64,000 nt of DNA from contig JAPKDL010000007.1 of NCBI GenBank assembly GCA_028822585.1, positions 4,091 to 68,090 on the forward strand, written 5' to 3'. Below, one piece after another: positions 1 through 64,000 of this stretch (within the stretch, counting starts at the first letter, position 1; the number at the start of each line of letters is the position of its first letter). Under the pieces are notes generated by a model. The model was not told the DNA's origin and ran no database searches. It saw nothing but the letters and a program-made list of their open reading frames with translations. The translations under genes and the position numbers were made by a program. Source of the DNA: Alphaproteobacteria bacterium (GTDB taxonomy: Bacteria > Pseudomonadota > Alphaproteobacteria > UBA8366 > GCA-2717185).

Positions 1-2
1 TA

Positions 3-701
3 TTTTGCCTGTATCCTCACCAGGACCGCTATGTCGTCCCCGCTGTATCGGTGGTCGATATCCCGAATGATGTGCCCGATGATCGGGCTGTGTTGGCGGC
101 CAATATGGAAACTGCCGTGAATGCGATGTGGGATGCGGCACCGTTGATTGGCGACCGGATAGCTGTGGTGGGCGGTGGTGTCGTTGGGTGTTTGGCGGCG
201 GCGCTGTGCGGGCGTATTTATGGTGCCCAGGTTCAACTTGTCGACGTTAACCCGAACCGTGCGGCGGTTGCGGCGGCGTTGGGCGTCGGGTTCGCCGTTC
301 CCGATGATGCGTTAGAGGCGCTGGGAGGAATGGCGGATATTGTGTTCCACGCCAGCGGCGTTGGGACCGGGTTGACGACCGCACTAGCGCTCGCCGGGTT
401 TGAGGCGCCTATTATTGAGATGAGTTGGTATGGCGATCGCGCGGTGTTGGCGCCGTTGGGCGAGGCGTTTCACGCCAAGCGGTTATCTATTCAAGCCAGC
501 CAGGTTGGCGCCGTCGCCCCCAGCCGCCGGGCACGGCGGACGCGGCGGGACCGGTTAATGTTCGCGATGTCGTTATTACGCGACCCGATGTTTGATTGCC
601 TCATCACTGGGCGCTCGTACTTTGAGGATTTACCGAAAACCATGGCGAGCCTGGCGGGCGATCCCGGTGATGCGTTATGTCATATTTTAACGTATACATA
701 A
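3..701 (+). CDS. Zinc-binding (MDR family) dehydrogenase, 5'-truncated by window edge
   Basis: Frame open from position 3 (FCLYPHQDRYVVP...). Rossmann motif VVGGGVVG; C-terminal SQVG motif typical of threonine-dehydrogenase-like MDR proteins. Confidence 0.8.
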   Translation, partial: FCLYPHQDRYVVPAVSVVDIPNDVPDDRAVLAANMETAVNAMWDAAPLIGDRIAVVGGGVVGCLAAALCGRIYGAQVQLVDVNPNRAAVAAALGVGFAVPDDALEALGGMADIVFHASGVGTGLTTALALAGFEAPIIEMSWYGDRAVLAPLGEAFHAKRLSIQASQVGAVAPSRRARRTRRDRLMFAMSLLRDPMFDCLITGRSYFEDLPKTMASLAGDPGDALCHILTYT

Positions 702-737
702 TGGTGCCGCTAGCGAATTGGCCAGGAGAGTAAATTT

Positions 738-1160
738 ATGTTCAGCGTCACCGTTTCCAATAGCGTTATGATCGCGCATTCGCTTGCCGGGGATATCTTC
801 GGTCCGGCGCAACGGTTGCATGGCGCGACATATGTGGTGGAAATTACAATGCGCCGCCCGGCGCTTGATGAAAACGGCATTGTCGCGGATATCGGTCGGG
901 CGGCGGAGTTGCTGGACGATGTGTTGGCGCCGTTCTCCTATCGTAATTTGGACGATTTGCCGGAATTCGCCGGACGCAACTCTACGACAGAAGTCCTGGC
1001 GAAAGAAATATTTGACCGCTACGTTGGGGGCGTTCATGAGGGCCGGTTGGGTGGAGATGTGGCGGGTCGATTGGCCCATGTTAATGTAACCTTGCGGGAA
1101 AAACCGGATGCTTGGGCGTCGTATGGTGCGAACCTTGATGAGATTGGCGAAGATGGATAA
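738..1160 (+). CDS. 6-pyruvoyl-tetrahydropterin synthase/QueD-like T-fold protein (COG0720), atypical active site
   Basis: AHSL...FGPAQRLHGATY...STTEVLA...LRE motifs; SD AGGAG upstream of ATG. Confidence 0.85.
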   Translation: MFSVTVSNSVMIAHSLAGDIFGPAQRLHGATYVVEITMRRPALDENGIVADIGRAAELLDDVLAPFSYRNLDDLPEFAGRNSTTEVLAKEIFDRYVGGVHEGRLGGDVAGRLAHVNVTLREKPDAWASYGANLDEIGEDG

Positions 1161-2286
1161 ACCCACAATCCATTTCGCCATTCCCGGATCAATTCAGCGC
1201 CGGACCGGTGGTTATAACTACGACCGGCACGTCATTAGTGGATTGCGGGAACGGGGGCGTATTGTGCGCCTGTATGAATTGGACGACCCGTTTTCTGTCG
1301 CTGGGATGGATTTGTCTTCTATTGCGCAGCGACGGAAAGCCGAAAGAACCGCAGGCAAGATGATCAGTTCGTTGCCTGAAGGCGCGGTGTTGATTATTGA
1401 CGGGTTGGCCTTGCCGGCCTTTGAATCCCGACTCCGGCATGGTGCGGCGCGGCTTTGCGTCGTCGCGCTCATCCATCATTTGCTAGCGGACGAATCCGGC
1501 CTGGAGGCCGCCGAAAAACATGCCCTGCAGGAAGTGGAGCTTCGAAACCTTGGCGTTATGCGCCATGTCGTTGTCACAAGTCGGGCGACTGCCGCCACAG
1601 TGCTGCGTTTGGGGGTGTCGCGCACAAAAATTTCCGTGGTGGAGCCTGGAACTAACCAACCGGAAGACCTTCTGGGAACCAGGCAGGGAACCAAGGCAGC
1701 GAAGCATGAACGCGGCGCAAATGGCACCATTGAGCTTATATCGGTTGGCGCCTTGATTCCGAGGAAAGGGCATTTAACGCTGCTTCAGGCTTTGGCGGCG
1801 CATCGTTCGATGGCGTGGCGATTGACGTGTTTTGGTTCGTTGGACGCGGACCGCCAAGAGGTGGCTAAAATTCGCGCGCTTATTGAGCATGAAGACTTAA
1901 CGGATAGGGTTAATTTGGCGGGTGAGGTCGACGATAAAGACTTGTACATCGCTTATCGCGACGCTGATATTTTCGTGTTGGCGTCTAAATTAGAAGGTTA
2001 CGGCATGGCCTTTGCGGAAGCGCTGGCGTATGGGCTGCCCGTTGTTGGCAGCGGCGCTGGCGCGGTAGCCACAACGGTTCCCACCGACGCGGGTTTGCTG
2101 GTGGCGCCGGGAGATCCTGTCGCGTTGGCGGCGGCGTTGGAACGGGTCATGACCGATGCTTCATTCCGGGGCACGCTGGCTGCCGGCGCGGCAAAGGCTG
2201 GACGTCAATTGCCATCGTGGCGGCATACCGCCACGCAATTTGACGCTACGATCAATTCGGTCAGTCGCGCGTCATCGATTGTGTGA
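1153..2286 (+). CDS. Glycosyltransferase family 4 (GT-B)
   Basis: TGGYNYD N-terminal motif, PRKG, EGYGMAFAEA (Ex7E). ATG at 1153 overlaps the end of the upstream gene. Confidence 0.9.
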   Translation: MDKPTIHFAIPGSIQRRTGGYNYDRHVISGLRERGRIVRLYELDDPFSVAGMDLSSIAQRRKAERTAGKMISSLPEGAVLIIDGLALPAFESRLRHGAARLCVVALIHHLLADESGLEAAEKHALQEVELRNLGVMRHVVVTSRATAATVLRLGVSRTKISVVEPGTNQPEDLLGTRQGTKAAKHERGANGTIELISVGALIPRKGHLTLLQALAAHRSMAWRLTCFGSLDADRQEVAKIRALIEHEDLTDRVNLAGEVDDKDLYIAYRDADIFVLASKLEGYGMAFAEALAYGLPVVGSGAGAVATTVPTDAGLLVAPGDPVALAAALERVMTDASFRGTLAAGAAKAGRQLPSWRHTATQFDATINSVSRASSIV

Positions 2287-3098
2287 CGGCGGATATGGAG
2301 ACCTTTACCGGTGATTGGTTGGCGTTGCGGGGCGCTGCGGATCGTGCTGCGCGGTCAAAGACTCTGGCGGCCCAATTTGTATCAGTGTTGCCGTCGAACC
2401 CCCGCGTGCTGGATTTGGCGTCAGGCGGGGGTGCCAACGCGAAATATCTAGAAACCGAAATGACATGGTCCGCGCCCGGTGCGGCGCCAAGCTGGACTTT
2501 TGTGGATGGTGATACCGATTTGTTGGCGCAGGCGCGGGAGATGACGGGGCCCGTTGAATTAAGACTCGCCGATTTGTCTTCTGGCATTTCACGGGAATGG
2601 ACGGCGTCGGTCGACGGCGTTACCGCGTCGGCGTTTTTCGACCTTGTGTCGTCGGACTGGTTTGAGGCGTTTGCGCATTGCGTGCGTGGTGTGCCTCTGC
2701 TGTTCGCGCTCACCATTGATGGTCGGTGGCGCTGGAGTCCGGCGCATGACCGCGACAATGATATCATGGCGGTGTTCGCCCGTGACCAAAAGCGTGACAA
2801 GGGATTCGGTCCAGCGATGGGCGGTGGCGCGGCGATGGCGATGATACGAATTTTAAACGCCCACGGGTTCATCGTGTCCAGCCGCCCGGCGGATTGGCGT
2901 CTTGGCACCGCTCATGCGGCGCTTTTGGAGGCTTTAATTCAAAATATCGCGGCCGCCGTGACGCCCTATGGCACCGATACATTGGGATGGCTGACCTGCC
3001 GCCGCCAGCAAATAGGACAAGGTGAATTGCGGTTGCGGTTGGGCCATCTTGACCTGTTTGCCAGGCCCGCCTTGTTCTCTGACAGCGAGGTGTCATAG
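2283..3098 (+). CDS. Class I SAM-dependent methyltransferase
   Basis: WLALR..AD.AARS, VLDLASGGGAN (motif I), TASAFFDLVS; GTGA overlap with the GT gene. Confidence 0.8.
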   Translation: MTADMETFTGDWLALRGAADRAARSKTLAAQFVSVLPSNPRVLDLASGGGANAKYLETEMTWSAPGAAPSWTFVDGDTDLLAQAREMTGPVELRLADLSSGISREWTASVDGVTASAFFDLVSSDWFEAFAHCVRGVPLLFALTIDGRWRWSPAHDRDNDIMAVFARDQKRDKGFGPAMGGGAAMAMIRILNAHGFIVSSRPADWRLGTAHAALLEALIQNIAAAVTPYGTDTLGWLTCRRQQIGQGELRLRLGHLDLFARPALFSDSEVS

Positions 3099-3295
3099 AA
3101 TTAACGGTCAGTGGGCTGATCGAAACGCTTGGTTTCCAATCCTTTTGAACAGACAATAAACTATTGATTTAGAGGGGAGTTTATCAAATTGAATGGGCAC
3201 CATCCGTTTTGGTTGCGCCACTAGAATATGACGCTCCCGGTAAATATACGCTATAGTGGCGAGACTAACGGAGAGACCTAGATGCTGAGGGCTGG

Positions 3296-3982
3296 ATGAT
3301 CGGAAAAAAAGTATTGTTGGTGGATGATGACGAAGCGCTTGGTGAGTCGTTGTCGGAACAGTTGCGGCTCAATGAAGAGTTCGAAACCACCGTTGCGGGC
3401 ACTGCATCCGAGGGACTGGGAATTGCGAAGACTGATTACTTCGACGCCCTTCTTCTGGATGTGGATCTGCCAGATATGGATGGCTGGGAGGCCTGCCGCT
3501 TGATGCGCCGGAACGGTGTGACGGCGCCAATTATCATGTTGACCGGCGCTGATACGGATGTGGATGCGATTTTGGGTTTGGATGCAGGGGCCAACGACTA
3601 TGTGACTAAGCCGTTTCGGTTGGGCGTGTTGTTGGCGCGTCTGCGGGCTCAGCTTCACCAGCACGAACAGAGTGAAGATGGGATGTTCACCATTGGGCCT
3701 TATTCATTTCTGCCCAGCGGGAAAATTCTTGTCGACGATGAAACGGAACGAAAAGTTCGGTTGACGGAAAAGGAAACCGCGATTTTAAAATATTTGTACC
3801 GGTCGGGAGATAAGGTTGTGGATCGGGACACGTTATTGGACGAAGTGTGGGGATATAACGCGGGTGTCACAACACATACGCTGGAAACCCATGTGTATCG
3901 GTTGCGGCAAAAAATTGAACGTGATCCGTCCAATTCCGAAATCCTTGTGACGGAGCCCGGCGGTTATCGCCTGGCCCCCTGA
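3296..3982 (+). CDS. OmpR/PhoB-family response regulator (no adjacent kinase)
   Basis: Receiver domain (LLVDDD, LLDVDLPD, KPF) plus winged helix (LTEKE, VWGY, ETHVYRLRQKIE). Confidence 0.95.
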   Translation: MIGKKVLLVDDDEALGESLSEQLRLNEEFETTVAGTASEGLGIAKTDYFDALLLDVDLPDMDGWEACRLMRRNGVTAPIIMLTGADTDVDAILGLDAGANDYVTKPFRLGVLLARLRAQLHQHEQSEDGMFTIGPYSFLPSGKILVDDETERKVRLTEKETAILKYLYRSGDKVVDRDTLLDEVWGYNAGVTTHTLETHVYRLRQKIERDPSNSEILVTEPGGYRLAP

Positions 3983-4003
3983 GGTTGGGATAGGGGTCGT
4001 AGT

Positions 4004-4837
4004 TTGATGGAATGGACCGACTTTTCCGTGAAATTCTGGGGTGTGCGCGGCAGCATTGCGTGCCCGGGCCCGTCAACTGTGCGCTATGGCGGAAATACAT
4101 CGTGTCTGGAGGTTATGTGTGGCGACCGCCGGTTGATTTTTGATGGGGGCACCGGGCTGCGAACTCTGGGTCAAACGATGATGGGGCAAAACCCCTGCGA
4201 TGTTGATTTATTGCTGACGCATACGCATTTTGACCATGTTTGCGGCTTGCCATTTTTTGCGCCGTTCTATATTCCCGGCAACAAGATCCGGCTATGGGCG
4301 GGCCATTTGGATGCGGAGCTTGGCGTGGAGAAAGTGATCCATGACATGATGATTGCGCCATTGTTTCCCGTGCCGCCGGGCGCGTTTCAAGCGGAGGTAT
4401 CTTATAATGATTTTGAATGTGGAACGACCCTGACGTTGGGTGACGGCGTTTCTGTCCGCACATGCGCGCTCAATCATCCCAACCGCGCGACCGGTTATCG
4501 GGTTGATTTTGAGGGTCGGTCATTGTGCTATATCACCGATACGGAACATGTTGAAGGCGAACGTGACGCAGCGATTGTCAAGCTGATTCAAGACGCCGAT
4601 CTCGTCATTTACGATTCCACGTTCACCGATGCGGAATATTCTAAATTCAAAGGTTATGGACATTCGACGTGGGAGGAAGGAGTTCGTCTGGCCGACGAGG
4701 CGCATGTAAAGACCTTGGTCTTGTTCCACCATGACCCAAGCCATGACGACGATTTTATGGACCAAGTAGCGAAAGATGCCGAAACCTCGCGGCCCGGCAC
4801 GCTGGTAGCGCGCGAAGGCGATACTTTGTTACCATGA
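4004..4837 (+). CDS. Metallo-beta-lactamase-fold hydrolase (RNase Z/phosphodiesterase-like)
   Basis: FWGVRGS, YGGNTSC, THTHFDH (HxHxDH), TDTEH, GHST, LFHHDP. Confidence 0.9.
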   Translation: MMEWTDFSVKFWGVRGSIACPGPSTVRYGGNTSCLEVMCGDRRLIFDGGTGLRTLGQTMMGQNPCDVDLLLTHTHFDHVCGLPFFAPFYIPGNKIRLWAGHLDAELGVEKVIHDMMIAPLFPVPPGAFQAEVSYNDFECGTTLTLGDGVSVRTCALNHPNRATGYRVDFEGRSLCYITDTEHVEGERDAAIVKLIQDADLVIYDSTFTDAEYSKFKGYGHSTWEEGVRLADEAHVKTLVLFHHDPSHDDDFMDQVAKDAETSRPGTLVAREGDTLLP

Positions 4838-5050
4838 GAGGGTCCCTATGAGAGGACGCCCATGAAGTGGCACCTGCCGCAGGACGATAGCGAGCGGTTG
4901 GCCACTTGGCCACGGCGGGACTTTAAGAGCGTGGCTAAGCGCAGGGGTATGCGCTGGTGGTGCCCCGCGATCACACGATGATGATTATTAAAGGCGTGGC
5001 GGAGCCGGTCGATGTCGTTGTGCTGGCCGATAAATTTTGGGTGACTGAAT

Positions 5051-6208
5051 TTATTTATAAGGGTCGGCGGCGTCGCGTAACCCATCGCCTAGGAATTGAA
5101 ATGCCAGCACGATTAGGATTACCGGGATCACCGGATACATCAGCCAGGGATACAGCGCGACGACGTTGATGTTTTGCGCTTCGTTCAACAATACGCCCCA
5201 ACTAGTGATCGGCGGGCGCAGGCCCAGCCCCAGGAAACTCAAGGCTGTTTCCCCCAGAATCATGCTGGGAATCGACAAGGTGGCCGATGCGATCAGGTGA
5301 CTCATGAAGCTGGGCAGCAAATGATGTCCAATAATGCGGCTGGGTTTTGCACCCATGAGCTGGGCCGCGACGCAGAAATCTTCTTCGCGCAAGGCCAATA
5401 ATTTGGAACGCACCGCGCGCGCCAGTCCCGGCCAATCCAACATACCCAAAATGACCGTAATGCCCATGAACACCAGAATGGGGCTCCACGTGACCGGTAG
5501 AATTGCTGACAGCGCCATCCATAATGGCAGGGACGGAAAGGAGCGGATGATTTCGATAATCCGCTGGACGATGGAATCGACCATGCCGCCATAATACCCG
5601 GCTAAGCCGCCAATGGTCAGCCCCATGGCGAAGCTAATAATGATGCCGACCAACCCGACCGTCAACGATATGCGCGCGCCGTACAATATTCGGCTGAGCA
5701 CGTCCCGACCCAGTCGATCCGTGCCCAGGAAAAACAACTGTCCATTCGCTGCCGGGCACACCACGTGGAATTTGGCGTCAAACAGGTTCCAGAATTCATA
5801 GCGCGCACCGTCGTAATCATCACTATTGCAGAAAAACCGAATTTTTTGAATGCGGGCTGGGTCGTCTTTGTAAACCCATTGCAAATGTTCCATATCCAGG
5901 CTGACATTGTAGCCATAGACGAAGGGTCCGACGAAGTCGCCGTCATGGAACAGGTGAACCGATTGCGGTGGCGCGTACAGATAGTTGGTGTGGCGCGCTT
6001 GTAAATCATAAGGTGCTAGCATTTCGCTGACGACTATGGACAGATACACCATCAATAAAAACGCGCCGCTGACCACGGCCAGGCGATGGCGTTTCAGCTT
6101 CCACCACATCAGCCGCCACTGTGATGCCATGTAATAACGTTCTTGTTCCGGCGTCAGTGTAGTGGCGACATTGGGATCAAAGGGCGCGTCGTTGACGAAA
6201 TGTTTCAT
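5051..6208 (-). CDS. Peptide/nickel-type ABC transporter permease (DppC/OppC-like)
   Basis: LGTDRLGRD, EAA-like loop, ETALSFLGLG, GDGLRDAADP. Confidence 0.95.
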   Translation of the reverse strand: MKHFVNDAPFDPNVATTLTPEQERYYMASQWRLMWWKLKRHRLAVVSGAFLLMVYLSIVVSEMLAPYDLQARHTNYLYAPPQSVHLFHDGDFVGPFVYGYNVSLDMEHLQWVYKDDPARIQKIRFFCNSDDYDGARYEFWNLFDAKFHVVCPAANGQLFFLGTDRLGRDVLSRILYGARISLTVGLVGIIISFAMGLTIGGLAGYYGGMVDSIVQRIIEIIRSFPSLPLWMALSAILPVTWSPILVFMGITVILGMLDWPGLARAVRSKLLALREEDFCVAAQLMGAKPSRIIGHHLLPSFMSHLIASATLSIPSMILGETALSFLGLGLRPPITSWGVLLNEAQNINVVALYPWLMYPVIPVILIVLAFQFLGDGLRDAADPYK

Positions 6209-7203
6209 CGGCTCGCCCCCCCGCTTAACCGGATGCGTGGGTCAAGCGCGGCCAGCGCTAGATCCGACAGCAATGTGCCGATGACGGTCAGTGTCGCCAG
6301 ACACATAAGGAACGATCCGGCGAGGTACATGTCCTGGCTTTGCAATGCGTTTAGCAACATCGGCCCAGTGGTTGGCAGCGACAACACGATGGAGACGATC
6401 GCCGCGCCGGAAATGATTTCGGGCAATAAATTACCGATATCGGCGATGAAAGGATTCAACGCCATGCGCAACGGATATTTCACTAGCGCGCGTCCCGGCG
6501 GCAACCCTTTGGCTTTCGCCGTCACGTAATATTGCTTATTCAACTCGTCGAGAAGATTGGCGCGCAATCGCCGGATCATCCCGGCTGTGCCGGATGTTCC
6601 GATGACCAGAACCGGCACCCAAAGATGTTCGAGAATCGATAGTATTTTATCCAAAGACCATCCTGCTGCGATATATTGTGGGTCCATCAGCCCGCCAATG
6701 GATGTGCCAAAGATGCTGAAGGCCAGCCATTGCAACACCAGGGCGAGCAGAAAATTTGGCGTCGCCAATCCCAGAAAACCCAAGAATGTAAGGCTGTAAT
6801 CTCCCAGACTGTATTGTCGCACCGCTGAATAAACGCCAATTGGAAACGCCACGACCCAGGTGAAGATGATTGTTGTAAATGATATGATAAAGCTTAACAG
6901 CAACCTGTCGCCAACGACGTCCGATACCGGCTGACTGTATTCGAAAGAATATCCAAAATCACCGTGCAACATGCCCACGACCCATGCGAAATATTGCTCC
7001 AACATCGATTTGTCGAAACCGTATTGTTGCTTGATGAATTCAATTTTCGCTTTGTCGATGGACTCGCCGCGGCTTTGTAGCTCGTTCATATAGGTCGTGA
7101 AATAGTCGCCGGGCGGCAATTGGATAATGATGAACACCAACGCGCTGATGACCAGCAACGTTGGAATCATGACCAGAACCCGGCGGGCGAGATACTCTAA
7201 CAC
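6205..7203 (-). CDS. Peptide/nickel-type ABC transporter permease (DppB/OppB-like)
   Basis: LPPGD, GDFGYS, TAKAKGL, LDPRI; ATGA overlap with the next permease. Confidence 0.95.
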   Translation of the reverse strand: MLEYLARRVLVMIPTLLVISALVFIIIQLPPGDYFTTYMNELQSRGESIDKAKIEFIKQQYGFDKSMLEQYFAWVVGMLHGDFGYSFEYSQPVSDVVGDRLLLSFIISFTTIIFTWVVAFPIGVYSAVRQYSLGDYSLTFLGFLGLATPNFLLALVLQWLAFSIFGTSIGGLMDPQYIAAGWSLDKILSILEHLWVPVLVIGTSGTAGMIRRLRANLLDELNKQYYVTAKAKGLPPGRALVKYPLRMALNPFIADIGNLLPEIISGAAIVSIVLSLPTTGPMLLNALQSQDMYLAGSFLMCLATLTVIGTLLSDLALAALDPRIRLSGGASR

Positions 7204-7215
7204 GATGGCATTGCC

Positions 7216-9153
7216 TTACCTGTACGTAGCTTGTTTTTTGGGTGGGGATGTGTCGGTAAACCAGAAACTATCCGGTTCGTACATGCCGAATTGTGCGCAG
7301 GGTAGCCATGTATAAATAGCTTTTACCGGCACGTTTTTCAGGGTGTTGCGCACCACAATGGGCTGAAGAACGCCGGAAATTAGGCCAATCGAATATACCT
7401 GGTCGGCGTGGATCGTCAGCATCTCATGCCATATTGTGCGCCGCGCGTCGGTTGAGGTCGCGCGGAGCCATTTTTTGTGAAGCACCTTTAACCGTTTGGG
7501 CTCGGGCATGTCTATGGCTTCGCCCATGTTGCCCATGGTTTCGTGACTTTGCCCCCATTTCGGCCATTGATATTGCACTTGGGAGGTTGGCGCGAGGTCT
7601 TCGGGGTCCATGTCGGCGGTGGGCAGGCCGTTTTCTAATCCCGATGAAATCGACATGACGGTTTCCCCGGCGTAGATGCGGTTGCGCATGACCTCGCGCT
7701 GGGTCGGTTTGGTGTGTAGTTTCGCGCCAATCAAGGCCCAGCTATCCTGGATTAACTCCAAAACATCGGCTTCTTCGGTGCTTTCGCCGGTGGATTCCAC
7801 AATGATGTCCAAGGGGCGACCATCGGGTAGCAGGCGGATGCCGCGGTCGTCCCGTTTTTCCAGCCCTATGGAATCAAGTTGCCGGTTCGCTTCGGCGATA
7901 TCATATTTAGCCCAGCTTTTCTGGTATTTGTCGCGGAACAGCGGACTGCCGGGAAGCACCGTATTTTGGGCTTCCAACGCCAGGCCAAAATAGATCACTC
8001 GGTTCAATTCATGCCGATTGACCGCGAGTGATATGGCGCGGCGGAACCGCACGTCACGCAGCAACTTTCGCCATACTGGGTCATTGGTGTTCAAGTTGGG
8101 GAACAACGCCATATGCGCGCCCTTGCCGGTGCGCCACAGGCGGGTGTTGAACCCACTTTTCTTTTCGTTACGTTTCAGAAACGTAAAGTTGTCAAACCGC
8201 AGATACCGCGCCTGTAAATCGGCTTGGCCCGTGCCCACCTTGGCGGGAATGATATTGCTGCTGGCGATGCCGAACACCACCTGGTCGATATATGGCAATT
8301 GCCGCCCGTCCGGGTCGACCTTGTGATAATATGGATTGCGTTTGAAAACGTATTGTTCCGAGGGTCCCTTGGTGGTGTTGACCCAGGGTTGCAGCGATGG
8401 GAGGCGAATATTTTTGTTTTTGTACTGGTGGTCCAGTTTGTTGTGCAGCGCCGCCCAGTTTCGCTGGCCCTTTTTTTTAGCCTTGGTGTTCAGCTTGGCC
8501 GTGTCTTTGTAACGCGCGTGGTATTTTCGCAGATAATGGGCGGGCCGGTAAACGTATAACGGGCGCGCGCCCGCCAGCGCCGGCAAAAACGCCGGGTTCG
8601 GATTGTCCCATTCGAAACGGATTGTCACATCGTCGATGATGGTGACGGCTGGTGGCTTGCCGTCGACGCGCAGCACGGCGGGTGGCCCTGTTGGCGACAA
8701 CATGTCGTGGTTCGCCACATCTTCCCAATAGTAACGGAAATCTTCGGTGGTGAACGGCGCCCCGTCGGACCATTTATGCCCCGGGCGAAGATGTAGCGTG
8801 AATTTACGACCATCTTCGATCTCCAAATCCCGCAAAATATCCGGCACGATGTCGAGGTCACGGTTATATCCGGCCAATCGCGCATAGCCATAGACGACCA
8901 TCAATCGAATATCCTTGGGCCGCGCCATAAACATTTTCATAGCGCCGCCATGGCGTCCGATGCTTTGATTGGCCAAATTCATGGGGCGAATATAGGGCGT
9001 TTCCGGCAATCGTTGGCCAACCGGCGGCAGTTTGCCCGCCGCGACATCCGCCGCCAAAGTGGGTGGTTCGATGTAAGACTTTGCATTTACGCAGTGCGGC
9101 GTGAACGCGATGACAAGGGATGCGATGGCGGTGCATAATAGTGCTGGAGACAT
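7216..9153 (-). CDS. ABC transporter substrate-binding protein, family 5
   Basis: Signal peptide ([20 protein letters not shown]), LRPGHKWSDGAPFTTEDF, RNPYY, LPYID. Start placed at the TAATG overlap with the ATPase stop. Confidence 0.9.
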   Translation of the reverse strand: MSPALLCTAIASLVIAFTPHCVNAKSYIEPPTLAADVAAGKLPPVGQRLPETPYIRPMNLANQSIGRHGGAMKMFMARPKDIRLMVVYGYARLAGYNRDLDIVPDILRDLEIEDGRKFTLHLRPGHKWSDGAPFTTEDFRYYWEDVANHDMLSPTGPPAVLRVDGKPPAVTIIDDVTIRFEWDNPNPAFLPALAGARPLYVYRPAHYLRKYHARYKDTAKLNTKAKKKGQRNWAALHNKLDHQYKNKNIRLPSLQPWVNTTKGPSEQYVFKRNPYYHKVDPDGRQLPYIDQVVFGIASSNIIPAKVGTGQADLQARYLRFDNFTFLKRNEKKSGFNTRLWRTGKGAHMALFPNLNTNDPVWRKLLRDVRFRRAISLAVNRHELNRVIYFGLALEAQNTVLPGSPLFRDKYQKSWAKYDIAEANRQLDSIGLEKRDDRGIRLLPDGRPLDIIVESTGESTEEADVLELIQDSWALIGAKLHTKPTQREVMRNRIYAGETVMSISSGLENGLPTADMDPEDLAPTSQVQYQWPKWGQSHETMGNMGEAIDMPEPKRLKVLHKKWLRATSTDARRTIWHEMLTIHADQVYSIGLISGVLQPIVVRNTLKNVPVKAIYTWLPCAQFGMYEPDSFWFTDTSPPKKQATYR

Positions 9154-11045
9154 TACGCGGACTCCTGAAGATTGACATCGGCCAGGGCGCGAACGATATG
9201 GCCGCCGCCAATGTCCCGAAGAATAGGCCTGTTCCCCGGCGTTTCGGCGAAAGGATGGGGCCATTCTGACGGCGTGGACGCCTTTTCCGCCATAAGGTTT
9301 TCGAAATTTAAGGGCGCATCCAAATTCGCTTCCGGCACCGCTTGCAACAGCGCCTGGGTGTAGGGGTGGGTTGGTTGTTTGAACAACATTTCGCGCGGCG
9401 CCATTTCCACCAATTGGCCCTGGCACATGACCGCAATACGATTAGCGATATAGTCGACGACCGCTAAATTATGGGAAATGAACAAATAGGTGAGCCCAAG
9501 TTCCGCCTGTAAATCTTTAAGAAGGTTAAGAATCTGTGCTTGAATTGATACATCCAGCGCAGATACGGGTTCATCGCAAATGAGTAAATCGGGTTGCAAC
9601 GCCAGGGCGCGCGCGATGCCAATGCGTTGACGCTGGCCACCTGAAAAACTGTGCGGATACCGGCTTAGATGCCGCACGTCCAGGCCCACCAAGCGCATTA
9701 ATTCGCGCGCCGCGTTGCGTTGGCTTTCGGCGTCGCCAATCCCATGGATGACCAAGGGTTCGGTGATGATGTCGAACACGGGCATGCGCGGATTTAATGA
9801 ACTGAACGGGTCCTGGAAAATGAACTGCATCTTGCGGCGGAAGGGAATCAGGGCTTTCGGCGTCAAGGCTAGAACATCGATCAACGACCCGCGATTGTTA
9901 TAAGTGACGGTGCCGGAATCGGGGGTTAGCGCCCGCATCAACATTTTCGATAAAGTTGTTTTGCCACAGCCACTTTCGCCGACTAGCCCTAGACATTCGC
10001 CCCGGGCGATTTCAAAGCTGACGCTGTCAACCGCTTTGACGCTTTCGCTCGGCCCGCCACTAAACAGCTTACTTTTGCGAATTTTAAACGCCTTGGACAA
10101 ATTGTCTACTTTCAATAGGGGCGCCTTTGTGGCGTCGGTATTCGACCAAGGTTCTTTTGCTTCGTGCAAGAATGTTTTGTGATGCTCAATCTCGCGGATG
10201 GGGGTTAGCCGTTCGCCCGGCGCTAGACCGAAACGAGGGACTGCTTTGTGCAACGCTTTTAGATAAGGATGTCCCGGATTTCGGAAAATATCTTCGGTAC
10301 CGCCGGATTCCATGACTTCACCGTGGTACATGACGACAATATCTTCGGCCATGTTGGCGACGACACCTAAATCGTGCGTGATCATCATCACGGCCATGCC
10401 AAGTTCGCCTTGCAGATCGCGCAAAAGTTTTAGGATTTGCGCCTGGATGGTGACGTCGAGCGCTGTCGTCGGTTCGTCTGCGATCAACAGGCCGGGGCGG
10501 CACACCAGCGCCATGGCGATCATCGTGCGTTGCCGTAATCCGCCGGAGAGTTCGAATGGATAGGTTTTCAGCGCGCGCGCCGGGTTTGGGAACCCGACCA
10601 GGCGCAGCATTTCCTGGGTGACTTCCAAGCCTTCCGCTTTGCTAATTTTCCGGTGCAGATGCAAGGCTTCGCTGATTTGATCGCCAACAGTATGCAGCAT
10701 GGACAGGGATGTCATTGGTTCCTGAAAGATGATGGAGATGCTGCTGCCACGAATGGCGCGCATTGCGGCGCTGTTGGTGCCAAGCGCCGCAATGTCGACC
10801 GCATCGCCTGGTTTGTTCGGGTCGTTGAACATTATCCGACCGGATGAAATCGACGCCGCCTTGGGCAGAATGCCCATGATGGCTTGTGACATGACGGATT
10901 TTCCTGAACCGGATTCACCCACCAGCGCGACGGTTTGCCCCGGCTGAATTTGAAAGGAAACGCCCTTTACGGCCTCAAGCACCCCTTCGGGCAGGATGAA
11001 TTGAACCTTCAAATTTTCAACGCTCAACAGTGGGGGTGGTGACAT
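9153..11045 (-). CDS. ABC transporter ATP-binding protein with two NBDs (DppD/F fusion)
   Basis: [22 protein letters not shown] and [22 protein letters not shown]. Start taken at MSPPPLL. Confidence 0.95.
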
Positions 11046-11049
11046 TTGA

Positions 11050-11562
11050 TTACGCCTCATCCGCCATATTGATGGTAATGCCCATGGACGCGATATTTTC
11101 CATTGTTGTTTCATCCATTTCGGCATTGTTGTGGAACCCGGCCTGGACGACGTTATTGGCGATGTCATCGAATCCGTTTAATGACGATTCGAGGGTCATT
11201 TTTTCCGCCTTGCTAAACAATGTCAGTTGCATCCAACCCTCGTTTTTGTCCCGGTGCGTTGAATAAAATTTTAGCGCCACCTTGTTAATGTCCCGCCAGG
11301 CGATCCGTCGCCCCAAGGGTCCGTTGGCGATGACCCCTTCATCATCTGTTTCAATGATCGTCATTTGGCGCAAAGCGACCTTTGCGGCAAACCCTATAAA
11401 CACTAATAATATGCCAGCGAGTATGGTTGACAATATGGGGCTGTCTTTAACAAAGTATAAAGGCGTCCCGAAGAACAAAACGCCGATCGCAGCGCGAACA
11501 TAATCGCCGTATAGGCTGGATAAAGGGTATTCTTGGGCGTTATTCATGTTACGGGGGCTCAT
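11050..11562 (-). CDS. Hypothetical membrane protein (two TM helices plus soluble C-terminal domain)
   Basis: Two hydrophobic segments; ATGA coupling to the upstream deacetylase and 4 nt gap to the ATPase gene. Confidence 0.7.
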   Translation of the reverse strand: MSPRNMNNAQEYPLSSLYGDYVRAAIGVLFFGTPLYFVKDSPILSTILAGILLVFIGFAAKVALRQMTIIETDDEGVIANGPLGRRIAWRDINKVALKFYSTHRDKNEGWMQLTLFSKAEKMTLESSLNGFDDIANNVVQAGFHNNAEMDETTMENIASMGITINMADEA

Positions 11563-12347
11563 GCTGCGGGGTCTTTCCAAATGGCGGCAGGGTGGTCCGT
11601 GATGACCCGGACCAGGTTTTCGATGAACGTCCAACAGGCGTCGTCATGCGCTGCGTGATGGGTCAACAACCCGGTTGGACCGTGTGAGCTGTTAGTGTAG
11701 TGGAGTCCACGTTGGCGGCAAAATGACAGGTGTTGGATCGTAAGATCGAGGGCGGCGGCGTCCCCCAGGAACTTTCGGCCGCTCCGCCAATCGATGATAT
11801 CGGCGTGGGTGTTGATTTGTGTGGGAATGTTGGGGCTCCGCGTCTGCAATGTGGTTCCATAGGTTGAAAATGATTGGAACCCGATTCTAGGCAAAAGTGG
11901 GGCGAGGGTGTCCGCCATACGATTCCACGGAGGCACGAACATCGGGCGAAACCGTGGTCCAAAAAGGCGGCGCAGCCGTTTAAACCCGGTCGTTAGGTCG
12001 CGCTGCATCGCGTCAAGCGAACGATGGGGGCCAAATTCGGCCTTTTTTTCATCGTCTGGGGCATGATTGGCGTGTGCGTATCCATGTTGAATCACGGATA
12101 TATTGGGTCGGGCGGCGACAACGTTCGCCAACGCCGTCGTGGCATCTCTGGGAATTGAAGCGAGGGAAAGCGGCGTGTCGCCCGCTATATCCAAAAGCCG
12201 CGTTAAGGCGGTGGTGTCGTCTGTTGCGTCGTCGTCGCGCCACCAGAATGCTGCAACTCGCCCCGCGTCGCGCCATGCGTCGAGTTCCGCGATAAACGCG
12301 GCCCAGGCTGTGAGGTCATTAACGCGGTGCGAATGAGGCATGGTCAT
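11559..12347 (-). CDS. Polysaccharide deacetylase family protein (CE4-like)
   Basis: WWRDDDA, QHGYAH, FVPPWNR, LLTHH motifs. Confidence 0.85.
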   Translation of the reverse strand: MTMPHSHRVNDLTAWAAFIAELDAWRDAGRVAAFWWRDDDATDDTTALTRLLDIAGDTPLSLASIPRDATTALANVVAARPNISVIQHGYAHANHAPDDEKKAEFGPHRSLDAMQRDLTTGFKRLRRLFGPRFRPMFVPPWNRMADTLAPLLPRIGFQSFSTYGTTLQTRSPNIPTQINTHADIIDWRSGRKFLGDAAALDLTIQHLSFCRQRGLHYTNSSHGPTGLLTHHAAHDDACWTFIENLVRVITDHPAAIWKDPAA

Positions 12348-12365
12348 TTGGTATAACGAATTTCA

Positions 12366-13502
12366 TCAGTGCTTTAAAGCGGTAAGACCAAGTAAAATTT
12401 TCGCCGTTTCCGCCGCGCCATTTCGGTTTAAAGTGTTTTTCGGCGGAGGTGGCGCGTCAACGACTGCATCCACGGTCGCCGCCAACAGAGCAGGAGTTAA
12501 TTCCGCCTCCGAAATAAATTGAAACCCTGGATGGCGTGCTAATAATTTGGCCCGGACAGTTTGTTCGGTTTCCCCGTCCTGGGCGAATGGAACCAAAATA
12601 GACGGTGCGCTGGTTGCGAGCACATCCATGACCGTATTGTATCCCGCCTGACTGATCGATAGTGCGCAGTGAGACAAAATTTTGCGAAAATCAGGATTGA
12701 ATTGCTCGATGGTGACCCCGCCTGATCTTGCTAAGGCGTGTTGATCGGATTTGGGAAGGTTGGGGCCGGTGATAAGCCGCCATGGCGCATCGCGAAGCCG
12801 GGTTAAGGGGCGGGCCGCCAGCGCGCACCTTAACAATGCGCCCCCAACGGCACCGCCGCCGACCGAAACAACGATGCCGTTGCGCGTCGGCGCGTTTCGG
12901 GCTGAGGATATTGACGGCGAAGAAACATAACCGGTGTAGCGAATTTTATCGGCGATCTTGGCGGCAGCAGTGAAAGTTTTGTCCAGCGTGATAAGCGATG
13001 GATCTCCATGGACCAACACCGCTGCACAATTTTTCTGAACAATATCCACGACCTCCTGAACCCGCGCTGGATTGCTTTTTGCGGCCAGAATATCACGGAC
13101 CGACACTGCAACGGGGACACCGCTCTCCTGTGCGGCTTGCAATAGCGGCAGCAATTCGAAGCGGAAACGACGCCGCGCAAAAGGATACCCTTCGATGAGA
13201 AGGACGTCGGGCGCGGTCACGCTGTAGGCGCGAAGTAAGGCGTCGCGGCGTCGATCTTCCCAGGCGGCGTCGATGGGGTGCCCGAATTCGTCTAACATTG
13301 TCTTGAAGGTGGCGTCTTGGGCGCGCACCGGAGGCAATTGCACGATTTTCACACCGCCCAAATCAAGCGCGGTATCGGTAAACCCACCAGTGACATAGGT
13401 GACATCTAGGCCGATGGTGGTCATTGCGCGTGTGATCGCGGCGGCGCGCATTTGGTGGCCGATGCCCAGCAGATGTTGAACGTAAAAAAGAACCCGTGCC
13501 AT
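12366..13502 (-). CDS. Glycosyltransferase, COG4671/GT28-C-like
   Basis: YVQHLLGIGH, SVRDIL, VSVGGGAVG, SQAGYNT, EQ..RA. Confidence 0.85.
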   Translation of the reverse strand: MARVLFYVQHLLGIGHQMRAAAITRAMTTIGLDVTYVTGGFTDTALDLGGVKIVQLPPVRAQDATFKTMLDEFGHPIDAAWEDRRRDALLRAYSVTAPDVLLIEGYPFARRRFRFELLPLLQAAQESGVPVAVSVRDILAAKSNPARVQEVVDIVQKNCAAVLVHGDPSLITLDKTFTAAAKIADKIRYTGYVSSPSISSARNAPTRNGIVVSVGGGAVGGALLRCALAARPLTRLRDAPWRLITGPNLPKSDQHALARSGGVTIEQFNPDFRKILSHCALSISQAGYNTVMDVLATSAPSILVPFAQDGETEQTVRAKLLARHPGFQFISEAELTPALLAATVDAVVDAPPPPKNTLNRNGAAETAKILLGLTALKH

Positions 13503-13509
13503 TTTAAAG

Positions 13510-14121
13510 TCAGCTGCCGCCATACGCCGATGGCGATTCGGTCATGGGGTGATTCAGCAGGTGGGGGCGCGGCGCGCCGCCCGCGTCGAGACGGAAATAA
13601 TGGACGCATTCATCGTGCAGCTTTTCCGGCGCCTTGTCGGTCATGTCCCAGCCCACAGAAAGCGCGTACAAGGCGCGAAGGACGCCTTTGTGACATACAG
13701 CAACGGTGTTTTTCTGGTCGCGCGCGCATTCGGCGAGAAATGGCTTTAGTCGGTTTTGCACATCGCGGGGGCTTTCGCCGCCGGGCGCGCGAAAATCCAG
13801 TCCGTCCGCCTCCCACGCTTTCATAAGATCACCCAGTTCCGCGCGTAATTCTGGCAGGCGCATTCCTTCCCATTCCGCCCAATTCATTTCAATGAGGCGG
13901 TCATCGGCGCGGGCGGGTTGTCCTGACAAGATCAACGCCGTTTCCTGGGCTCGTTTCAAAGGACTGGCGACCCAATCGAAGCTGCCGAGGTCCTGGGGCG
14001 TCGCCCACGCCGCAACGCTGTCGCGCCCGTTTGGGCTGAGGGGTATATCGCTGTGACCCTGGACAACGCCAGATTCGTTCCATTCGGTGGGCCCATGGCG
14101 AATAACAGCCAACAAGGTCAT
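13510..14121 (-). CDS. Histidine phosphatase (phosphoglycerate mutase-like) family protein
   Basis: IRHGPTEWN, SPLKRAQET, GGES, VCHKG. Confidence 0.9.
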   Translation of the reverse strand: MTLLAVIRHGPTEWNESGVVQGHSDIPLSPNGRDSVAAWATPQDLGSFDWVASPLKRAQETALILSGQPARADDRLIEMNWAEWEGMRLPELRAELGDLMKAWEADGLDFRAPGGESPRDVQNRLKPFLAECARDQKNTVAVCHKGVLRALYALSVGWDMTDKAPEKLHDECVHYFRLDAGGAPRPHLLNHPMTESPSAYGGS

Positions 14122-15251
14122 GTGAGATTCTCCAGGATGCAGTTTAAGTGGTGGGCGGCGTCGTCGACGCCATGATGGGTTTGGGCGCGAACCGATGCGG
14201 TGCGGCCCATCGCGCGGCGGCGATCAGGGTCCTGTAATAGCGCTGCCGTTGCGGTAGCCATATCAGCTTCCAGGTTTGGAGAATCCGACGGAACGATTAT
14301 TCCCGTTTCCCCATGCGCGACGATTTGGCGGACGCCGGGCGTTCCGCCGGCGATGACTGGAACCCCGGCGGCTTGGGCTTCCAGAAGGGCCATGCCGTAG
14401 GCTTCGCGGACCGCAGGCCACACAACTAAATCGGCGGCGGCGTGCATCGCGTCCACGTCAGGCGCGGAGGTTTCGCCAAGCCAGCAAACCCGAGGGTCGC
14501 CGTTAAAATTCGCCTGGATAGCTGCGCGCGCCGGGCCGTCACCCGCAACGAGGAGTTGCAAGGGGGTTTCTCGAAGTCGCTGAAGGACGCCAGCCAGGAT
14601 CCGATACGAATCGCTTTTGTCGCCCTGTCGCAACATGGCTGCGATAACGATCCAGGGCGCATCGGGGTTCAGGCCGTGTCGTTGGGCGAGATCGGCCCGG
14701 CGCTTTGCCCGGTCGTGCGACGCAGATGGGGTCGAACGGGTGTCGACAAACGGCGCCAGGGCGGCCATTCGCCGGTCGTCGTCAACCACGTCGCGCACGC
14801 AAGGCGCGTCATTCGGGTTGAGTGTAATAACGCGCGCCGCATGGCGTAGGGCGTTTTGAACATCGCCATGCCCGCACCGCCAGGGGCCGTCGACCTGTTT
14901 AGGGGCGAAACTTGCTTCGGCGACGACATAAGGCACCGCCAGCGCCTCGCTTACCACCGGACCCAGCAGATCGGGCGCTTTGTGGTACAGATGATAAGTG
15001 AACCAGAGATCCGGGCCGCCCGTCTTGGGGGATTTTTTAATATAAGACTGGGCGATTCGGGCAGCGCGGCGGCGAATGGCAGCCTGGCGCCCGCTGTCGC
15101 CCTCGCCCTCATAACTGCGCAACGTGGAGGCGATGGTGACCAGATGTCCGGCGCGGCGCAGCGCCAGGATTAACAATCGCGCCATGCGTCGGTCCCCAGA
15201 AGGAACCGGGTGGTTTGGCGGCTTCAACGGTGCATGAAAGGCGATGCGCAT
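14118..15251 (-). CDS. Glycosyltransferase family 4
   Basis: HPVPSGDRRMA, EAYGMALLEA; TGATG coupling. Confidence 0.9.
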   Translation of the reverse strand: MRIAFHAPLKPPNHPVPSGDRRMARLLILALRRAGHLVTIASTLRSYEGEGDSGRQAAIRRRAARIAQSYIKKSPKTGGPDLWFTYHLYHKAPDLLGPVVSEALAVPYVVAEASFAPKQVDGPWRCGHGDVQNALRHAARVITLNPNDAPCVRDVVDDDRRMAALAPFVDTRSTPSASHDRAKRRADLAQRHGLNPDAPWIVIAAMLRQGDKSDSYRILAGVLQRLRETPLQLLVAGDGPARAAIQANFNGDPRVCWLGETSAPDVDAMHAAADLVVWPAVREAYGMALLEAQAAGVPVIAGGTPGVRQIVAHGETGIIVPSDSPNLEADMATATAALLQDPDRRRAMGRTASVRAQTHHGVDDAAHHLNCILENLT

Positions 15252-16477
15252 CACGCGGCGGTCGATTGTGGTTGAAAAAGTTTCGACAACGAATCGATAC
15301 CGTCATGCATTGAAAAATGGGACCGGACCCGCTCGAATCCAGCCTGCGCCAGTTTGGCCCGTAAAGCCGGGTCTTCCAACAGGCGGCGAAGCGCGTCCGA
15401 CAGGGCCGCCGAATCTCCCGGTGTTACCAAAACCCCGGTTTCACCATCAAGGATCAGTTCGGGAATGCCCGACATTCGCGTACTGAGCACGGCCACGCGC
15501 TGACTCTGCGCTTCCATCAAGACGTTGGGCAGGCCGTCGCGGTCGCCATCAGGGGTTTGCTTGCTGGGCAGGACAAAAACATCGGCGCGGCGAATTTCTG
15601 ACAACACTCTGCCTTGGGGCTGTGCGCCCAGCCATTCAATGCGGTCTTCCAGTCCTAGGCCATGGGCGCGATCCCGCAATTCGTTCAAAAGCGGCCCGCC
15701 GCCAACATGTCGAAACCGCCAATTCAGGTGTGGTGGCAGGGACGCGAGGGCTTGCAGGCAATCATTGTAGCCTTTCTTGGGCACGGCGCGACCGACCGAC
15801 AAGATGATCAAAGGCGTATTAGGCGTGTCTGACATGTGCTCGCAGGCGTCCGGGGGCGCGAATCGGCTAAAATCGAGACCATGATGCACCAGGGACACCG
15901 TCTCGGGGTCCGGCGCTAACGTCCGTAGATAATCGGCACCCGATTGGGTACATGTGACCAACCAATCGAGGCAACCCAGCTTTTCGCGGATGTCCCACTT
16001 GGGCGTTGTCCAAATATCCTTGGCGTGGGCCGACCCGCTCCAGGGCAATCCCCGCATGATCGCGGCGTAGCGCGTGACGGAGGCGGGTGTGTGCAAGAAA
16101 TGCGCGTGCAGACGGTCGATGTCGTCCGGCAATTCGCAGGCAACCACACAGGCTTGACCAAACCGTCGCATACGATTTCGCGTAAAGTCGCGACGTAAAT
16201 CCGCTCCCCAAAGGGTGAATGCGGCGGTGAATCCCGGTAACGTGCGCGCCTGAATCAGGGCGCGTGCGACTCGCCGGGGTTCGTGATGAAGGTATTCGGG
16301 GAGATAGAGAATCGGTGCCTGGATTTCCTGGTGGATTGGATGCGTGTCGGTGTCGGTCGGGTGGCGCAGGGAGATAATATGGATTTCATGGCCACGTTTT
16401 TCCAGGGCTCGGATTTCCTGGGCGATGAAGGTTTCCGACAGCCTCGGATAACCCTTTAGGACAAATGCGGTGGCCAT
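15251..16477 (-). CDS. Glycosyltransferase family 4 (WcaL-like)
   Basis: YPRLSETFI, HAHF, AHAKD, VGRAVPKKG, DRDGLPNVLMEA. Confidence 0.9.
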   Translation of the reverse strand: MATAFVLKGYPRLSETFIAQEIRALEKRGHEIHIISLRHPTDTDTHPIHQEIQAPILYLPEYLHHEPRRVARALIQARTLPGFTAAFTLWGADLRRDFTRNRMRRFGQACVVACELPDDIDRLHAHFLHTPASVTRYAAIMRGLPWSGSAHAKDIWTTPKWDIREKLGCLDWLVTCTQSGADYLRTLAPDPETVSLVHHGLDFSRFAPPDACEHMSDTPNTPLIILSVGRAVPKKGYNDCLQALASLPPHLNWRFRHVGGGPLLNELRDRAHGLGLEDRIEWLGAQPQGRVLSEIRRADVFVLPSKQTPDGDRDGLPNVLMEAQSQRVAVLSTRMSGIPELILDGETGVLVTPGDSAALSDALRRLLEDPALRAKLAQAGFERVRSHFSMHDGIDSLSKLFQPQSTAA

Positions 16478-16547
16478 CGCTAAAAACCCTAGGTTCTTCC
16501 ATTGCGGTTAAGGCCATCTATCTTGCGACTCATGGCCCTTGCGGTTC

Positions 16548-17777
16548 TTAGGCTTGTTGGCGCGCTGATGCAATTTCCGGCTGGGCGGATTTGGGCCGAC
16601 GCTCCAGCATGTGCCGGGTTAGGATATTAACATTATTGAGTCCATCGAGAAGTCCGGGCACGACGATGTCCGAGGGTGAATTTTGCTGTGGCAGATGCCG
16701 TAAGGCGGTAGCCATCGTTTTGGCCGCGCGAACGCTGTCATCGCATAACATGGTGACAAGGCCCAAATCTTCCGCGCGGCTGGTGCGGATGTATTGTTCC
16801 AACCGGGGGGCGGTGCGCGGCACGATGAGCGCTTTTTTGTCGAAGGACAGTATTTCACAAAATGTATTATAACCGCCCATGGCGACAATGCCTTCCGCTC
16901 GGGCGACTAAGCTTTCCATATGAGCTTCAAAGGTGATGGCGTCGACTTTATCCAGCGCGTCGGCGCGGGCGATGAACTCGGACCGGCGTTCCGATTGCAT
17001 GAACGGGCCCAACACAACCATCGACGCATACGGCAGGTCTTTTTCGGTTTCATAGGCGCGCAATACCCAATCCACCAATATTTCGCCATCGCCGCCACCG
17101 CCGGGCGTCACCAGAATGTACGGCCTATCTGTCTTCGCCAAGGCAGGTTGACCGACAGGTTTGGGGCCTTCGAAGCGGCGCAAATATCCGGTGTAGACCA
17201 TTTTACGGCGCAGCGATTCCGGCAGGCCGATTTCCGCAAGGGGTTCGCAAATCTGCGGCAGTCCGTAGACCCACATTTCATCGTAATAGGTTTCCAGCGC
17301 CGGGATGGCGTTTTTCCGTTTCCATTCCGGTCCCAACAATCGGGGTTCGTCCAACACGTCGCGCAGGCCAAGGACAATGTGCGCGCCGCGTTTTTTGAGA
17401 ATGTCCAACGTGGCGGCGAGTTCGCCGCGCAGGCCGAGCGGTTCTTTGTCGACGATAAATATATCAGGGTCAAAAAATTCTGCGGTGTGTTGAATTATTG
17501 ACGCGCGCATCGCGATCGTGTCGTCCACCGCCATGGGCAATGTCAGGGAGGTGTATTCCCCGTTGCGTAATTTTATGACGCCGGGAATTCTGACGAAATC
17601 AACGCGAGATCGAAAATCAAAACTGCCAATAATAGGCGATCCGGACAGGATCAACACCGACAAATCCTCATTGCTTTCGCAGAGGGCGTGCGCTATGGCA
17701 CTGCATCGTCGCAGATGGCCTAAACCAAAGGTGTCGTGGCTGTATATAAGAACACGCGGTGGCGTCCGTTGCTTCAT
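16548..17777 (-). CDS. Glycosyltransferase, COG4671-like
   Basis: YSHDTFGLGHLRR, GLRDVLD, TPGGGGDG, MGGYNTFCE, EQYIR. Confidence 0.85.
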   Translation of the reverse strand: MKQRTPPRVLIYSHDTFGLGHLRRCSAIAHALCESNEDLSVLILSGSPIIGSFDFRSRVDFVRIPGVIKLRNGEYTSLTLPMAVDDTIAMRASIIQHTAEFFDPDIFIVDKEPLGLRGELAATLDILKKRGAHIVLGLRDVLDEPRLLGPEWKRKNAIPALETYYDEMWVYGLPQICEPLAEIGLPESLRRKMVYTGYLRRFEGPKPVGQPALAKTDRPYILVTPGGGGDGEILVDWVLRAYETEKDLPYASMVVLGPFMQSERRSEFIARADALDKVDAITFEAHMESLVARAEGIVAMGGYNTFCEILSFDKKALIVPRTAPRLEQYIRTSRAEDLGLVTMLCDDSVRAAKTMATALRHLPQQNSPSDIVVPGLLDGLNNVNILTRHMLERRPKSAQPEIASARQQA

Positions 17778-18054
17778 TACTTCCCGTCCTTGGCCCGTCT
17801 TCACCGATGCAAAACCGTGTTCCCTGACCGGTTTCGCACCCTTCGTTTCCGTTCAATTCTAATGCGTCACGGCATCGACCGGATGGATTCATGCCTATGT
17901 CCGCGCATAGAAGTTATTTAAATAAACGTCTTTCAAGGATTAATGCCAGACATTTACGGTTTTGAAAAGCTGCGCTAAGGTGCGGGCGAATAAAATTTTA
18001 GTTTCATAACACGGACTTTTTAAAAGTCCTGGCTGGAGGCCGCGCGGTAGTTTC

Positions 18055-20721
18055 ATGGAAAAGTCCATTTTCAAATACATTTTGAAGTATAGTGCGGCTC
18101 AGCAAATTTACTTGCTTTGCGTCATTCTTGCCTTCTATCCGTTTTTGTTTATTTCGCTTGATCTGCCAAAGATCATTATTAACCGGGCAATCAAGCCGAA
18201 TGCGGATGGTGACGTGTTTGAAGCGCCCATCTTTGGATATGAAATAGAATTTGATGTCTCGCAACTAACCTTCCTTCTAATTCTAAGCTTTTTCTATTTG
18301 GCGTTGGTCTTCATCACGGGCGGCTTCAAATACTACATCAACGTCTTCAAGGGCCGGATGGGGGAGCGCTTGTTGCGGCGGCTGCGTTATCAGCTTTATA
18401 CGCGGATACTCCGGTTTCCCCTTCCCCATTTCAAAAAAGTCAGTCAGGGCGAGTTGATCCCGATGATCACGGCGGAAGTCGAGCCGCTGGGCGGGTTCAT
18501 TGGCATCGCCTTTGCCGACCCGCTGTTTTTTGGCGGCCAGTTGATGTTGATTCTCGGTTATATCTTTTTGCAGGATTGGAGGCTTGGCCTGGCGGCGGCA
18601 GCGCTGATCCCCGTGCAGGGGTTTATAATTCCCAAACTGCAAAAAAAGGTGAATGCGCTGGGCAAACAGCGTGTCCAGAACGTACGGCGGTTGTCGGATC
18701 ATCTTTCCGAATCGGTGTCGGGCATCGGTGAAATACACGCCCACGATACATCGAATTTGGAACTATCCCGGTTCTCGAGTCGATTGGGCGGCATTTATTT
18801 AATCCGTTATGAAATATATCGGCGAAAATTCTTCGTTAAATTTCTGAATAATTTTATTGATAAGTTGACGCCCTTTTTCTTCTTCTCAATTGGCGGCTTT
18901 CTGGTGATCGAGGGGCATTTGACGGTCGGTGCTTTGGTGGCGGTATTGAATGCGTACAAAGATTTGGCCAGCCCCTGGAAAGAACTTTTGGCCTGGTATC
19001 AGCAAAAAGAAGATGTTCGCATCAAATATGAACAAGTGGTCGAGCAGTTTGAACCTCAAGGCATGTTGGAAGAAAATTTGCAGCATGACGAACCAACCGC
19101 GTCGTCCCCCATCACCGGCGAGCTTTCGGTGAGTAATGTTAGTGTGGCGGACGAAGACGGCGTTCGGTCCATTGACACGGTGTCCTTTACGACGCCGTCT
19201 ACTGCCCATGTGGCTATCGTTGGATCCAGCGGCAGCGGCAAGGACGACTTGGCTCAGGTTGTGGCGCGGTTGTTGGCGCCGACCAGCGGTAGGGTCCTGT
19301 TTGGGGGTCAAGACATCGCCAATATGCCCGAAGCCGTCACCGGTCGCGATATTGCGTATGTTGGCTCAAATGCATATTTGCAGTCGTTTTCCGTTGGCGA
19401 CAATTTGGTCTATGGCCTGAAACACCGGCCCTTGGTCGACCGCAAATATAACGCTGCTGATACTGCGGCAGCGACCCTGGAAAAGGCAGAAGCTGCAGAA
19501 ACGGGTAACTCACCCTATGATTACAATGCTGACTGGGTCGATTACGCGGCGGCGGGCGTGTCTGATGGCGAGGCGTTGATAGGCCGCGTCAACACATTGT
19601 TGGGCATGGTGGAGTTATCGGACGATGTCTATCAATTGGGTTTGCGAGGTACGATTAACCCCAAGAAGCGTGGCGATATTGAGGAACGGATTATGTCTGC
19701 TCGCCATGCGTTGCGCGACCGTTTGTCTGAACCGGAAATCGCACCATTAATCGAACCGTTTGACCAGACGCGCTTTAACACCAATGCGTCTGTGGCGGAA
19801 AATATACTGTTTGGGTTGCCGGTGGGCGACTCATTCGATCTCGAAAAATTGGCGGAACATCCCTATATCCGACAGGTTCTTGATAAAGTTGGCCTGACTG
19901 AAGATTTTTTGGCGATTGGCCAAAACGTGGCGCAGACGATGGTCGAGCTGTTTGCGGATTTACCGCCGGGCCATGAATTTTTCGAGCAATTCAGCTTCAT
20001 TGATGCAGAGGACCTGCCAGATTATCAGACCTTGCTGGGGCGCGCTGCGCGCGGCGCCGACGGCTTGACCGAAGAAGACCGACTGCGGCTCATTTCGTTG
20101 CCGTTTAAATTGAACCCGGCGCGCCATCGACTAGATCTGATAGACGAACGTATGATGGAGCGAATTCTTGAAGCGCGCGAGGCTTTTGCGGCGGACTTAC
20201 CGGAAGCGCTATCTGACAAGGTCGCGTTCTTCGATGTTGACGCCTACAATCCCACGGCGTCGTTACAAGACAATATCCTGTTCGGCAAACTGGCCTATGG
20301 GCAGGCGCAATCCGCTGCGAAAGTGCGCGAGGTGATTGCAGATGTTATCGACAATCTCGACCTTCGGGATACGGTTATTTCGGTTGGGCTGGACTTCCCG
20401 GCGGGCACCGGTGGTGCAAGATTATCTCAGGCGCAGCGGCAAAAACTGGCGATAGCGCGTGCGGTGATCAAAGAGCCAGCGCTACTCATTTTGAACGAAG
20501 CTGCGGTGAGTCTGGACCAATCCGTGCAGGCTGTCATTTTGGATAATATCTTGAACGAACGGCATGGGCGCGGCGTTATCTGGGTCCTGAACCGCATCGA
20601 CGACGCGCAAAAATTTGACGAAATCATTGTAATGAAAGACGGTCGTGTCGTGGAAAATGGATCCTACGACAACCTGTCCGCTCAAGACGGTGAATTCAAA
20701 GCGCTTCTGGGCTCCGTATAA
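18055..20721 (+). CDS. ABC exporter-type protein (TMD plus degenerate NBD with ~300 aa insertion)
   Basis: N-terminal ABC membrane domain; Walker A GSSGSGKD; signature LSQAQRQK; Walker B LLILNEA. Confidence 0.85.
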   Translation: MEKSIFKYILKYSAAQQIYLLCVILAFYPFLFISLDLPKIIINRAIKPNADGDVFEAPIFGYEIEFDVSQLTFLLILSFFYLALVFITGGFKYYINVFKGRMGERLLRRLRYQLYTRILRFPLPHFKKVSQGELIPMITAEVEPLGGFIGIAFADPLFFGGQLMLILGYIFLQDWRLGLAAAALIPVQGFIIPKLQKKVNALGKQRVQNVRRLSDHLSESVSGIGEIHAHDTSNLELSRFSSRLGGIYLIRYEIYRRKFFVKFLNNFIDKLTPFFFFSIGGFLVIEGHLTVGALVAVLNAYKDLASPWKELLAWYQQKEDVRIKYEQVVEQFEPQGMLEENLQHDEPTASSPITGELSVSNVSVADEDGVRSIDTVSFTTPSTAHVAIVGSSGSGKDDLAQVVARLLAPTSGRVLFGGQDIANMPEAVTGRDIAYVGSNAYLQSFSVGDNLVYGLKHRPLVDRKYNAADTAAATLEKAEAAETGNSPYDYNADWVDYAAAGVSDGEALIGRVNTLLGMVELSDDVYQLGLRGTINPKKRGDIEERIMSARHALRDRLSEPEIAPLIEPFDQTRFNTNASVAENILFGLPVGDSFDLEKLAEHPYIRQVLDKVGLTEDFLAIGQNVAQTMVELFADLPPGHEFFEQFSFIDAEDLPDYQTLLGRAARGADGLTEEDRLRLISLPFKLNPARHRLDLIDERMMERILEAREAFAADLPEALSDKVAFFDVDAYNPTASLQDNILFGKLAYGQAQSAAKVREVIADVIDNLDLRDTVISVGLDFPAGTGGARLSQAQRQKLAIARAVIKEPALLILNEAAVSLDQSVQAVILDNILNERHGRGVIWVLNRIDDAQKFDEIIVMKDGRVVENGSYDNLSAQDGEFKALLGSV

Positions 20722-20826
20722 TTTTCGGGAATGCAGATGAATTCACCGCATGTTCACGCATTTTGTGGTAGTTTGAATTAACCAAGAAATTGTTGGCGCT
20801 GCGCCGCCACTCAAGGAGACGCCTGA

Positions 20827-21279
20827 ATGGGATTACTGGATGAGGTGGAATTACTTCGAAAAATTCCGATTTTCTCAAAAATTGAACCCTCGAAGTTAAA
20901 ATTGTTAGCGTTCACAAGCGAGCGCCTAACCTATGCCGAGGGTGACGTGTTGTTCGAGCAAGGGGATGCTGGCGACGCCGCATATATTATCATTGGCGGC
21001 AAGGCCGACGTGGTGGTGGATACGCCAGGCGGTCCTTTGATCGTGGCGACTTTGGATGAAAATGAAATTGTGGGTGAAATAGCCATTTTGTGCGACGTGC
21101 CACGAACTGCGACGGTGAAGGCGAAAACCGAAGTGACGACATTGCGCATCACCAAGGATTTGTTTTTCAGCCTCGTCGTGGAGTTTCCACAAATCGCCGT
21201 AGAAATTATGCGTGAACTGGCGCATCGACTTGAAGTGACGACGGCCCGGCTTCGAGAAGCTGTGGGGAAACCTCAATAA
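20827..21279 (+). CDS. Stand-alone cyclic nucleotide-binding domain protein
   Basis: LFEQGDAGDAAYII..G, phosphate-binding cassette GEIAIL..PRTATV; no HTH; SD AAGGAG. Confidence 0.9.
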   Translation: MGLLDEVELLRKIPIFSKIEPSKLKLLAFTSERLTYAEGDVLFEQGDAGDAAYIIIGGKADVVVDTPGGPLIVATLDENEIVGEIAILCDVPRTATVKAKTEVTTLRITKDLFFSLVVEFPQIAVEIMRELAHRLEVTTARLREAVGKPQ

Positions 21280-21296
21280 AATGAATACATTATAGT

Positions 21297-21788
21297 ATGT
21301 CGCGGCTAGATGCTGTTATTGGGCGCTTGAAATCGCAACGAAGCTGTTTAAATGCGGCGGTCGCTCTTATTGGCGAGGCTCCCGGTCATGTTCTGGAGCT
21401 TGGTTTGGGGAATGGGCGGACTTATGACCATCTACGCCTATTGTTTCCAAATCGAAATATTTATGTGTTTGATCGGGAAGTCGCCTCGCACCCGGACTGC
21501 CGTCCGCCTGCCGACCGGTTATTTTTGGGGTCTATGGAGGATACCTTAGCGGCGGCGACGGCGCGACTGGGCGCAAAGGCGGCGTTGATTCACGCGGATA
21601 TCGGGTTTGGGGATGCGGCGGCTACGGAACGCAATGTTGCGACCCTCGGACCCCTGTTGCCGGGTCTTCTTCGACAGGGTGGAATTATCTTTTGTGACCA
21701 ATCACTCGACGGTGTTTCTGACTTTACCGCTATAACAATGCCAGGCGATGTCGCGGTGGACCGGTATTACGGATATCACAAAAAGTGA
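21297..21788 (+). CDS. Small class I SAM-dependent methyltransferase (Methyltransf_17-like)
   Basis: MSRLD...Q, VLELGLGNGRTYDHLR, VFDR, HADIG. Confidence 0.8.
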   Translation: MSRLDAVIGRLKSQRSCLNAAVALIGEAPGHVLELGLGNGRTYDHLRLLFPNRNIYVFDREVASHPDCRPPADRLFLGSMEDTLAAATARLGAKAALIHADIGFGDAAATERNVATLGPLLPGLLRQGGIIFCDQSLDGVSDFTAITMPGDVAVDRYYGYHKK

Positions 21789-21827
21789 CAGCGCGCGGTT
21801 ACCGTAAAAATAGGTATAAAACCTAGC

Positions 21828-22622
21828 TTATTCGGTGTTAATATCAACGATGACGGGCGCGTGGTCCGATGGTTTTTCCCAGCTTCGTGCGTCACGAAAA
21901 ACGCTTGCGCCGGACAATGCGCTCTCCAAAGGTGGGGTGACCCAGACATGATCCAGCCGACGACCCCGGTCGGCCTTGGTCCAATCTCGGGAGCGATAAC
22001 TCCACCAACTATATAAACGTTCCGTATCCGGAATAAAATGGCGAACCGCATCAATCCACGCGGATTGCGTTTGAAGGGCTGAAAGCTTCTCGACCTCGAT
22101 TGGCGTGTGGGAGACGACTTTTAAAAGCTGTTTATGGGACCAGACATCCATTTCCAGCGGCGCAATATTCAAATCGCCCACCAGCACCATTTTTTGGCCT
22201 GACGACCGGTTTTCGGCAAACCAAGTCGCCATTTCGTCCAGAAATGACAGTTTGTGCGCAAATTTTTCATTCTCACAGGGATCAGGCGCATCCCCGCCAG
22301 CGGGGATATAGAAGTTGTGAAGCTCAACACCGCCGGGTAGTTGGGCGCTTATATGGCGGCAATCGGCTTTATCGCACCATTGTAGGCGGGTCACGTTGTT
22401 TAACGGCAACCGGGACAGGATCGCGACGCCATTGTACCCCTTCATGCCCGTGAAAGCGATGTGGGGGTAGCCCATATCCTTTATCGCGTCGGCCGGGAAT
22501 AAGTCGTCGACCACCTTGGTTTCCTGCAGGCAGATGACATCAGGGGATTGTTCCTGCGCCAGACGCTGCAATAAATCGATACGCAATCGAACTGAATTAA
22601 TATTCCAGGTCACTAACCGCAT
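21828..22622 (-). CDS. xth: Exodeoxyribonuclease III
   Basis: TWNINS, CLQETK, GDLNIAP, WWSYR, RLDH, SDHAP. Confidence 0.95.
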   Translation of the reverse strand: MRLVTWNINSVRLRIDLLQRLAQEQSPDVICLQETKVVDDLFPADAIKDMGYPHIAFTGMKGYNGVAILSRLPLNNVTRLQWCDKADCRHISAQLPGGVELHNFYIPAGGDAPDPCENEKFAHKLSFLDEMATWFAENRSSGQKMVLVGDLNIAPLEMDVWSHKQLLKVVSHTPIEVEKLSALQTQSAWIDAVRHFIPDTERLYSWWSYRSRDWTKADRGRRLDHVWVTPPLESALSGASVFRDARSWEKPSDHAPVIVDINTE

Positions 22623-22646
22623 TGGAATCACCTTCTTCGAGGGAGA

Positions 22647-23336
22647 TCAAACCATTTTAATTTTTAGGGTCTCAAGGCCATCGACATGGCCTTCTAGGAC
22701 ATCGCCTCGTTCAATGGCGGCGACACCATCGGGCGTTCCGGTAAAGATGAGGTCACCGGGTTTCAATTCAATCAACCCTGACAGATAGTTAATGGTTTCT
22801 GGGACACTCCAGATCATAGCGTTTAAATCTGATTCCTGGCGCGGCTTGCCGTTTACGGTTAACGAAATGCGACCCGCTTCGATAATGCCGCACTGGGACA
22901 CCGGCGTAATATTCGTTACGGGCGCGGAATAATCAAATCCTTTGGACATGTCCCAGGGGCGGCCCATGTCCTTCGCCACGCCCTGCATATCGCGCCGAGT
23001 CAGGTCGAGCCCGACACCATACCCGAAAATACAGTCATTGGCTTTATCCAGCGAGATATCCGTGCCGCCCGTCGCCAGGGCGACAACCATTTCAATTTCA
23101 GGGTGCAGGTTCGATGTTTGCACGGGGTAGGGCGTGTCCACGCCGTTTAGAACGATCGCGTCGGCGGGCTTGGTGAAGAAAAACGGTGGTTCGCGGTCTG
23201 GATCATGCCCCATTTCACGCGCATGGGCGGCATAATTGCGGCCCACGCAGTAAATTCGACGGACTGGAAAGGGTTTACCTGCGTCGGTGACGGGAATTGT
23301 GGGTGTGTCCCACGATGGGATGGCGAACTCAGTCAT
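22647..23336 (-). CDS. Fumarylacetoacetate hydrolase family protein
   Basis: YCVGRNYAAH, FFTKP, EIEMV, DLTRRD, GDLIFTGTP. Start at MTEFAIP after SD GGAGG. Confidence 0.9.
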   Translation of the reverse strand: MTEFAIPSWDTPTIPVTDAGKPFPVRRIYCVGRNYAAHAREMGHDPDREPPFFFTKPADAIVLNGVDTPYPVQTSNLHPEIEMVVALATGGTDISLDKANDCIFGYGVGLDLTRRDMQGVAKDMGRPWDMSKGFDYSAPVTNITPVSQCGIIEAGRISLTVNGKPRQESDLNAMIWSVPETINYLSGLIELKPGDLIFTGTPDGVAAIERGDVLEGHVDGLETLKIKMV

Positions 23337-23398
23337 GGAAACCTCCGTGTGTGTTTGCGGCCCCGGAATCGGGGCGGTTCTAGGCGCGAATTTGAGTG

Positions 23399-24196
23399 TT
23401 ACGCGGCGTGGGTTCGTTCTGGCGATACGTGACGGGCGCGTTCCCGGTCGTGGCACGCCGCCCCAAACGCTTTGAACAAGGCGATGGATAACGGTGTTTT
23501 TACGGCCAACGGATGTTCGGGATGCCATTGCACACCCAGTGAAAATGTCTTGGATCCAATGACGCTGACGGCTTCAATAACGCCGTCTTCGCTGACGGCT
23601 TCAACCTTTAACCCCTTGGCGGGTTTATCTATAGCTTGGGCGTGGGCGGAATTAACAATTTCGCGGGCCGCGCCGCCGGTGACGCGATGCAGCACCCCGT
23701 CCGGTGTAATATCTATGGTGTGGCGGGGAACAAATCGTTCTGCCGCTGGCAATCTGCGGTCCATGCGATGGTCGGACTTACCGGGTAGTTCGTGAACCAG
23801 TTGATGCAACGTGCCGCCCAAAGCGACGTTTAGCTCCTGTATACCCCGGCAAACGGCGAAGACAGGGACACTGGCGGCCACTGCCTGCCGGATCAATGGC
23901 AAGGTCGTGTTGTCCCGACTGGCGTCATGCAGTGTGCCGCGCCGGCTGGGGACACCGTCATAATGCTCCGGTTCAACATTAGACGCGCCCCCGGTCAGGA
24001 GGATGCCGTCCAGCCTGTCGATAAGCGTTCTGAAGTCATGACGGTCGCCCATGGCGGGCACAAGCACCGCGGCGCATTCCGACACATCATAGATGGCGTG
24101 AATATATTTATCACTGACCCTGTGTATTTTACGGCCTTCGTCGTTGACCAGACACGCGGGTATGCCAACAAGCGGTAAAGAATCATCAAATATCAT
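23399..24196 (-). CDS. Gamma-glutamyl-gamma-aminobutyrate hydrolase family (PuuD-like, peptidase C26)
   Basis: LLTGGASNV, AVCRGIQE (catalytic Cys), VNSAH.Q, VQWHPE. Confidence 0.9.
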   Translation of the reverse strand: MIFDDSLPLVGIPACLVNDEGRKIHRVSDKYIHAIYDVSECAAVLVPAMGDRHDFRTLIDRLDGILLTGGASNVEPEHYDGVPSRRGTLHDASRDNTTLPLIRQAVAASVPVFAVCRGIQELNVALGGTLHQLVHELPGKSDHRMDRRLPAAERFVPRHTIDITPDGVLHRVTGGAAREIVNSAHAQAIDKPAKGLKVEAVSEDGVIEAVSVIGSKTFSLGVQWHPEHPLAVKTPLSIALFKAFGAACHDRERARHVSPERTHAA

Positions 24197-24262
24197 GGCG
24201 ATATAGGTATCATGGCTCGTCGTTATGGACAAGATGTGCCCCAACAACTGAGGTGATTTTGA

Positions 24263-24907
24263 TTAATTCGCAGTATCCGTTGGTGGTTCTTCAAATTCGA
24301 AAATATCGCCCTTCAACGCCGCGCCAAAGGAGGGGTTGATGAGGGTGGTGTCGGTTTCCCCACCATCGACGCTAAAGGCGCGCCACTTTCGCAAGCTGAG
24401 CGGTTTATCGGAAAAGATAAGCGTGACGTTTCCCGATGGCTCGTCGCCGCGTGCCTGTACACCCAATCGAACCGCCCCGTTACGGCGCTCAAATCGCGTT
24501 ATATCGAAGTTCTTGGCAAAACTAACGTTTTGTTGGGTCAAAAAGAACGCCGGGGTTTTTTCGACCTTAATATAGGTTGTTTGGGCGAGTTCCTTATCAA
24601 TAAAAATAAGCCAATCATCCTTCACCATGATGAGATATGGATCGGGAGGGTCATATTCAAAACGAAGTTTTCCGGGGCGGTGAAGATAAAGTACGCCTTC
24701 GGAAATAGAGCCATCGGGGTTTTTCTGCAAAAACCGGGATCGCAAGGTGGTGATGCCATTGAGGTAGGCTTCGATTCGCGCAATTTGGTCGGGGTCAACC
24801 TGTATGGAATTCGCGCGCGCCGACACGCCGATCACGAGGAGACCAAATAAGAGAACGCAGACCCCAAGCCGATTAACGACGTTAAATCCCTTAGCGTGCC
24901 GTGTCAC
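24263..24907 (-). CDS. lolA: Outer membrane lipoprotein carrier protein LolA (start uncertain)
   Basis: [12 protein letters not shown], signal peptide ending SARA; follows ftsK. Nearest usable start is GTG at 24907, inside the ftsK 3' end. Confidence 0.85.
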
Positions 24908-27263
24908 TGTGATCGCCGACAAGAATTTCCCGTTTGCCCACATGGTTCGCGGCGCTGACGACGCCTTCCTTTTCCATTTTTTCAATAATCCGCGCCGCCC
25001 TGTTATAACCGATTTGAAGGTGACGTTGAATAAAACTGGTCGATGCTTTGCCTTCTGATGCAATAAGCGCGACGGCGCGGTCATACAGTTCATCGCCGCT
25101 ATCGCCTTCACCGGCAAGCTCAACACTCCCCTCACCATCGTCAATATCATCCGTAATAGCGTCTATATAGGCGGGTTCTCCCTGGGCTTTGAGAAATCGG
25201 ACAACGCCTTCCACCTCATCGTCATGAACAAACGGTCCATGCACTCGCGTAATGCGACCGCCCCCGGCCATGTACAACATATCGCCCTGACCGAGCAATT
25301 GTTCCGCGCCTTGTTCGCCCAGAATGGTGCGACTGTCAATTTTCGATGTCACCTGAAAACTGATGCGGGTCGGGAAATTGGCTTTGATCGTACCGGTGAC
25401 AACGTCGACGGAGGGACGTTGCGTCGCCATGATCAAATGAATTCCAGCGGCCCGTGCCATTTGTGCCAGACGTTGAATTGTGGCTTCGATGTCTTTACCG
25501 GCGACCAGCATTAAATCGGCCATTTCATCGACGACGACGACAATATACGGCAAGGCCGATAGATCGAGCGGCTGTTCTTCGAAGACCGGTTTACCGGTTT
25601 CGGCGTCAAATCCGGTTTGCACCTTGCGAGTCAGAACTTCGCCTTTTCTTCGGGCGTCAGCGACGCGTTTGTTGTAGCCCTCTATATTCCGAACGCCGAG
25701 CTTGGACATGCCGCGATAACGTTCCTCCATTTCCCGCACCGTCCATTTCAGCGCGACAATGGCCTTTTTCGGCTCGGTGACCACAGGCGAAATCAAGTGT
25801 GGGATATCGTCATAAATCGACAATTCCAACATCTTGGGGTCGATCATGATGAATTTACAGTCTTCTGGCGACATTCGGTACAACAATGATAAGATCATGG
25901 CGTTCAAGCCAACAGATTTACCGGACCCGGTTGTACCGGCGATCAACAAATGCGGCATCCGGGCCAGATCGACAATAACCGGTGCCCCACCGATATCTTT
26001 GCCCAAAACTAGGGGAAGCTTGGATTTGGCGTCCTCAAAGGTGCTGGAAGACAGCAGTTCACGCAAATACACCATCTCACGGCGAGCATTCGGCAATTCA
26101 ACGCCAATGACGTTGCGCCCCGGTACGGTGGCGATACGCACGGAAATGGCGCTCATCGACCGCGCGATGTCATCGGCAAGTCCAATGACCCGGCTGGTTT
26201 TTGTCCCCGGCGCTGGTTCCAGTTCGTACAAAGTCACCACCGGGCCGGGCCGCACCTTGGTGATATCGCCGCGAACGCCAAAATCCTCCAGAACGCCTTC
26301 AAGCAACCGGGCGTTCTGTTGCAAGCCTTCCTCGTTGACGACAAGCGTCCGTTTGGTGTTGGCGGGCGTCTCGTCGAGCAATTCCAGGGAAGGCGTCTGA
26401 AACTCACCGTCTGGGGTGGCGAGATCGAGTGTCCGTTGCCGTACGGTCGCTTTGCGTCCGGGACGAACGGATTTTTCCTTGGTTTCCACCAACCCTCGCT
26501 GCACTGCTTTGCGCGCCCCGGCAGTTTTGGCGGCAACGGTTTTGTCGAAGGTCGGTTCGATACGTTCTTCCGCCGTAAACCGGCGTCCGGTGGCGCGGGC
26601 AAACGCGCCGATAATCTTTGGCCAACCGCGCACCTGTTGCGCGGCGCCTTTGCTTGCACCAACCAATTCCGCCGTCCGCGATGCGCCGATGCGCCAGTCG
26701 GCAACGCTGAATCCAAGGACATAGTACAATATCGCCACGGCGGCGGCGGCGGCGCTTGCGCCAAGGATGCGCGTATCCGGGTCAAGGCCCAGCGACGCGA
26801 TGTATTCTAACGCTTGTGAGAATAAAAGCGCACCGGTGAACCCGCCAACCCCCGCCTGATACGGCCATGCGTTGGGCGCATCCACCGCGGCCAACGCCAT
26901 TGCCGCCGCCAGCACCCCAATAGGAAGCAGTGCAATTCGAAGCCAGATATTGACCAGAACATGAGTTTTCCATAGTCGCCACCCCCACCCGGCAGCGATT
27001 GGCACCAGCAAGGCACCCGCCAGGCCCAGGGATTGAAGCGTTAAGTCGCTAATATGGGATCCCGCGACACCCATCACATTCGATATTGCGCCAATCGGCG
27101 CGGCGGTGTTCCAGGATAAATCGGTTGGGTTGTGGCTGATCAACGCAAGCGAAAAAGCTACGGACAAGGCGATGAGCGCCAACCCCGCCGCTTCAATCGA
27201 CCGGGCACGCATGTAAATTAAGGCACCTGCTGGCAACAAGGCGGTTTTCTTGCGAACGGCCAT
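24891..27263 (-). CDS. ftsK: DNA translocase FtsK
   Basis: N-terminal TM domain, [31 protein letters not shown], gamma domain IGYNRAAR. Confidence 0.98.
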
Positions 27264-27574
27264 TTATCCAGGCCTCCTTTTCTGCGCGCCTTAGAAATTC
27301 CGGGCCGGAAGGCCGCCGGTAATCAGCGCGGTACAAAACAGAAACATCCAGTCTTGATATTAATCACATAGCTTGAAAATGGCAAGAGATCAGCAAAAGG
27401 AAGACCAAATATTCAAACTATTAAAATTGTGTAAACTGAAGCGGACTGAAATAAACCGGAAAATAAATATCTGCAGTAATTGTAATTAATTTAGTTAATT
27501 GTCCTAAAGATTAGGGCCTATCCGTTTTGGTGGCGCCACTAGACAAGCTTCCTTGAAGGGTCGATGTTGACGTC

Positions 27575-28849
27575 ATGAATGATAAAAATGATGTGGACAT
27601 TAGGGCCGATGTCTTGATCGCGGGTGGCGGTATGGCGGGTATGACGATGGCGCTCGCGCTCTCTCACGCTGATGTGCGGGCGGTTGTGGTGGAGCGCCAG
27701 GCGCCCACCGGTATGCCGAAACTGTCGTTTGATGGCCGCACCTCCGCAATTGCGTATGGGTCCGCGCGAATTTTCGATGGCCTCGGCGTATGGTCGGCGA
27801 TGGTGGATGACGCCGAACCGATCCTGGATGTTCGTGTGGCTGATGGTAATTTGACCGAAGGCGTCTCGCCGTTGTTTTTGCATTACGATCATCTCGAATT
27901 ATCCTCTGACTGCCACGATTCGGTGATTACGCCTGACGCGCCGCTCGGCTATATCTTGGAAAACCGGACGATCCGCCGGGCGTTAGCCGATGCGGTAGAA
28001 AATTCGGAAAATATTGAAACCCTGGCCCCGTCAGACCTGGCCTCGGTGGACCGAACTGCGTTTGGAGTGACCGGCGTTTTGGCGGATGGTCGTCGCATTA
28101 AAGCGGCTTTGGCGATTGGCGCGGATGGTCGGAATTCTCCTCTGCGCGTGGCGGCGGGCATTGCCGCGACGGATTTCCGATATCCGCAAACTTCCATCGT
28201 CTGCACTGTGGCCCATGACCGTCCGCATAACGGTGTTGCGGTGGAGTTGTTTTTACCGGGAGGTCCGTTTGCGATGTTGCCCTTGCCTGGGCAACGCACC
28301 AATATCGTTTGGTCGGAAAATTCGGAATTAGTAACAAGCCTTATGGCGCTGGACGACGCCGCGTTTCTGGCGGAAGTTTCCCGTCGTTTTGGGGATTGGT
28401 TGGGCGCGTTGACATTGGCGGGACCGCGATTTTCGTACCCGTTGGGGTTTTTACATGCGGAACGCTACACGGAACTTCGCCTGGCGTTAATAGGCGACGC
28501 GGCGCACGCTATTCACCCAATTGCAGGTCAGGGCTTCAACATGGGATTGCGCGATGTGGCGGCTCTGGCGGAGGTCATCGTCGACGCCCGGCGGCTGGGT
28601 CTTGATATCGGTGATGCGACGGTTTTGGCCCGCTATGAAAGGTGGCGCCGGTTCGATAACACCTTGTTGGCGACGATGTGCGATGGATTGACTCGCCTGT
28701 TTTCGAACGATATACCGCCGCTTCGGTTGGCGCGCGATATCGGTCTCGCCTCGGTCGAAAAAATACCTCCCTTGAAACGGCTTTTCATGCGTCACGCCAT
28801 GGGCGTCGTCGGCACCTTGCCTCGTCTGGTGAAAGGCGAATTGCTTTAA
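27575..28849 (+). CDS. UbiH/UbiF/UbiL-family FAD-dependent ubiquinone biosynthesis hydroxylase
   Basis: GGGMAG, DGRTSA, GADGRNS, GDAAHAIHPIAGQGFNMGLRD. Confidence 0.93.
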   Translation: MNDKNDVDIRADVLIAGGGMAGMTMALALSHADVRAVVVERQAPTGMPKLSFDGRTSAIAYGSARIFDGLGVWSAMVDDAEPILDVRVADGNLTEGVSPLFLHYDHLELSSDCHDSVITPDAPLGYILENRTIRRALADAVENSENIETLAPSDLASVDRTAFGVTGVLADGRRIKAALAIGADGRNSPLRVAAGIAATDFRYPQTSIVCTVAHDRPHNGVAVELFLPGGPFAMLPLPGQRTNIVWSENSELVTSLMALDDAAFLAEVSRRFGDWLGALTLAGPRFSYPLGFLHAERYTELRLALIGDAAHAIHPIAGQGFNMGLRDVAALAEVIVDARRLGLDIGDATVLARYERWRRFDNTLLATMCDGLTRLFSNDIPPLRLARDIGLASVEKIPPLKRLFMRHAMGVVGTLPRLVKGELL

Positions 28850-29208
28850 GGCGACTTGGTCAGAACATCCAAATTCAGATCGAGAATTTCACCCATCCAC
28901 ATGGCGAAATCCGTGTGGTCCGCCAGGCTGTCGCTCGTGCTAGGATGCAGAAAGACCGTGAGGCCGCGACGATTTAGCGCCAGCCACGGGGTAAATGTCG
29001 CGAAAACGTCGGTTTCGAAGGCGACCTGATACATCCACTTTGGATGCGGGCCCACAGGCTTATGGTGCCACCGCCCCATAACAACATCGAATTGCGTCTC
29101 AATTTCTGTACGCAGCGCCTGCGCCGCCGGCTCTGTTTCGGAATCGAAATAAATATGCGCGTGATATCCCGTAATTTCAGGAGCGGGTTCTTCGGTTGCG
29201 TTTGTCAT
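28846..29208 (-). CDS. DOPA 4,5-dioxygenase family protein
   Basis: YHAHIYF, PVGPHP, FLHP, DHT...WMG; TAATG coupling. Confidence 0.88.
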   Translation of the reverse strand: MTNATEEPAPEITGYHAHIYFDSETEPAAQALRTEIETQFDVVMGRWHHKPVGPHPKWMYQVAFETDVFATFTPWLALNRRGLTVFLHPSTSDSLADHTDFAMWMGEILDLNLDVLTKSP

Positions 29209-29585
29209 TATGGATCCCGTGATAAGCCTTGTTCCGTTAGGGAGTCGAGATACTCCAGCCAAAGACCGTCATGGTCTTGGCCGAGTTCATACAAATATGA
29301 CCACGTGAAAATTCCGGTATTGTGGGTATCGTCAAAATGAATGCGAATGGCGTAGTTACCGACAGTGTCCATGGATGAAATCCCGACATGGCGACAGCCG
29401 GGGACGGTAATTTTGTCATCGGGGTTGTGGCCTTGAACTTCCGCTGACGGGCTTTCGACACGCAGGAATTCGGCGCGGAGGCGAAAGGTAACGCCATCGT
29501 CGAAATCGATCTCCAGGGTTTTGTCATCTTTTTTGTACCGAATCTCGGTTGGCCAATGATCAGTTGAAAATTTGTTCTGCACCAT
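29208..29585 (-). CDS. DUF971 (GBBH-like N-terminal) domain protein
   Basis: AEFLRVESPSAEVQGH, VGNYA, FDDTHNTGIFTW.YL. Confidence 0.9.
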   Translation of the reverse strand: MVQNKFSTDHWPTEIRYKKDDKTLEIDFDDGVTFRLRAEFLRVESPSAEVQGHNPDDKITVPGCRHVGISSMDTVGNYAIRIHFDDTHNTGIFTWSYLYELGQDHDGLWLEYLDSLTEQGLSRDP

Positions 29586-29612
29586 GGGATCTCTATTTGT
29601 GTTTGGGGGGTT

Positions 29613-29807
29613 TTAAGACGGGTCGTCGATTTGTCGGGCTTCGTCGACCAGCATAATGGGAATGCCGTCTCGGATTGGATAGGCCAGATTGGCTTGTTTG
29701 CTGACAAGTTCGTTCCGCTCGGCATCCAGGGTGAGCGGACCTTTCGTTAACGGACACACAAGAATTTCCAAGAGTTTCGGGTCGACGCCCGATTGGGTCG
29801 CGTTCAT
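29613..29807 (-). CDS. Trm112 family protein
   Basis: [11 protein letters not shown]...[11 protein letters not shown]. Confidence 0.92.
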
Positions 29808-29847
29808 CGTGGGTCTCCTTCGCTGTTATCGGCGGCTATCAACGGCC

Positions 29848-30540
29848 TTATTGGCGGGTAATGTTATCATCGCCGTCGCCCATACTCGCCATTTCCAGGA
29901 TTGCGAGCAGTAAGTCGCCCCGCTGGGCTTGGTTCGCTGCCTCCAGCAACGCTTGTTTTTCAGATGCGGCGAACGGGCACAACATGGCGATGGTGTTGAT
30001 CAGCCGGTCGTCGTCGAGTTTTTCAATGGCGTCCCAATTGGCGTCGATATCTCGTTGTTTGAAATATAGCTCTAATGGTGGGCGCAGGCGGTTGCGGTCA
30101 AAAGCCTTAATCGCGGCGCGGCCTTGTATGGAGCCTTCAGATCCAGGCGTGATCATGTCGTCGGTGTATCGGGACCAATTAACGGCGCAGCGTCGGTATC
30201 CATTTTGTTGCGCGGCTTCCTCAACAATGTCAAAGCGGCACACCCCCAATAAGTTCAACCTAAACCGCTCGTCGCCGGTTTCCTCGAATTGCGTAATGCG
30301 CCCGGCGCAGCCGGTTCCATATAAGACAGGGTCGCTTTCACCCGTTTCAGCCAAGGCTTCGGTGGGTTGTATCATGCCAATCATTCGCGGCGGTGCCAAC
30401 GCGTCCCGGACCATGTTGAGATATCGGGGCTCGAAAATATTCAGCGGCAATAGACCGCGTGGCAACAATAACACGCCGGACAACGGAAACACCGGCAAGT
30501 GACCGGGTAGGTCGTCGAACAGTGGGTCAAATGGGCTCAT
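29848..30540 (-). CDS. LON peptidase substrate-binding domain protein
   Basis: PVFPL, LPLNIFEPRY, GCAGRI, EKQALLEA. Confidence 0.9.
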   Translation of the reverse strand: MSPFDPLFDDLPGHLPVFPLSGVLLLPRGLLPLNIFEPRYLNMVRDALAPPRMIGMIQPTEALAETGESDPVLYGTGCAGRITQFEETGDERFRLNLLGVCRFDIVEEAAQQNGYRRCAVNWSRYTDDMITPGSEGSIQGRAAIKAFDRNRLRPPLELYFKQRDIDANWDAIEKLDDDRLINTIAMLCPFAASEKQALLEAANQAQRGDLLLAILEMASMGDGDDNITRQ

Positions 30541-31454
30541 GCGAACATAAGCGTCGAAAGGCGCCGCCGACTGTCCGCAACCAGTTCGCTTTCCGGACCC
30601 AGAGCGTCGAAAATTTCGATAAGTTGCTTGCGCGCGGCATCGTCATTCCAAGCGCGATTGCAACTGAACAAGGTCAGTAACTCGTCGATGGCGGCCTCCA
30701 CATCACTGGAGGCGTAGAGCGCCAGCGCCAGATCAAAGCGCGCCTGATGATCGTTTACATCAGCCGCCAAGCGTTGTCGAAGCGGTTCCATGTCAGCCTG
30801 GGCGCCGCCCGCTTTTTCCGCCAAATCCAGGCTGGCCAGAACGCTTTTAATTTCCGGCTCTTCTTTCAGTTTGTCGGACACGCCCGCCAGGAACTCCCGC
30901 GCGGCGTCGGTTTCGCCCTTGGCGTGCAAGACAGACGCAAAACCGGCGATCGCGGATACATTTTCAGCTTGATGCTTCAGGACTTCGCTATATATCGCTT
31001 TGGCGGTGTCCAAATCACCGGCTTCCGTCGCTACGGTGGCTTTCTCCATCGCTTCGTCTATGGGCGAGGGCCCCGTCTTGTCTTTGGAGGCGCGCAGAAC
31101 CCGGTCGAGGAATTGTTTGATCTGACTTTCCGGCAGGGCACCCGCGAATCCGTCCACGGGTTGCCCGCCGGCAAACGCAAACACCGCCGGAATGGATTGA
31201 ACGCGCATTTGCTGCGCGATTTCCTGGTTTTCGTCGATGTTAATTTTTACCAGCTTGACCGCGCCTGCCGCCTCGGTGACGACTTTTTCGATCATCGGAC
31301 CCAATTGTTTACAAGGACCACACCACGGCGCCCAGAAATCCACGATGACTGGTGTCGTTTTGCTGGCCTCGATAACATCGGCCATGAACGTTGCCGTTGT
31401 GACGTCTTTTATCAGGTCTGCAGCGTCCACGCCGCCGCCAATTAAAGATTCCAT
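30537..31454 (-). CDS. cnoX: Thioredoxin-TPR chaperedoxin (CnoX/YbbN)
   Basis: DFWAPWCGPCK thioredoxin domain followed by TPR repeats ending RRRLSTLMFA. Confidence 0.9.
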   Translation of the reverse strand: MESLIGGGVDAADLIKDVTTATFMADVIEASKTTPVIVDFWAPWCGPCKQLGPMIEKVVTEAAGAVKLVKINIDENQEIAQQMRVQSIPAVFAFAGGQPVDGFAGALPESQIKQFLDRVLRASKDKTGPSPIDEAMEKATVATEAGDLDTAKAIYSEVLKHQAENVSAIAGFASVLHAKGETDAAREFLAGVSDKLKEEPEIKSVLASLDLAEKAGGAQADMEPLRQRLAADVNDHQARFDLALALYASSDVEAAIDELLTLFSCNRAWNDDAARKQLIEIFDALGPESELVADSRRRLSTLMFA

Positions 31455-31484
31455 GTCTATTCCCTTACACGCTGTTCGTTCTTT

Positions 31485-31513
31485 AAATGGCGGTTTTCGC
31501 GCCCGGTGACAAG
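31485..31513 (-). promoter_or_regulatory. Possible RpoH (sigma32)-type promoter of cnoX
   Basis: Minus strand CTTGTC-N16-GCCATTT upstream of a gene family known to be heat-shock induced; imperfect match. Confidence 0.3.
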
Positions 31514-31538
31514 CCCGGTGACGAGAATAAGATGGCCG

Positions 31539-32069
31539 TCAGGCGGGCGCGTCTTCTCCCAATCGCTCGAAGTCCAAGATAAGGGGGGAATGACTTTCGG
31601 CTGCAAAAAATTTTAACAGGTCGTCCGGGCTGATCGCTGTGGTCATATCATTACGCAATGGATGCGCGTTGATGATCTGCCCGTTCAGCAGGGATTGATC
31701 CAGTACCATCGACACCGCGCCGTCGAAATCGTTAATGACGCCAAACGCGGTGACGGAGCCGGGCTTGACGCCAAGATACGCCATCAACACGTCCGCGGCG
31801 CCAAAGGACAGGCTGCCCGAGGCACCTAACCGGCGGCGCAACGCCTTTAGATCAATGTCCCGGTCTTCTTTGGCGGTGACCAGCCAGTACCGCTTCTTCT
31901 TGTCGCGCAGAAACAAATTCTTTACATGCGCGCCCGGCAAGACGCCGCGCAGGGACTGCGATTCGTCCACCGTAAACACTGGCGCATGTTCGTGCGTTTC
32001 ATAGGGCAGGCGCAAAGCGTCCAGCCGTGCAAACAATCCAGCGGCGTCAATAGGGGTATTTGTACTCAT
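31539..32069 (-). CDS. YbaK/ProX-type aminoacyl-tRNA deacylase
   Basis: HAPVFTV, KNLFLRDKK, LSFG, GVKPGSVT, HPLRN. Confidence 0.9.
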   Translation of the reverse strand: MSTNTPIDAAGLFARLDALRLPYETHEHAPVFTVDESQSLRGVLPGAHVKNLFLRDKKKRYWLVTAKEDRDIDLKALRRRLGASGSLSFGAADVLMAYLGVKPGSVTAFGVINDFDGAVSMVLDQSLLNGQIINAHPLRNDMTTAISPDDLLKFFAAESHSPLILDFERLGEDAPA

Positions 32070-32142
32070 GGCGCGAAATTAACGCCCCATGGCCTGGTTC
32101 CGCAAGGAGCGAAAAATTTCAAAACAAAATGTACGCCGCCGC

Positions 32143-32170
32143 TTGCAAACAATTGCGTCTTGCGTATTAT
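32143..32170 (+). promoter_or_regulatory. Sigma70-like promoter of tRNA-Gly
   Basis: TTGCAA-N16-TATTAT followed by GC-rich discriminator GCGCCGCC. Confidence 0.6.
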
Positions 32171-32199
32171 GCGCCGCCGTCGATATATAAAGGCGGAAC

Positions 32200-32274
32200 G
32201 CGGGCGTAGCTCAGGGGTAGAGCGCAACCTTGCCAAGGTTGAAGTCGTGAGTTCGAATCTCATCGCCCGCTCCA
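32200..32274 (+). tRNA. tRNA-Gly (GCC)
   Basis: GCGGGCG acceptor stem pairing with CGCCCGC, AGCTCAG D arm, AACCT-TGCCA-AGGTT anticodon arm, GTTCGAAT T loop, encoded CCA. Confidence 0.97.
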
Positions 32275-32632
32275 TTATTTTCCATGAAAACAATACATTG
32301 AAACGCCTATTCGAAGCGGGTGTGGCGTGTTTTGGTTTCGGGGAAACAGGGGGGAAGCCGTCGAATTAATTTCGCGATATTTTGTGGAAATGTTAAAAAG
32401 CCCTGCTTCACGCGTGTTCTGGTCCCAAAACCTACGGAAATTCACACCCTATTTAGGGATTAAAGAAACCTCACCGTTACTGCACCATCGCATGGCCACC
32501 ACCCAGATTCACCGCGCGGATATCTGCTCATTTGGGGTGTTTTCACCGTTAGCCTTTGCGGCGTTGCGCAACCACTCAACGAAATCCATTTTTTTGTTTA
32601 CGTAATATATGCTAAGGCCTGACGACCTCTCT

Positions 32633-32710
32633 TGGAATTCGTCATATTTCGTCAAGCCGCGATCCAACGCGCTGCTGAAAAGCCTTACTATTGCTAACCC
32701 GCGAGATGCT
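32633..32710 (+). repeat. Bipartite repeated motif, copy 1
   Basis: Blocks 32633-32655 and 32683-32710 match 34988-35010 (21/23) and 35046-35073 (25/28). Confidence 0.85.
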
Positions 32711-32859
32711 CTGGGGAAATGAGAGAGGCAATTTTGGAGAAAAGGGTCTTGTGATCTTGCCTAATACTGCGGAGTGATACCTTGTTATCTTCAATTTGAC
32801 GCCCCTATTAGACCACACTAGGTTTATTGATTGGAATGCGAACGGGGAGTCCCAATCTA

Positions 32860-33843
32860 ATGCAGCAGATGCGCCAATGGTGGGTTGTCCCGGGACGGGA
32901 CGGTGGAGTCTCTGAACTGCGCACGGTCGTGATACCAGATCCGGGGCTTGGGCAGGTGCTGGTGCGCATCTCCGCCGCTGGTGTGAACCGTGGTGAGTTG
33001 ATCGGCAGAGTTGGGTTGCGCTCCACTAACCCGAACGCGCGCGCCACCCCTACCGGTAATGAGTTTGCAGGCACGATTGCCGCTCTTGGTGAAGGTGTCA
33101 GCGGTTGGACTATAGGCGCGTCAGTTATGGGCAGGTGCCAAGCCTGTCATGCGGAGTACACCGTGGCCGACGCCGCCGCGCTCATGCCAACGCCCGCCCA
33201 CTTAAACGACACAGAAGCCGCCGCTATCCCTAATGTTTTCGTTACGGCCCATGACGCAATTGTCAGCGCTGCAGCGACTTCGCCTAACGATACGGTGTTA
33301 ATTACCGCAGGCTCATCTGGGGTTGGAACCGCAGCAATTCAAATTGCCAAGCATTTAGGCTGCCATCAGGTGCTAGCCACGACCACTACCAAGGCCAAGA
33401 CCGAAGGACTCACAGCGCTGGGCGCGACCGGGGTGATCGACACCACTTCTGGAGGTTGGCCCAAGGAACTGGCCGATCGGTTCGGAAGTGTAGATGTGGT
33501 GATTGACCAAGTGGGTGGTGGCTTGTTTGAAGGACTGTTGCAAACTATGGCGATTAAAGGCCGCTACGTGAGCGTTGGACGGAACGATGGCGCCAAAGCG
33601 GTCATCGACTTGGATCTGGTGGCGCGACAACGGCTGAAGCTAATTGGAGTTACGTTTCGCACCCGATCTGCTGCAGAAGCCCTGGCGTGCAGCACTCGGT
33701 TCGCACAGGAACTTCTGGGAGCGTTTACGCCTAACGGCCTTCAACCTGTGTTAGACCGCTGCTTTCCCTTAGCTGATTTGCCCGCGGCCCACGCCTACAT
33801 GATCAGCAATAGCCAAATTGGGAAAATCGTTATAACGCCCTGA
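32860..33843 (+). CDS. MDR-family NAD(P)H quinone oxidoreductase-like protein
   Basis: AAGVNRGE, GNEFAG, VLITAGSSGVGTAAIQ, GKIVI; SD GGGGAG. Confidence 0.88.
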   Translation: MQQMRQWWVVPGRDGGVSELRTVVIPDPGLGQVLVRISAAGVNRGELIGRVGLRSTNPNARATPTGNEFAGTIAALGEGVSGWTIGASVMGRCQACHAEYTVADAAALMPTPAHLNDTEAAAIPNVFVTAHDAIVSAAATSPNDTVLITAGSSGVGTAAIQIAKHLGCHQVLATTTTKAKTEGLTALGATGVIDTTSGGWPKELADRFGSVDVVIDQVGGGLFEGLLQTMAIKGRYVSVGRNDGAKAVIDLDLVARQRLKLIGVTFRTRSAAEALACSTRFAQELLGAFTPNGLQPVLDRCFPLADLPAAHAYMISNSQIGKIVITP

Positions 33844-33870
33844 CTCAATTCGTGCAGAAGGAAATGCTCC

Positions 33871-34713
33871 ATGACCGACACAACTGCCCTGTCACAAACA
33901 GAAACCGTGCAGAGCAAGGCTGACGTCGTTCAGGTAACTGCGCTCACTGGCTCCATCGGTGCGGCGATTTCAGGTGTTCGCCTTACCAATATCAATGATG
34001 ATCAGTTCGTGGCGATCCGCACAGCATTTCACGAATATTGTATGTTGGTCTTTCGTGACCAGTTTCTTTCGGTTGAGGAACATGTTGCTTTTACCGCCCG
34101 GTGGGGGGAGTTCGGATTTAATAAGATGAGTCCACAATTGGACGATTATCCCATGGTCCTGCCCCTCTCGAATCGGGGCAAAAGCAAGGCAGTCACCGAA
34201 AATTGGCACTACGACTCGACCTTCATGACTGAACCTCCAGCTATAACGACGCTTTCGGCCCGTGATATCCCGGTAGGCGGCGACACTATGTGGAGCAACC
34301 AATACCTAGCCTACGAAACCCTGTCACCCGGCTTGAAAGCCATGCTGGCCGGTGTCCGGGCCGAGTTTACTGGTACGCGGCTGGCTAAACTGTACGGCCT
34401 GGATCAGGTGCCGCGTTGTCTGCATCCGGTCGTTCGCACTCACCCTGAAACAGGGCGAAAGGCGCTCTATATTGGCAAACCTGGGGACACCGTTCCTCGA
34501 TTCGAAGGCATGACGCCGACAGAAAGCGAGCCCCTTCTGCGCTTCCTCTATGAGCATTCTGCCCAACCGGACCACATCTACCGACATCAGTGGCGCAATG
34601 GTGACCTCGTGATGTGGGATAACCGCTGCACAATGCACTATGCTGTGCACGATTACGGGAATGAGATGAGGGAGCTTCATCGCGTCACCATCTCGGGTGA
34701 CCGACCGGTTTAA
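33871..34713 (+). CDS. TauD/TfdA family Fe(II)/2-oxoglutarate dioxygenase
   Basis: WHYD (HxD), GGDT, HPVVRTHPETGRKALY, WDNRCTMH, RELHR. Confidence 0.93.
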   Translation: MTDTTALSQTETVQSKADVVQVTALTGSIGAAISGVRLTNINDDQFVAIRTAFHEYCMLVFRDQFLSVEEHVAFTARWGEFGFNKMSPQLDDYPMVLPLSNRGKSKAVTENWHYDSTFMTEPPAITTLSARDIPVGGDTMWSNQYLAYETLSPGLKAMLAGVRAEFTGTRLAKLYGLDQVPRCLHPVVRTHPETGRKALYIGKPGDTVPRFEGMTPTESEPLLRFLYEHSAQPDHIYRHQWRNGDLVMWDNRCTMHYAVHDYGNEMRELHRVTISGDRPV

Positions 34714-34789
34714 CCCGCACCTATAGATGCGGAGAATGAGCGGATCGGAATTTAACTCGGCGCATAATAGCTAAGCCCTTGGAAACAAA

Positions 34790-34835
34790 TGGTGCTGCCT
34801 GGGTGACTTGAACACTCGACCCCCGCATTACGAAT
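34790..34835 (-). pseudogene. 3' half of a tRNA-Thr(CGT), att-site remnant
   Basis: Minus strand ATTCGTAATGCGGGGGTCGAGTGTTCAAGTCACCCAGGCAGCACCA: anticodon loop, T arm and ACCA end; 5' half absent. Confidence 0.8.
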
Positions 34836-34848
34836 ATACGGTGCCAAG

Positions 34849-34863
34849 GTTCTTGAAATGTTC
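34849..34863. promoter_or_regulatory. Candidate alphaproteobacterial LexA (SOS) box
   Basis: Perfect GTTC-N7-GTTC (GTTCTTGAAATGTTC) in intergenic DNA. Confidence 0.4.
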
Positions 34864-34987
34864 ATACATCTATTTTTGTACCTAAAAACAGTATATTATC
34901 GGGAAAATTAACGTTCAACCTCAAGCGTAATATTCCCAAATATTTCTGCACGATTACACAGGAATTGCACACAAGCTCACTCTCCCC

Positions 34988-35073
34988 TGGAACTCGTTAT
35001 ATTTCGTCAAATAGCGATTCCGTGCATTCCCGCAGACGCTTCGTTCCTTACTATTGGTTACCCACGAGATGCT
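34988..35073 (+). repeat. Bipartite repeated motif, copy 2
   Basis: See copy 1 at 32633-32710; spacer is 35 nt here versus 27 nt. Confidence 0.85.
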
Positions 35074-35314
35074 ATCGACGGGTCTCATACCAGCCAACCA
35101 CGTTTGTCGGATAATGTATTTATTATCTCTTGATGTCCCGTAGCGTGCTCGCCTGGGGGTCCGCTATCACCGGAAATACCGGACGTGAAACGCTGGCGCC
35201 CACCACAGCCAGGTGTGGCCAAAAGAAGGCATTCAATTCATCGCGAAAACAGATAGACTCGTCGCGCGTAGATTCAGTCTTTAAGATATCCGGGACAACA
35301 TTGGAGGGCACGAT

Positions 35315-36370
35315 ATGTGGTCGAGAAATGCGCTAACCAAACGACTCAATCTCGAGTGGCCGATTCTTCAAGCGCCGATGGGCAATCTCTCCACGCCTAG
35401 CCTAGCCGCCGCCGTGAGCAATGCTGGTGGCCTTGGCGGAATCGGCATGTGGGGTTTTTCTGCAGATGACGCCGAACGGCGCATTGCCGGTTTTCGCCAG
35501 CAGAGCGGTGGGGCCCTGAACGTCAATTATCCACTGTGGGATGATCCGGGAGACCTTACCGGCGTCGGTCAGGAAATGTGCCGGCGTCTTCAGGCCTTCT
35601 ACGATGAAAGTGGACTTGGCGCGATGCCCGAACCGGTAGGCTCCGGCGGCACCGTCGATGCCGAACATCTCGCCATGCTCAAGCACGTCAAGCCAGAGGT
35701 CGTGAGCTTTCACTTCGCCCTGCCTGAACCCGAGGTGCTGCGGGAAATCAAGTCAGCGGGGATATATACGATCGCTAGTGCCACGACCGTTGCCGAAGCG
35801 AGAATTCTCGAGGAGAGCGGGATCAACGCCGTTATTGCGCAAGGCATCGAAGCGGGCGGCCATCGCGGCACTTTCACGGGCGTCGATATCGCTATGCAGC
35901 CGGGGTTGTTTGCCTTGCTGCCCCAGGTCGTCGACGCGGTCACCGTGCCGGTCATCGCGGCGGGCGGGATCGCCGACGGCCGTACAGTTGCGGCGGCTTT
36001 GGTTCTCGGTGCCAGCGCGGTGCAGCTCGGCACGGCGTTCCTGCGCTGCGAGGAAGCGAACGTACCCGATGACCATAGAGCGGCGCTTGGCAAAGCCGAT
36101 GATGCCTCGACAGTGGTATCTTCCGTGGTTTCGGGTCGCCCGGCGAGGTTTATCCGGAACCGGCTGATCGACGAGCTGTCGCAATCGGAACCGTTGCCGT
36201 TTCCGGCGCAATTGAGCATTACGACGCCGCTACGCGCCTCCGGCGACCCGGAACTCGGCTCATTGTTCTCCGGCCAGTCGGCGGCGCTGACCCGTGATAT
36301 GCCAGCCGGCGAGCTGGTAAAGACGCTGGCCTCGGAGACCGGGGTGTGCTTGAAGCAGTTTGGGTCCTGA
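35315..36370 (+). CDS. Nitronate monooxygenase family flavoprotein
   Basis: PILQAPMG, VSNAGGLG, QGIEAGGHRG, IAAGGIADG, QLGTAFL. Confidence 0.92.
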   Translation: MWSRNALTKRLNLEWPILQAPMGNLSTPSLAAAVSNAGGLGGIGMWGFSADDAERRIAGFRQQSGGALNVNYPLWDDPGDLTGVGQEMCRRLQAFYDESGLGAMPEPVGSGGTVDAEHLAMLKHVKPEVVSFHFALPEPEVLREIKSAGIYTIASATTVAEARILEESGINAVIAQGIEAGGHRGTFTGVDIAMQPGLFALLPQVVDAVTVPVIAAGGIADGRTVAAALVLGASAVQLGTAFLRCEEANVPDDHRAALGKADDASTVVSSVVSGRPARFIRNRLIDELSQSEPLPFPAQLSITTPLRASGDPELGSLFSGQSAALTRDMPAGELVKTLASETGVCLKQFGS

Positions 36371-36380
36371 TAGGGGCGTT

Positions 36381-36500
36381 GGTGTACACTATCGATGGTG
36401 GAGACTAAGTGGGTATAACGATGTTGAAGAAGCGGCAATTGCGGCGGTTGTGGGAAGACGAAGAGAAGATACGGACCGTTGCGCAGACGTGGGTTGCGAT
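36381..36500 (+). mobile_element. Truncated IS remnant (IS66 TnpA/HTH_Tnp_1-like N-terminus)
   Basis: ATG 36421 MLKKRQLRRLWEDEEKIRTVAQT resembles the RRxWSxEEKxxIV start of such transposase ORFs; preceded by an imperfect inverted repeat at 36381-36406. Confidence 0.55.
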
Positions 36501-36564
36501 CTCCAGCCGAGATGTTGGTAAATTCAATAATCAGCCAACGGAGCTTCCAACCGCAGATCCGGAA

Positions 36565-36597
36565 AAGCCGTGAGTACTAATCTCATCGCCCGCTCCA
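36565..36597 (+). repeat. attR-like copy of the tRNA-Gly 3' end
   Basis: AAGCCGTGAGTACTAATCTCATCGCCCGCTCCA versus AAGTCGTGAGTTCGAATCTCATCGCCCGCTCCA; last 19 nt identical. Confidence 0.9.
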
Positions 36598-36647
36598 ATA
36601 TTTTCAATATCTTAGAGAATTTTAGTGGCTCGCTTATTTTGGCCTAG

Positions 36648-36905
36648 CAAGTACAAACCGTGCGTTCATCGAGCGGGGTGGCAGACGCCGCAAATCTCAT
36701 GCGCGGCTTGGTCGATGCCAACAAAGCGTTGTACAGCGACGATCTCGAGACGATCGAAGAATACTATCAAGGCTCATGGTTCTTTGATCTTAACCCGGAA
36801 GTGCCGCTCGAGTATCGTCCGCCCCAGGGTGATGGGTGATGTACTTGTTGCCTACATTGAAGGTGCTGCCGCCGGCACGGTCGCAATCTGCAGAATGGAC
36901 ACGGT
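36648..36905 (+). pseudogene. GNAT N-acetyltransferase fragment, frameshifted and truncated
   Basis: Removing one copy of tandem GGGTGAT (36827-36840) restores ...EYRPPQGDVLVAYIEGAAAGTVAICRMD. Confidence 0.6.
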
Positions 36906-37049
36906 CTCTACGGGAAAACTCCCGAGGAGCCAGCGGTTGCAAAACCGGTTAGGCGAAAAACCGCGCCGTCGGTAGGCGCGCTTCGCAAAAGGGGTGCTAA
37001 CTTAGCGGAACTCATTACGCGCGCCAACATTACGAATGGTTCTGAGACT

Positions 37050-38174
37050 CTAATCGGCCTCCGGACCGCGTGACCATAGCCTGATGTTTTTGTAGATTCG
37101 GACATTGACGTCGGCGCGCATGCCGGGGGTCAGGTTTGGGGGTGGATTTTCCAGGGAGATGCGGACGGGGACGCGTTCTACTGACCCACCCAATTTGCGA
37201 GATCCGGCGCCTCCGCCCCCGCCGCCGCCCATTTTGGCGGTTGTGATGCTGCCAATATGACGGACGGCGCCGTAGAAGTCGCGAAACGGATACGCGTCGA
37301 GATTGATGAGCACTTCCTGGCCCACCGAGACATGGCGAATCTGGCTTTCGTCGATATTCGCTTCGATCCAGTATGATTTTGGATCGTGCAGCATCAGGAT
37401 GTTGACGCCGTCTTCAAGATATTCGCCCTTGAATTTGCGGATCGTTCCGACGACGCCGTCGATCGGGCTGGTGATGTGCCGGTAGCTCAACGCCAGTTCC
37501 TCTTTTTTGATGAGATCCTTGATCTGGTCCTGTTTGACGCCGGATATTGTTATTTTTGCGTCCAGGACATCGAGACGTTTTCGGGCGGCCGTAAGTTGAC
37601 CTCGTTCTTTTTTCGCCACGGCGATTTTTCCACTGAACAGGGATTTGGCACCGCGCAGCACTAAAATCTTGTCCTGTTCGGCGTTCAGCGTTGTTTCCGG
37701 TGTTAATTTTTTGTTGAAGAGCACGGTGACGCGGCGCAGATTTTTGCGCGCGAGCGCAAGCCGCTCTCGAATGGCTTGATGTTCGTGCTGCAACGCCCGA
37801 ATTTTTTCCCGCTGCGTTGCGAGCTTTGACGTGAGTTCCGCCTCAAAGGCGGCTTTTTCTGTCGTCAGGCTGGACTGATTGGCGATTTCAAGCGCCAAGT
37901 CGGTTTTCAAAGACTCGATATTTAATTTGATATCGTCCTGAACCAGCGTAATAAGGCGTTGGCCTTTTTTGACCGCGCCGCCTTCCTGGACCAGGACAGA
38001 ATCGATTTTCCCATCCACTTGGGCGGAAATATTGGTAAAATCGGTCTGGACGCTGGCGTTGCTTTCATAGACATGCGTGAACCAGTAAAAGACCTCATAG
38101 GACAGTAAGAGCGCCCCGCCGATCAGGCCGATGCCGATTGCAACCTTTAATTTCGCCTTAAAATCCAATATCAA
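37050..38174 (-). CDS. HlyD/EmrA-family membrane fusion protein
   Basis: N-terminal TM, ISAQVDGKI, long coiled coil, ITSPIDGVV, RVPVRI, LTPGM; TTG start. Confidence 0.9.
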   Translation of the reverse strand: MILDFKAKLKVAIGIGLIGGALLLSYEVFYWFTHVYESNASVQTDFTNISAQVDGKIDSVLVQEGGAVKKGQRLITLVQDDIKLNIESLKTDLALEIANQSSLTTEKAAFEAELTSKLATQREKIRALQHEHQAIRERLALARKNLRRVTVLFNKKLTPETTLNAEQDKILVLRGAKSLFSGKIAVAKKERGQLTAARKRLDVLDAKITISGVKQDQIKDLIKKEELALSYRHITSPIDGVVGTIRKFKGEYLEDGVNILMLHDPKSYWIEANIDESQIRHVSVGQEVLINLDAYPFRDFYGAVRHIGSITTAKMGGGGGGGAGSRKLGGSVERVPVRISLENPPPNLTPGMRADVNVRIYKNIRLWSRGPEAD

Positions 38175-38330
38175 AGTCTCTTGCGTTGGGTAGCGCGGAA
38201 CAAAACAGCCAATTTTCGCAAACAGCCATTTTAAAGGGAGCGCGCCTTCGTAATGCGATCAATTTCCGAGCAAGTCAACGACGGCGCGGTTTCAACCGCC
38301 CCGCCGCGACGGTTCTTGGGCCTGCGTTAG

Positions 38331-39590
38331 ATGGCTGTTGTAACGGCACCAGACGACAAGGCACCCGCCACGCGCGCCGTGATGGGTGCGCTGTTCCGAA
38401 ACCCGAATTACCTAGCCATTTGGTTGCTGGGCAGCCTTACCGGGTTTATTCGCTGGTTTCAACTTCTGGCGTTGGGCGTTTACACCTTTGAGATCACAGG
38501 CTCCCCGCTTTTGGTGTCGATAGTGCCAATTCTTTGGGGGTCGCCATTGGCGATTTTCGGACCGATCATTGGCGGGGTCGCCGACCGGGTTGACCGCAAA
38601 TACTTGTTGGGTGGTTCCCTCATAATGATTCTCCTGGTCGCAATAACGATGGCGTCGTTGGCGTATTCGGGAGGTTTGACGATCACGCATATCTTTGTCG
38701 CATCGGTGCTGTCGGGGTTGTTCTGGGCGACAGATATGCCAATCCGGCGGCGTCTGTTGGGCGATGTCGCGGGAGATTACATTGCCACCGCAATGAGTTT
38801 CGACGCCGCCACCAACAGTGCGACTCGTATGTTGGGCCCGCTGCTGGGTGGTGTGATGCTGCAAGTGGTGGGCATTACCGGTGTGTTCGTGCTCAGCTCA
38901 TCGGTCTATGCAATCAGTCTCTTTTTAATCTTCGTGACGAAATTACCGGCGCCGGGCGTGCGTTTGACGCAAACGGCGTTGATTCATGATTTGATCGCTG
39001 GAATCCGGTTTGTTCTGGGCAATTGGGAACTCCGCCGGGTGCTGGCGATCACCGTCGTGTTCAATGTCTGGGGTTTTCCCTTCAGCGCGATGATCCCGAT
39101 CCTGGGTAAGGAGCGACTGGGACTCGACCCGCTGCAGGTTGGGTTTTTGTCGAGCCTGGAAGGTTTTGGCGCGTTTATGGGCGCTTTGGTCGTGGCGGTG
39201 TATGCGACCCCGCCAAATTTTGCGCGCATTTTCATATGGGGCTCTGTGATCTATCTCTCTATGATCTTTTATCTTGGCGTCTTATCCCTTGTCGCAGGGG
39301 GGCCAAATCACTCGTTCATCGCCGCCGCGCTGTCTTTGACGGTCATGGGATTGGCCGGAGCCTGCTTCGGGACAATGCAGAGCGTCCTCACCTATCTTTG
39401 TGCGAAACCGGAATATCGCAGTCGGGTGTTTGGCGTGTTGGCGCTATGCATCGGCACGGGACCCCTCGGGTTTCTAAACGTCGGCTGGCTGGCCGAGATC
39501 TACGGCGTGCCAGCCGCAATGCTGATAATATCCGCCGAGGGTCTGTTCGCAATTCTTTTACTGTGGATTTATGGGGTCCTAAGCCGGTGA
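38331..39590 (+). CDS. MFS transporter
   Basis: About 12 TM segments, motif A GGVADRVDRK. Confidence 0.92.
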   Translation: MAVVTAPDDKAPATRAVMGALFRNPNYLAIWLLGSLTGFIRWFQLLALGVYTFEITGSPLLVSIVPILWGSPLAIFGPIIGGVADRVDRKYLLGGSLIMILLVAITMASLAYSGGLTITHIFVASVLSGLFWATDMPIRRRLLGDVAGDYIATAMSFDAATNSATRMLGPLLGGVMLQVVGITGVFVLSSSVYAISLFLIFVTKLPAPGVRLTQTALIHDLIAGIRFVLGNWELRRVLAITVVFNVWGFPFSAMIPILGKERLGLDPLQVGFLSSLEGFGAFMGALVVAVYATPPNFARIFIWGSVIYLSMIFYLGVLSLVAGGPNHSFIAAALSLTVMGLAGACFGTMQSVLTYLCAKPEYRSRVFGVLALCIGTGPLGFLNVGWLAEIYGVPAAMLIISAEGLFAILLLWIYGVLSR

Positions 39591-39688
39591 TGCGCCGTCG
39601 CCAATCTTAACATCCCTCAGGTAGTATCCCTACGCCTTGCATCCCTCCGTGAGGGACACTAGTTTAAATACAGTGTTGGAAATGTAGT

Positions 39689-40909
39689 TTGGAAAAACCC
39701 TTGTTAACCGGAAAGCGCGTCTTGTTGATAATTGCGGGTGGAGTCGCGGCGTTTAAGAGCCTCGATTTGATCCGCCGTCTGCGTGAACAGGGTGCCGCGG
39801 TGCGCTGTGTCTTAACGGAAGGCGGGGCAGCGTTTGTGACGCCCTTATCGGTGTCCGCATTAAGCGAGGACAAAGTCTACACGAGTCTCTTTTCGCTGAC
39901 CGATGAAGCGGAAATGGGTCATATCCAACTCTCCAGGGATGCAGACCTTCTTCTGGTCGTGCCCGCCACGGCGGATATCATGGCAAAAATGGCGGCCGGT
40001 CTCGCCACGGACTTGGCGACGACGGCGTTGCTGGCGACGGATAAGCCGGTCATGGTCGTCCCTGCGATGAACGTGCGTATGTGGGAACATGCCGCGACGC
40101 AAGCAAATGTAGCCACCTTGGAATTGCGCGGTGTGCTGCGTGTCGGCCCAGTTGAGGGCGATATGGCCTGCGGCGAATATGGCTTTGGGCGCATGGTCGA
40201 CGTGCCCGACATCGTCGCGGCTGTCTCGGCGCATTTTAAGGGCGATTCCAATCCACTTAAGGGCCGTCGCGCGATGGTGACCAGCGGGCCCACCTATGAG
40301 GCCATCGACCCCGTGCGCTATATTGCCAACAGGTCTTCGGGAAAACAGGGACACGCAATCGCCGCGGCGTTGGCGGGATTAGGCGCGCAAACAACACTCA
40401 TCAGTGGGCCGACGAAATTGCCCGACCTTGCGGGCGTGACCACCGTTCATATTGAATCCGCACGTGACATGCTGGTGGCGTGCGAAGCTGCCTTGCCGTC
40501 GGATATCGCCATCTGCGCGGCGGCTGTGTCCGATTGGCGCATGGCAAGTGAAGCGGTGCAAAAACTCAAGAAACATGGCGGCGAACCGCCCGACCTTACG
40601 TTGACGGAAAACCCTGATATTTTGAAACACCTGTCGGGCCCCGGTCCCCGGCGCCCGCAATTGGTGGTTGGCTTTGCGGCGGAAACCGAAAATGTCGTCG
40701 CCAATGCGCGGGCTAAGATCGACCGAAAAAAATGTGACTGGATCCTGGCCAATGATGTTTCACCAGATTCAGGTGTTTTTGGCGGCGATGCGAACACCAT
40801 TCACTTTATCAACGCGGACCAGGCCGAAGCTTGGCCGAAAATGAGCAAAACTGATGTGGCCGCCCGCCTCGCGGCTCGGATCGCGGCTCATCTGAATGGA
40901 AAACCATGA
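39689..40909 (+). CDS. coaBC: Bifunctional phosphopantothenoylcysteine decarboxylase/ligase
   Basis: [46 protein letters not shown]. Confidence 0.97.
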
Positions 40910-41364
40910 CCATGTTTGATGTCGCTGTCTCCCGTTTGCCCCATGGCGCAGATTTGGCCTTGCCGGCGTATGCAACGCCGGGCAGCGCGGGGCTCGATCT
41001 TCTGGCGGCGATTTCGGATGATATATCGCTGGTGCCGGGATCACGCGTGTTAATGCCGACGGGCTTGGCGATTGCGTTGCCCGAAGGGTATGAGGCGCAA
41101 GTGCGGCCCCGGTCCGGTTTGGCGCTGAAAAACGGCGTCACGGTCTTGAACAGCCCCGGCACCATCGATGCGGATTACCGGGGCGAAATCGGTGTCATCT
41201 TAATTAATCACGGGGACGCGCCATTCGTTGTGACCCGGGGTATGCGAATCGCGCAACTGATCGTGGCCCCGGTGACTCAATTGTCCTGGGTGGAAACCGC
41301 CGAATTGCCGACCACGACGCGCGGGACGGGTGGATATGGCTCGACAGGAATGAAAGGAGCCTGA
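40906..41364 (+). CDS. dut: dUTP diphosphatase
   Basis: [33 protein letters not shown]. Confidence 0.98.
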
Positions 41365-41368
41365 CGGG

Positions 41369-41824
41369 ATGCTGCGTCTGACGAAAAAACTTATCTTCGC
41401 CATCGATGCCGTTGTTGATATTGCCTATAACGCGTCGGAAGAACCGGTACAAAGCCGTGAAATCGCGCAACGTCAGGGAATTCCTCGTCGATACCTAGAA
41501 CAAGTGCTGCAACATTTGGTGCGGGCGCGCATTTTGCGGGGTGTTCGGGGGCCGCGCGGCGGCTACCGGCTGGCGCGGGAACGGCGGCGCATCTCCATTG
41601 GTGAAATCACGCGTCTGGTCGCAGAAATGGAGGGCAACACGGACCCGTTGGAGGAACCCGTTGGGTCTGAACTGGGCCGCGCGGTACTGCATCCGCTGTG
41701 GCTGGAGTTGCAAGAGGATGCAATCCTTAAACTCGACAAGGTCAGTATCGCCGAACTCTGCACGCGCGCGCAGGCGTCTGGCGTCGAATGCAATTCTGCC
41801 AACCAGTTTAATTTTATGATCTGA
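41369..41824 (+). CDS. Rrf2 family transcriptional regulator (CymR-like)
   Basis: RYLEQV, RGPRGGYRL; lacks the 3-Cys Fe-S motif; directly upstream of cysK. Confidence 0.9.
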   Translation: MLRLTKKLIFAIDAVVDIAYNASEEPVQSREIAQRQGIPRRYLEQVLQHLVRARILRGVRGPRGGYRLARERRRISIGEITRLVAEMEGNTDPLEEPVGSELGRAVLHPLWLELQEDAILKLDKVSIAELCTRAQASGVECNSANQFNFMI

Positions 41825-41882
41825 CGCCAAAAAGTGAATGAAATTCGGCTGCGAAGATATTTTTTATTACGAAACAGAAACA

Positions 41883-42839
41883 ATGAATGACGGTGCGATC
41901 AACCCAGGCCGGATTCACGACAGCATCCTGGACACTATCGGACAAACGCCAATTGTGCGGTTGTCCCGACTGGCCGCGTGGGCGAGCGTGGATGTGGAGC
42001 TTCTCGCCAAACTAGAATTCTTTAACCCCTTGAATTCGGTGAAGGATCGAATTGGTCATGCGATGATCGAGTCGATGGAGGCGAGCGGTCTTATCGGCTC
42101 AAAAACCGTGGTGATTGAACCGACGTCCGGCAACACTGGTATTGCGCTGGCATTTGTGTGTGCGGTGAAAGGCTACCGGTTGATACTGACCATGCCCGAA
42201 TCGATGTCCGTTGAACGCCGCAAAATGATTTTGATACTGGGTGCGGAAATTGAATTTACGCCGGCGAAGCTAGGGATGCGTGGCGCCATTGAGCGGGCCA
42301 ACGCCTTGAAGGAAGAAATTGGCGACGCCGTGATTCCGCAGCAATTTAGTAATCCTGCCAATCCGGCGGTGCATCGGAACACAACGGCGGAAGAAATCTG
42401 GCGCGACACGGGCGGTCATCTGGATATGATGGTTGCAGGCGTTGGCACCGGCGGCACGTTGACCGGATGCGCATCGGTGTTGAAGTCCCGTTTGCCGGAT
42501 TTTCGTGTGGTTGCGATAGAGCCTGAAGACAGCGCTGTTTTGTCCGGCGGTTTTGCCGGGCCCAATAAAATCGAGGGGATTGGCGCCGGATTTGTGCCGG
42601 ACAATCTGGATGTTTCATTGATTGACGAGGTGATTTCCATCGCTAATGAAACCGCGTTTGAAACGGCGCGCACTCTGGCCAAACTTGAAGGTATTCCCGC
42701 TGGAATTTCATCCGGCGCGGCGACGGCGGGAGCATTGGAAGTGGCGGAACGGCCGGAAATGAAGGGCAAGCGGATCCTGATTATCATTCCGTCCTTTGCC
42801 GAGCGCTACTTGTCCACAGCTCTATTCGACGGCATATAA
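41883..42839 (+). CDS. cysK: Cysteine synthase A
   Basis: SVKDRIG (PLP Lys), EPTSGNTG, GVGTGGT, ERYLST. Confidence 0.96.
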   Translation: MNDGAINPGRIHDSILDTIGQTPIVRLSRLAAWASVDVELLAKLEFFNPLNSVKDRIGHAMIESMEASGLIGSKTVVIEPTSGNTGIALAFVCAVKGYRLILTMPESMSVERRKMILILGAEIEFTPAKLGMRGAIERANALKEEIGDAVIPQQFSNPANPAVHRNTTAEEIWRDTGGHLDMMVAGVGTGGTLTGCASVLKSRLPDFRVVAIEPEDSAVLSGGFAGPNKIEGIGAGFVPDNLDVSLIDEVISIANETAFETARTLAKLEGIPAGISSGAATAGALEVAERPEMKGKRILIIIPSFAERYLSTALFDGI

Positions 42840-42878
42840 CAATTTAGGTTTGCATCCCTTACCAGGAGGCCACACGCG

Positions 42879-43697
42879 ATGACGGTGATCGATTCCGATA
42901 CAATTACTGACGATCAACTGATGCGCTATGCGCGTCACGTCATCCTTGACGAGGTTGGCGAGGTGGGCCAGGCTAAGTTATTGCGGTCCAAGGTCCTCGT
43001 CATTGGAGCCGGGGGGCTGGGGTCACCAGTGTTGATGTATCTGGCGGCGGCGGGCGTTGGGACCATTGGCGTGGTCGATTTCGATGTGGTGGATTTAACG
43101 AATTTACAGCGCCAAATCGTCCACACAACGGAGTCCGTGGATATGGCGAAGGTGGAAAGCGCGGCGGCGACGATTGCTGCGATTAACCCAGAAATTAGGT
43201 TTAATGCCCATAATATTAAGCTTACCACGGAAAATGCTGCGTCTCTTATTGCAGACTATGACATTGTTGCCGATGGCAGCGATAATTTTGAGACGCGCTA
43301 CCTGGTTAACGACACCTGTTTCTTCCTGAAAAAAACCTTGGTGTCCGGCGCGTTGCTGCGGTTTGAAGGGCAACTATCAGTGTTCAAGCCCCACGCAGGC
43401 GACGACAACCCGTGTTATCGATGCCTGTTTCCCAGCCCGCCGCCGCCCGGTATGACGCCGCGTTGCGAAACAGCGGGCATCTTTGGCGCGATCGCGGGCG
43501 TCGTCGGCACGATGCAGGCGAGCGAAGTTTTGAAAGAGATGCTGGGATTGGGTCAAAGCCTGTCGGGAACCCTGGTGTTGTACGATGCGTTGAACACGAC
43601 GTTCCGCAAAATAAAAATCCCTTCCGACCCCGGCTGTCCTTTATGCGGCGATCAGCCCTCAATCACCGTCGCAATCACTACTTCTCCTTCGAATTAA
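42879..43697 (+). CDS. moeB: MoeB/ThiF family adenylyltransferase
   Basis: RYARH, GAGGLGS, NLQRQ, CYRC and CPLC zinc motifs. Confidence 0.9.
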   Translation: MTVIDSDTITDDQLMRYARHVILDEVGEVGQAKLLRSKVLVIGAGGLGSPVLMYLAAAGVGTIGVVDFDVVDLTNLQRQIVHTTESVDMAKVESAAATIAAINPEIRFNAHNIKLTTENAASLIADYDIVADGSDNFETRYLVNDTCFFLKKTLVSGALLRFEGQLSVFKPHAGDDNPCYRCLFPSPPPPGMTPRCETAGIFGAIAGVVGTMQASEVLKEMLGLGQSLSGTLVLYDALNTTFRKIKIPSDPGCPLCGDQPSITVAITTSPSN

Positions 43698-43713
43698 GTG
43701 CATCATTACGGAA

Positions 43714-44700
43714 TTAAAACATTGTTTCGATAACGCGATCGGGTGGTTTGTGGCCATCGATGAAGGTTTTAATGTTGATGATGACCTTTTCACCCATGGC
43801 AAGGCGCCCTTCGATGGTGGCGGAGCCCATATGCGGCAGCAACACCACATTATCCAGATTTAAAAGCTTCGGATTGATCGCCGGTTCGTGTTCGTAAACA
43901 TCGAGCCCGGCGCCCGCGACCTGACCATTGCCCAATAGGGTCGCCAGCGTGTTTTCATCGATCACTTCGCCCCGGCTGGTGTTGACGATGAAAGCGCCGG
44001 TTTTCATCAATTCCAGCCGCCGTTTCGACAACAAATGATAGGTGGCGGGCGTGTGCGGACAATTGACGGAAATAATATCCATACGGGACAGCATCTGGTC
44101 GAGACTGTCCCAATAGGTTGCCTCTAATTCGCGTTCGATGTCTGGATGCACCGCTTTGCGGTTGTGGTAGTGAATGGACAGGCCAAAGCCGCGCGCGCGG
44201 CGCGCCACCGCTTGACCGATTCGGCCCATACCAATTATGCCCAGACGTTTGCCCCAGATGCGATGGCCCAACATCGACACCGGTCCCCATCCGTCCCATT
44301 TTCCGGACCGCACCAATCGCTCGCCTTCGGTTAAACGGCGCGGCACTGCCAGGATCAGCGCCATGGTCATATCGGCGGTGTCTTCAGTCAGCACGCCAGG
44401 GGTGTTGGTGACGGTAATTTTTCGCTCATGCGCGGCGCGCAGGTCGATATGGTCTACCCCGGTCCCAAAAGACGCAATCAGTTTCAGCTGGTCGCCCGCG
44501 GCTTGAATGACGTCCCGGTCGATAATGTCGGTGACCGTCGGGGTTAGGACTTCTGCCCTTTCCGCGGCGTTGATCAAATCCACTTTCGACATTGGCGTAT
44601 CGTCCAGATTAAGCTGGGTGTCGAACAGTTCCATCATCCGAGTTTCGACGGCATCGGGCAGTTTTCGGGTGACGATGATCCGAGGTTTAGTCGCGTTCAT
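43714..44700 (-). CDS. D-isomer 2-hydroxyacid (glyoxylate/glycerate) dehydrogenase
   Basis: GTGVDHID, NTPGVLT, GMGRIG, NTSRG, LDVYEHEP, PHMGSAT. Confidence 0.95.
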   Translation of the reverse strand: MNATKPRIIVTRKLPDAVETRMMELFDTQLNLDDTPMSKVDLINAAERAEVLTPTVTDIIDRDVIQAAGDQLKLIASFGTGVDHIDLRAAHERKITVTNTPGVLTEDTADMTMALILAVPRRLTEGERLVRSGKWDGWGPVSMLGHRIWGKRLGIIGMGRIGQAVARRARGFGLSIHYHNRKAVHPDIERELEATYWDSLDQMLSRMDIISVNCPHTPATYHLLSKRRLELMKTGAFIVNTSRGEVIDENTLATLLGNGQVAGAGLDVYEHEPAINPKLLNLDNVVLLPHMGSATIEGRLAMGEKVIINIKTFIDGHKPPDRVIETMF

Positions 44701-44875
44701 GCACATTTCCTATCGCTTGTCCTACCGCTAGCGTAGAATACTAGCAGCGCCTTTTTCAGTCGTATAAATCCAGGCCTATAATATAGACTATGTGCGCGAA
44801 TGTCCCGTCTTGACCGGCTGTTGTCCGCGCTCTCTAATTGCGCAAAATGTTATGATAAGGTGTTTGGTCTATCTC

Positions 44876-45412
44876 ATGCGAATTTTAAGACTCTTCGGGT
44901 TGCTTGCAATTGTGGTGTCGGTGATCGTCACCGGCGCGCCCGATGTGACGCTAGTGACGACGGTCAAGGCTGCGCCGAATTCAGCTAAACCGTCGCGAAC
45001 GGGGCTGAAATTGCCTCGATTCGTCTCGTTGCGCGCGGATGAAGTCAATGTGCGCGCGGGTCCCGGCGTTCGCTATCCGGTGAAATGGGTGTTCGTGCAG
45101 CGAAACCTGCCGGTGGAAATCACCGCGGAATACGAAACCTGGCGGAAAGTGCGCGATTCGACCGGCGCGGAAGGCTGGGTGCATCGCGCCATGTTATTCG
45201 GTCGCCGAAATGTCCTCGTCATTGATAAACAAGCCACGATGCGCCGACAGCCCCAAGACGATTCGCCCGCCATCGCGCGGCTTAATCCGGGCATGGTCGT
45301 ACGACTGGAAAAATGTGGCGCCATCTGGTGCAATGTTTCCGTGCAGGGATATGAAGGCTGGCTGCGCCGCGCGGAAGTGTGGGGCTTGTATCTGGACGAA
45401 CAGTCTAAGTAA
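44876..45412 (+). CDS. Secreted bacterial SH3 domain protein
   Basis: Signal peptide; LPRFVSL...NVRAGPG; two SH3_4-like repeats ending EVWG. Confidence 0.88.
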   Translation: MRILRLFGLLAIVVSVIVTGAPDVTLVTTVKAAPNSAKPSRTGLKLPRFVSLRADEVNVRAGPGVRYPVKWVFVQRNLPVEITAEYETWRKVRDSTGAEGWVHRAMLFGRRNVLVIDKQATMRRQPQDDSPAIARLNPGMVVRLEKCGAIWCNVSVQGYEGWLRRAEVWGLYLDEQSK

Positions 45413-45415
45413 GGC

Positions 45416-46399
45416 TCAACAGCGCAAGCGCCAGAGCAACGCCGCGACTGTTAGGGTCGCAGCGCCCAGCGCCAGCCAGGGCCACGTCAGGGCCGCAACC
45501 GCCAACGCCATTAACACCAAATTTCCCACCAGAATTGTCAAGCTGACCTGGGCGTGGCTTTTGCCGCTTTGGACGGCGCGTTGATAAAAATGTTCACGGT
45601 GGGCGTGCAATATTTTTTCCCCGCGCAGCGCCCGCTTTCCCAACGTGATGGTGGCGTCAGCAAGGTAATAGAGCGGCAGGATCAACGCCGACGCCCACAG
45701 CCCGGCGGCGGCCATGTCCAGTAAAACCCACCCCAACATAAACCCGAGGGGCACGCTGCCGACATCACCTAAAAATACCTTCGCCGGGTTCCAGTTCCAG
45801 ATCAGAAACCCCAGCGCGGCGGCGGCGATAGTCACGCCGTAGACAGGGGCGGGCAGGTCGAGGTTGGGTGCCAGAAATGCGATCAGCGCCGCGCCGGCGC
45901 CGACGCAGGCGGTCTCGACGCCGGAAATACCGTCGATTCCATCCATGAAATTGAACAGATTGACGAACCAGACCCATCCCACCGCAGCGATCAATGCGTC
46001 CAGCCAGCTTGGAAAAACCCCCTGGAAGAACAGTCCGTCCCCTTGTAGCGAGGCAATGCCCGCCGCGACCGCTAGGCATTGCGCGGCGAGCCGGGTCAAG
46101 GGCGGCAGGGACCGCAAGTCATCAATCCAGGACACCGCCGCCAACCCGGCTGCCGCGGCCAACACCACGCCCAGCCAGATGTCGCCGGTCTCATACGCGC
46201 GCCATCCCCATAACACGGTGATTACAATCACCACGGCCCCGCCGCCGCCGCGTGGTGTGGGAATGGTGTGGCTGGACCGTTTGTTGGGCTGGTCCAGAAC
46301 GGCCCAACGACGCAGCATTAAAATCAATACGCCAACGCCGCCAATGGCGCCAAACAAGGCGAACAGGGCGTAAAGGGTGAGGGCGGTGTTTGTCATCAT
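45416..46399 (-). CDS. MraY/WecA-like polyprenyl-phosphate N-acetylhexosamine-1-phosphate transferase
   Basis: RSSH..PTPRGGG, IDD, NFMDGIDG, FLGDVGS, AHREHFYQR. Confidence 0.92.
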   Translation of the reverse strand: MMTNTALTLYALFALFGAIGGVGVLILMLRRWAVLDQPNKRSSHTIPTPRGGGGAVVIVITVLWGWRAYETGDIWLGVVLAAAAGLAAVSWIDDLRSLPPLTRLAAQCLAVAAGIASLQGDGLFFQGVFPSWLDALIAAVGWVWFVNLFNFMDGIDGISGVETACVGAGAALIAFLAPNLDLPAPVYGVTIAAAALGFLIWNWNPAKVFLGDVGSVPLGFMLGWVLLDMAAAGLWASALILPLYYLADATITLGKRALRGEKILHAHREHFYQRAVQSGKSHAQVSLTILVGNLVLMALAVAALTWPWLALGAATLTVAALLWRLRC

Positions 46400-46508
46400 A
46401 TCTTTATGGTCGAACGGTGAACCGCGTTTACCCAAACGTCCAGATGGCGTCGCCCGAGTTGTTCCCTTTTCTTGATAACGGCTATAACCTGCCCTCCCTG
46501 TAGGTGGT

Positions 46509-47987
46509 TTATTCCAACAAATATCCGAATTTTTCACGGGCGCGTTGCGCCGAATCTGCGCTTGGTTGGTTGATTTCTGGAAATTCGTCGCGCCAATGGA
46601 ACGGTATGCAAGCGTCGATGATCATCCGTGAATTTGTAAAGTTTTTCGACGCCCGATCCCATGGCGCCAAACGTGGATCCGAAATGGCACCCTTGGCCCC
46701 CTGGATCATGTCAATTGAAGTCGCCGGGTCGGCGCGGGTCAAGGCGGCAAAGATCAATTCTTCGAGATTGGTCACATCGACGTCGTCGTCGGTGACGATC
46801 ACCCAACGATTGCCGTCGACGCCGGTGCGGCACATGGAGGCGACATGTCCCGCCTGGCGCGCATGTCCCGCATAGCGTTGCTTGATCGCCACCGCTAGCA
46901 ACATACGCGATCCGCCGACTTCGTGTGCCCATGCGGCGGTGACTCCAGGCACGCCAGCCGCTTCCAAATCCTGTTTCAGAAATGGCGACCGCGTAATCGC
47001 GCGAAACCGAGAATATTCATCGGGCAGGCGTTGGGGTGCAAAGCCCAGCAGTATAGGATCGTTCCGGTAATACACTGCTTCGATATCAACCACCGGGTTG
47101 ACCCGGCCCTTTTCGGTATAGGTGCCGGTCCAGTCGCCAAATGGGCCTTCTGGCTCCATTCGGTCGCCATCGACATACCCTTCGAGCACAATTTCGGCAT
47201 TAGCCGGAATCGGCAGGCCGGTGACGCGGCCAGGTACGATATCAAGCGGCTTGCCGCGCAGCGTGCCGGCGACATCGTATTCTGAAACGCCTTCAGGAAT
47301 ATCGCACCCTCCCATAATGAAGGTTAGAGGGTCGCCGCCGACAACGATCGCCACGGGCATCCGTTCTCCGCGGTCCTTATATTTTTTGAAATGAATGTCA
47401 GCATGTCGTCCCGGCAGCACGTTGTGGCACACCGATTGTTTGCCATGGAGCATTACCCGGTAGGAACCAAGATTGACCCACCCCGTATCAGGGTCGCGCG
47501 TGACATGATAACAGCCCGTGCCGATATACCGGCCGCCATCTTTTTCGTGCCAGTGCGGCGTCGGAAAAATTTCAAGGTCGACATCGTCTCCCATCATAAC
47601 GTTTTCGAACACGGGGCCGTCTTCGACTTTGTTTGGCGCGATCAGTTTCTTGTCGCCGCGATACACGCTGGCGAACGCGTTGCTGAGCGCCACTTTGTCC
47701 AGATTAGTTGGGAATCCCAGTGTCATGTTTTTGCGCTTTCCGCCAAACATATTGACGAGCACGCGTGACCCGGGGAGGCTGCCCGGCACATCGCCAAACA
47801 ACACGGCGGGGGCATCGTCATCATGACTGACCAGTTCCGCCGCCATGCCGATTTCCTCTTGCCAGGACGCCCCTTTAACATTTCGCAATTCACCCAACCG
47901 GTCCGCCTCGATAAGCCACTCGCGAAGGTCCTCATAGGGAATCAGTTGTTTAAGATTGTCGGTGCTGTCCGCCTTATCGCTTGTCAT
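46509..47987 (-). CDS. UbiD family prFMN-dependent (de)carboxylase
   Basis: DGGRYI, NLGSYR, AEIVLEG, EGPFGDWTG, VTDDDVD, IIDAC; SD GGGAG. Confidence 0.92.
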   Translation of the reverse strand: MTSDKADSTDNLKQLIPYEDLREWLIEADRLGELRNVKGASWQEEIGMAAELVSHDDDAPAVLFGDVPGSLPGSRVLVNMFGGKRKNMTLGFPTNLDKVALSNAFASVYRGDKKLIAPNKVEDGPVFENVMMGDDVDLEIFPTPHWHEKDGGRYIGTGCYHVTRDPDTGWVNLGSYRVMLHGKQSVCHNVLPGRHADIHFKKYKDRGERMPVAIVVGGDPLTFIMGGCDIPEGVSEYDVAGTLRGKPLDIVPGRVTGLPIPANAEIVLEGYVDGDRMEPEGPFGDWTGTYTEKGRVNPVVDIEAVYYRNDPILLGFAPQRLPDEYSRFRAITRSPFLKQDLEAAGVPGVTAAWAHEVGGSRMLLAVAIKQRYAGHARQAGHVASMCRTGVDGNRWVIVTDDDVDVTNLEELIFAALTRADPATSIDMIQGAKGAISDPRLAPWDRASKNFTNSRMIIDACIPFHWRDEFPEINQPSADSAQRAREKFGYLLE

Positions 47988-48346
47988 GATTTTTCTCCCC
48001 ACCGTCAATTCTTGATTATGGCGTTGACGCGGCGAGTTTGTCACGGAGGCGGATATTTTGTCATCCGATTAACAAAACCCTACTTCACTCGGCACTCTGC
48101 GGCGAATGACTGATGAATCAAACGACGCTATTTCCAAAAACGTAAATTTGCTCACTCATTTTGACATTTCCGGCGGTGGGCAGGTCGAGGTGCGCACGCG
48201 CCGCTCAACAAGGCGCTGAATTTCGATGAACGCGCCAGAAATATGTCACTTTTCAGGTTTGACGAAGATTGAGCCTTAAGGTTCAGATCGCGGGGCGCAT
48301 AGCGCGGCACCCTAAATTTATACGGGGCGTAAAATATTGGCAGCGA

Positions 48347-49999
48347 TCATGTTTTATCGCCGCCTTCCTGACGAAGAGACCATTTCACCGCTGTTTCCGA
48401 GTTGTCGCCGGTGCGCCCCGCCAGGACGATCTGCTGAGTTCGTTTGGTTTCCGTAACGGTCAAATAGATGCTTTCGGTCAACGCCAGTGACGCGCCCGCG
48501 ACCCGGAACCGCCATCCGGTGCCGCTGGGCAAGCGCAGTAACACCGCCGCGCCATCTTGAATAAGGGACGCGGTGACGGCGGGATGGAGATGGAAGCGAA
48601 TCGTGAAGGGCGGGCGGTTGTTTGTGTTTTGGCCACTCTCTGGATTTTGTATCAGCGTGTCTTCGCCCCGCAAATCAACGCCGGACGCGGACAAAAAGAG
48701 GCGACGGCGATGCGTCAGGCCAAATGGCACTGTGTAGCCGTCATGGGAAACGGTGAACCAGGTATCGCCCTCGGCGTCATTCCGCTCGCGGCTCACGACG
48801 GCGATGCGGGCGCTGTCCCCCCCTTTTGATGTGATTTCGCTGGAATTCATATCCCCGACCGACAGGGTGGAATGTGCCGCGGTGGCCCGGCCGATGCCCC
48901 GCCATTCGGGTTCGGCGTATCGGGCGTCGCCACAATTCACAATTAAGCGTTCACGTCCGAAACTAAGTTCGAAACTGGCGGTCCCCGAATGGCTGCTCCT
49001 TTGCCCGCCGCAATGGCTGTTTCGGGGCGCGGGTGCGCCGGTGTCGACAAGGACCAGAACTTTACCCGCGCTCAGGCGTTCATACCCGCTATCCGGCGCG
49101 CTGCTCGGCGTGCGGATGCGGATATTGGCTTGCGCTAGGGTCAAGTCGATCAAGCCAGAGTCGCTTTCGCCCCCGCCGTTGAAATGCGCCAGTTTGCCGT
49201 CCCGGTGACGCAGCATCCGCACCAAGGGCGCGGTGTGGCGAATCGCTGTGTTTACGGTTTTGGAGCCGGTCATTTCGGAGGCGTTCAGTAGGGCGCGGAT
49301 ATCCACCAAATGCTGGACCAGCGCAACCTGGCTGGTCGGGTCGCGGTCCTGGTAGCCGCCGTCCAGGTTGATTTGCGCCGCTATTTCAGCTTCGAGCAAG
49401 GGGAGCGCTTTTGCGAGAGACTTGGGGAACGACAGGCACAGGGTGCCATAGAGCAGTCCTTTGAGCGCGATCAGGCGCAGCAATCCGTCAACTTCCCGCG
49501 CGGCTGTCCATCGAAGACGCCGGTGTTGGCGACTCAGCGTGGAAAATAATTCGCGCCGCAGAGACTCCGGCGCGGTGTTATAAAACAAATCGAAATGCGA
49601 CAGCCAGGCGACCTGCCGGGCGGCGAGGATATCGGCGCGCCACGCCTGTCCGGACCTTGCGGAATATGTGGCGTACCGGCTTAACCAGTCGATGGTCAGT
49701 TCCTGCGCGCAATTCCGCGCGTCGCCGCCGCCAAGCGTGCGTAAATCCCGCAACCAGGCGAAGCCGTGCAGCGACGTCGCGTCCCAGCGAAGGCTTCCCG
49801 CCGTCCAGTCCCGCATCAATTGCGCCCCCGCCGCCGGGTCGCCGGGCCATGGGTCCGGCGGCGTAACCGATAAACGTTTCGGTATGGTTTGTGATGTCAC
49901 CGCTTCAAGGCTCGACGCCCAGACATGCGTCAAGCGCGCCCGCCAACCCGGCCAGGACGCCGGGGGTGTTGTTCTGATTAGGGGCGGGTCATCCGGCAT
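48347..49999 (-). CDS. Heparinase II/III family protein
   Basis: [44 protein letters not shown]. Confidence 0.88.
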
Positions 50000-50663
50000 T
50001 CTTCAGACGCATGATATTGTCGGCGTAAGCGCCGTTGGCGAAGGTCGCCGTGCCTGCGACCAGGACGTCGGCACCAGCGTTGATCACCTGGGCGGCGTTG
50101 TCAAAATTTACGCCGCCATCGACCTGCAAATCAATTGTTCTGCCTGGCACATCTTTGCATAACGCGTCGATGCGCCGCCGCAATTCGCAGATCTTGTCCA
50201 ATTGTGAGGTGATGAAGGATTGTCCGCCGAATCCGGGATTAACGCTCATCACCAGAACAAGATCGATGTCATCCAGAAGATAGTCCACTGCTGACAGGGG
50301 CGTGCCGGGATTGAGCGATACACCTGCTTTTTTCCCCAGCGACTTAATATATTGCAAGGTGCGGTGGGTGTGCGGCCCGGCTTCGGCGTGGACGGTGATG
50401 ATGTCCGCGCCCGCTGCGGCAAAGGCGTCTAGATAGGGGTCGACTGGCGATATCATCAAGTGAACGTCTAATGGTTTTCCCGTGTGTGGCCGCAATGCTT
50501 TGACCACATCCGGGCCGATGGTCAAGTTGGGAACAAAATGGCCGTCCATGACGTCGATATGGATGTAGTCGGCACCGGCCGCGTCAAGCGCGCGAACCTC
50601 TTCGCCCAGTTTGGCGAAATCAGCGGACAGGATGGAGGGTGCGATTCGGGTTGGCTGTTGCAT
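49989..50663 (-). CDS. rpe: Ribulose-phosphate 3-epimerase
   Basis: [36 protein letters not shown]. Confidence 0.98.
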
Positions 50664-50742
50664 GTCGGTTCTCACCACCTAGGACGCGAATGTTCAGGTT
50701 AATTCAGAACTAGTGGCATCGGTGTTTTTGTGCAAGTGACAT

Positions 50743-52026
50743 TTACGCGTTGCGCCGTAACCTGGCGATGAAAAACCCGTCTAATCCGCCACGCTCGGCC
50801 CAATGGCTGGGCAAGGTGCGAACATCGCCGTCTTTCGTAATCGCCTGGGATAGGCCCGTCATTTCTTCGGCGCGAATGGGGTCGCGGGTGACGGGCGCAT
50901 CGCTTTTCAGCAGCGCCCTAATTTGATCTGACCCTTCTTCGGGTTGGAGGGAGCACGTGACATAGACCACGAGGCCGCCGGGCTCGACGATATCGATGGC
51001 GTGGCGCAATAAACGCGCCTGTTCCAACGCGAGGCGTGCCGGGTCGCGTTTTGATTTCAACCGCAGAATATCGGGATGGCGCCGCGCCGCGCCGGTCGCG
51101 GTGCACGGCGCGTCCAACAACACCATGTCGACTGGAAAACGGGGCTGCCAGGTTCCCGCATCTCCCGCGCCGATTTCGATATCAAGGTCAAGGCGTGCCA
51201 TGTTTTCTTCCAGACGTTTCAACCGCGTCGCCGATGAGTCAAGCGCCAGAATTCTTGCACCCGCCGCCGCTAACTGTGCGCTTTTACCGCCGGGCGCGGC
51301 GCATAAATCGACGACAGATTTCCCCCGGACGTCTCCCATCAATTTGGCGGGCAATTGGGCGGCAGCGTCTTGCACCCACCACGCGCCTTCTTCAAAGCCG
51401 GGTAGCGCGCGAATGTCGCCGCCTGCGACCCGTCGCAACGCGCCGGTCGGTAAGATTTCAGCCTCCAGGCGTTCCGCCCAAAGTTCAGGGTCGGTCTTCA
51501 CCGAAATGTCGAGCGGCCCTTCGGACAAATGGGCGGTGGCGATCCGGGCGGCTTCGTCCTCGCCATACGCCGCGACCCAGCTGTTCCATAACCAGGCGGG
51601 CGTGTTGAGTTTTCCGGGGTTGTCCGCAGGTTCCGGCGCTTCGCGGGAAATGCGTCGCAGAACCGCGTTGATCAGCCCCTTGAAAGCCTTGAACCCTGTC
51701 ACTTCGGCAACCTTTACGGTAGTCTCAACGGCGGCGTGTGGCGGCGTTTTAAGGAACAATAATTGCGCTACGCCAAGCCACAGGATATAGCGCACCGGTG
51801 CGGCCTTGCCGCGCAGACGTTTGCGCAACATGGGTTGAATTATGGCGTCCAGTTCACCGGCGCGGCGGAACACAGTGTTCGCCAGAAGGCGAACGAAATT
51901 CCGGTCGCGCGTATCCAACCGGGCCAACGCTTGGTGGCGGGCTTGCGCATCGTCGAACGGACGACGGTCCTGATACACCGACAGGATCAGGTCAAAAGCG
52001 ATGATTCGAGTGTCGTCAAAAGTCAC
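50743..52026 (-). CDS. rsmB: RsmB/NOP family RNA C5-methyltransferase with NusB-like N-terminus
   Basis: NAVLR, WVQD, DLCAAPGGK, LDAPC, TCSL, DGFFIA. Confidence 0.9.
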   Translation of the reverse strand: MTFDDTRIIAFDLILSVYQDRRPFDDAQARHQALARLDTRDRNFVRLLANTVFRRAGELDAIIQPMLRKRLRGKAAPVRYILWLGVAQLLFLKTPPHAAVETTVKVAEVTGFKAFKGLINAVLRRISREAPEPADNPGKLNTPAWLWNSWVAAYGEDEAARIATAHLSEGPLDISVKTDPELWAERLEAEILPTGALRRVAGGDIRALPGFEEGAWWVQDAAAQLPAKLMGDVRGKSVVDLCAAPGGKSAQLAAAGARILALDSSATRLKRLEENMARLDLDIEIGAGDAGTWQPRFPVDMVLLDAPCTATGAARRHPDILRLKSKRDPARLALEQARLLRHAIDIVEPGGLVVYVTCSLQPEEGSDQIRALLKSDAPVTRDPIRAEEMTGLSQAITKDGDVRTLPSHWAERGGLDGFFIARLRRNA

Positions 52027-52101
52027 GGCCCACTCCTAACCGAGCGCCGCGTCGGTGAAAAGCTCTTTCGGAAGGTTGCCCTACACGGCATGTTGTTTGT
52101 C

Positions 52102-52752
52102 ATGACCCCAGAACTGACCTTATCAGACCCAGAATGGACTTTAGCAGACATCGTAACGGATTGCTGGCGGCGTCTGGGGAATGGCGCATCCGACCCTCGC
52201 ATGCCGTTTCACTTTCCGGTGCTGGCGACCCAGGGCGTCGCGCAGATGGGACCAGCTATCCCCGCCGCGCGCATTGTGGTGCTGCGCGACGCCAATGCCG
52301 CGCGACGGGAATTGGTTTTATACACGGACCGGCGTGCGATGAAGATCGCCGAAATCACTGCCGCGCCGCGGGTGACGTTGGTGTTTTATGACCCTGCCGA
52401 TCGTCTTCAATTGCGTGTTGTGGCGCATGTGAGGCTTCATATCGATGACGCTCGGGCGGATGTGGCCTGGGCGGCGTGTTCCCCTGCCAGCCGCCGAGTC
52501 TATCAGGCGCAGCGATGTCCTGGCGTGACGATAGACTCAGCGTTTGCCTGGGCGGCACCGCGATCGATAGAAACGCCGTACCCTGGAGGTCTGGAAAATG
52601 ATAGCTCTGACAACAACGGACGCGAAAACTTTGCCGCGTTGGTGTGCTCGCCGATGTCGTTGGACTGGCTGGAATTGTCCGAGCCGATTCACCGCCGCGC
52701 GGTGTTCCAATGGGTCGGGGACAAATTTATGGGGCGTTGGGTGGTTCCATAG
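52102..52752 (+). CDS. Pyridoxamine 5'-phosphate oxidase-like FMN-binding protein
   Basis: FHFPVLAT, ARIVVLR, YTDRRAMK, QLR, LDWLEL...HRRA. Confidence 0.85.
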   Translation: MTPELTLSDPEWTLADIVTDCWRRLGNGASDPRMPFHFPVLATQGVAQMGPAIPAARIVVLRDANAARRELVLYTDRRAMKIAEITAAPRVTLVFYDPADRLQLRVVAHVRLHIDDARADVAWAACSPASRRVYQAQRCPGVTIDSAFAWAAPRSIETPYPGGLENDSSDNNGRENFAALVCSPMSLDWLELSEPIHRRAVFQWVGDKFMGRWVVP

Positions 52753-53034
52753 GAATAATTTCTTTTGTGTTGGGCGCAGAAACGGACAAATTAGCATCCG
52801 TGTCACAACCAGCCGCGGCGCAGTAGACATAAATAAAACAATCAACGCTTGGAACAGGGGAATGGGACATGGCAGACAGTTTGTATGGCCGTCTTGAATG
52901 ATGCCGTCGCCACACTGAAAAAACAATGTGGGGCAACGGGAAAAAGAAGAAGTGTTGTATATCCTCTTCAGTATGAAGGGTGATGTGGTGATGCAATAAA
53001 CCCGTTTGTCGCCTTTTGACGGTCTTTGCCCGGC

Positions 53035-53205
53035 GCGCGTTCCGCTTTGCTCATGCCCTTCAGATTGGTGGTGTAATAGGGTTCACGAACAAGCCTTGCC
53101 AGCCTGATTCAAGGTGAATGTGCACATGAGGATGGGCGTTCACCGTGGGCCGCTAACCCAAGATGTTGCGCCTTAACTTCACGCCACCGGAAATTGAGGT
53201 GACGG
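53035..53205 (-). pseudogene. TauD/TfdA dioxygenase internal fragment
   Basis: Minus strand TVNAHPHVHIHLESGWQGLFVN/(frameshift ~53080)YYTTNLKGMSKAERAP matches HPVVRTHPETGRKALYVNP..T..I.GMS..ES; in-frame stop upstream. Confidence 0.65.
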
Positions 53206-53230
53206 CAAATCGGTGATAAACTGCGACGGG

Positions 53231-53965
53231 TCAGAGATAGCGTTTCAAATGGTCCGCCTGCACTTCGAATGATTCCGGTCCGTTATCTACATGGACGCCT
53301 GGATAGGCGTGCAGCCGTTTGTCCGCTGACCCCAGTCTGTCATACAAATCGAGTTGTCCATCGCGGTCAAAGCGTTCGTCGTCCCATTGTATTGCGAACA
53401 TTACCGGTTGGGTGAGCATTGGCGCGTATTTTTCGAATACTGGCGCAATGCCGCTGCGCACGACGCTCGACCCGGTCAGGCCCGCCTTGCCCAACACCGC
53501 AGCTTTAATTCGCGGTTCGCTGGATACAAAGGGCAGTCCGAACATGGTGCCCATGGAGACGCCCCAATACCCGATTCGGTGCGCGTCCACACAATCGAGC
53601 GCCGATAAGGCGTCCAGTAGCGCTTTCCAATCGTCGATCATATCCTGGACCGGGCTGTCCCGCTGCCAGATTTCGCGATAGGCTGGGTCGGTGGCTTGCT
53701 TGACGAGCCCCCGGTCCCCGTGCGCTGGGCCATCCATGGACGCCGCGCACCAACCATAGTCGCGGGCGAACATTTGGCCCAGCTGGACCATGCGGTTGTT
53801 GCGTTTATGGCCGCTGCCGCCATGGCCCATCAGCACCAGTGGTGTTGCGCCATCTAAATGTTCGGGGCACCAGAAGACGCCCGGCACCGCTGCCCCCGCC
53901 CGGTCCACGGTAAAGGCGCGTTCGATGGTGCCTGCAGCGCCGGAGCCGTTTTCGGTCCATTCCAT
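53231..53965 (-). CDS. Alpha/beta hydrolase (dienelactone hydrolase-like)
   Basis: GHGGSG, nucleophile elbow GYWGVSMG, WDDE, PGVH. Confidence 0.85.
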   Translation of the reverse strand: MEWTENGSGAAGTIERAFTVDRAGAAVPGVFWCPEHLDGATPLVLMGHGGSGHKRNNRMVQLGQMFARDYGWCAASMDGPAHGDRGLVKQATDPAYREIWQRDSPVQDMIDDWKALLDALSALDCVDAHRIGYWGVSMGTMFGLPFVSSEPRIKAAVLGKAGLTGSSVVRSGIAPVFEKYAPMLTQPVMFAIQWDDERFDRDGQLDLYDRLGSADKRLHAYPGVHVDNGPESFEVQADHLKRYL

Positions 53966-53972
53966 TGGAAAT

Positions 53973-54797
53973 TTACTCTTTTTCAAAGACGGCCATGAGC
54001 CGGGTTTCAATGCTGCGTCGGGGCAAAGGGTCGACCGCGTCCAACACGTCGAAGGCCGAGTGTGGGCAGTAAACGGCGTTGCCGGGCCGTTCGTCCATTT
54101 GGGTGGTGACCAGAACCTCGTCGGTTTCCATCATCGGAAAATACCAGAACTGGTGATCCGGGCTATACACCGGCGCCGCCACTAGACTGTCCAGGTCGCG
54201 CCCGGTGTAATAGTAGTCGATGACGTCTCTCGTCGGTAGTGAGTCCCAATCGATCACGGCCAGTGGGTTGTTCTGCACTTGATGGTCAAAGGGCTGCCAC
54301 GTGTTGTACCAGACATATTCCCAGTTATCCTGTGGTGTAACGCCGTGGCGTTCCAACAGTTCCAGCGACATTTCCTCCAGGCGCCGGATGTTGTAATCGC
54401 AATGTACAAAGCGCGAGTATCCATCGTTGAAATCGATGGGCTTTTCGGTGCGGATCAAATGACCGCGCACGAAGGCTTGGCTGGCACCCGACACGCGGCA
54501 AATTAGATCCTGCATTTCCGGATAATAGAGCTTTGCAACTTCGGCCTCATCGCGGAAACTGGAGACCTTGGTTGAGCTGTTGCTCAGCATGAACCCGTTG
54601 GTGTTCAGGTTAAGGTCTCCCGTGTCGAGCCGCGACCGCGCATCCATGATGGTGACATCTTGGTACGCTGTGTTGGCGCGACGTGTTTCGCGCGAACCGA
54701 TCCGGGGCGAATCGTCTTTATCGCGCCATTCCGCGTTGATGTAGCGAACCTTCGCTTCTTTGTCGTAATTTGTAACTTCCAACACCTGTTCGCTCAC
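53973..54797 (-). CDS. CmcJ/NvfI/AsaB-like Fe(II)/2OG-type oxidoreductase
   Basis: LNTNGF, YYPE, VHCDY (HxD), NTWQP, PLAV.D, FWYFP.M, PHSAF, RRSIETR; GTG start with SD AAGGGG. Confidence 0.8.
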   Translation of the reverse strand: MSEQVLEVTNYDKEAKVRYINAEWRDKDDSPRIGSRETRRANTAYQDVTIMDARSRLDTGDLNLNTNGFMLSNSSTKVSSFRDEAEVAKLYYPEMQDLICRVSGASQAFVRGHLIRTEKPIDFNDGYSRFVHCDYNIRRLEEMSLELLERHGVTPQDNWEYVWYNTWQPFDHQVQNNPLAVIDWDSLPTRDVIDYYYTGRDLDSLVAAPVYSPDHQFWYFPMMETDEVLVTTQMDERPGNAVYCPHSAFDVLDAVDPLPRRSIETRLMAVFEKE

Positions 54798-54883
54798 AAT
54801 TCAATACCCCTTCTAAAAATAAAGTTTCCAGAAAACGACCCGGCACTATCAATGCTACCCAAAAACCTAGGGGTATTGGAAGC

Positions 54884-55085
54884 TTAAACGAAGGGGCTGT
54901 CGTTTGCAGCGTCGAAACTCCTCCTGTCCAAGCGCTGCACATGCGTGTCACCAAAGCTACGAAGGTCGGTTATGCTGTTATCGGTCATTTGGAATTCCGT
55001 TTTGATCTTTTCGTACGTATCTCCGCTCAACAGAATTTCCATGGGCTAGCACATTTGTTCCAGTGGCACCGCTGGAAAATGAACT
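54884..55085 (-). pseudogene. Class III adenylate/guanylate cyclase C-terminal fragment
   Basis: Minus strand FPAVPLEQMC*PMEILLSGDTYEKIKTEF...DLRSFG resembles (FGPAVNLASR)LE...PMEILLSE.TY..IK..F...E(V/L)(K/R)GFG. Confidence 0.55.
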
Positions 55086-55154
55086 TGAGCCTACGCTGTG
55101 GGTTTCGTAGCGTGGATGCGCGCCTAAATTTGCCCTTACCGAAAGGCTTTCACC

Positions 55155-56054
55155 ATGAACGATCTGCCCGATATTCTTGAAACCACCGAAGCGGAACGCC
55201 AGGCGACCGGCTATATCTTTACCGAAGGGCCGCTGTGGCATCCCGACGGGTTTTATTATTTCAACGATATTCGGCCCGGTACACTGTACCGGTTGAAACT
55301 GGGCGAGGCGCCGGTGATGGTGCGCAAAACCGTTGGCGGCAACGGCATGACCTTCGACCTGGAAGGTCGGTTGATCCATTGCGAGGGGGAAGCCAAATGC
55401 GTTACCCGCACCGAACTGGATGGCACGGTGAATACCCTGGCGGACCGTTTTGAAGGCGGCGGCTTTAACCGCCCCAATGACGTCATTTGCCATTCGAACG
55501 GCGACGTTTACTTCACCGACCCGTCGCTGCGCATCCCCTTTGACAAGCGCGAACAGCCGGGACCAGAAAGCGAGAATGAAATTTTTGGCGGTGCGCGCGT
55601 CTACCGGGTGTCGCCGGACGGTGTCGTCGCCGCGGTGGTCAGCGTCGAATACCCTAATGGGCTGGCGCTGTCGCCCGATGAACGCACCTTGTACATCGCC
55701 AATACGCGGTTGACGAAATACATCCACGCTATTGATTTGGACGCGGCGGGAAATATGGTGCGGCGGCGCATCTTCGCCGATTTAAGCGAAGGCGACGAAC
55801 CAGGTATCCCCGACGGCATGAAGGTTGATGTAAAAGGCCGCGTCTATTGCACTGGTCCCGGTGGCATCTGGGTCATGGAGCCCGATGGGACCCATATCGG
55901 GACCATTAGATTGCCGGAACAAGCGGTCAACTTCACGTTTGGCGGCGACGATCTGCGTACCTTGTTCGTCACCGCTGTCACGTCTGTCTACACCTTGCGT
56001 ATGAAAACGCCAGGGCAACCGCATCCGTGGTATCTGGTGCGCAACAGCGCCTAA
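55155..56054 (+). CDS. SMP-30/gluconolactonase family protein
   Basis: FTEGPLW, FNRPND, YFTDP, PNGLALSPD, PDGMKVD. Confidence 0.93.
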   Translation: MNDLPDILETTEAERQATGYIFTEGPLWHPDGFYYFNDIRPGTLYRLKLGEAPVMVRKTVGGNGMTFDLEGRLIHCEGEAKCVTRTELDGTVNTLADRFEGGGFNRPNDVICHSNGDVYFTDPSLRIPFDKREQPGPESENEIFGGARVYRVSPDGVVAAVVSVEYPNGLALSPDERTLYIANTRLTKYIHAIDLDAAGNMVRRRIFADLSEGDEPGIPDGMKVDVKGRVYCTGPGGIWVMEPDGTHIGTIRLPEQAVNFTFGGDDLRTLFVTAVTSVYTLRMKTPGQPHPWYLVRNSA

Positions 56055-56062
56055 ACGCGCGT

Positions 56063-56535
56063 TTAGCCTGCGTCGGTGACCTGGAATATAGGACTTAGAA
56101 GTTTGCCCAGTTTTTCAAAGAAGGCGGCGATAATGTTTGGTTCCGGTTCGCCGTCGTCGGTTATTGAGGTGTGTTCGGTAATGCCTGCCACCCTGCCAAG
56201 GGCACTTCCTGCTGCAGTCGCCAATGGCGGTGTTGCCGTAAATTGTAAAAGGCGCGAAGCCGGGTAAAAAGGGCCCATAAAAAATTCTTGCCGCCAGCCC
56301 CGCGATTGCTCGTACCCCAGCTCCCACACCGACCCCAACCCCTGCACCTGTAAAGCTGCTGCTAATGGTGTCAGTTGTCGACTGTCCAAACACCCACCAA
56401 GCCGGCCTCTTTGTCGGGCGTATTGGCGTTGGAGGTTTGAGGCGGTGATTGAAGCGCCCCTCCCGCGCAGGCTGCGAGAGAAACGGATAAGATGAGAGCC
56501 AGGATAAATCGCGAAATTATCTGAATTTAAAACAT
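56063..56535 (-). pseudogene. Glycine-zipper lipoprotein pseudogene spread over three frames
   Basis: SD AGAAGGA + ATG 56535, MF*IQIISRFILALILSVSLAACAGG (lipobox LAAC), then GAGVGVGVGAGVRAIAG in a second frame and AAGSALGRVAG...VTDAG* in a third. Confidence 0.6.
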
Positions 56536-56848
56536 GGGTTCCTTCTGTAAGTCGCGGTGCAGACGCCATAAAATTTAAGGGGTCGTCGAATACTCATGGG
56601 TATGCTCAGAGAAAAATTTTTAACGATTCCGAAATTATAATTCTTCTGCGGGAAGAATTAATAGAGCCACTTAATTGATTGTCGGAACTTCAAACAAGCC
56701 ATAGATCATAGCTAGAGTAAGGCGGGGAATAGGTGGTCCTGACATACCCGCCCCCGTCCAGCCCTCGCGAATTCCCCCGCGTGGGTGTATACTTGGTACA
56801 CTTTAGATGCGGTCTCGGTCGGATAAGCAGACAAGATAGGGGAATTCG

Positions 56849-57136
56849 ATGAATAATCTCTTTGAAAAACTTCAAGCGAAAGCGCGGGGAGCGCGTAAGT
56901 CTGCTTCTAACCCGGCGCTCGGCCCAGCCTCCGAACCTGCAGCGCCGTCTCTCTTTCCTGCCGCTCAGGTGGATTCCAAACGTGCGGCGGAGATGACGGC
57001 GGAAGCGGCGGGGGACGCGGCGCGTGCCGCGGCGGCGGAGTCCGGTTCGGCGACGGGTGAAATTGGCGGGCCCAAGGGGCTGGAGCCGACCCGATTCGGT
57101 GATTGGGAAAAATCGGGCCGCTGCGTCGATTTCTAA
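56849..57136 (+). CDS. DUF1674 / SdhAF4-like small protein
   Basis: C-terminal EIGGPKGLEPTRFGDWEKSGRCVDF. Confidence 0.9.
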   Translation: MNNLFEKLQAKARGARKSASNPALGPASEPAAPSLFPAAQVDSKRAAEMTAEAAGDAARAAAAESGSATGEIGGPKGLEPTRFGDWEKSGRCVDF

Positions 57137-57233
57137 GTGAACGCCAAGAGTAAATTAAAAGACTTTAATTTCAATTTGGTTAACTTGCGAACCGGTGATG
57201 GGATAGCTCACGCAGTTCATTGCAATCATTTCA

Positions 57234-57603
57234 GGGGCGATCGGGGCGACGGTGGTCCGTGTGATTGACGGGGACACGGTGCGGGTGCGCGCGTCGGTGT
57301 GGTTTGGGTTGACGGTGGAAGTGGATGTGCGATTGGCCGGGATCGATGCGCCGGAAATGCGCGGGCGGTGTACGCGGGAAAAAATTGTAGGTCGATGCGC
57401 GCGACGCGTTGCATGTGATGCTGGGGAACGGCCGGGTGGTGTTGCGCGACGTGTGCTACGGCCAATACGCGGGCCGTGTGATGGTCCGGATCGCCGCGCC
57501 GAACGGTGATGATGCGGTGGAATATTTGCGCGCGTAAGGCTTGGCGCGAGCCTATGGCGGCAACTCGGGAAAGGGTAAGCGGGCGAAATGTTGCGGGCCG
57601 TGA
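57234..57603 (+). pseudogene. Thermonuclease (SNase-like) pseudogene
   Basis: RVIDGDT..VRLAGIDAPE, frameshift near 57380-57391, then GQYAGRV...*GLARAYGG with premature TAA at 57535. Confidence 0.8.
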
Positions 57604-57644
57604 AGGCTACGCAAAGTTAAGCAATGCGTCGCCGTGCTAACCAA

Positions 57645-57683
57645 ATAAAGGGGCCGCCCTTAACAATGGGCGGCCCCTGTTTT
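57645..57683. terminator. Intrinsic terminator downstream of acs, probably bidirectional
   Basis: AGGGGCCGCCC-N8-GGGCGGCCCCT hairpin with A-rich left flank and GTTTT right flank. Confidence 0.8.
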
Positions 57684-57700
57684 CGGGACCCGAGCAGGGG

Positions 57701-59641
57701 TTAGTGGTTTTGGCGGTTGTCGATCAAATCTTCGACGACAGCGGGTTCGGCCAGCGTCGAGATGTCGCCCAGATTGCGATAGTCGTTCTCGGCAATCTTG
57801 CGCAGGATACGGCGCATGATTTTGCCGGATCGGGTTTTCGGCAATCCTGGGGCCCATTGGATATGGTCGGGTTGGGCGAAGGGGCCGATGTTGGTGCGCA
57901 CGAATTGCACCATCTCCTTGCGCAACTCCTCGGTGGGTTCGACATTGGCGTTCAAGGTGACATAGGCGTAAATGCCCTGGCCCTTGATGTCATGCGGATA
58001 ACCGACGACGGCGGCTTCGGCGACATCCTGGTGGGCCACCAGCGCGGATTCGACTTCCGCCGTGCCCATGCGGTGACCCGATACGTTGATGACGTCATCG
58101 ACGCGGCCGGTGATCCAGTAGTAGCCGTCTTCGTCCCGGCGCACGCCGTCGCCGGTGAAATATTTGCCTTTATAGGTCATGAAATAGGTCTGAATGAACC
58201 GCTCATGATCGCCATAGACCGTGCGCATCTGGCCGGGCCAGCTTTCGTTGATGCACAGATTACCTTCCGCCGGGCCGGTGAGCTCTTTGCCATCGGCGTC
58301 GACGATGGACAGTTGGACGCCAAAGAAAGGTCGTGTGGCCGAGCCGGGCTTTGTGGCCGTGGCACCGGGCAGTGGGGTGATCATGATGCCGCCGGTTTCG
58401 GTTTGCCACCAGGTGTCGACGATGGGGCAGCGACCGTCTCCGACCACGTTGTGGTACCACAGCCAGGCTTCCGGGTTGATCGGCTCGCCTACCGTGCCCA
58501 GCAGGCGCAGCGATTTGCGGCTGGTGCTTTTGACCGGGCCATCGCCGTCGCGCATCAACGCGCGGATGGCGGTGGGCGCGGTGTAAAAGATGGAGATTTC
58601 GTGCTTGTCGCAGATTTGCCAGAAGCGGCTGGTGTCGGGGTAGTTCGGGACGCCTTCGAACATCACCGTCGTGGCGCCGTTGGCGAGCGGGCCGTAGACG
58701 ATGTAGCTGTGCCCGGTGACCCAGCCGACATCGGCGGTGCACCAGTAGATTTCACCGGGTTTGTAGTCGAAGACGTATTCGTGGGTCATCGAGGCATAGA
58801 CCATGTAGCCACCGGTGGTGTGCATCACACCCTTGGGTTTGCCGGTCGACCCGGAGGTGTAGAGGATGAACATCGGGTCTTCGGCGTCCATGACTTCCGG
58901 CGGGCAGTCGGCGTCGGCGGCGTCCACCAGGTCGTGATACCAGACGTCGCGGTCGTCCTTCCAGCCGATGTTGCCGCCGGTGCGTTTCACCACCACGCAT
59001 TTTTTGATGGTGGGGCAGGACTCCAGGGCAGCGTCGGTGTTGACCTTCAACGGAATGGGTCGACCGCCGCGCAGGCCTTCATCGGCGGTGATGACGATGT
59101 TGCATTCGCAGTCCTGTATGCGCCCCGCCAAGGCGTCGGGTGAAAAGCCGCCGAAGACGACCGAATGAATGGCGCCGATGCGCGTGCACGCCAGCATGGC
59201 GACGGCGGCTTCGGGGATCATCGGCATGTAGATTGTGATGCGGTCGCCTTTCTTGGCACCGATAGATTTCAGCCCGTTGGCGAATTTGCAGACTTCGGCG
59301 TGAAGTTCGCGGTAGGTGATCTTTTTATCGTCCTTAGGATCGTCGCCTTCCCAGATGATCGCAACCTGATCGCCTTTGTCGGCCAAGTGGCGGTCGAGAC
59401 AATTGGTGGAGGCGTTCAAGGCACCGTCGTAATACCAGCGAACATGCAAATTGTCCGGGTCGTAATCGGTGTCCTTGACCTGGGTGTACGGTTTGATCCA
59501 GTCGATCCGCTTGCCGTGCTCGCCCCAAAACCCAACCGGATCCGTGACGGATTGGTCGTACATTTCTTGATAGCGGTCATTATCTACAAGCGCATCCGCT
59601 GCGACCGAAGCCGGTACGGGAAATAACTGATTGTCCGACAT
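57701..59641 (-). CDS. acs: Acetyl-CoA synthetase
   Basis: [37 protein letters not shown]; SD AAGGAAGAGG before MSDNQ. Confidence 0.98.
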
Positions 59642-59676
59642 TGTTACCTCTTCCTTTTCAAATACAAGAACGCCGC

Positions 59677-60090
59677 TTACAGGGTCGTTTCCGCCATCGC
59701 CATGACGAGGTTCCATTCCGAATCCGCGACTGGACACACCGACAACCGCGACTGCTTCACCAGCGCCATGTTGTCGAGTTCCGGCACCGCTTTGATGTCC
59801 GATAGTGACACCGGCGTGTTGACTGGCTTGATCGCCTTGAAGTCCACCATGCCGAACCTGCCGCTCTCGTCCGATGGGTCGGGATAGTACAGCTTCACAA
59901 CCTCGACAATGCCGACGATCCGGCGTTCCTTGACCGAATGATAGAAGAACGCGAGATCACCGATTTGCATGGCTTTCATATTACTGCAGGCCTGGTGACT
60001 GCGGACTCCGTCCCAGGGTTCGACGCCAACCGTGATGTGATCCTCCCAGGACCACGCGCTGGGTTCGGATTTAATCAACCAGTACGCCAT
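59677..60090 (-). CDS. EVE domain protein
   Basis: [25 protein letters not shown]. Confidence 0.93.
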
Positions 60091-60165
60091 GTTCTTGCCC
60101 GCCTATTGTGTACACCCTAAGTCTATCGCATCAGGCTAATGACCAGTGTTCGCCCGGTCAATTTT

Positions 60166-61164
60166 TTACTCCGCCCGGAACGGCCTTGATAGCAGTCCGG
60201 CGATAGTCTCGTCGATGCCGTCGCCCTTGATGACAATGTGGTTAACGGCGCCGCAAATCGGCATTTCGACGTTCAGGGATTGGGCCAGCGCCACCACTGA
60301 CTCTGCCGACGCGACGCCTTCGGCGATCGATCGACGAGACGATAAAATATCGTTGAGGGATCTACCTTCGCCCAGCGCGACGCCCAGGGAAAAATTGCGT
60401 GATTGCATGGCGTTGCAGGTCAGGGTCAAATCTCCAAGCCCCGACAAGCCCATGATTGTAGTGGGGTGCGCCCCCTTGGCGGCGCCAAGCCGGGCGATTT
60501 CAGCGACGCCTCGCGTTATGACGGCGGCGCGCGCGTTATCGCCCAACTGACGCCCCTGTATGATGCCACAGGCGATGGCAAGGACGTTCTTGACCGCGCC
60601 ACAAATTTCCGCGCCGATGGGGTCGTCGGAGACATAGGGCCGAAAGATGGGCGAGCCGATCATGATCGCCAGACGTTCCGCCAACTCGGTGTCGCGCGCC
60701 GCCAGGGTGACGGCGGTGGGTAGCCGCCGTGCGACTTCGGCGGCGAAGGTGGGGCCAGACAACACTGCGAGCGGGCTTTGTGGTACAATGTCGCCCATGA
60801 CTTCGGACATTAAGAGGTTCGCACCGCGCTCCACCCCCTTGGCGCAAATGATCAACGGTGTCTCAGGATCCAGATTGGCCGTGGCGGATAATACCACGTC
60901 ACGGGTAAATTGCGCGGGCGTCGCCAGCAGGATCGCGTCGGCACCATCGATGGCGGCAGTGATGTTGGTTGTTGCTACGATACCGGGTTCCAGTGTCACA
61001 CCTGGTAGATAATTAGGGTTGCCGTCGCCTCGATTTATGTTGGCGGCGATGGTCTCCGAGCGCGCCCACAGCGTTGTGTCGGCGCCGTTGCGGCGCGCCA
61101 CGCAGGCCAGCGCTGTGCCGAAGGCGCCCCCACCGATGACGGTGATTTTGTTCGCCTGGGTCAT
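60166..61164 (-). CDS. gpsA: NAD(P)H-dependent glycerol-3-phosphate dehydrogenase
   Basis: GGGAFGTALA, SGPTFA, KNVLAIA, GLGDL.LTC, SRN. Confidence 0.97.
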   Translation of the reverse strand: MTQANKITVIGGGAFGTALACVARRNGADTTLWARSETIAANINRGDGNPNYLPGVTLEPGIVATTNITAAIDGADAILLATPAQFTRDVVLSATANLDPETPLIICAKGVERGANLLMSEVMGDIVPQSPLAVLSGPTFAAEVARRLPTAVTLAARDTELAERLAIMIGSPIFRPYVSDDPIGAEICGAVKNVLAIACGIIQGRQLGDNARAAVITRGVAEIARLGAAKGAHPTTIMGLSGLGDLTLTCNAMQSRNFSLGVALGEGRSLNDILSSRRSIAEGVASAESVVALAQSLNVEMPICGAVNHIVIKGDGIDETIAGLLSRPFRAE

Positions 61165-61177
61165 GTAGCCCTCATTT

Positions 61178-62218
61178 TCATGCAGTGGAGTCCAAGGGCC
61201 AGCGTGGGCGTGGCGCGAAATCCAAATGATCAGTCAGCCCCAGGCGCAGGCGTTCCAGCCCGGCCCATGCGATCATGGCGGCGTTGTCGGTGCAAAGCGC
61301 TGGTGGAGGTGCGGCAAAGTGGAAGCCTTCTTCCACTGCAAGCGCCGTCAGCGCAGATCGCAAATACTGGTTCGATGCGACGCCACCTGCGGTAACGAGC
61401 GTGCGCTTCGCCCCGTCTATTCCGGCGTGGATTTCAACATGGCGCTGGATGGCGTTTCGGGTGCGGTCCACTAGCGCGCCGGCGGCGGCGTCCTGGAAGG
61501 ATGCGGCAATATCGGAAATATCCTGATGACTTAAAGGTGCCTCACCAAGGCGTTCGACAAGTCGTGCGACCGCTGTCTTCAGACCGGAAAATGAAAAGTC
61601 ACAACCGGGTCGTCCTGTCATTGGACGCGGTAATTTGAAGCGTTTTGGATCGCCGTCCACTGCGGCGGCTTCGATCGCTGGGCCGCCGGGATAGGGCAGA
61701 CCCAAAAGTTTGGCTGTCTTGTCAAAAGCCTCCCCTACCGCATCGTCAACGGTGGTTCCGAACAAGGTGTACTGTCCGGGCCCCACGACATCGAGCAATT
61801 GGCAATGGCCGCCGGACACCAGCAGAAGTAAATAAGGAAACGGCGCATCGCCGGTCAGCCGCGCCGTCAAAGCGTGACCTTCCAGATGATTGACCGCGAT
61901 CAACGGCAGGTCATGCACCAGCGCGATGGCCTTGGCGGTCATCATGCCCACCAGGACGCCGCCGATCAGGCCCGGCCCACCCGTCGCTGCAACGGCGTCT
62001 AAGTCGTTAAAACTGAGCCGAGCCTCGGCCATCGCTTGTTTCACCACGCCGTCGATATGTGACAGATGACTGCGTGCCGCAATTTCCGGCACCACGCCGC
62101 CATAGGGGCGGTGGTCGTCAATTTGGGACAACACCACGTTCGACAAAATGGCGCGGTCGTCGCGCACAATCGCGGCCGCGGTTTCATCGCAGGAAGATTC
62201 GATGCCAAGGACGATCAT
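61178..62218 (-). CDS. tsaD: tRNA N6-threonylcarbamoyladenosine synthesis protein TsaD
   Basis: [42 protein letters not shown]. Confidence 0.98.
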
Positions 62219-62272
62219 CGGTGTGAGTCAGATCCATGTTGCAGATATGATTGGAGGAAGTTTAGCACGACA

Positions 62273-62611
62273 TTAGGGGTTGTTGGAATGCCCGGCGATT
62301 CGACAAGCGTCCCAATCCATTTCCCGTTTCGCCAATGTTGCGGCGCGATGTTCCTTTAACATCCTATCGACATTGAACCCACGCAAGATTAATTCCGCCT
62401 GCGCATCCGACCCTTTGTCTTTTTGTATGAAATATGTCGCGCCCGCGTATTTACGGTTTCGATCGAGGTCGGCGAGAAAACGCCGGTGCTGGCTTAAAAG
62501 CTGGTCATTAGTGAAGATAGGATAGTCCGCCTTCGCCTTAACGGCGATGACCAGGCAGAAGATAAAAAGTATTGTAATAATAACAATCGTCAGAGCCATG
62601 AGCCACGCCAA
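62273..62611 (-). CDS. Hypothetical membrane-anchored protein
   Basis: N-terminal hydrophobic helix then charged domain; co-oriented with tsaD. Start may be ATG at 62599. Confidence 0.55.
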   Translation of the reverse strand: MAWLMALTIVIITILFIFCLVIAVKAKADYPIFTNDQLLSQHRRFLADLDRNRKYAGATYFIQKDKGSDAQAELILRGFNVDRMLKEHRAATLAKREMDWDACRIAGHSNNP

Positions 62612-62720
62612 GTAATGTCGTCTTCGGGCGGGACAATTATCATGAAATTCGGTATACGTCCCGAATCAAATTAAGGCCAACTCAAAATTTGGCCAAAACA
62701 ATTTATGGCGAGTAAGCAGC

Positions 62721-63653
62721 ATGGCGCAAAATAGTATTGGTGACCCGATCCGGATTGGAACACGGGGATCGCCCCTGGCGCTAATACAGGCGAACCAAGT
62801 GCGCGATGGCCTTCTCGCCGCTCATGAGGGGTTGGAGGTGGAGATAGTCGTCATCCGCACGTCGGGGGATCGCATTCAGGATCGGCCGCTCGCTGACGTT
62901 GGCGGGAAAGGGTTGTTCACCAAGGAAATCGAAGAAGCGATGTTGGACAACCGTATTGATTTGGCGGTGCATTCTATGAAAGATGTGGAGACTTGGTTGT
63001 CAGATGGATTTGTCATCGACGCTATTCTGGAACGCGCGGACCCGCGCGACGGATTTATTGGCCGGGACGCGGCGCGTTTGGCGGATTTGCCTGCGGGCGC
63101 GGTGGTCGGCACCTCGTCGATGCGCCGTCAATCGCAAGTTCTGGCGGCGCGCCCGGATGTACGGGTGGAATCGATTCGCGGTAATGTGGAGACCCGACTC
63201 GCTAAATTGGCTGATGGTGAGTGCGACGCAACTTTGTTGGCGGTTTCCGGACTGGTTCGTTTGGGCAAGGTTGACGTATTGACCAGCATCATGGACGTGG
63301 ACGAGATGTTACCTGCGGTCGCGCAAGGGGCGGTTGGGGTTGAAATTCGCGAGTCCGATGACAGCTTGCGGCGTTTGCTGGCACCGTTGAACCATGCTGA
63401 CACGGCAGTCCGGGTTGGCGCCGAACGCGCGGTGTTGGCGGCACTGGACGGGTCGTGCCGCACGCCGATTGGCGCCTTGGCAGAATTTGATGGACCGGAT
63501 GCGTTGACCTTGACGGGGTTGGTTGCGAGTCTGGATGGCAAAACGGTTCATCGTCGGTGTGAACGCGGCGCGCGCATTGACGCAATTATGCTAGGAACTG
63601 AGCTTGGCGCGGCGTTGAAGGCTGACGCGGGTCCTAATTTGTTCACCGCTTAA
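62721..63653 (+). CDS. hemC: Hydroxymethylbilane synthase (porphobilinogen deaminase)
   Basis: IGTRGSPLA, GGKGLFTKE, AVHSMKD, GTSS.RR, RGNV.TRL, GSCRTPIG. Confidence 0.98.
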   Translation: MAQNSIGDPIRIGTRGSPLALIQANQVRDGLLAAHEGLEVEIVVIRTSGDRIQDRPLADVGGKGLFTKEIEEAMLDNRIDLAVHSMKDVETWLSDGFVIDAILERADPRDGFIGRDAARLADLPAGAVVGTSSMRRQSQVLAARPDVRVESIRGNVETRLAKLADGECDATLLAVSGLVRLGKVDVLTSIMDVDEMLPAVAQGAVGVEIRESDDSLRRLLAPLNHADTAVRVGAERAVLAALDGSCRTPIGALAEFDGPDALTLTGLVASLDGKTVHRRCERGARIDAIMLGTELGAALKADAGPNLFTA

Positions 63654-63682
63654 GGATCTGTTCGAGTCGGGAGGGTGTAACT

Positions 63683-64000
63683 ATACGAATCTTACTGACG
63701 CGCCCGGCGGCGGATTCAGCTGCGCTGGCAGAAATCTTAAAGGCGCGTGGTGTCGCGGTTCTGATTGATCCCATGCTGACAATTTCGTTTGTCGAGCACC
63801 CCGTCATGGAACTGCACGGCGTTCAAGGTGTGCTTTTTACCTCCGCGAACGGTGTTCGCGCCTATGCGGTGGCCACCGATACGCGTGCCTTGCCGGTCTT
63901 CGCGGTGGGCGACCGGACAGCGGATGCGGCGCGAGCCAGTGGGTTTGAGCTGGTTCACAGCGCCAAGGGCGATATGAATAGTTTAGCGGCGCTTGTGCGG
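63683..64000 (+). CDS. hemD: Uroporphyrinogen-III synthase, 3'-truncated by window edge; apparent ATA start
   Basis: (I/M)RILLTRP..., LFTSANGV, FAVGDRTA; follows hemC; SD GGGAGGG 7 nt upstream. Confidence 0.9.
   Translation, partial: MRILLTRPAADSAALAEILKARGVAVLIDPMLTISFVEHPVMELHGVQGVLFTSANGVRAYAVATDTRALPVFAVGDRTADAARASGFELVHSAKGDMNSLAALVR

Follow-up and report, generated by a model that had tools for sequence, protein, structure and literature searches.

A conserved alphaproteobacterial locus combining glycosyltransferases and an Opp-type importer with an ABC-exporter-fold protein and a cyclic-nucleotide-binding protein

What is made, moved or sensed by a locus in which four glycosyltransferases and an oligopeptide-type importer are encoded divergently from an ABC-exporter-fold membrane protein and a stand-alone cyclic-nucleotide (cNMP)-binding protein? 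The question is raised by positions 4004–21788 of the window, the 64,000-nucleotide stretch of alphaproteobacterial DNA that was analysed, for which an earlier note had proposed the cNMP-controlled synthesis, export and re-uptake of a small glycoconjugate. Here, the block is confirmed as sixteen genes that are real, conserved and uncharacterised.

Results

Gene content and organization

Pfam and NCBIfam searches place the 11-gene minus-strand run, the divergent plus-strand genes and the MBL-fold hydrolase at the far end just where the earlier note had them (Table 1), and the family-5 importer is complete, with the binding protein, two permeases and ATPase domains all matched by Pfam. The note had also reported the absence of the Wzx/Wzy/Wza, nucleotide-sugar and glycoside-hydrolase families, and Pfam matched none of these in 4004–21788. 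No NCBIfam model met its cut-off across the locus proteins and, as the note had it, neither the papers searched nor the curated families assign the locus a function; the one lead is an unexplained UniProt name, 'RedA'.

Table 1. Features of the block at 4004–21788 (window coordinates).
Feature	Coordinates	Strand	Match
MBL-fold hydrolase	4004..4837	+	Lactamase_B_2, E 9.7e-23 (Pfam)
Importer permease, OppC/DppC type	5051..6208	-	BPD_transp_1 + OppC_N (Pfam)
Importer permease, OppB/DppB type	6205..7203	-	BPD_transp_1 + BPD_transp_1_N (Pfam)
Periplasmic family-5 substrate-binding protein, 645 aa	7216..9153	-	SBP_bac_5, 4.1e-56 (Pfam)
Importer ATPase, two fused NBDs, GsiA/YejF-like	9153..~11060	-	Two ABC_tran + oligo_HPY
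Small membrane protein, family unassigned, ~170 aa	~11050..11562	-	No Pfam match
Divergent NodB/DUF2334-like protein, putative deacetylase	11559..12347	-	No Pfam match at 0.001
GT-B glycosyltransferase 'GT28a'	12366..13523	-	Glyco_tran_28_C, 1.9e-14
Histidine phosphatase, branch 1	13510..14121	-	His_Phos_1, 7.3e-42
GT4 glycosyltransferase 'GT4a'	14118..15254	-	Glycos_transf_1 / Glyco_trans_1_4
GT4 glycosyltransferase 'GT4b'	15251..16477	-	Glycos_transf_1, 2.2e-36
GT-B glycosyltransferase 'GT28b'	16548..17804	-	Glyco_tran_28_C, 24.9 bits vs cut-off 22
Divergent intergenic region, biosynthesis/import operon vs exporter-cNMP-methyltransferase genes	17805..18054	none	
ABC-exporter-fold membrane protein, 888 aa	18055..20721	+	ABC_membrane + ABC_tran
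Stand-alone cNMP-binding protein, 150 aa	20827..21279	+	cNMP_binding, 1.2e-19
Small SAM-dependent methyltransferase	21297..21788	+	Methyltransf_17, 5.4e-50

The long ORFs overlap. For the binding protein, ATG 9153 is the most likely start and gives a signal-peptide-like N-terminus; the most likely starts of the importer ATPase and the small membrane protein are near 11060/11045 (with 11126 and 11168 as alternatives) and at 11562, respectively. Minus-strand neighbours adjoin or share 1–14 bases, with gaps only of 70, 18 and 12 bases, and this tight spacing fits a single operon. A promoter/terminator scan did not rise above background (18 against 13.9 ± 4.0 in shuffled sequence, and 35 against 24.6 ± 5.2); its one promoter-like match in the divergent intergenic region lies on the minus strand (18024–17995).

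The genes form one conserved unit

Comparison loci were fetched with GT28a as the anchor. Its family is very large, 7979 of the 8000 candidates scored having E ≤ 0.001; the best 80 of 593 stretches confirmed by tblastn were compared, 53 of them with full 10-kb flanks. Among these 53, GT4b is present in 52 (median identity 58%), GT28b in 49, GT4a in 48, the OppC/DppC-type permease in 48 (median identity 68%), the OppB/DppB-type permease in 47, the ATPase in 46, the NodB-like gene in 45, the binding protein in 44 and the histidine phosphatase in 42. The exporter and cNMP genes are found in 46 each, and neither is nearby in six. Importer, GT28b and GT4b occur together in 42 loci and all 11 core genes in 23. 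The small membrane protein, present in 37, has a median identity of just 31%. Homologues of the MBL hydrolase and the methyltransferase occur in at least 22 and at least 20 loci, respectively, both counts being lower bounds as the genes lie at the edge of the flanks.

A sample of 301 evenly drawn Alphaproteobacteria genomes agrees, although related genomes are not independent and the co-occurrence counts therefore overstate significance. GT28b was found in 101 genomes, an orthologue of the binding protein (E ≤ 1e-80) in 90 and an orthologue of the exporter in 94. GT28b and the binding protein are both present in 88 genomes, while 13 have GT28b alone, two the binding protein alone and 198 neither; the two genes lie within 25 kb of each other in 57 of the 88; in the other 31 they are on different contigs (26, some from fragmented assemblies) or distant on the same contig (5). 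GT28b accompanies the exporter in 92 genomes, within 25 kb in 73, with the exporter alone in two. The gene set also stays grouped despite reordering in Mesorhizobium, Ensifer, Pararhizobium, Rhizobium etli and Sinorhizobium meliloti pSymB. The arrangement is far beyond chance and recurs across families, in keeping with the similar neighbourhoods that the earlier note had mentioned in other Alphaproteobacteria, and the locus is one conserved unit of this class, with outliers in Beta- and Gammaproteobacteria.

The exporter-fold protein has a degenerate nucleotide-binding domain

The AF2 model of the 888-residue protein (pLDDT 84.1) shows a type IV exporter fold, with Foldseek matches to MsbA, the cyclic-glucan transporter 7zo8, PCAT1 and TmrAB. 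Its ABC_tran match falls in two parts, 374–482 and ~721–885 (the latter from NCBIfam), the NBD carrying a ~240-residue helical insert, and three [DE]N[IL][LV][FY]G repeats occur at residues 449, 582 and 739. In contrast to the importer ATPase of the same locus, in which the translation has canonical Walker B and H-loop strings in both NBDs, this NBD is degenerate. Across 53 family members the Walker A Lys is kept in 27 and its Ser/Thr replaced by Asp/Glu in 42, the Walker B Asp is present in two (Asn in 39, Ser in 12), the catalytic Glu in 30 and the H-loop His in 11. This family-wide degeneracy goes beyond the earlier note and makes ATP-driven export doubtful. The 'atypical ABC exporter' of that note stands as to fold, but the degeneracy speaks against a simple exporter; without the residues of ATP catalysis, the protein may have no export activity.

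A cyclic-nucleotide link

The stand-alone cNMP-binding protein has no DNA-binding domain, and its phosphate-binding cassette (G83, E84, R93, T94 and A95) is invariant or nearly so in 37 sequences. Seven of 51 exporter homologues exceed 1000 aa, and all six of these that were tested carry a C-terminal cNMP_binding domain, three with GGDEF in addition. Longer relatives of the cNMP protein, 64 of them, include eight ABC fusions, two or three with Methyltransf_17 (among them P0169 and P0178), one with a class III cyclase and one with PilZ. At least 11 of the best 80 of 593 loci have a class III cyclase gene within or next to the cluster, as do the R. etli and S. meliloti loci. Both the fusions and the cyclase genes support the cNMP link, and the fusions tie the cNMP protein functionally to the exporter-like protein and the small methyltransferase. 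The exporter and cNMP genes are jointly present in 45 of the 53 full-flank loci.

Complex prediction for exporter residues 340–888 with the cNMP protein gave a score of 0.60 (best control, 0.36), with at least 95% of contacts shared between runs and a partner pLDDT of at least 81. Of 80 solved complexes, 58 reach the mark used, as do 2 of 110 mismatched pairs, and among those that pass it only 7 of the 80 solved complexes, and both mismatches, score 0.60 or below; the model lends weak support to the pairing.

Glycosyltransferases and tailoring enzymes

Among the signature genes GT28b is conserved best, and it barely clears its Pfam cut-off. The best Foldseek matches of its AF2 model (pLDDT 86.8) are GT1 small-molecule glycosyltransferases (CalG1/3/4, plant UGTs, and macrolide and vancomycin glycosyltransferases; TM 0.5–0.62), with a sterol glucosyltransferase also among the neighbours; as these act on small or lipophilic acceptors, they hint at a small molecule. 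A GT28b start 8 codons inward is possible, and the Atlas record begins at residue 9. The nearest solved sequences to GT4a are 3c48/3c4q, BshA, a sucrose-phosphate-synthase-like protein and PimB', and GT4b is EpsE/WcaL-like in NCBIfam, under the cut-offs. A crude hydropathy scan found no convincing membrane segment in any of the four.

The histidine phosphatase retains its RHG motif, its best NCBIfam match being CobC (111.6 bits, under the cut-off of 162.9). In the putative deacetylase, the NodB-type residues RDDD, H87..H91 (HxxxH), PWNR and H229-H230 (HH) are invariant in 38 sequences. The deacetylase assignment is weaker than the earlier note had stated: the window protein reaches only DUF2334, under threshold (E 0.11), while 18 of the 38 homologues touch DUF2334 (best 1.1e-5) and seven Polysacc_deac_1 (best 1.9e-5). 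The NodB-like protein has no signal peptide, no sequence relative of it was found in the PDB, and the S. meliloti and Ruegeria records annotate its homologue as 'polysaccharide deacetylase family protein'. On these motifs, both enzymes look active. The methyltransferase matches PDB entry 3iht (2.1e-34), and in Ruegeria TM1040 its gene comes directly after that of the NodB-like protein. The nearest PDB relatives of the MBL hydrolase are RNase Z/ElaC-type zinc phosphodiesterases and its NCBIfam matches are all under cut-off (cyclic-nucleotide-degrading phosphodiesterase, for example, 56.9 bits against 400); its homologue adjoins the NodB-like gene in S. meliloti. It is a candidate for the phosphodiesterase of the system.

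Importer and small membrane protein

In the PDB, the binding protein comes closest to 5ipw (3.2e-82), which is a putative oligopeptide binder only, SPH1118 (3.3e-68) and AgpA (5.4e-31), the last two being pectin-binding and alpha-galactoside-binding, respectively. Sugar binders, and not classical peptide binders, are thus among its nearest solved relatives. The ATPase scores 610 bits against the GsiA model, under the cut-off of 1077. The small membrane protein has one hydrophobic segment in a crude 19-residue hydropathy scan, a second read by eye only, and a weak NCBIfam match to the STM3941 family (E 0.0018).

Variant loci

The S. meliloti and R. etli loci differ from that of the window by an added nucleotide-sugar dehydrogenase. 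S. meliloti also has a polysaccharide lyase, likewise lacking in the window locus, directly upstream of the importer. With the window protein as query, no histidine phosphatase turned up in the rhizobial versions; together with its absence from 11 of the 53 full-flank loci, this indicates that a phosphorylated intermediate is not universal. Neither the exporter nor the cNMP gene lies within 14 kb in Ruegeria TM1040. An Escherichia coli plasmid variant runs GT28-GT4-GT4-ABC and continues with a porin of the alginate-export family and a nucleotide-sugar dehydrogenase. In those settings the dehydrogenase, lyase and porin suggest that the product is a polymer and not a small molecule.

Discussion

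These variants lend themselves to an account in which an acidic polysaccharide, secreted or on the surface, is produced by an ABC-exporter-dependent route, the importer salvages lyase fragments and cNMP controls secretion as c-di-GMP does in other polysaccharide machines. The likeness of the binding protein to SPH1118, the GGDEF domains of some exporter fusions and the PilZ domain of one cNMP relative are in keeping with it. However, genes for a dehydrogenase, a lyase, outer-membrane export, chain-length control or a priming transferase are all missing from the window locus; the same genome has homologues of the S. meliloti dehydrogenase on a different contig, and the lyase query gave no match at E ≤ 1e-8; dehydrogenase and lyase were found in only a few Rhizobiales among the best 80 of 593 loci; and the nearest folds to GT28b are small-molecule enzymes. 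We regard a polysaccharide as a possible but doubtful product here. Membrane glycolipid synthesis, with the GT1/GT28-like enzymes glycosylating a lipid, the ABC-fold protein acting like a flippase and the importer having a separate, linked role, would suit the match to the lipid flippase MsbA, the presence of MurG among GT28 relatives and of a sterol glucosyltransferase near GT28b, and the conserved small membrane protein. It is improbable given glycosyltransferases without convincing membrane segments in a crude scan, a block without acyl- or lipid-synthesis genes (Pfam), and a co-inherited periplasmic binding protein that favours a soluble ligand.

The co-inheritance of importer and glycosyltransferases, in one operon here and in rhizobia, could also reflect uptake of an outside oligosaccharide or peptide-like molecule that is glycosylated, trimmed and released by the ABC-fold protein, and the GT1-like fold of GT28b suits acceptors other than growing glycans. 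Yet nothing points to an outside substrate, Pfam finds no enzyme of catabolism or detoxification among these genes, and recapture explains the co-occurrence just as well, so that we consider this route unlikely. Family-5 importers are mostly peptide or nickel systems, and the NCBIfam matches of this one are all to such systems, though under cut-off, as would be expected if an importer of the usual peptide kind and an unremarkable exporter stood by chance beside a glycosyltransferase operon. Against this, GT28b accompanies the binding-protein orthologue in 88 of 90 genomes and the exporter orthologue in 92 of 94, the set remains grouped after rearrangement, and fusions join the cNMP domain to both exporter and methyltransferase; chance proximity is disfavoured and very improbable.

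The reading we prefer, tentatively and with a probability of about 0.42 as a whole, is that the unit makes a modified oligosaccharide or glycoside, releases it under cAMP/cGMP gating and recaptures it; each chemical step, the product, the direction of transport and the recapture are what we infer from the gene set. Four soluble cytoplasmic GT-B enzymes (two GT4 and two GT1/GT28-like) would build the compound, possibly on a lipid anchor, while the histidine phosphatase would strip phosphate from an acceptor or intermediate, the NodB-like enzyme remove an N-acetyl group and the small methyltransferase attach a methyl group. The product would pass the inner membrane through the exporter-fold protein, which, with an NBD lacking ATP-hydrolysis residues, would act with the cNMP protein such that release is gated by cAMP or cGMP and not driven by ordinary ATP turnover; the MBL-fold hydrolase would be the likeliest phosphodiesterase of this signalling arm. 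Once it has reached the periplasm, the compound would be caught, as such or after processing, by the large family-5 binding protein and returned to the cell by the Opp-type importer.

Gene content and borders of the block

An ORF listing and profile searches of the window bore out the whole gene list of the earlier note. Neighbouring genes of the minus-strand run, from 17804 down to 5051, either overlap by 1–14 bases or are separated by gaps of 12–70 bases, and the most likely start of the binding-protein gene, an ATG at 9153, gives the product a signal-peptide-like N-terminus. No gene in the block (4004–21788) reached any NCBIfam model at its cut-off. Profile searches of the same interval returned no family match for Wzx/Wzy, a GT2 synthase, KpsM/KpsT, outer-membrane export or a priming transferase, in line with the earlier statement that Wzx and Wzy are missing.

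Genes of the block, with coordinates in the window
Feature	Coordinates	Strand	Remark
MBL-fold (Lactamase_B_2) gene	4004–4837		
Importer permease	5051–6208	−	
Importer permease	6205–7203	−	
Family-5 binding protein	7216–9153	−	
Fused double ATPase of the importer	9153 to about 11060	−	oligo_HPY tails
Small membrane protein	about 11050–11562	−	
NodB-like protein, 262 aa	11559–12347	−	no Pfam match
GT28a	12366–13523	−	second Glyco_tran_28_C enzyme
Histidine phosphatase, branch 1	13510–14121	−	RHG motif present
GT4a, GT4 enzyme	14118–15254	−	profile searches
GT4b, GT4 enzyme	15251–16477	−	profile searches
GT28b, GT-B glycosyltransferase	16548–17804	−	weak Glyco_tran_28_C match
Exporter-fold protein (ABC_membrane/ABC_tran), 888 aa	18055–20721	+	divergent from the minus-strand run
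cNMP protein (cNMP_binding), 150 aa	20827–21279	+	
Methyltransf_17 protein	21297–21788	+	

The EEP gene at 21828–22631 encodes exodeoxyribonuclease III (202 bits, against an NCBIfam cut-off of 182.6) and marks the border of the block. Several relatives have this gene (Exo_endo_phos) next to the locus as well, at 54–68% identity, presumably as plain synteny. At the opposite end, the plus-strand GT4 and methyltransferase genes of 1108–3098 were rejected as members, having no orthologue in the best 80 of 593 loci, where the matches were cross-matches of 25–32%; the methyltransferase-like gene overlaps the GT4 gene, and its Methyltransf_25 match is below threshold. An OmpR-type response regulator gene (3296–3982), with no NCBIfam equivalog at cut-off, lies on the strand of the MBL gene and ends 21 bases before it, and a homologue (44–75% identity) adjoins the MBL gene in five of the 53 full-flank loci drawn from the best 80 of 593. 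Recent transfer of the block was rejected, the GC content being 0.48–0.63 across it with no sharp break at the edges. Promoter and terminator scans of the block gave no matches above those in shuffled sequence.

The genes are conserved as a unit

Relative loci were collected by aligning homologues of GT28a and taking, with 10-kb flanks, the best 80 of 593 tblastn-confirmed stretches on contigs from one genome per species. All window proteins were mapped onto these 80 loci by tblastn, and the counts that follow are from the 53 of them that span at least 19 kb; GT28a, as the anchor, is present in every locus by construction. The remaining glycosyltransferases were found in 52 (GT4b), 49 (GT28b) and 48 (GT4a) of the 53 loci, the importer genes in 46 (ATPase), 44 (binding protein), 47 and 48 (permeases), and the other minus-strand genes in 45 (NodB-like protein), 42 (histidine phosphatase) and 37 (membrane protein). 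The exporter and cNMP genes were each found in 46 loci, together in 45, one alone in two and neither in six. Because Methyltransf_17 and MBL fall near the ends of the flanks, their figures are minima: at least 20 and at least 22 loci, respectively. The complete set of eleven core genes occurs in 23 of the 53 loci.

The gene set is retained despite a different gene order in Mesorhizobium, Ensifer and Pararhizobium, on the Rhizobium etli plasmid pRetIE4803a, in one S. meliloti megaplasmid record and on pSymB of S. meliloti 1021 (822.5–845.8 kb). In Ruegeria sp. TM1040, an operon of the order GT-GT4-GT4-phosphatase-GT-deacetylase-methyltransferase sits two genes downstream of the importer.

The distribution was assessed further in 301 genomes drawn evenly from Alphaproteobacteria. 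The locus is common: GT28b (E ≤ 1e-30) was found in 101 of them, the exporter orthologue (E ≤ 1e-100) in 94 and the binding-protein orthologue (E ≤ 1e-80; the matches listed are all 3.3e-182 or better) in 90. GT28b and the binding protein occur together in 88 genomes, GT28b alone in 13, the binding protein alone in two and neither in 198. The two genomes with only the binding protein are 68% and 83% complete, and those with only GT28b mostly hold the weakest GT28b matches. Where both are present they lie within 25 kb of each other in 57 of 88 genomes, far apart on one contig in five and on separate contigs in 26. The exporter follows the same pattern (both 92, GT28b alone nine, exporter alone two), and it is adjacent to GT28b in 73 of the 92. 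No P-value is attached to these figures because related genomes are not independent; even so, the importer orthologue essentially never occurs without GT28b among the 301 genomes. That 88 of the 90 genomes with the binding protein also carry GT28b answers the refuting condition of the earlier note, by which the genes would not co-occur as a unit elsewhere.

An exporter-fold protein with a degenerate ATPase site

The 888-residue protein matches ABC_membrane (9e-23), and its AF2 model (pLDDT 84.1) has the type IV exporter fold, with MsbA, TmrAB, PCAT1 and the cyclic-glucan exporter Cgt (7zo8) matched by Foldseek at a probability of 1.00. A competent nucleotide-binding domain (NBD) carries Walker A (GxxGxGK[ST]), the Walker B Asp and Glu, LSGGQ and the H-loop His; the window protein departs from this pattern, with GSSGSGKD, LSQAQ and LLILNE, and it lacks the H-loop His. 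Across 53 members of its family, the Walker B Asp is kept in two (Asn in 39, Ser in 12), the Walker A Lys in 27, the catalytic Glu in 30 and the H-loop His in 11, and the residue following the Walker A Lys is Ser/Thr in three and Asp/Glu in 42.

The Q-loop region is separated from the signature motif by an insert of approximately 240 residues, mostly helical and confidently modelled. Normally, [DE]N[IL][LV][FY]G occurs once, after the Q-loop. In the window protein it occurs three times (residues 449, 582 and 739, within residues about 436–790), which in the context of the model suggests repeated (triplicated) helical-subdomain segments of a degenerate NBD. We infer that the exporter-fold protein binds nucleotide without hydrolysing it, or depends on some other energy source or gate; for the gate, the cNMP protein would be the obvious candidate.

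The cyclic-nucleotide link

The only domain in the cNMP protein is cNMP_binding; the phosphate-binding cassette is conserved, the CRP model is matched at 50.3 bits against a cut-off of 266, and the absence of a helix-turn-helix domain speaks against a CRP/FNR transcription factor. The public label 'Crp/Fnr family transcriptional regulator' is misleading because the protein has no DNA-binding domain, and by its domain content it is a receptor rather than a CRP-type regulator. This label, together with 'oligopeptide ABC transporter' and 'ABC transporter ATP-binding protein', is probably wrong or empty here.

Gene fusions tie the domain to other components of the locus. Seven of the 51 exporter homologues taken from the best 80 of 593 loci exceed 1000 residues, and the six of these that were scanned all carry a C-terminal cNMP_binding domain, with GGDEF also present in three. 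A protein search returned 64 longer proteins related to the cNMP protein; among the closest are eight cNMP–ABC fusions (P0176, P0177, P0179–P0183 and P0185), two fusions to Methyltransf_17 (P0169 and P0178; P0188 shows PF12692 alone), one to a class III cyclase domain (P0173) and one to PilZ (P0174). Fusions to MFS permeases make up 34 of the 64 and are found among the more distant relatives (within P0193–P0232); they show that cyclic-nucleotide domains are joined to transporters more widely.

At least 11 of the 80 loci (best 80 of 593) have class III cyclase genes within the cluster or next to it. These genes include a seven-member family located between the permease and MBL genes (Guanylate_cyc in both members scanned) and genes in four further loci (L064, L066, L080 and L081); cyclase genes, together with a DUF3095 protein named 'adenylate cyclase' in UniProt, also occur in the records of R. 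etli and S. meliloti. Profile searches of 4004–21788 found no cyclase gene in the window's own block. Complex prediction for exporter residues 340–888 with the cNMP protein scored 0.60, against 0.36 for the best control. The cyclic-nucleotide link of the locus is supported by the fusions to ABC and Methyltransf_17 domains and by the cyclase genes in the loci, and weakly by the predicted complex.

Metallophosphoesterase genes adjoin the cNMP gene in R. etli (L083, 21175–21807) and in a Rhizobiales isolate (L064, 15780–17660); where the gene arrangement differs, these genes may encode an alternative cyclic-nucleotide phosphodiesterase.

The importer and the enzymes

The importer has the composition of the Opp/Dpp/Nik (PepT) family: a family-5 binding protein, two BPD_transp_1 permeases and an ATPase with an oligo_HPY tail, the latter a fused double domain as in GsiA/YejF with canonical motifs. 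All of its parts fall far below cut-off for the NCBIfam peptide and nickel equivalogs. The solved relatives of the binding protein are led by 5ipw (3.2e-82), a putative oligopeptide binder, followed by SPH1118 (3.3e-68) and AgpA (5.4e-31), with the classical DppA and OppA far behind. SPH1118 (Sphingomonas sp. A1, pectin) and AgpA (alpha-galactoside) are large family-5 proteins of about 610–680 residues whose ligands are sugars and not peptides. At E values of 3e-68 and 5e-31, these second- and third-best solved matches are relatives, not orthologues; their role is in catabolism and chemotaxis, whereas the window's binding protein belongs to a biosynthetic locus.

Both GT4 enzymes have a Glycos_transf_1/Glyco_trans_1_4 C-terminal domain, and their likeness to MshA/BshA/PimB'-type enzymes is generic only. 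Glyco_tran_28_C is matched at 54.5 bits by GT28a and at 24.9 bits (cut-off 22) by GT28b, and the MurG and macrolide glycosyltransferase (MGT) models are far below cut-off for these enzymes, which sets both apart from MurG and from the macrolide glycosyltransferases. The GT28b model (pLDDT 86.8) has the GT-B fold, and GT1 enzymes with small or lipophilic acceptors are its closest Foldseek matches; in the ESM Atlas it fell into generic 'glycosyl transferase family 28' clusters. Searches of the PDB gave no sequence relatives for GT28b or for the NodB-like protein. Extended GT28b frames of 815 aa (L004, 5819–8263), 836 aa and 1421 aa (genomes G164 and G210) suggest that, in some species, the gene is fused in frame to the next GT4 gene or genes.

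The histidine phosphatase matches His_Phos_1 at 143.7 bits, with 'IRHGPTEWN' at residues 7–15, and no NCBIfam equivalog at cut-off. For the protein called a deacetylase in the earlier note, the NodB-type residues are kept (RDDD, HxxxH and HH are invariant among the homologues), whereas the window protein has no Pfam match at 0.001 and its homologues reach PF01522 (7 of 38) and DUF2334 (18 of 38) weakly. By inspection and a crude scan, all the enzymes lack signal peptides; assembly is therefore cytoplasmic.

Variant loci

Lineage-specific additions include a nucleotide-sugar dehydrogenase in Rhizobiales, a polysaccharide lyase in S. meliloti and a metallophosphoesterase in R. etli. A distant GT28-GT4-GT4-ABC variant is found on an E. 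coli plasmid (CP057155.1, 128034–153155; L086), where the GT28 enzyme has 32% identity to GT28b. Its ABC transporter, of normal length, is followed by two phosphotransferase-like (kinase-like) genes, a porin of the alginate-export family and a nucleotide-sugar dehydrogenase, and K88-type fimbrial genes are adjacent. From these additional genes, the product in some lineages may be a uronate-containing polymer.

In S. meliloti 1021, the exporter-like gene (pSymB, about 841.7–844.4 kb) is split into two frames (query residues 1–122, then 122–884), as is the cyclase gene of the cluster (about 828.5–829.8 kb; 1–291, then 291–449), and the CDS table of another strain, Ak57, has no exporter. Both genes may be pseudogenes in S. 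meliloti, and their splitting may explain the absence of a phenotype in this model organism. In UniRef, the cluster of the S. meliloti GT28b includes an entry named 'RedA' (Q9X6W3); a literature search found no source for the name.

Occurrence in seawater

At least half of the sampled words of 11500–21400 were found in 15 runs labelled marine or seawater metagenome, and the interval was at least partly present in 20 rows from 14 studies, six of them recorded as RNA. Of 30 bins of 3900–22700, contigs from RNA libraries (four runs, each from a different study) cover 30, 30, 30 and 27 at ≥95% identity, placing close relatives of the locus in seawater RNA libraries; this coverage is consistent with transcription, with DNA carry-over possible. 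Contigs from RNA libraries (X15, X17) span 16320–18869, from inside GT28b across the divergent intergenic region and into the exporter gene, which could reflect DNA carry-over, overlapping transcripts or an assembly join.

Comparison with known systems

The export arm resembles cyclic beta-1,2-glucan export in rhizobia, Agrobacterium and Brucella, in which a soluble cytoplasmic glycan leaves through a homodimeric type IV ABC exporter (NdvA/ChvA/Cgt); Cgt is among the fold matches, and the glucan-exporter NCBIfam models were matched below cut-off. In contrast, the NdvA/ChvA/Cgt exporters have catalytic ATPase motifs, whereas 51 of 53 members of the present family lack the Walker B Asp; the window exporter also carries the approximately 240-residue insert, and the locus has an importer and a cNMP receptor but no glucan synthase. 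In the Nod-factor pathway (NodC, NodB, NodS and NodIJ), a backbone made in the cytoplasm is N-deacetylated by NodB, methylated and exported by an ABC transporter. The locus would follow this logic but has no NodC-type GT2 synthase, NodA acyltransferase or NodIJ-type exporter, and the NodB likeness of its 262-residue protein is weak, amounting to resemblance and not membership. MshA/BshA-type thiol pathways use a GT4 enzyme on a small phosphorylated or acidic acceptor, followed by dephosphorylation and N-deacetylation. Among solved structures, GT4a and GT4b match MshA/BshA-like chains best, with NCBIfam models below cut-off, but the matches lie mainly in the donor-binding half and are generic for GT4; moreover, the putative deacetylase is NodB/DUF2334-like rather than LmbE-like, and a cysteine ligase is absent.

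For re-uptake, the parallel is the staphylopine Cnt system (an opine-type metallophore), in which biosynthesis is combined with an exporter and a family-5 Opp/Nik-type importer that recaptures the product. The locus shares this architecture, and CntA/C/D/F models match its importer parts below cut-off, but its makers are glycosyltransferases, with no nicotianamine-synthase-like or opine-dehydrogenase gene and no metal-regulator gene noted. A cNMP-binding protein paired with an ABC exporter, as found here, also defines TIGR03896 ('bacteriocin-type transport-associated protein'), whose systems carry peptide cargo; at 42.1 bits against a cut-off of 161.05, the cNMP protein was rejected as a member. 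The arrangement resembles second-messenger-gated polysaccharide secretion too, where the target of the messenger is the secretion machine and not transcription; the known gates of this kind use c-di-GMP.

The S. meliloti msbA2 operon on pSymB (SMb21188–SMb21191) places glycosyltransferases beside an MsbA-like exporter with polysaccharide cargo (PMC3687685, PMC12239276). It is not this locus: it lies at about 938 kb, about 100 kb away from 822.5–845.8 kb, and its gene set includes an acyltransferase but lacks importer and cNMP genes. The Clr-regulon cluster nodP2–smb21248 on pSymB (PMC5498481) is likewise a different cluster, elsewhere on the replicon.

Discussion

The block is a real unit with a cyclic-nucleotide link, and apparently an undescribed one: literature searches found no account of the gene set (its genes may be listed in supplementary tables of transcriptome and deletion studies of S. 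meliloti), and no curated family was found that explains it. The observation reported in the earlier note is thus confirmed, its interpretation is supported in part, and the decayed ATPase site of the exporter adds a twist. The chemistry, export and recapture of the product are put forward as hypotheses. The boldest reading, 'release and recapture', is that a small modified oligosaccharide is made in the cytoplasm, leaves through the non-hydrolysing ABC-fold protein when it is opened by the cAMP/cGMP receptor, and is taken up again by the Opp-type importer; we consider this unlikely as a whole, with a probability of roughly one in six.

The family provides an example of an ABC-exporter fold in which the ATPase site has decayed family-wide, and the locus supplies cAMP/cGMP with a concrete effector in bacteria that have many cyclases of obscure purpose. 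Its carriers include the tractable genera Rhizobium, Sinorhizobium, Mesorhizobium, Azospirillum, Ruegeria/Tritonibacter and Thalassospira. The tight link between glycan synthesis and an Opp-type importer could lead to a new class of sugar molecules that are exported and then recaptured. If the reading is true, the product would be a sugar-based molecule for autocrine signalling or scavenging, and the circuit, in a third of the sampled Alphaproteobacteria, would be a non-transcriptional output for many orphan nucleotide cyclases.
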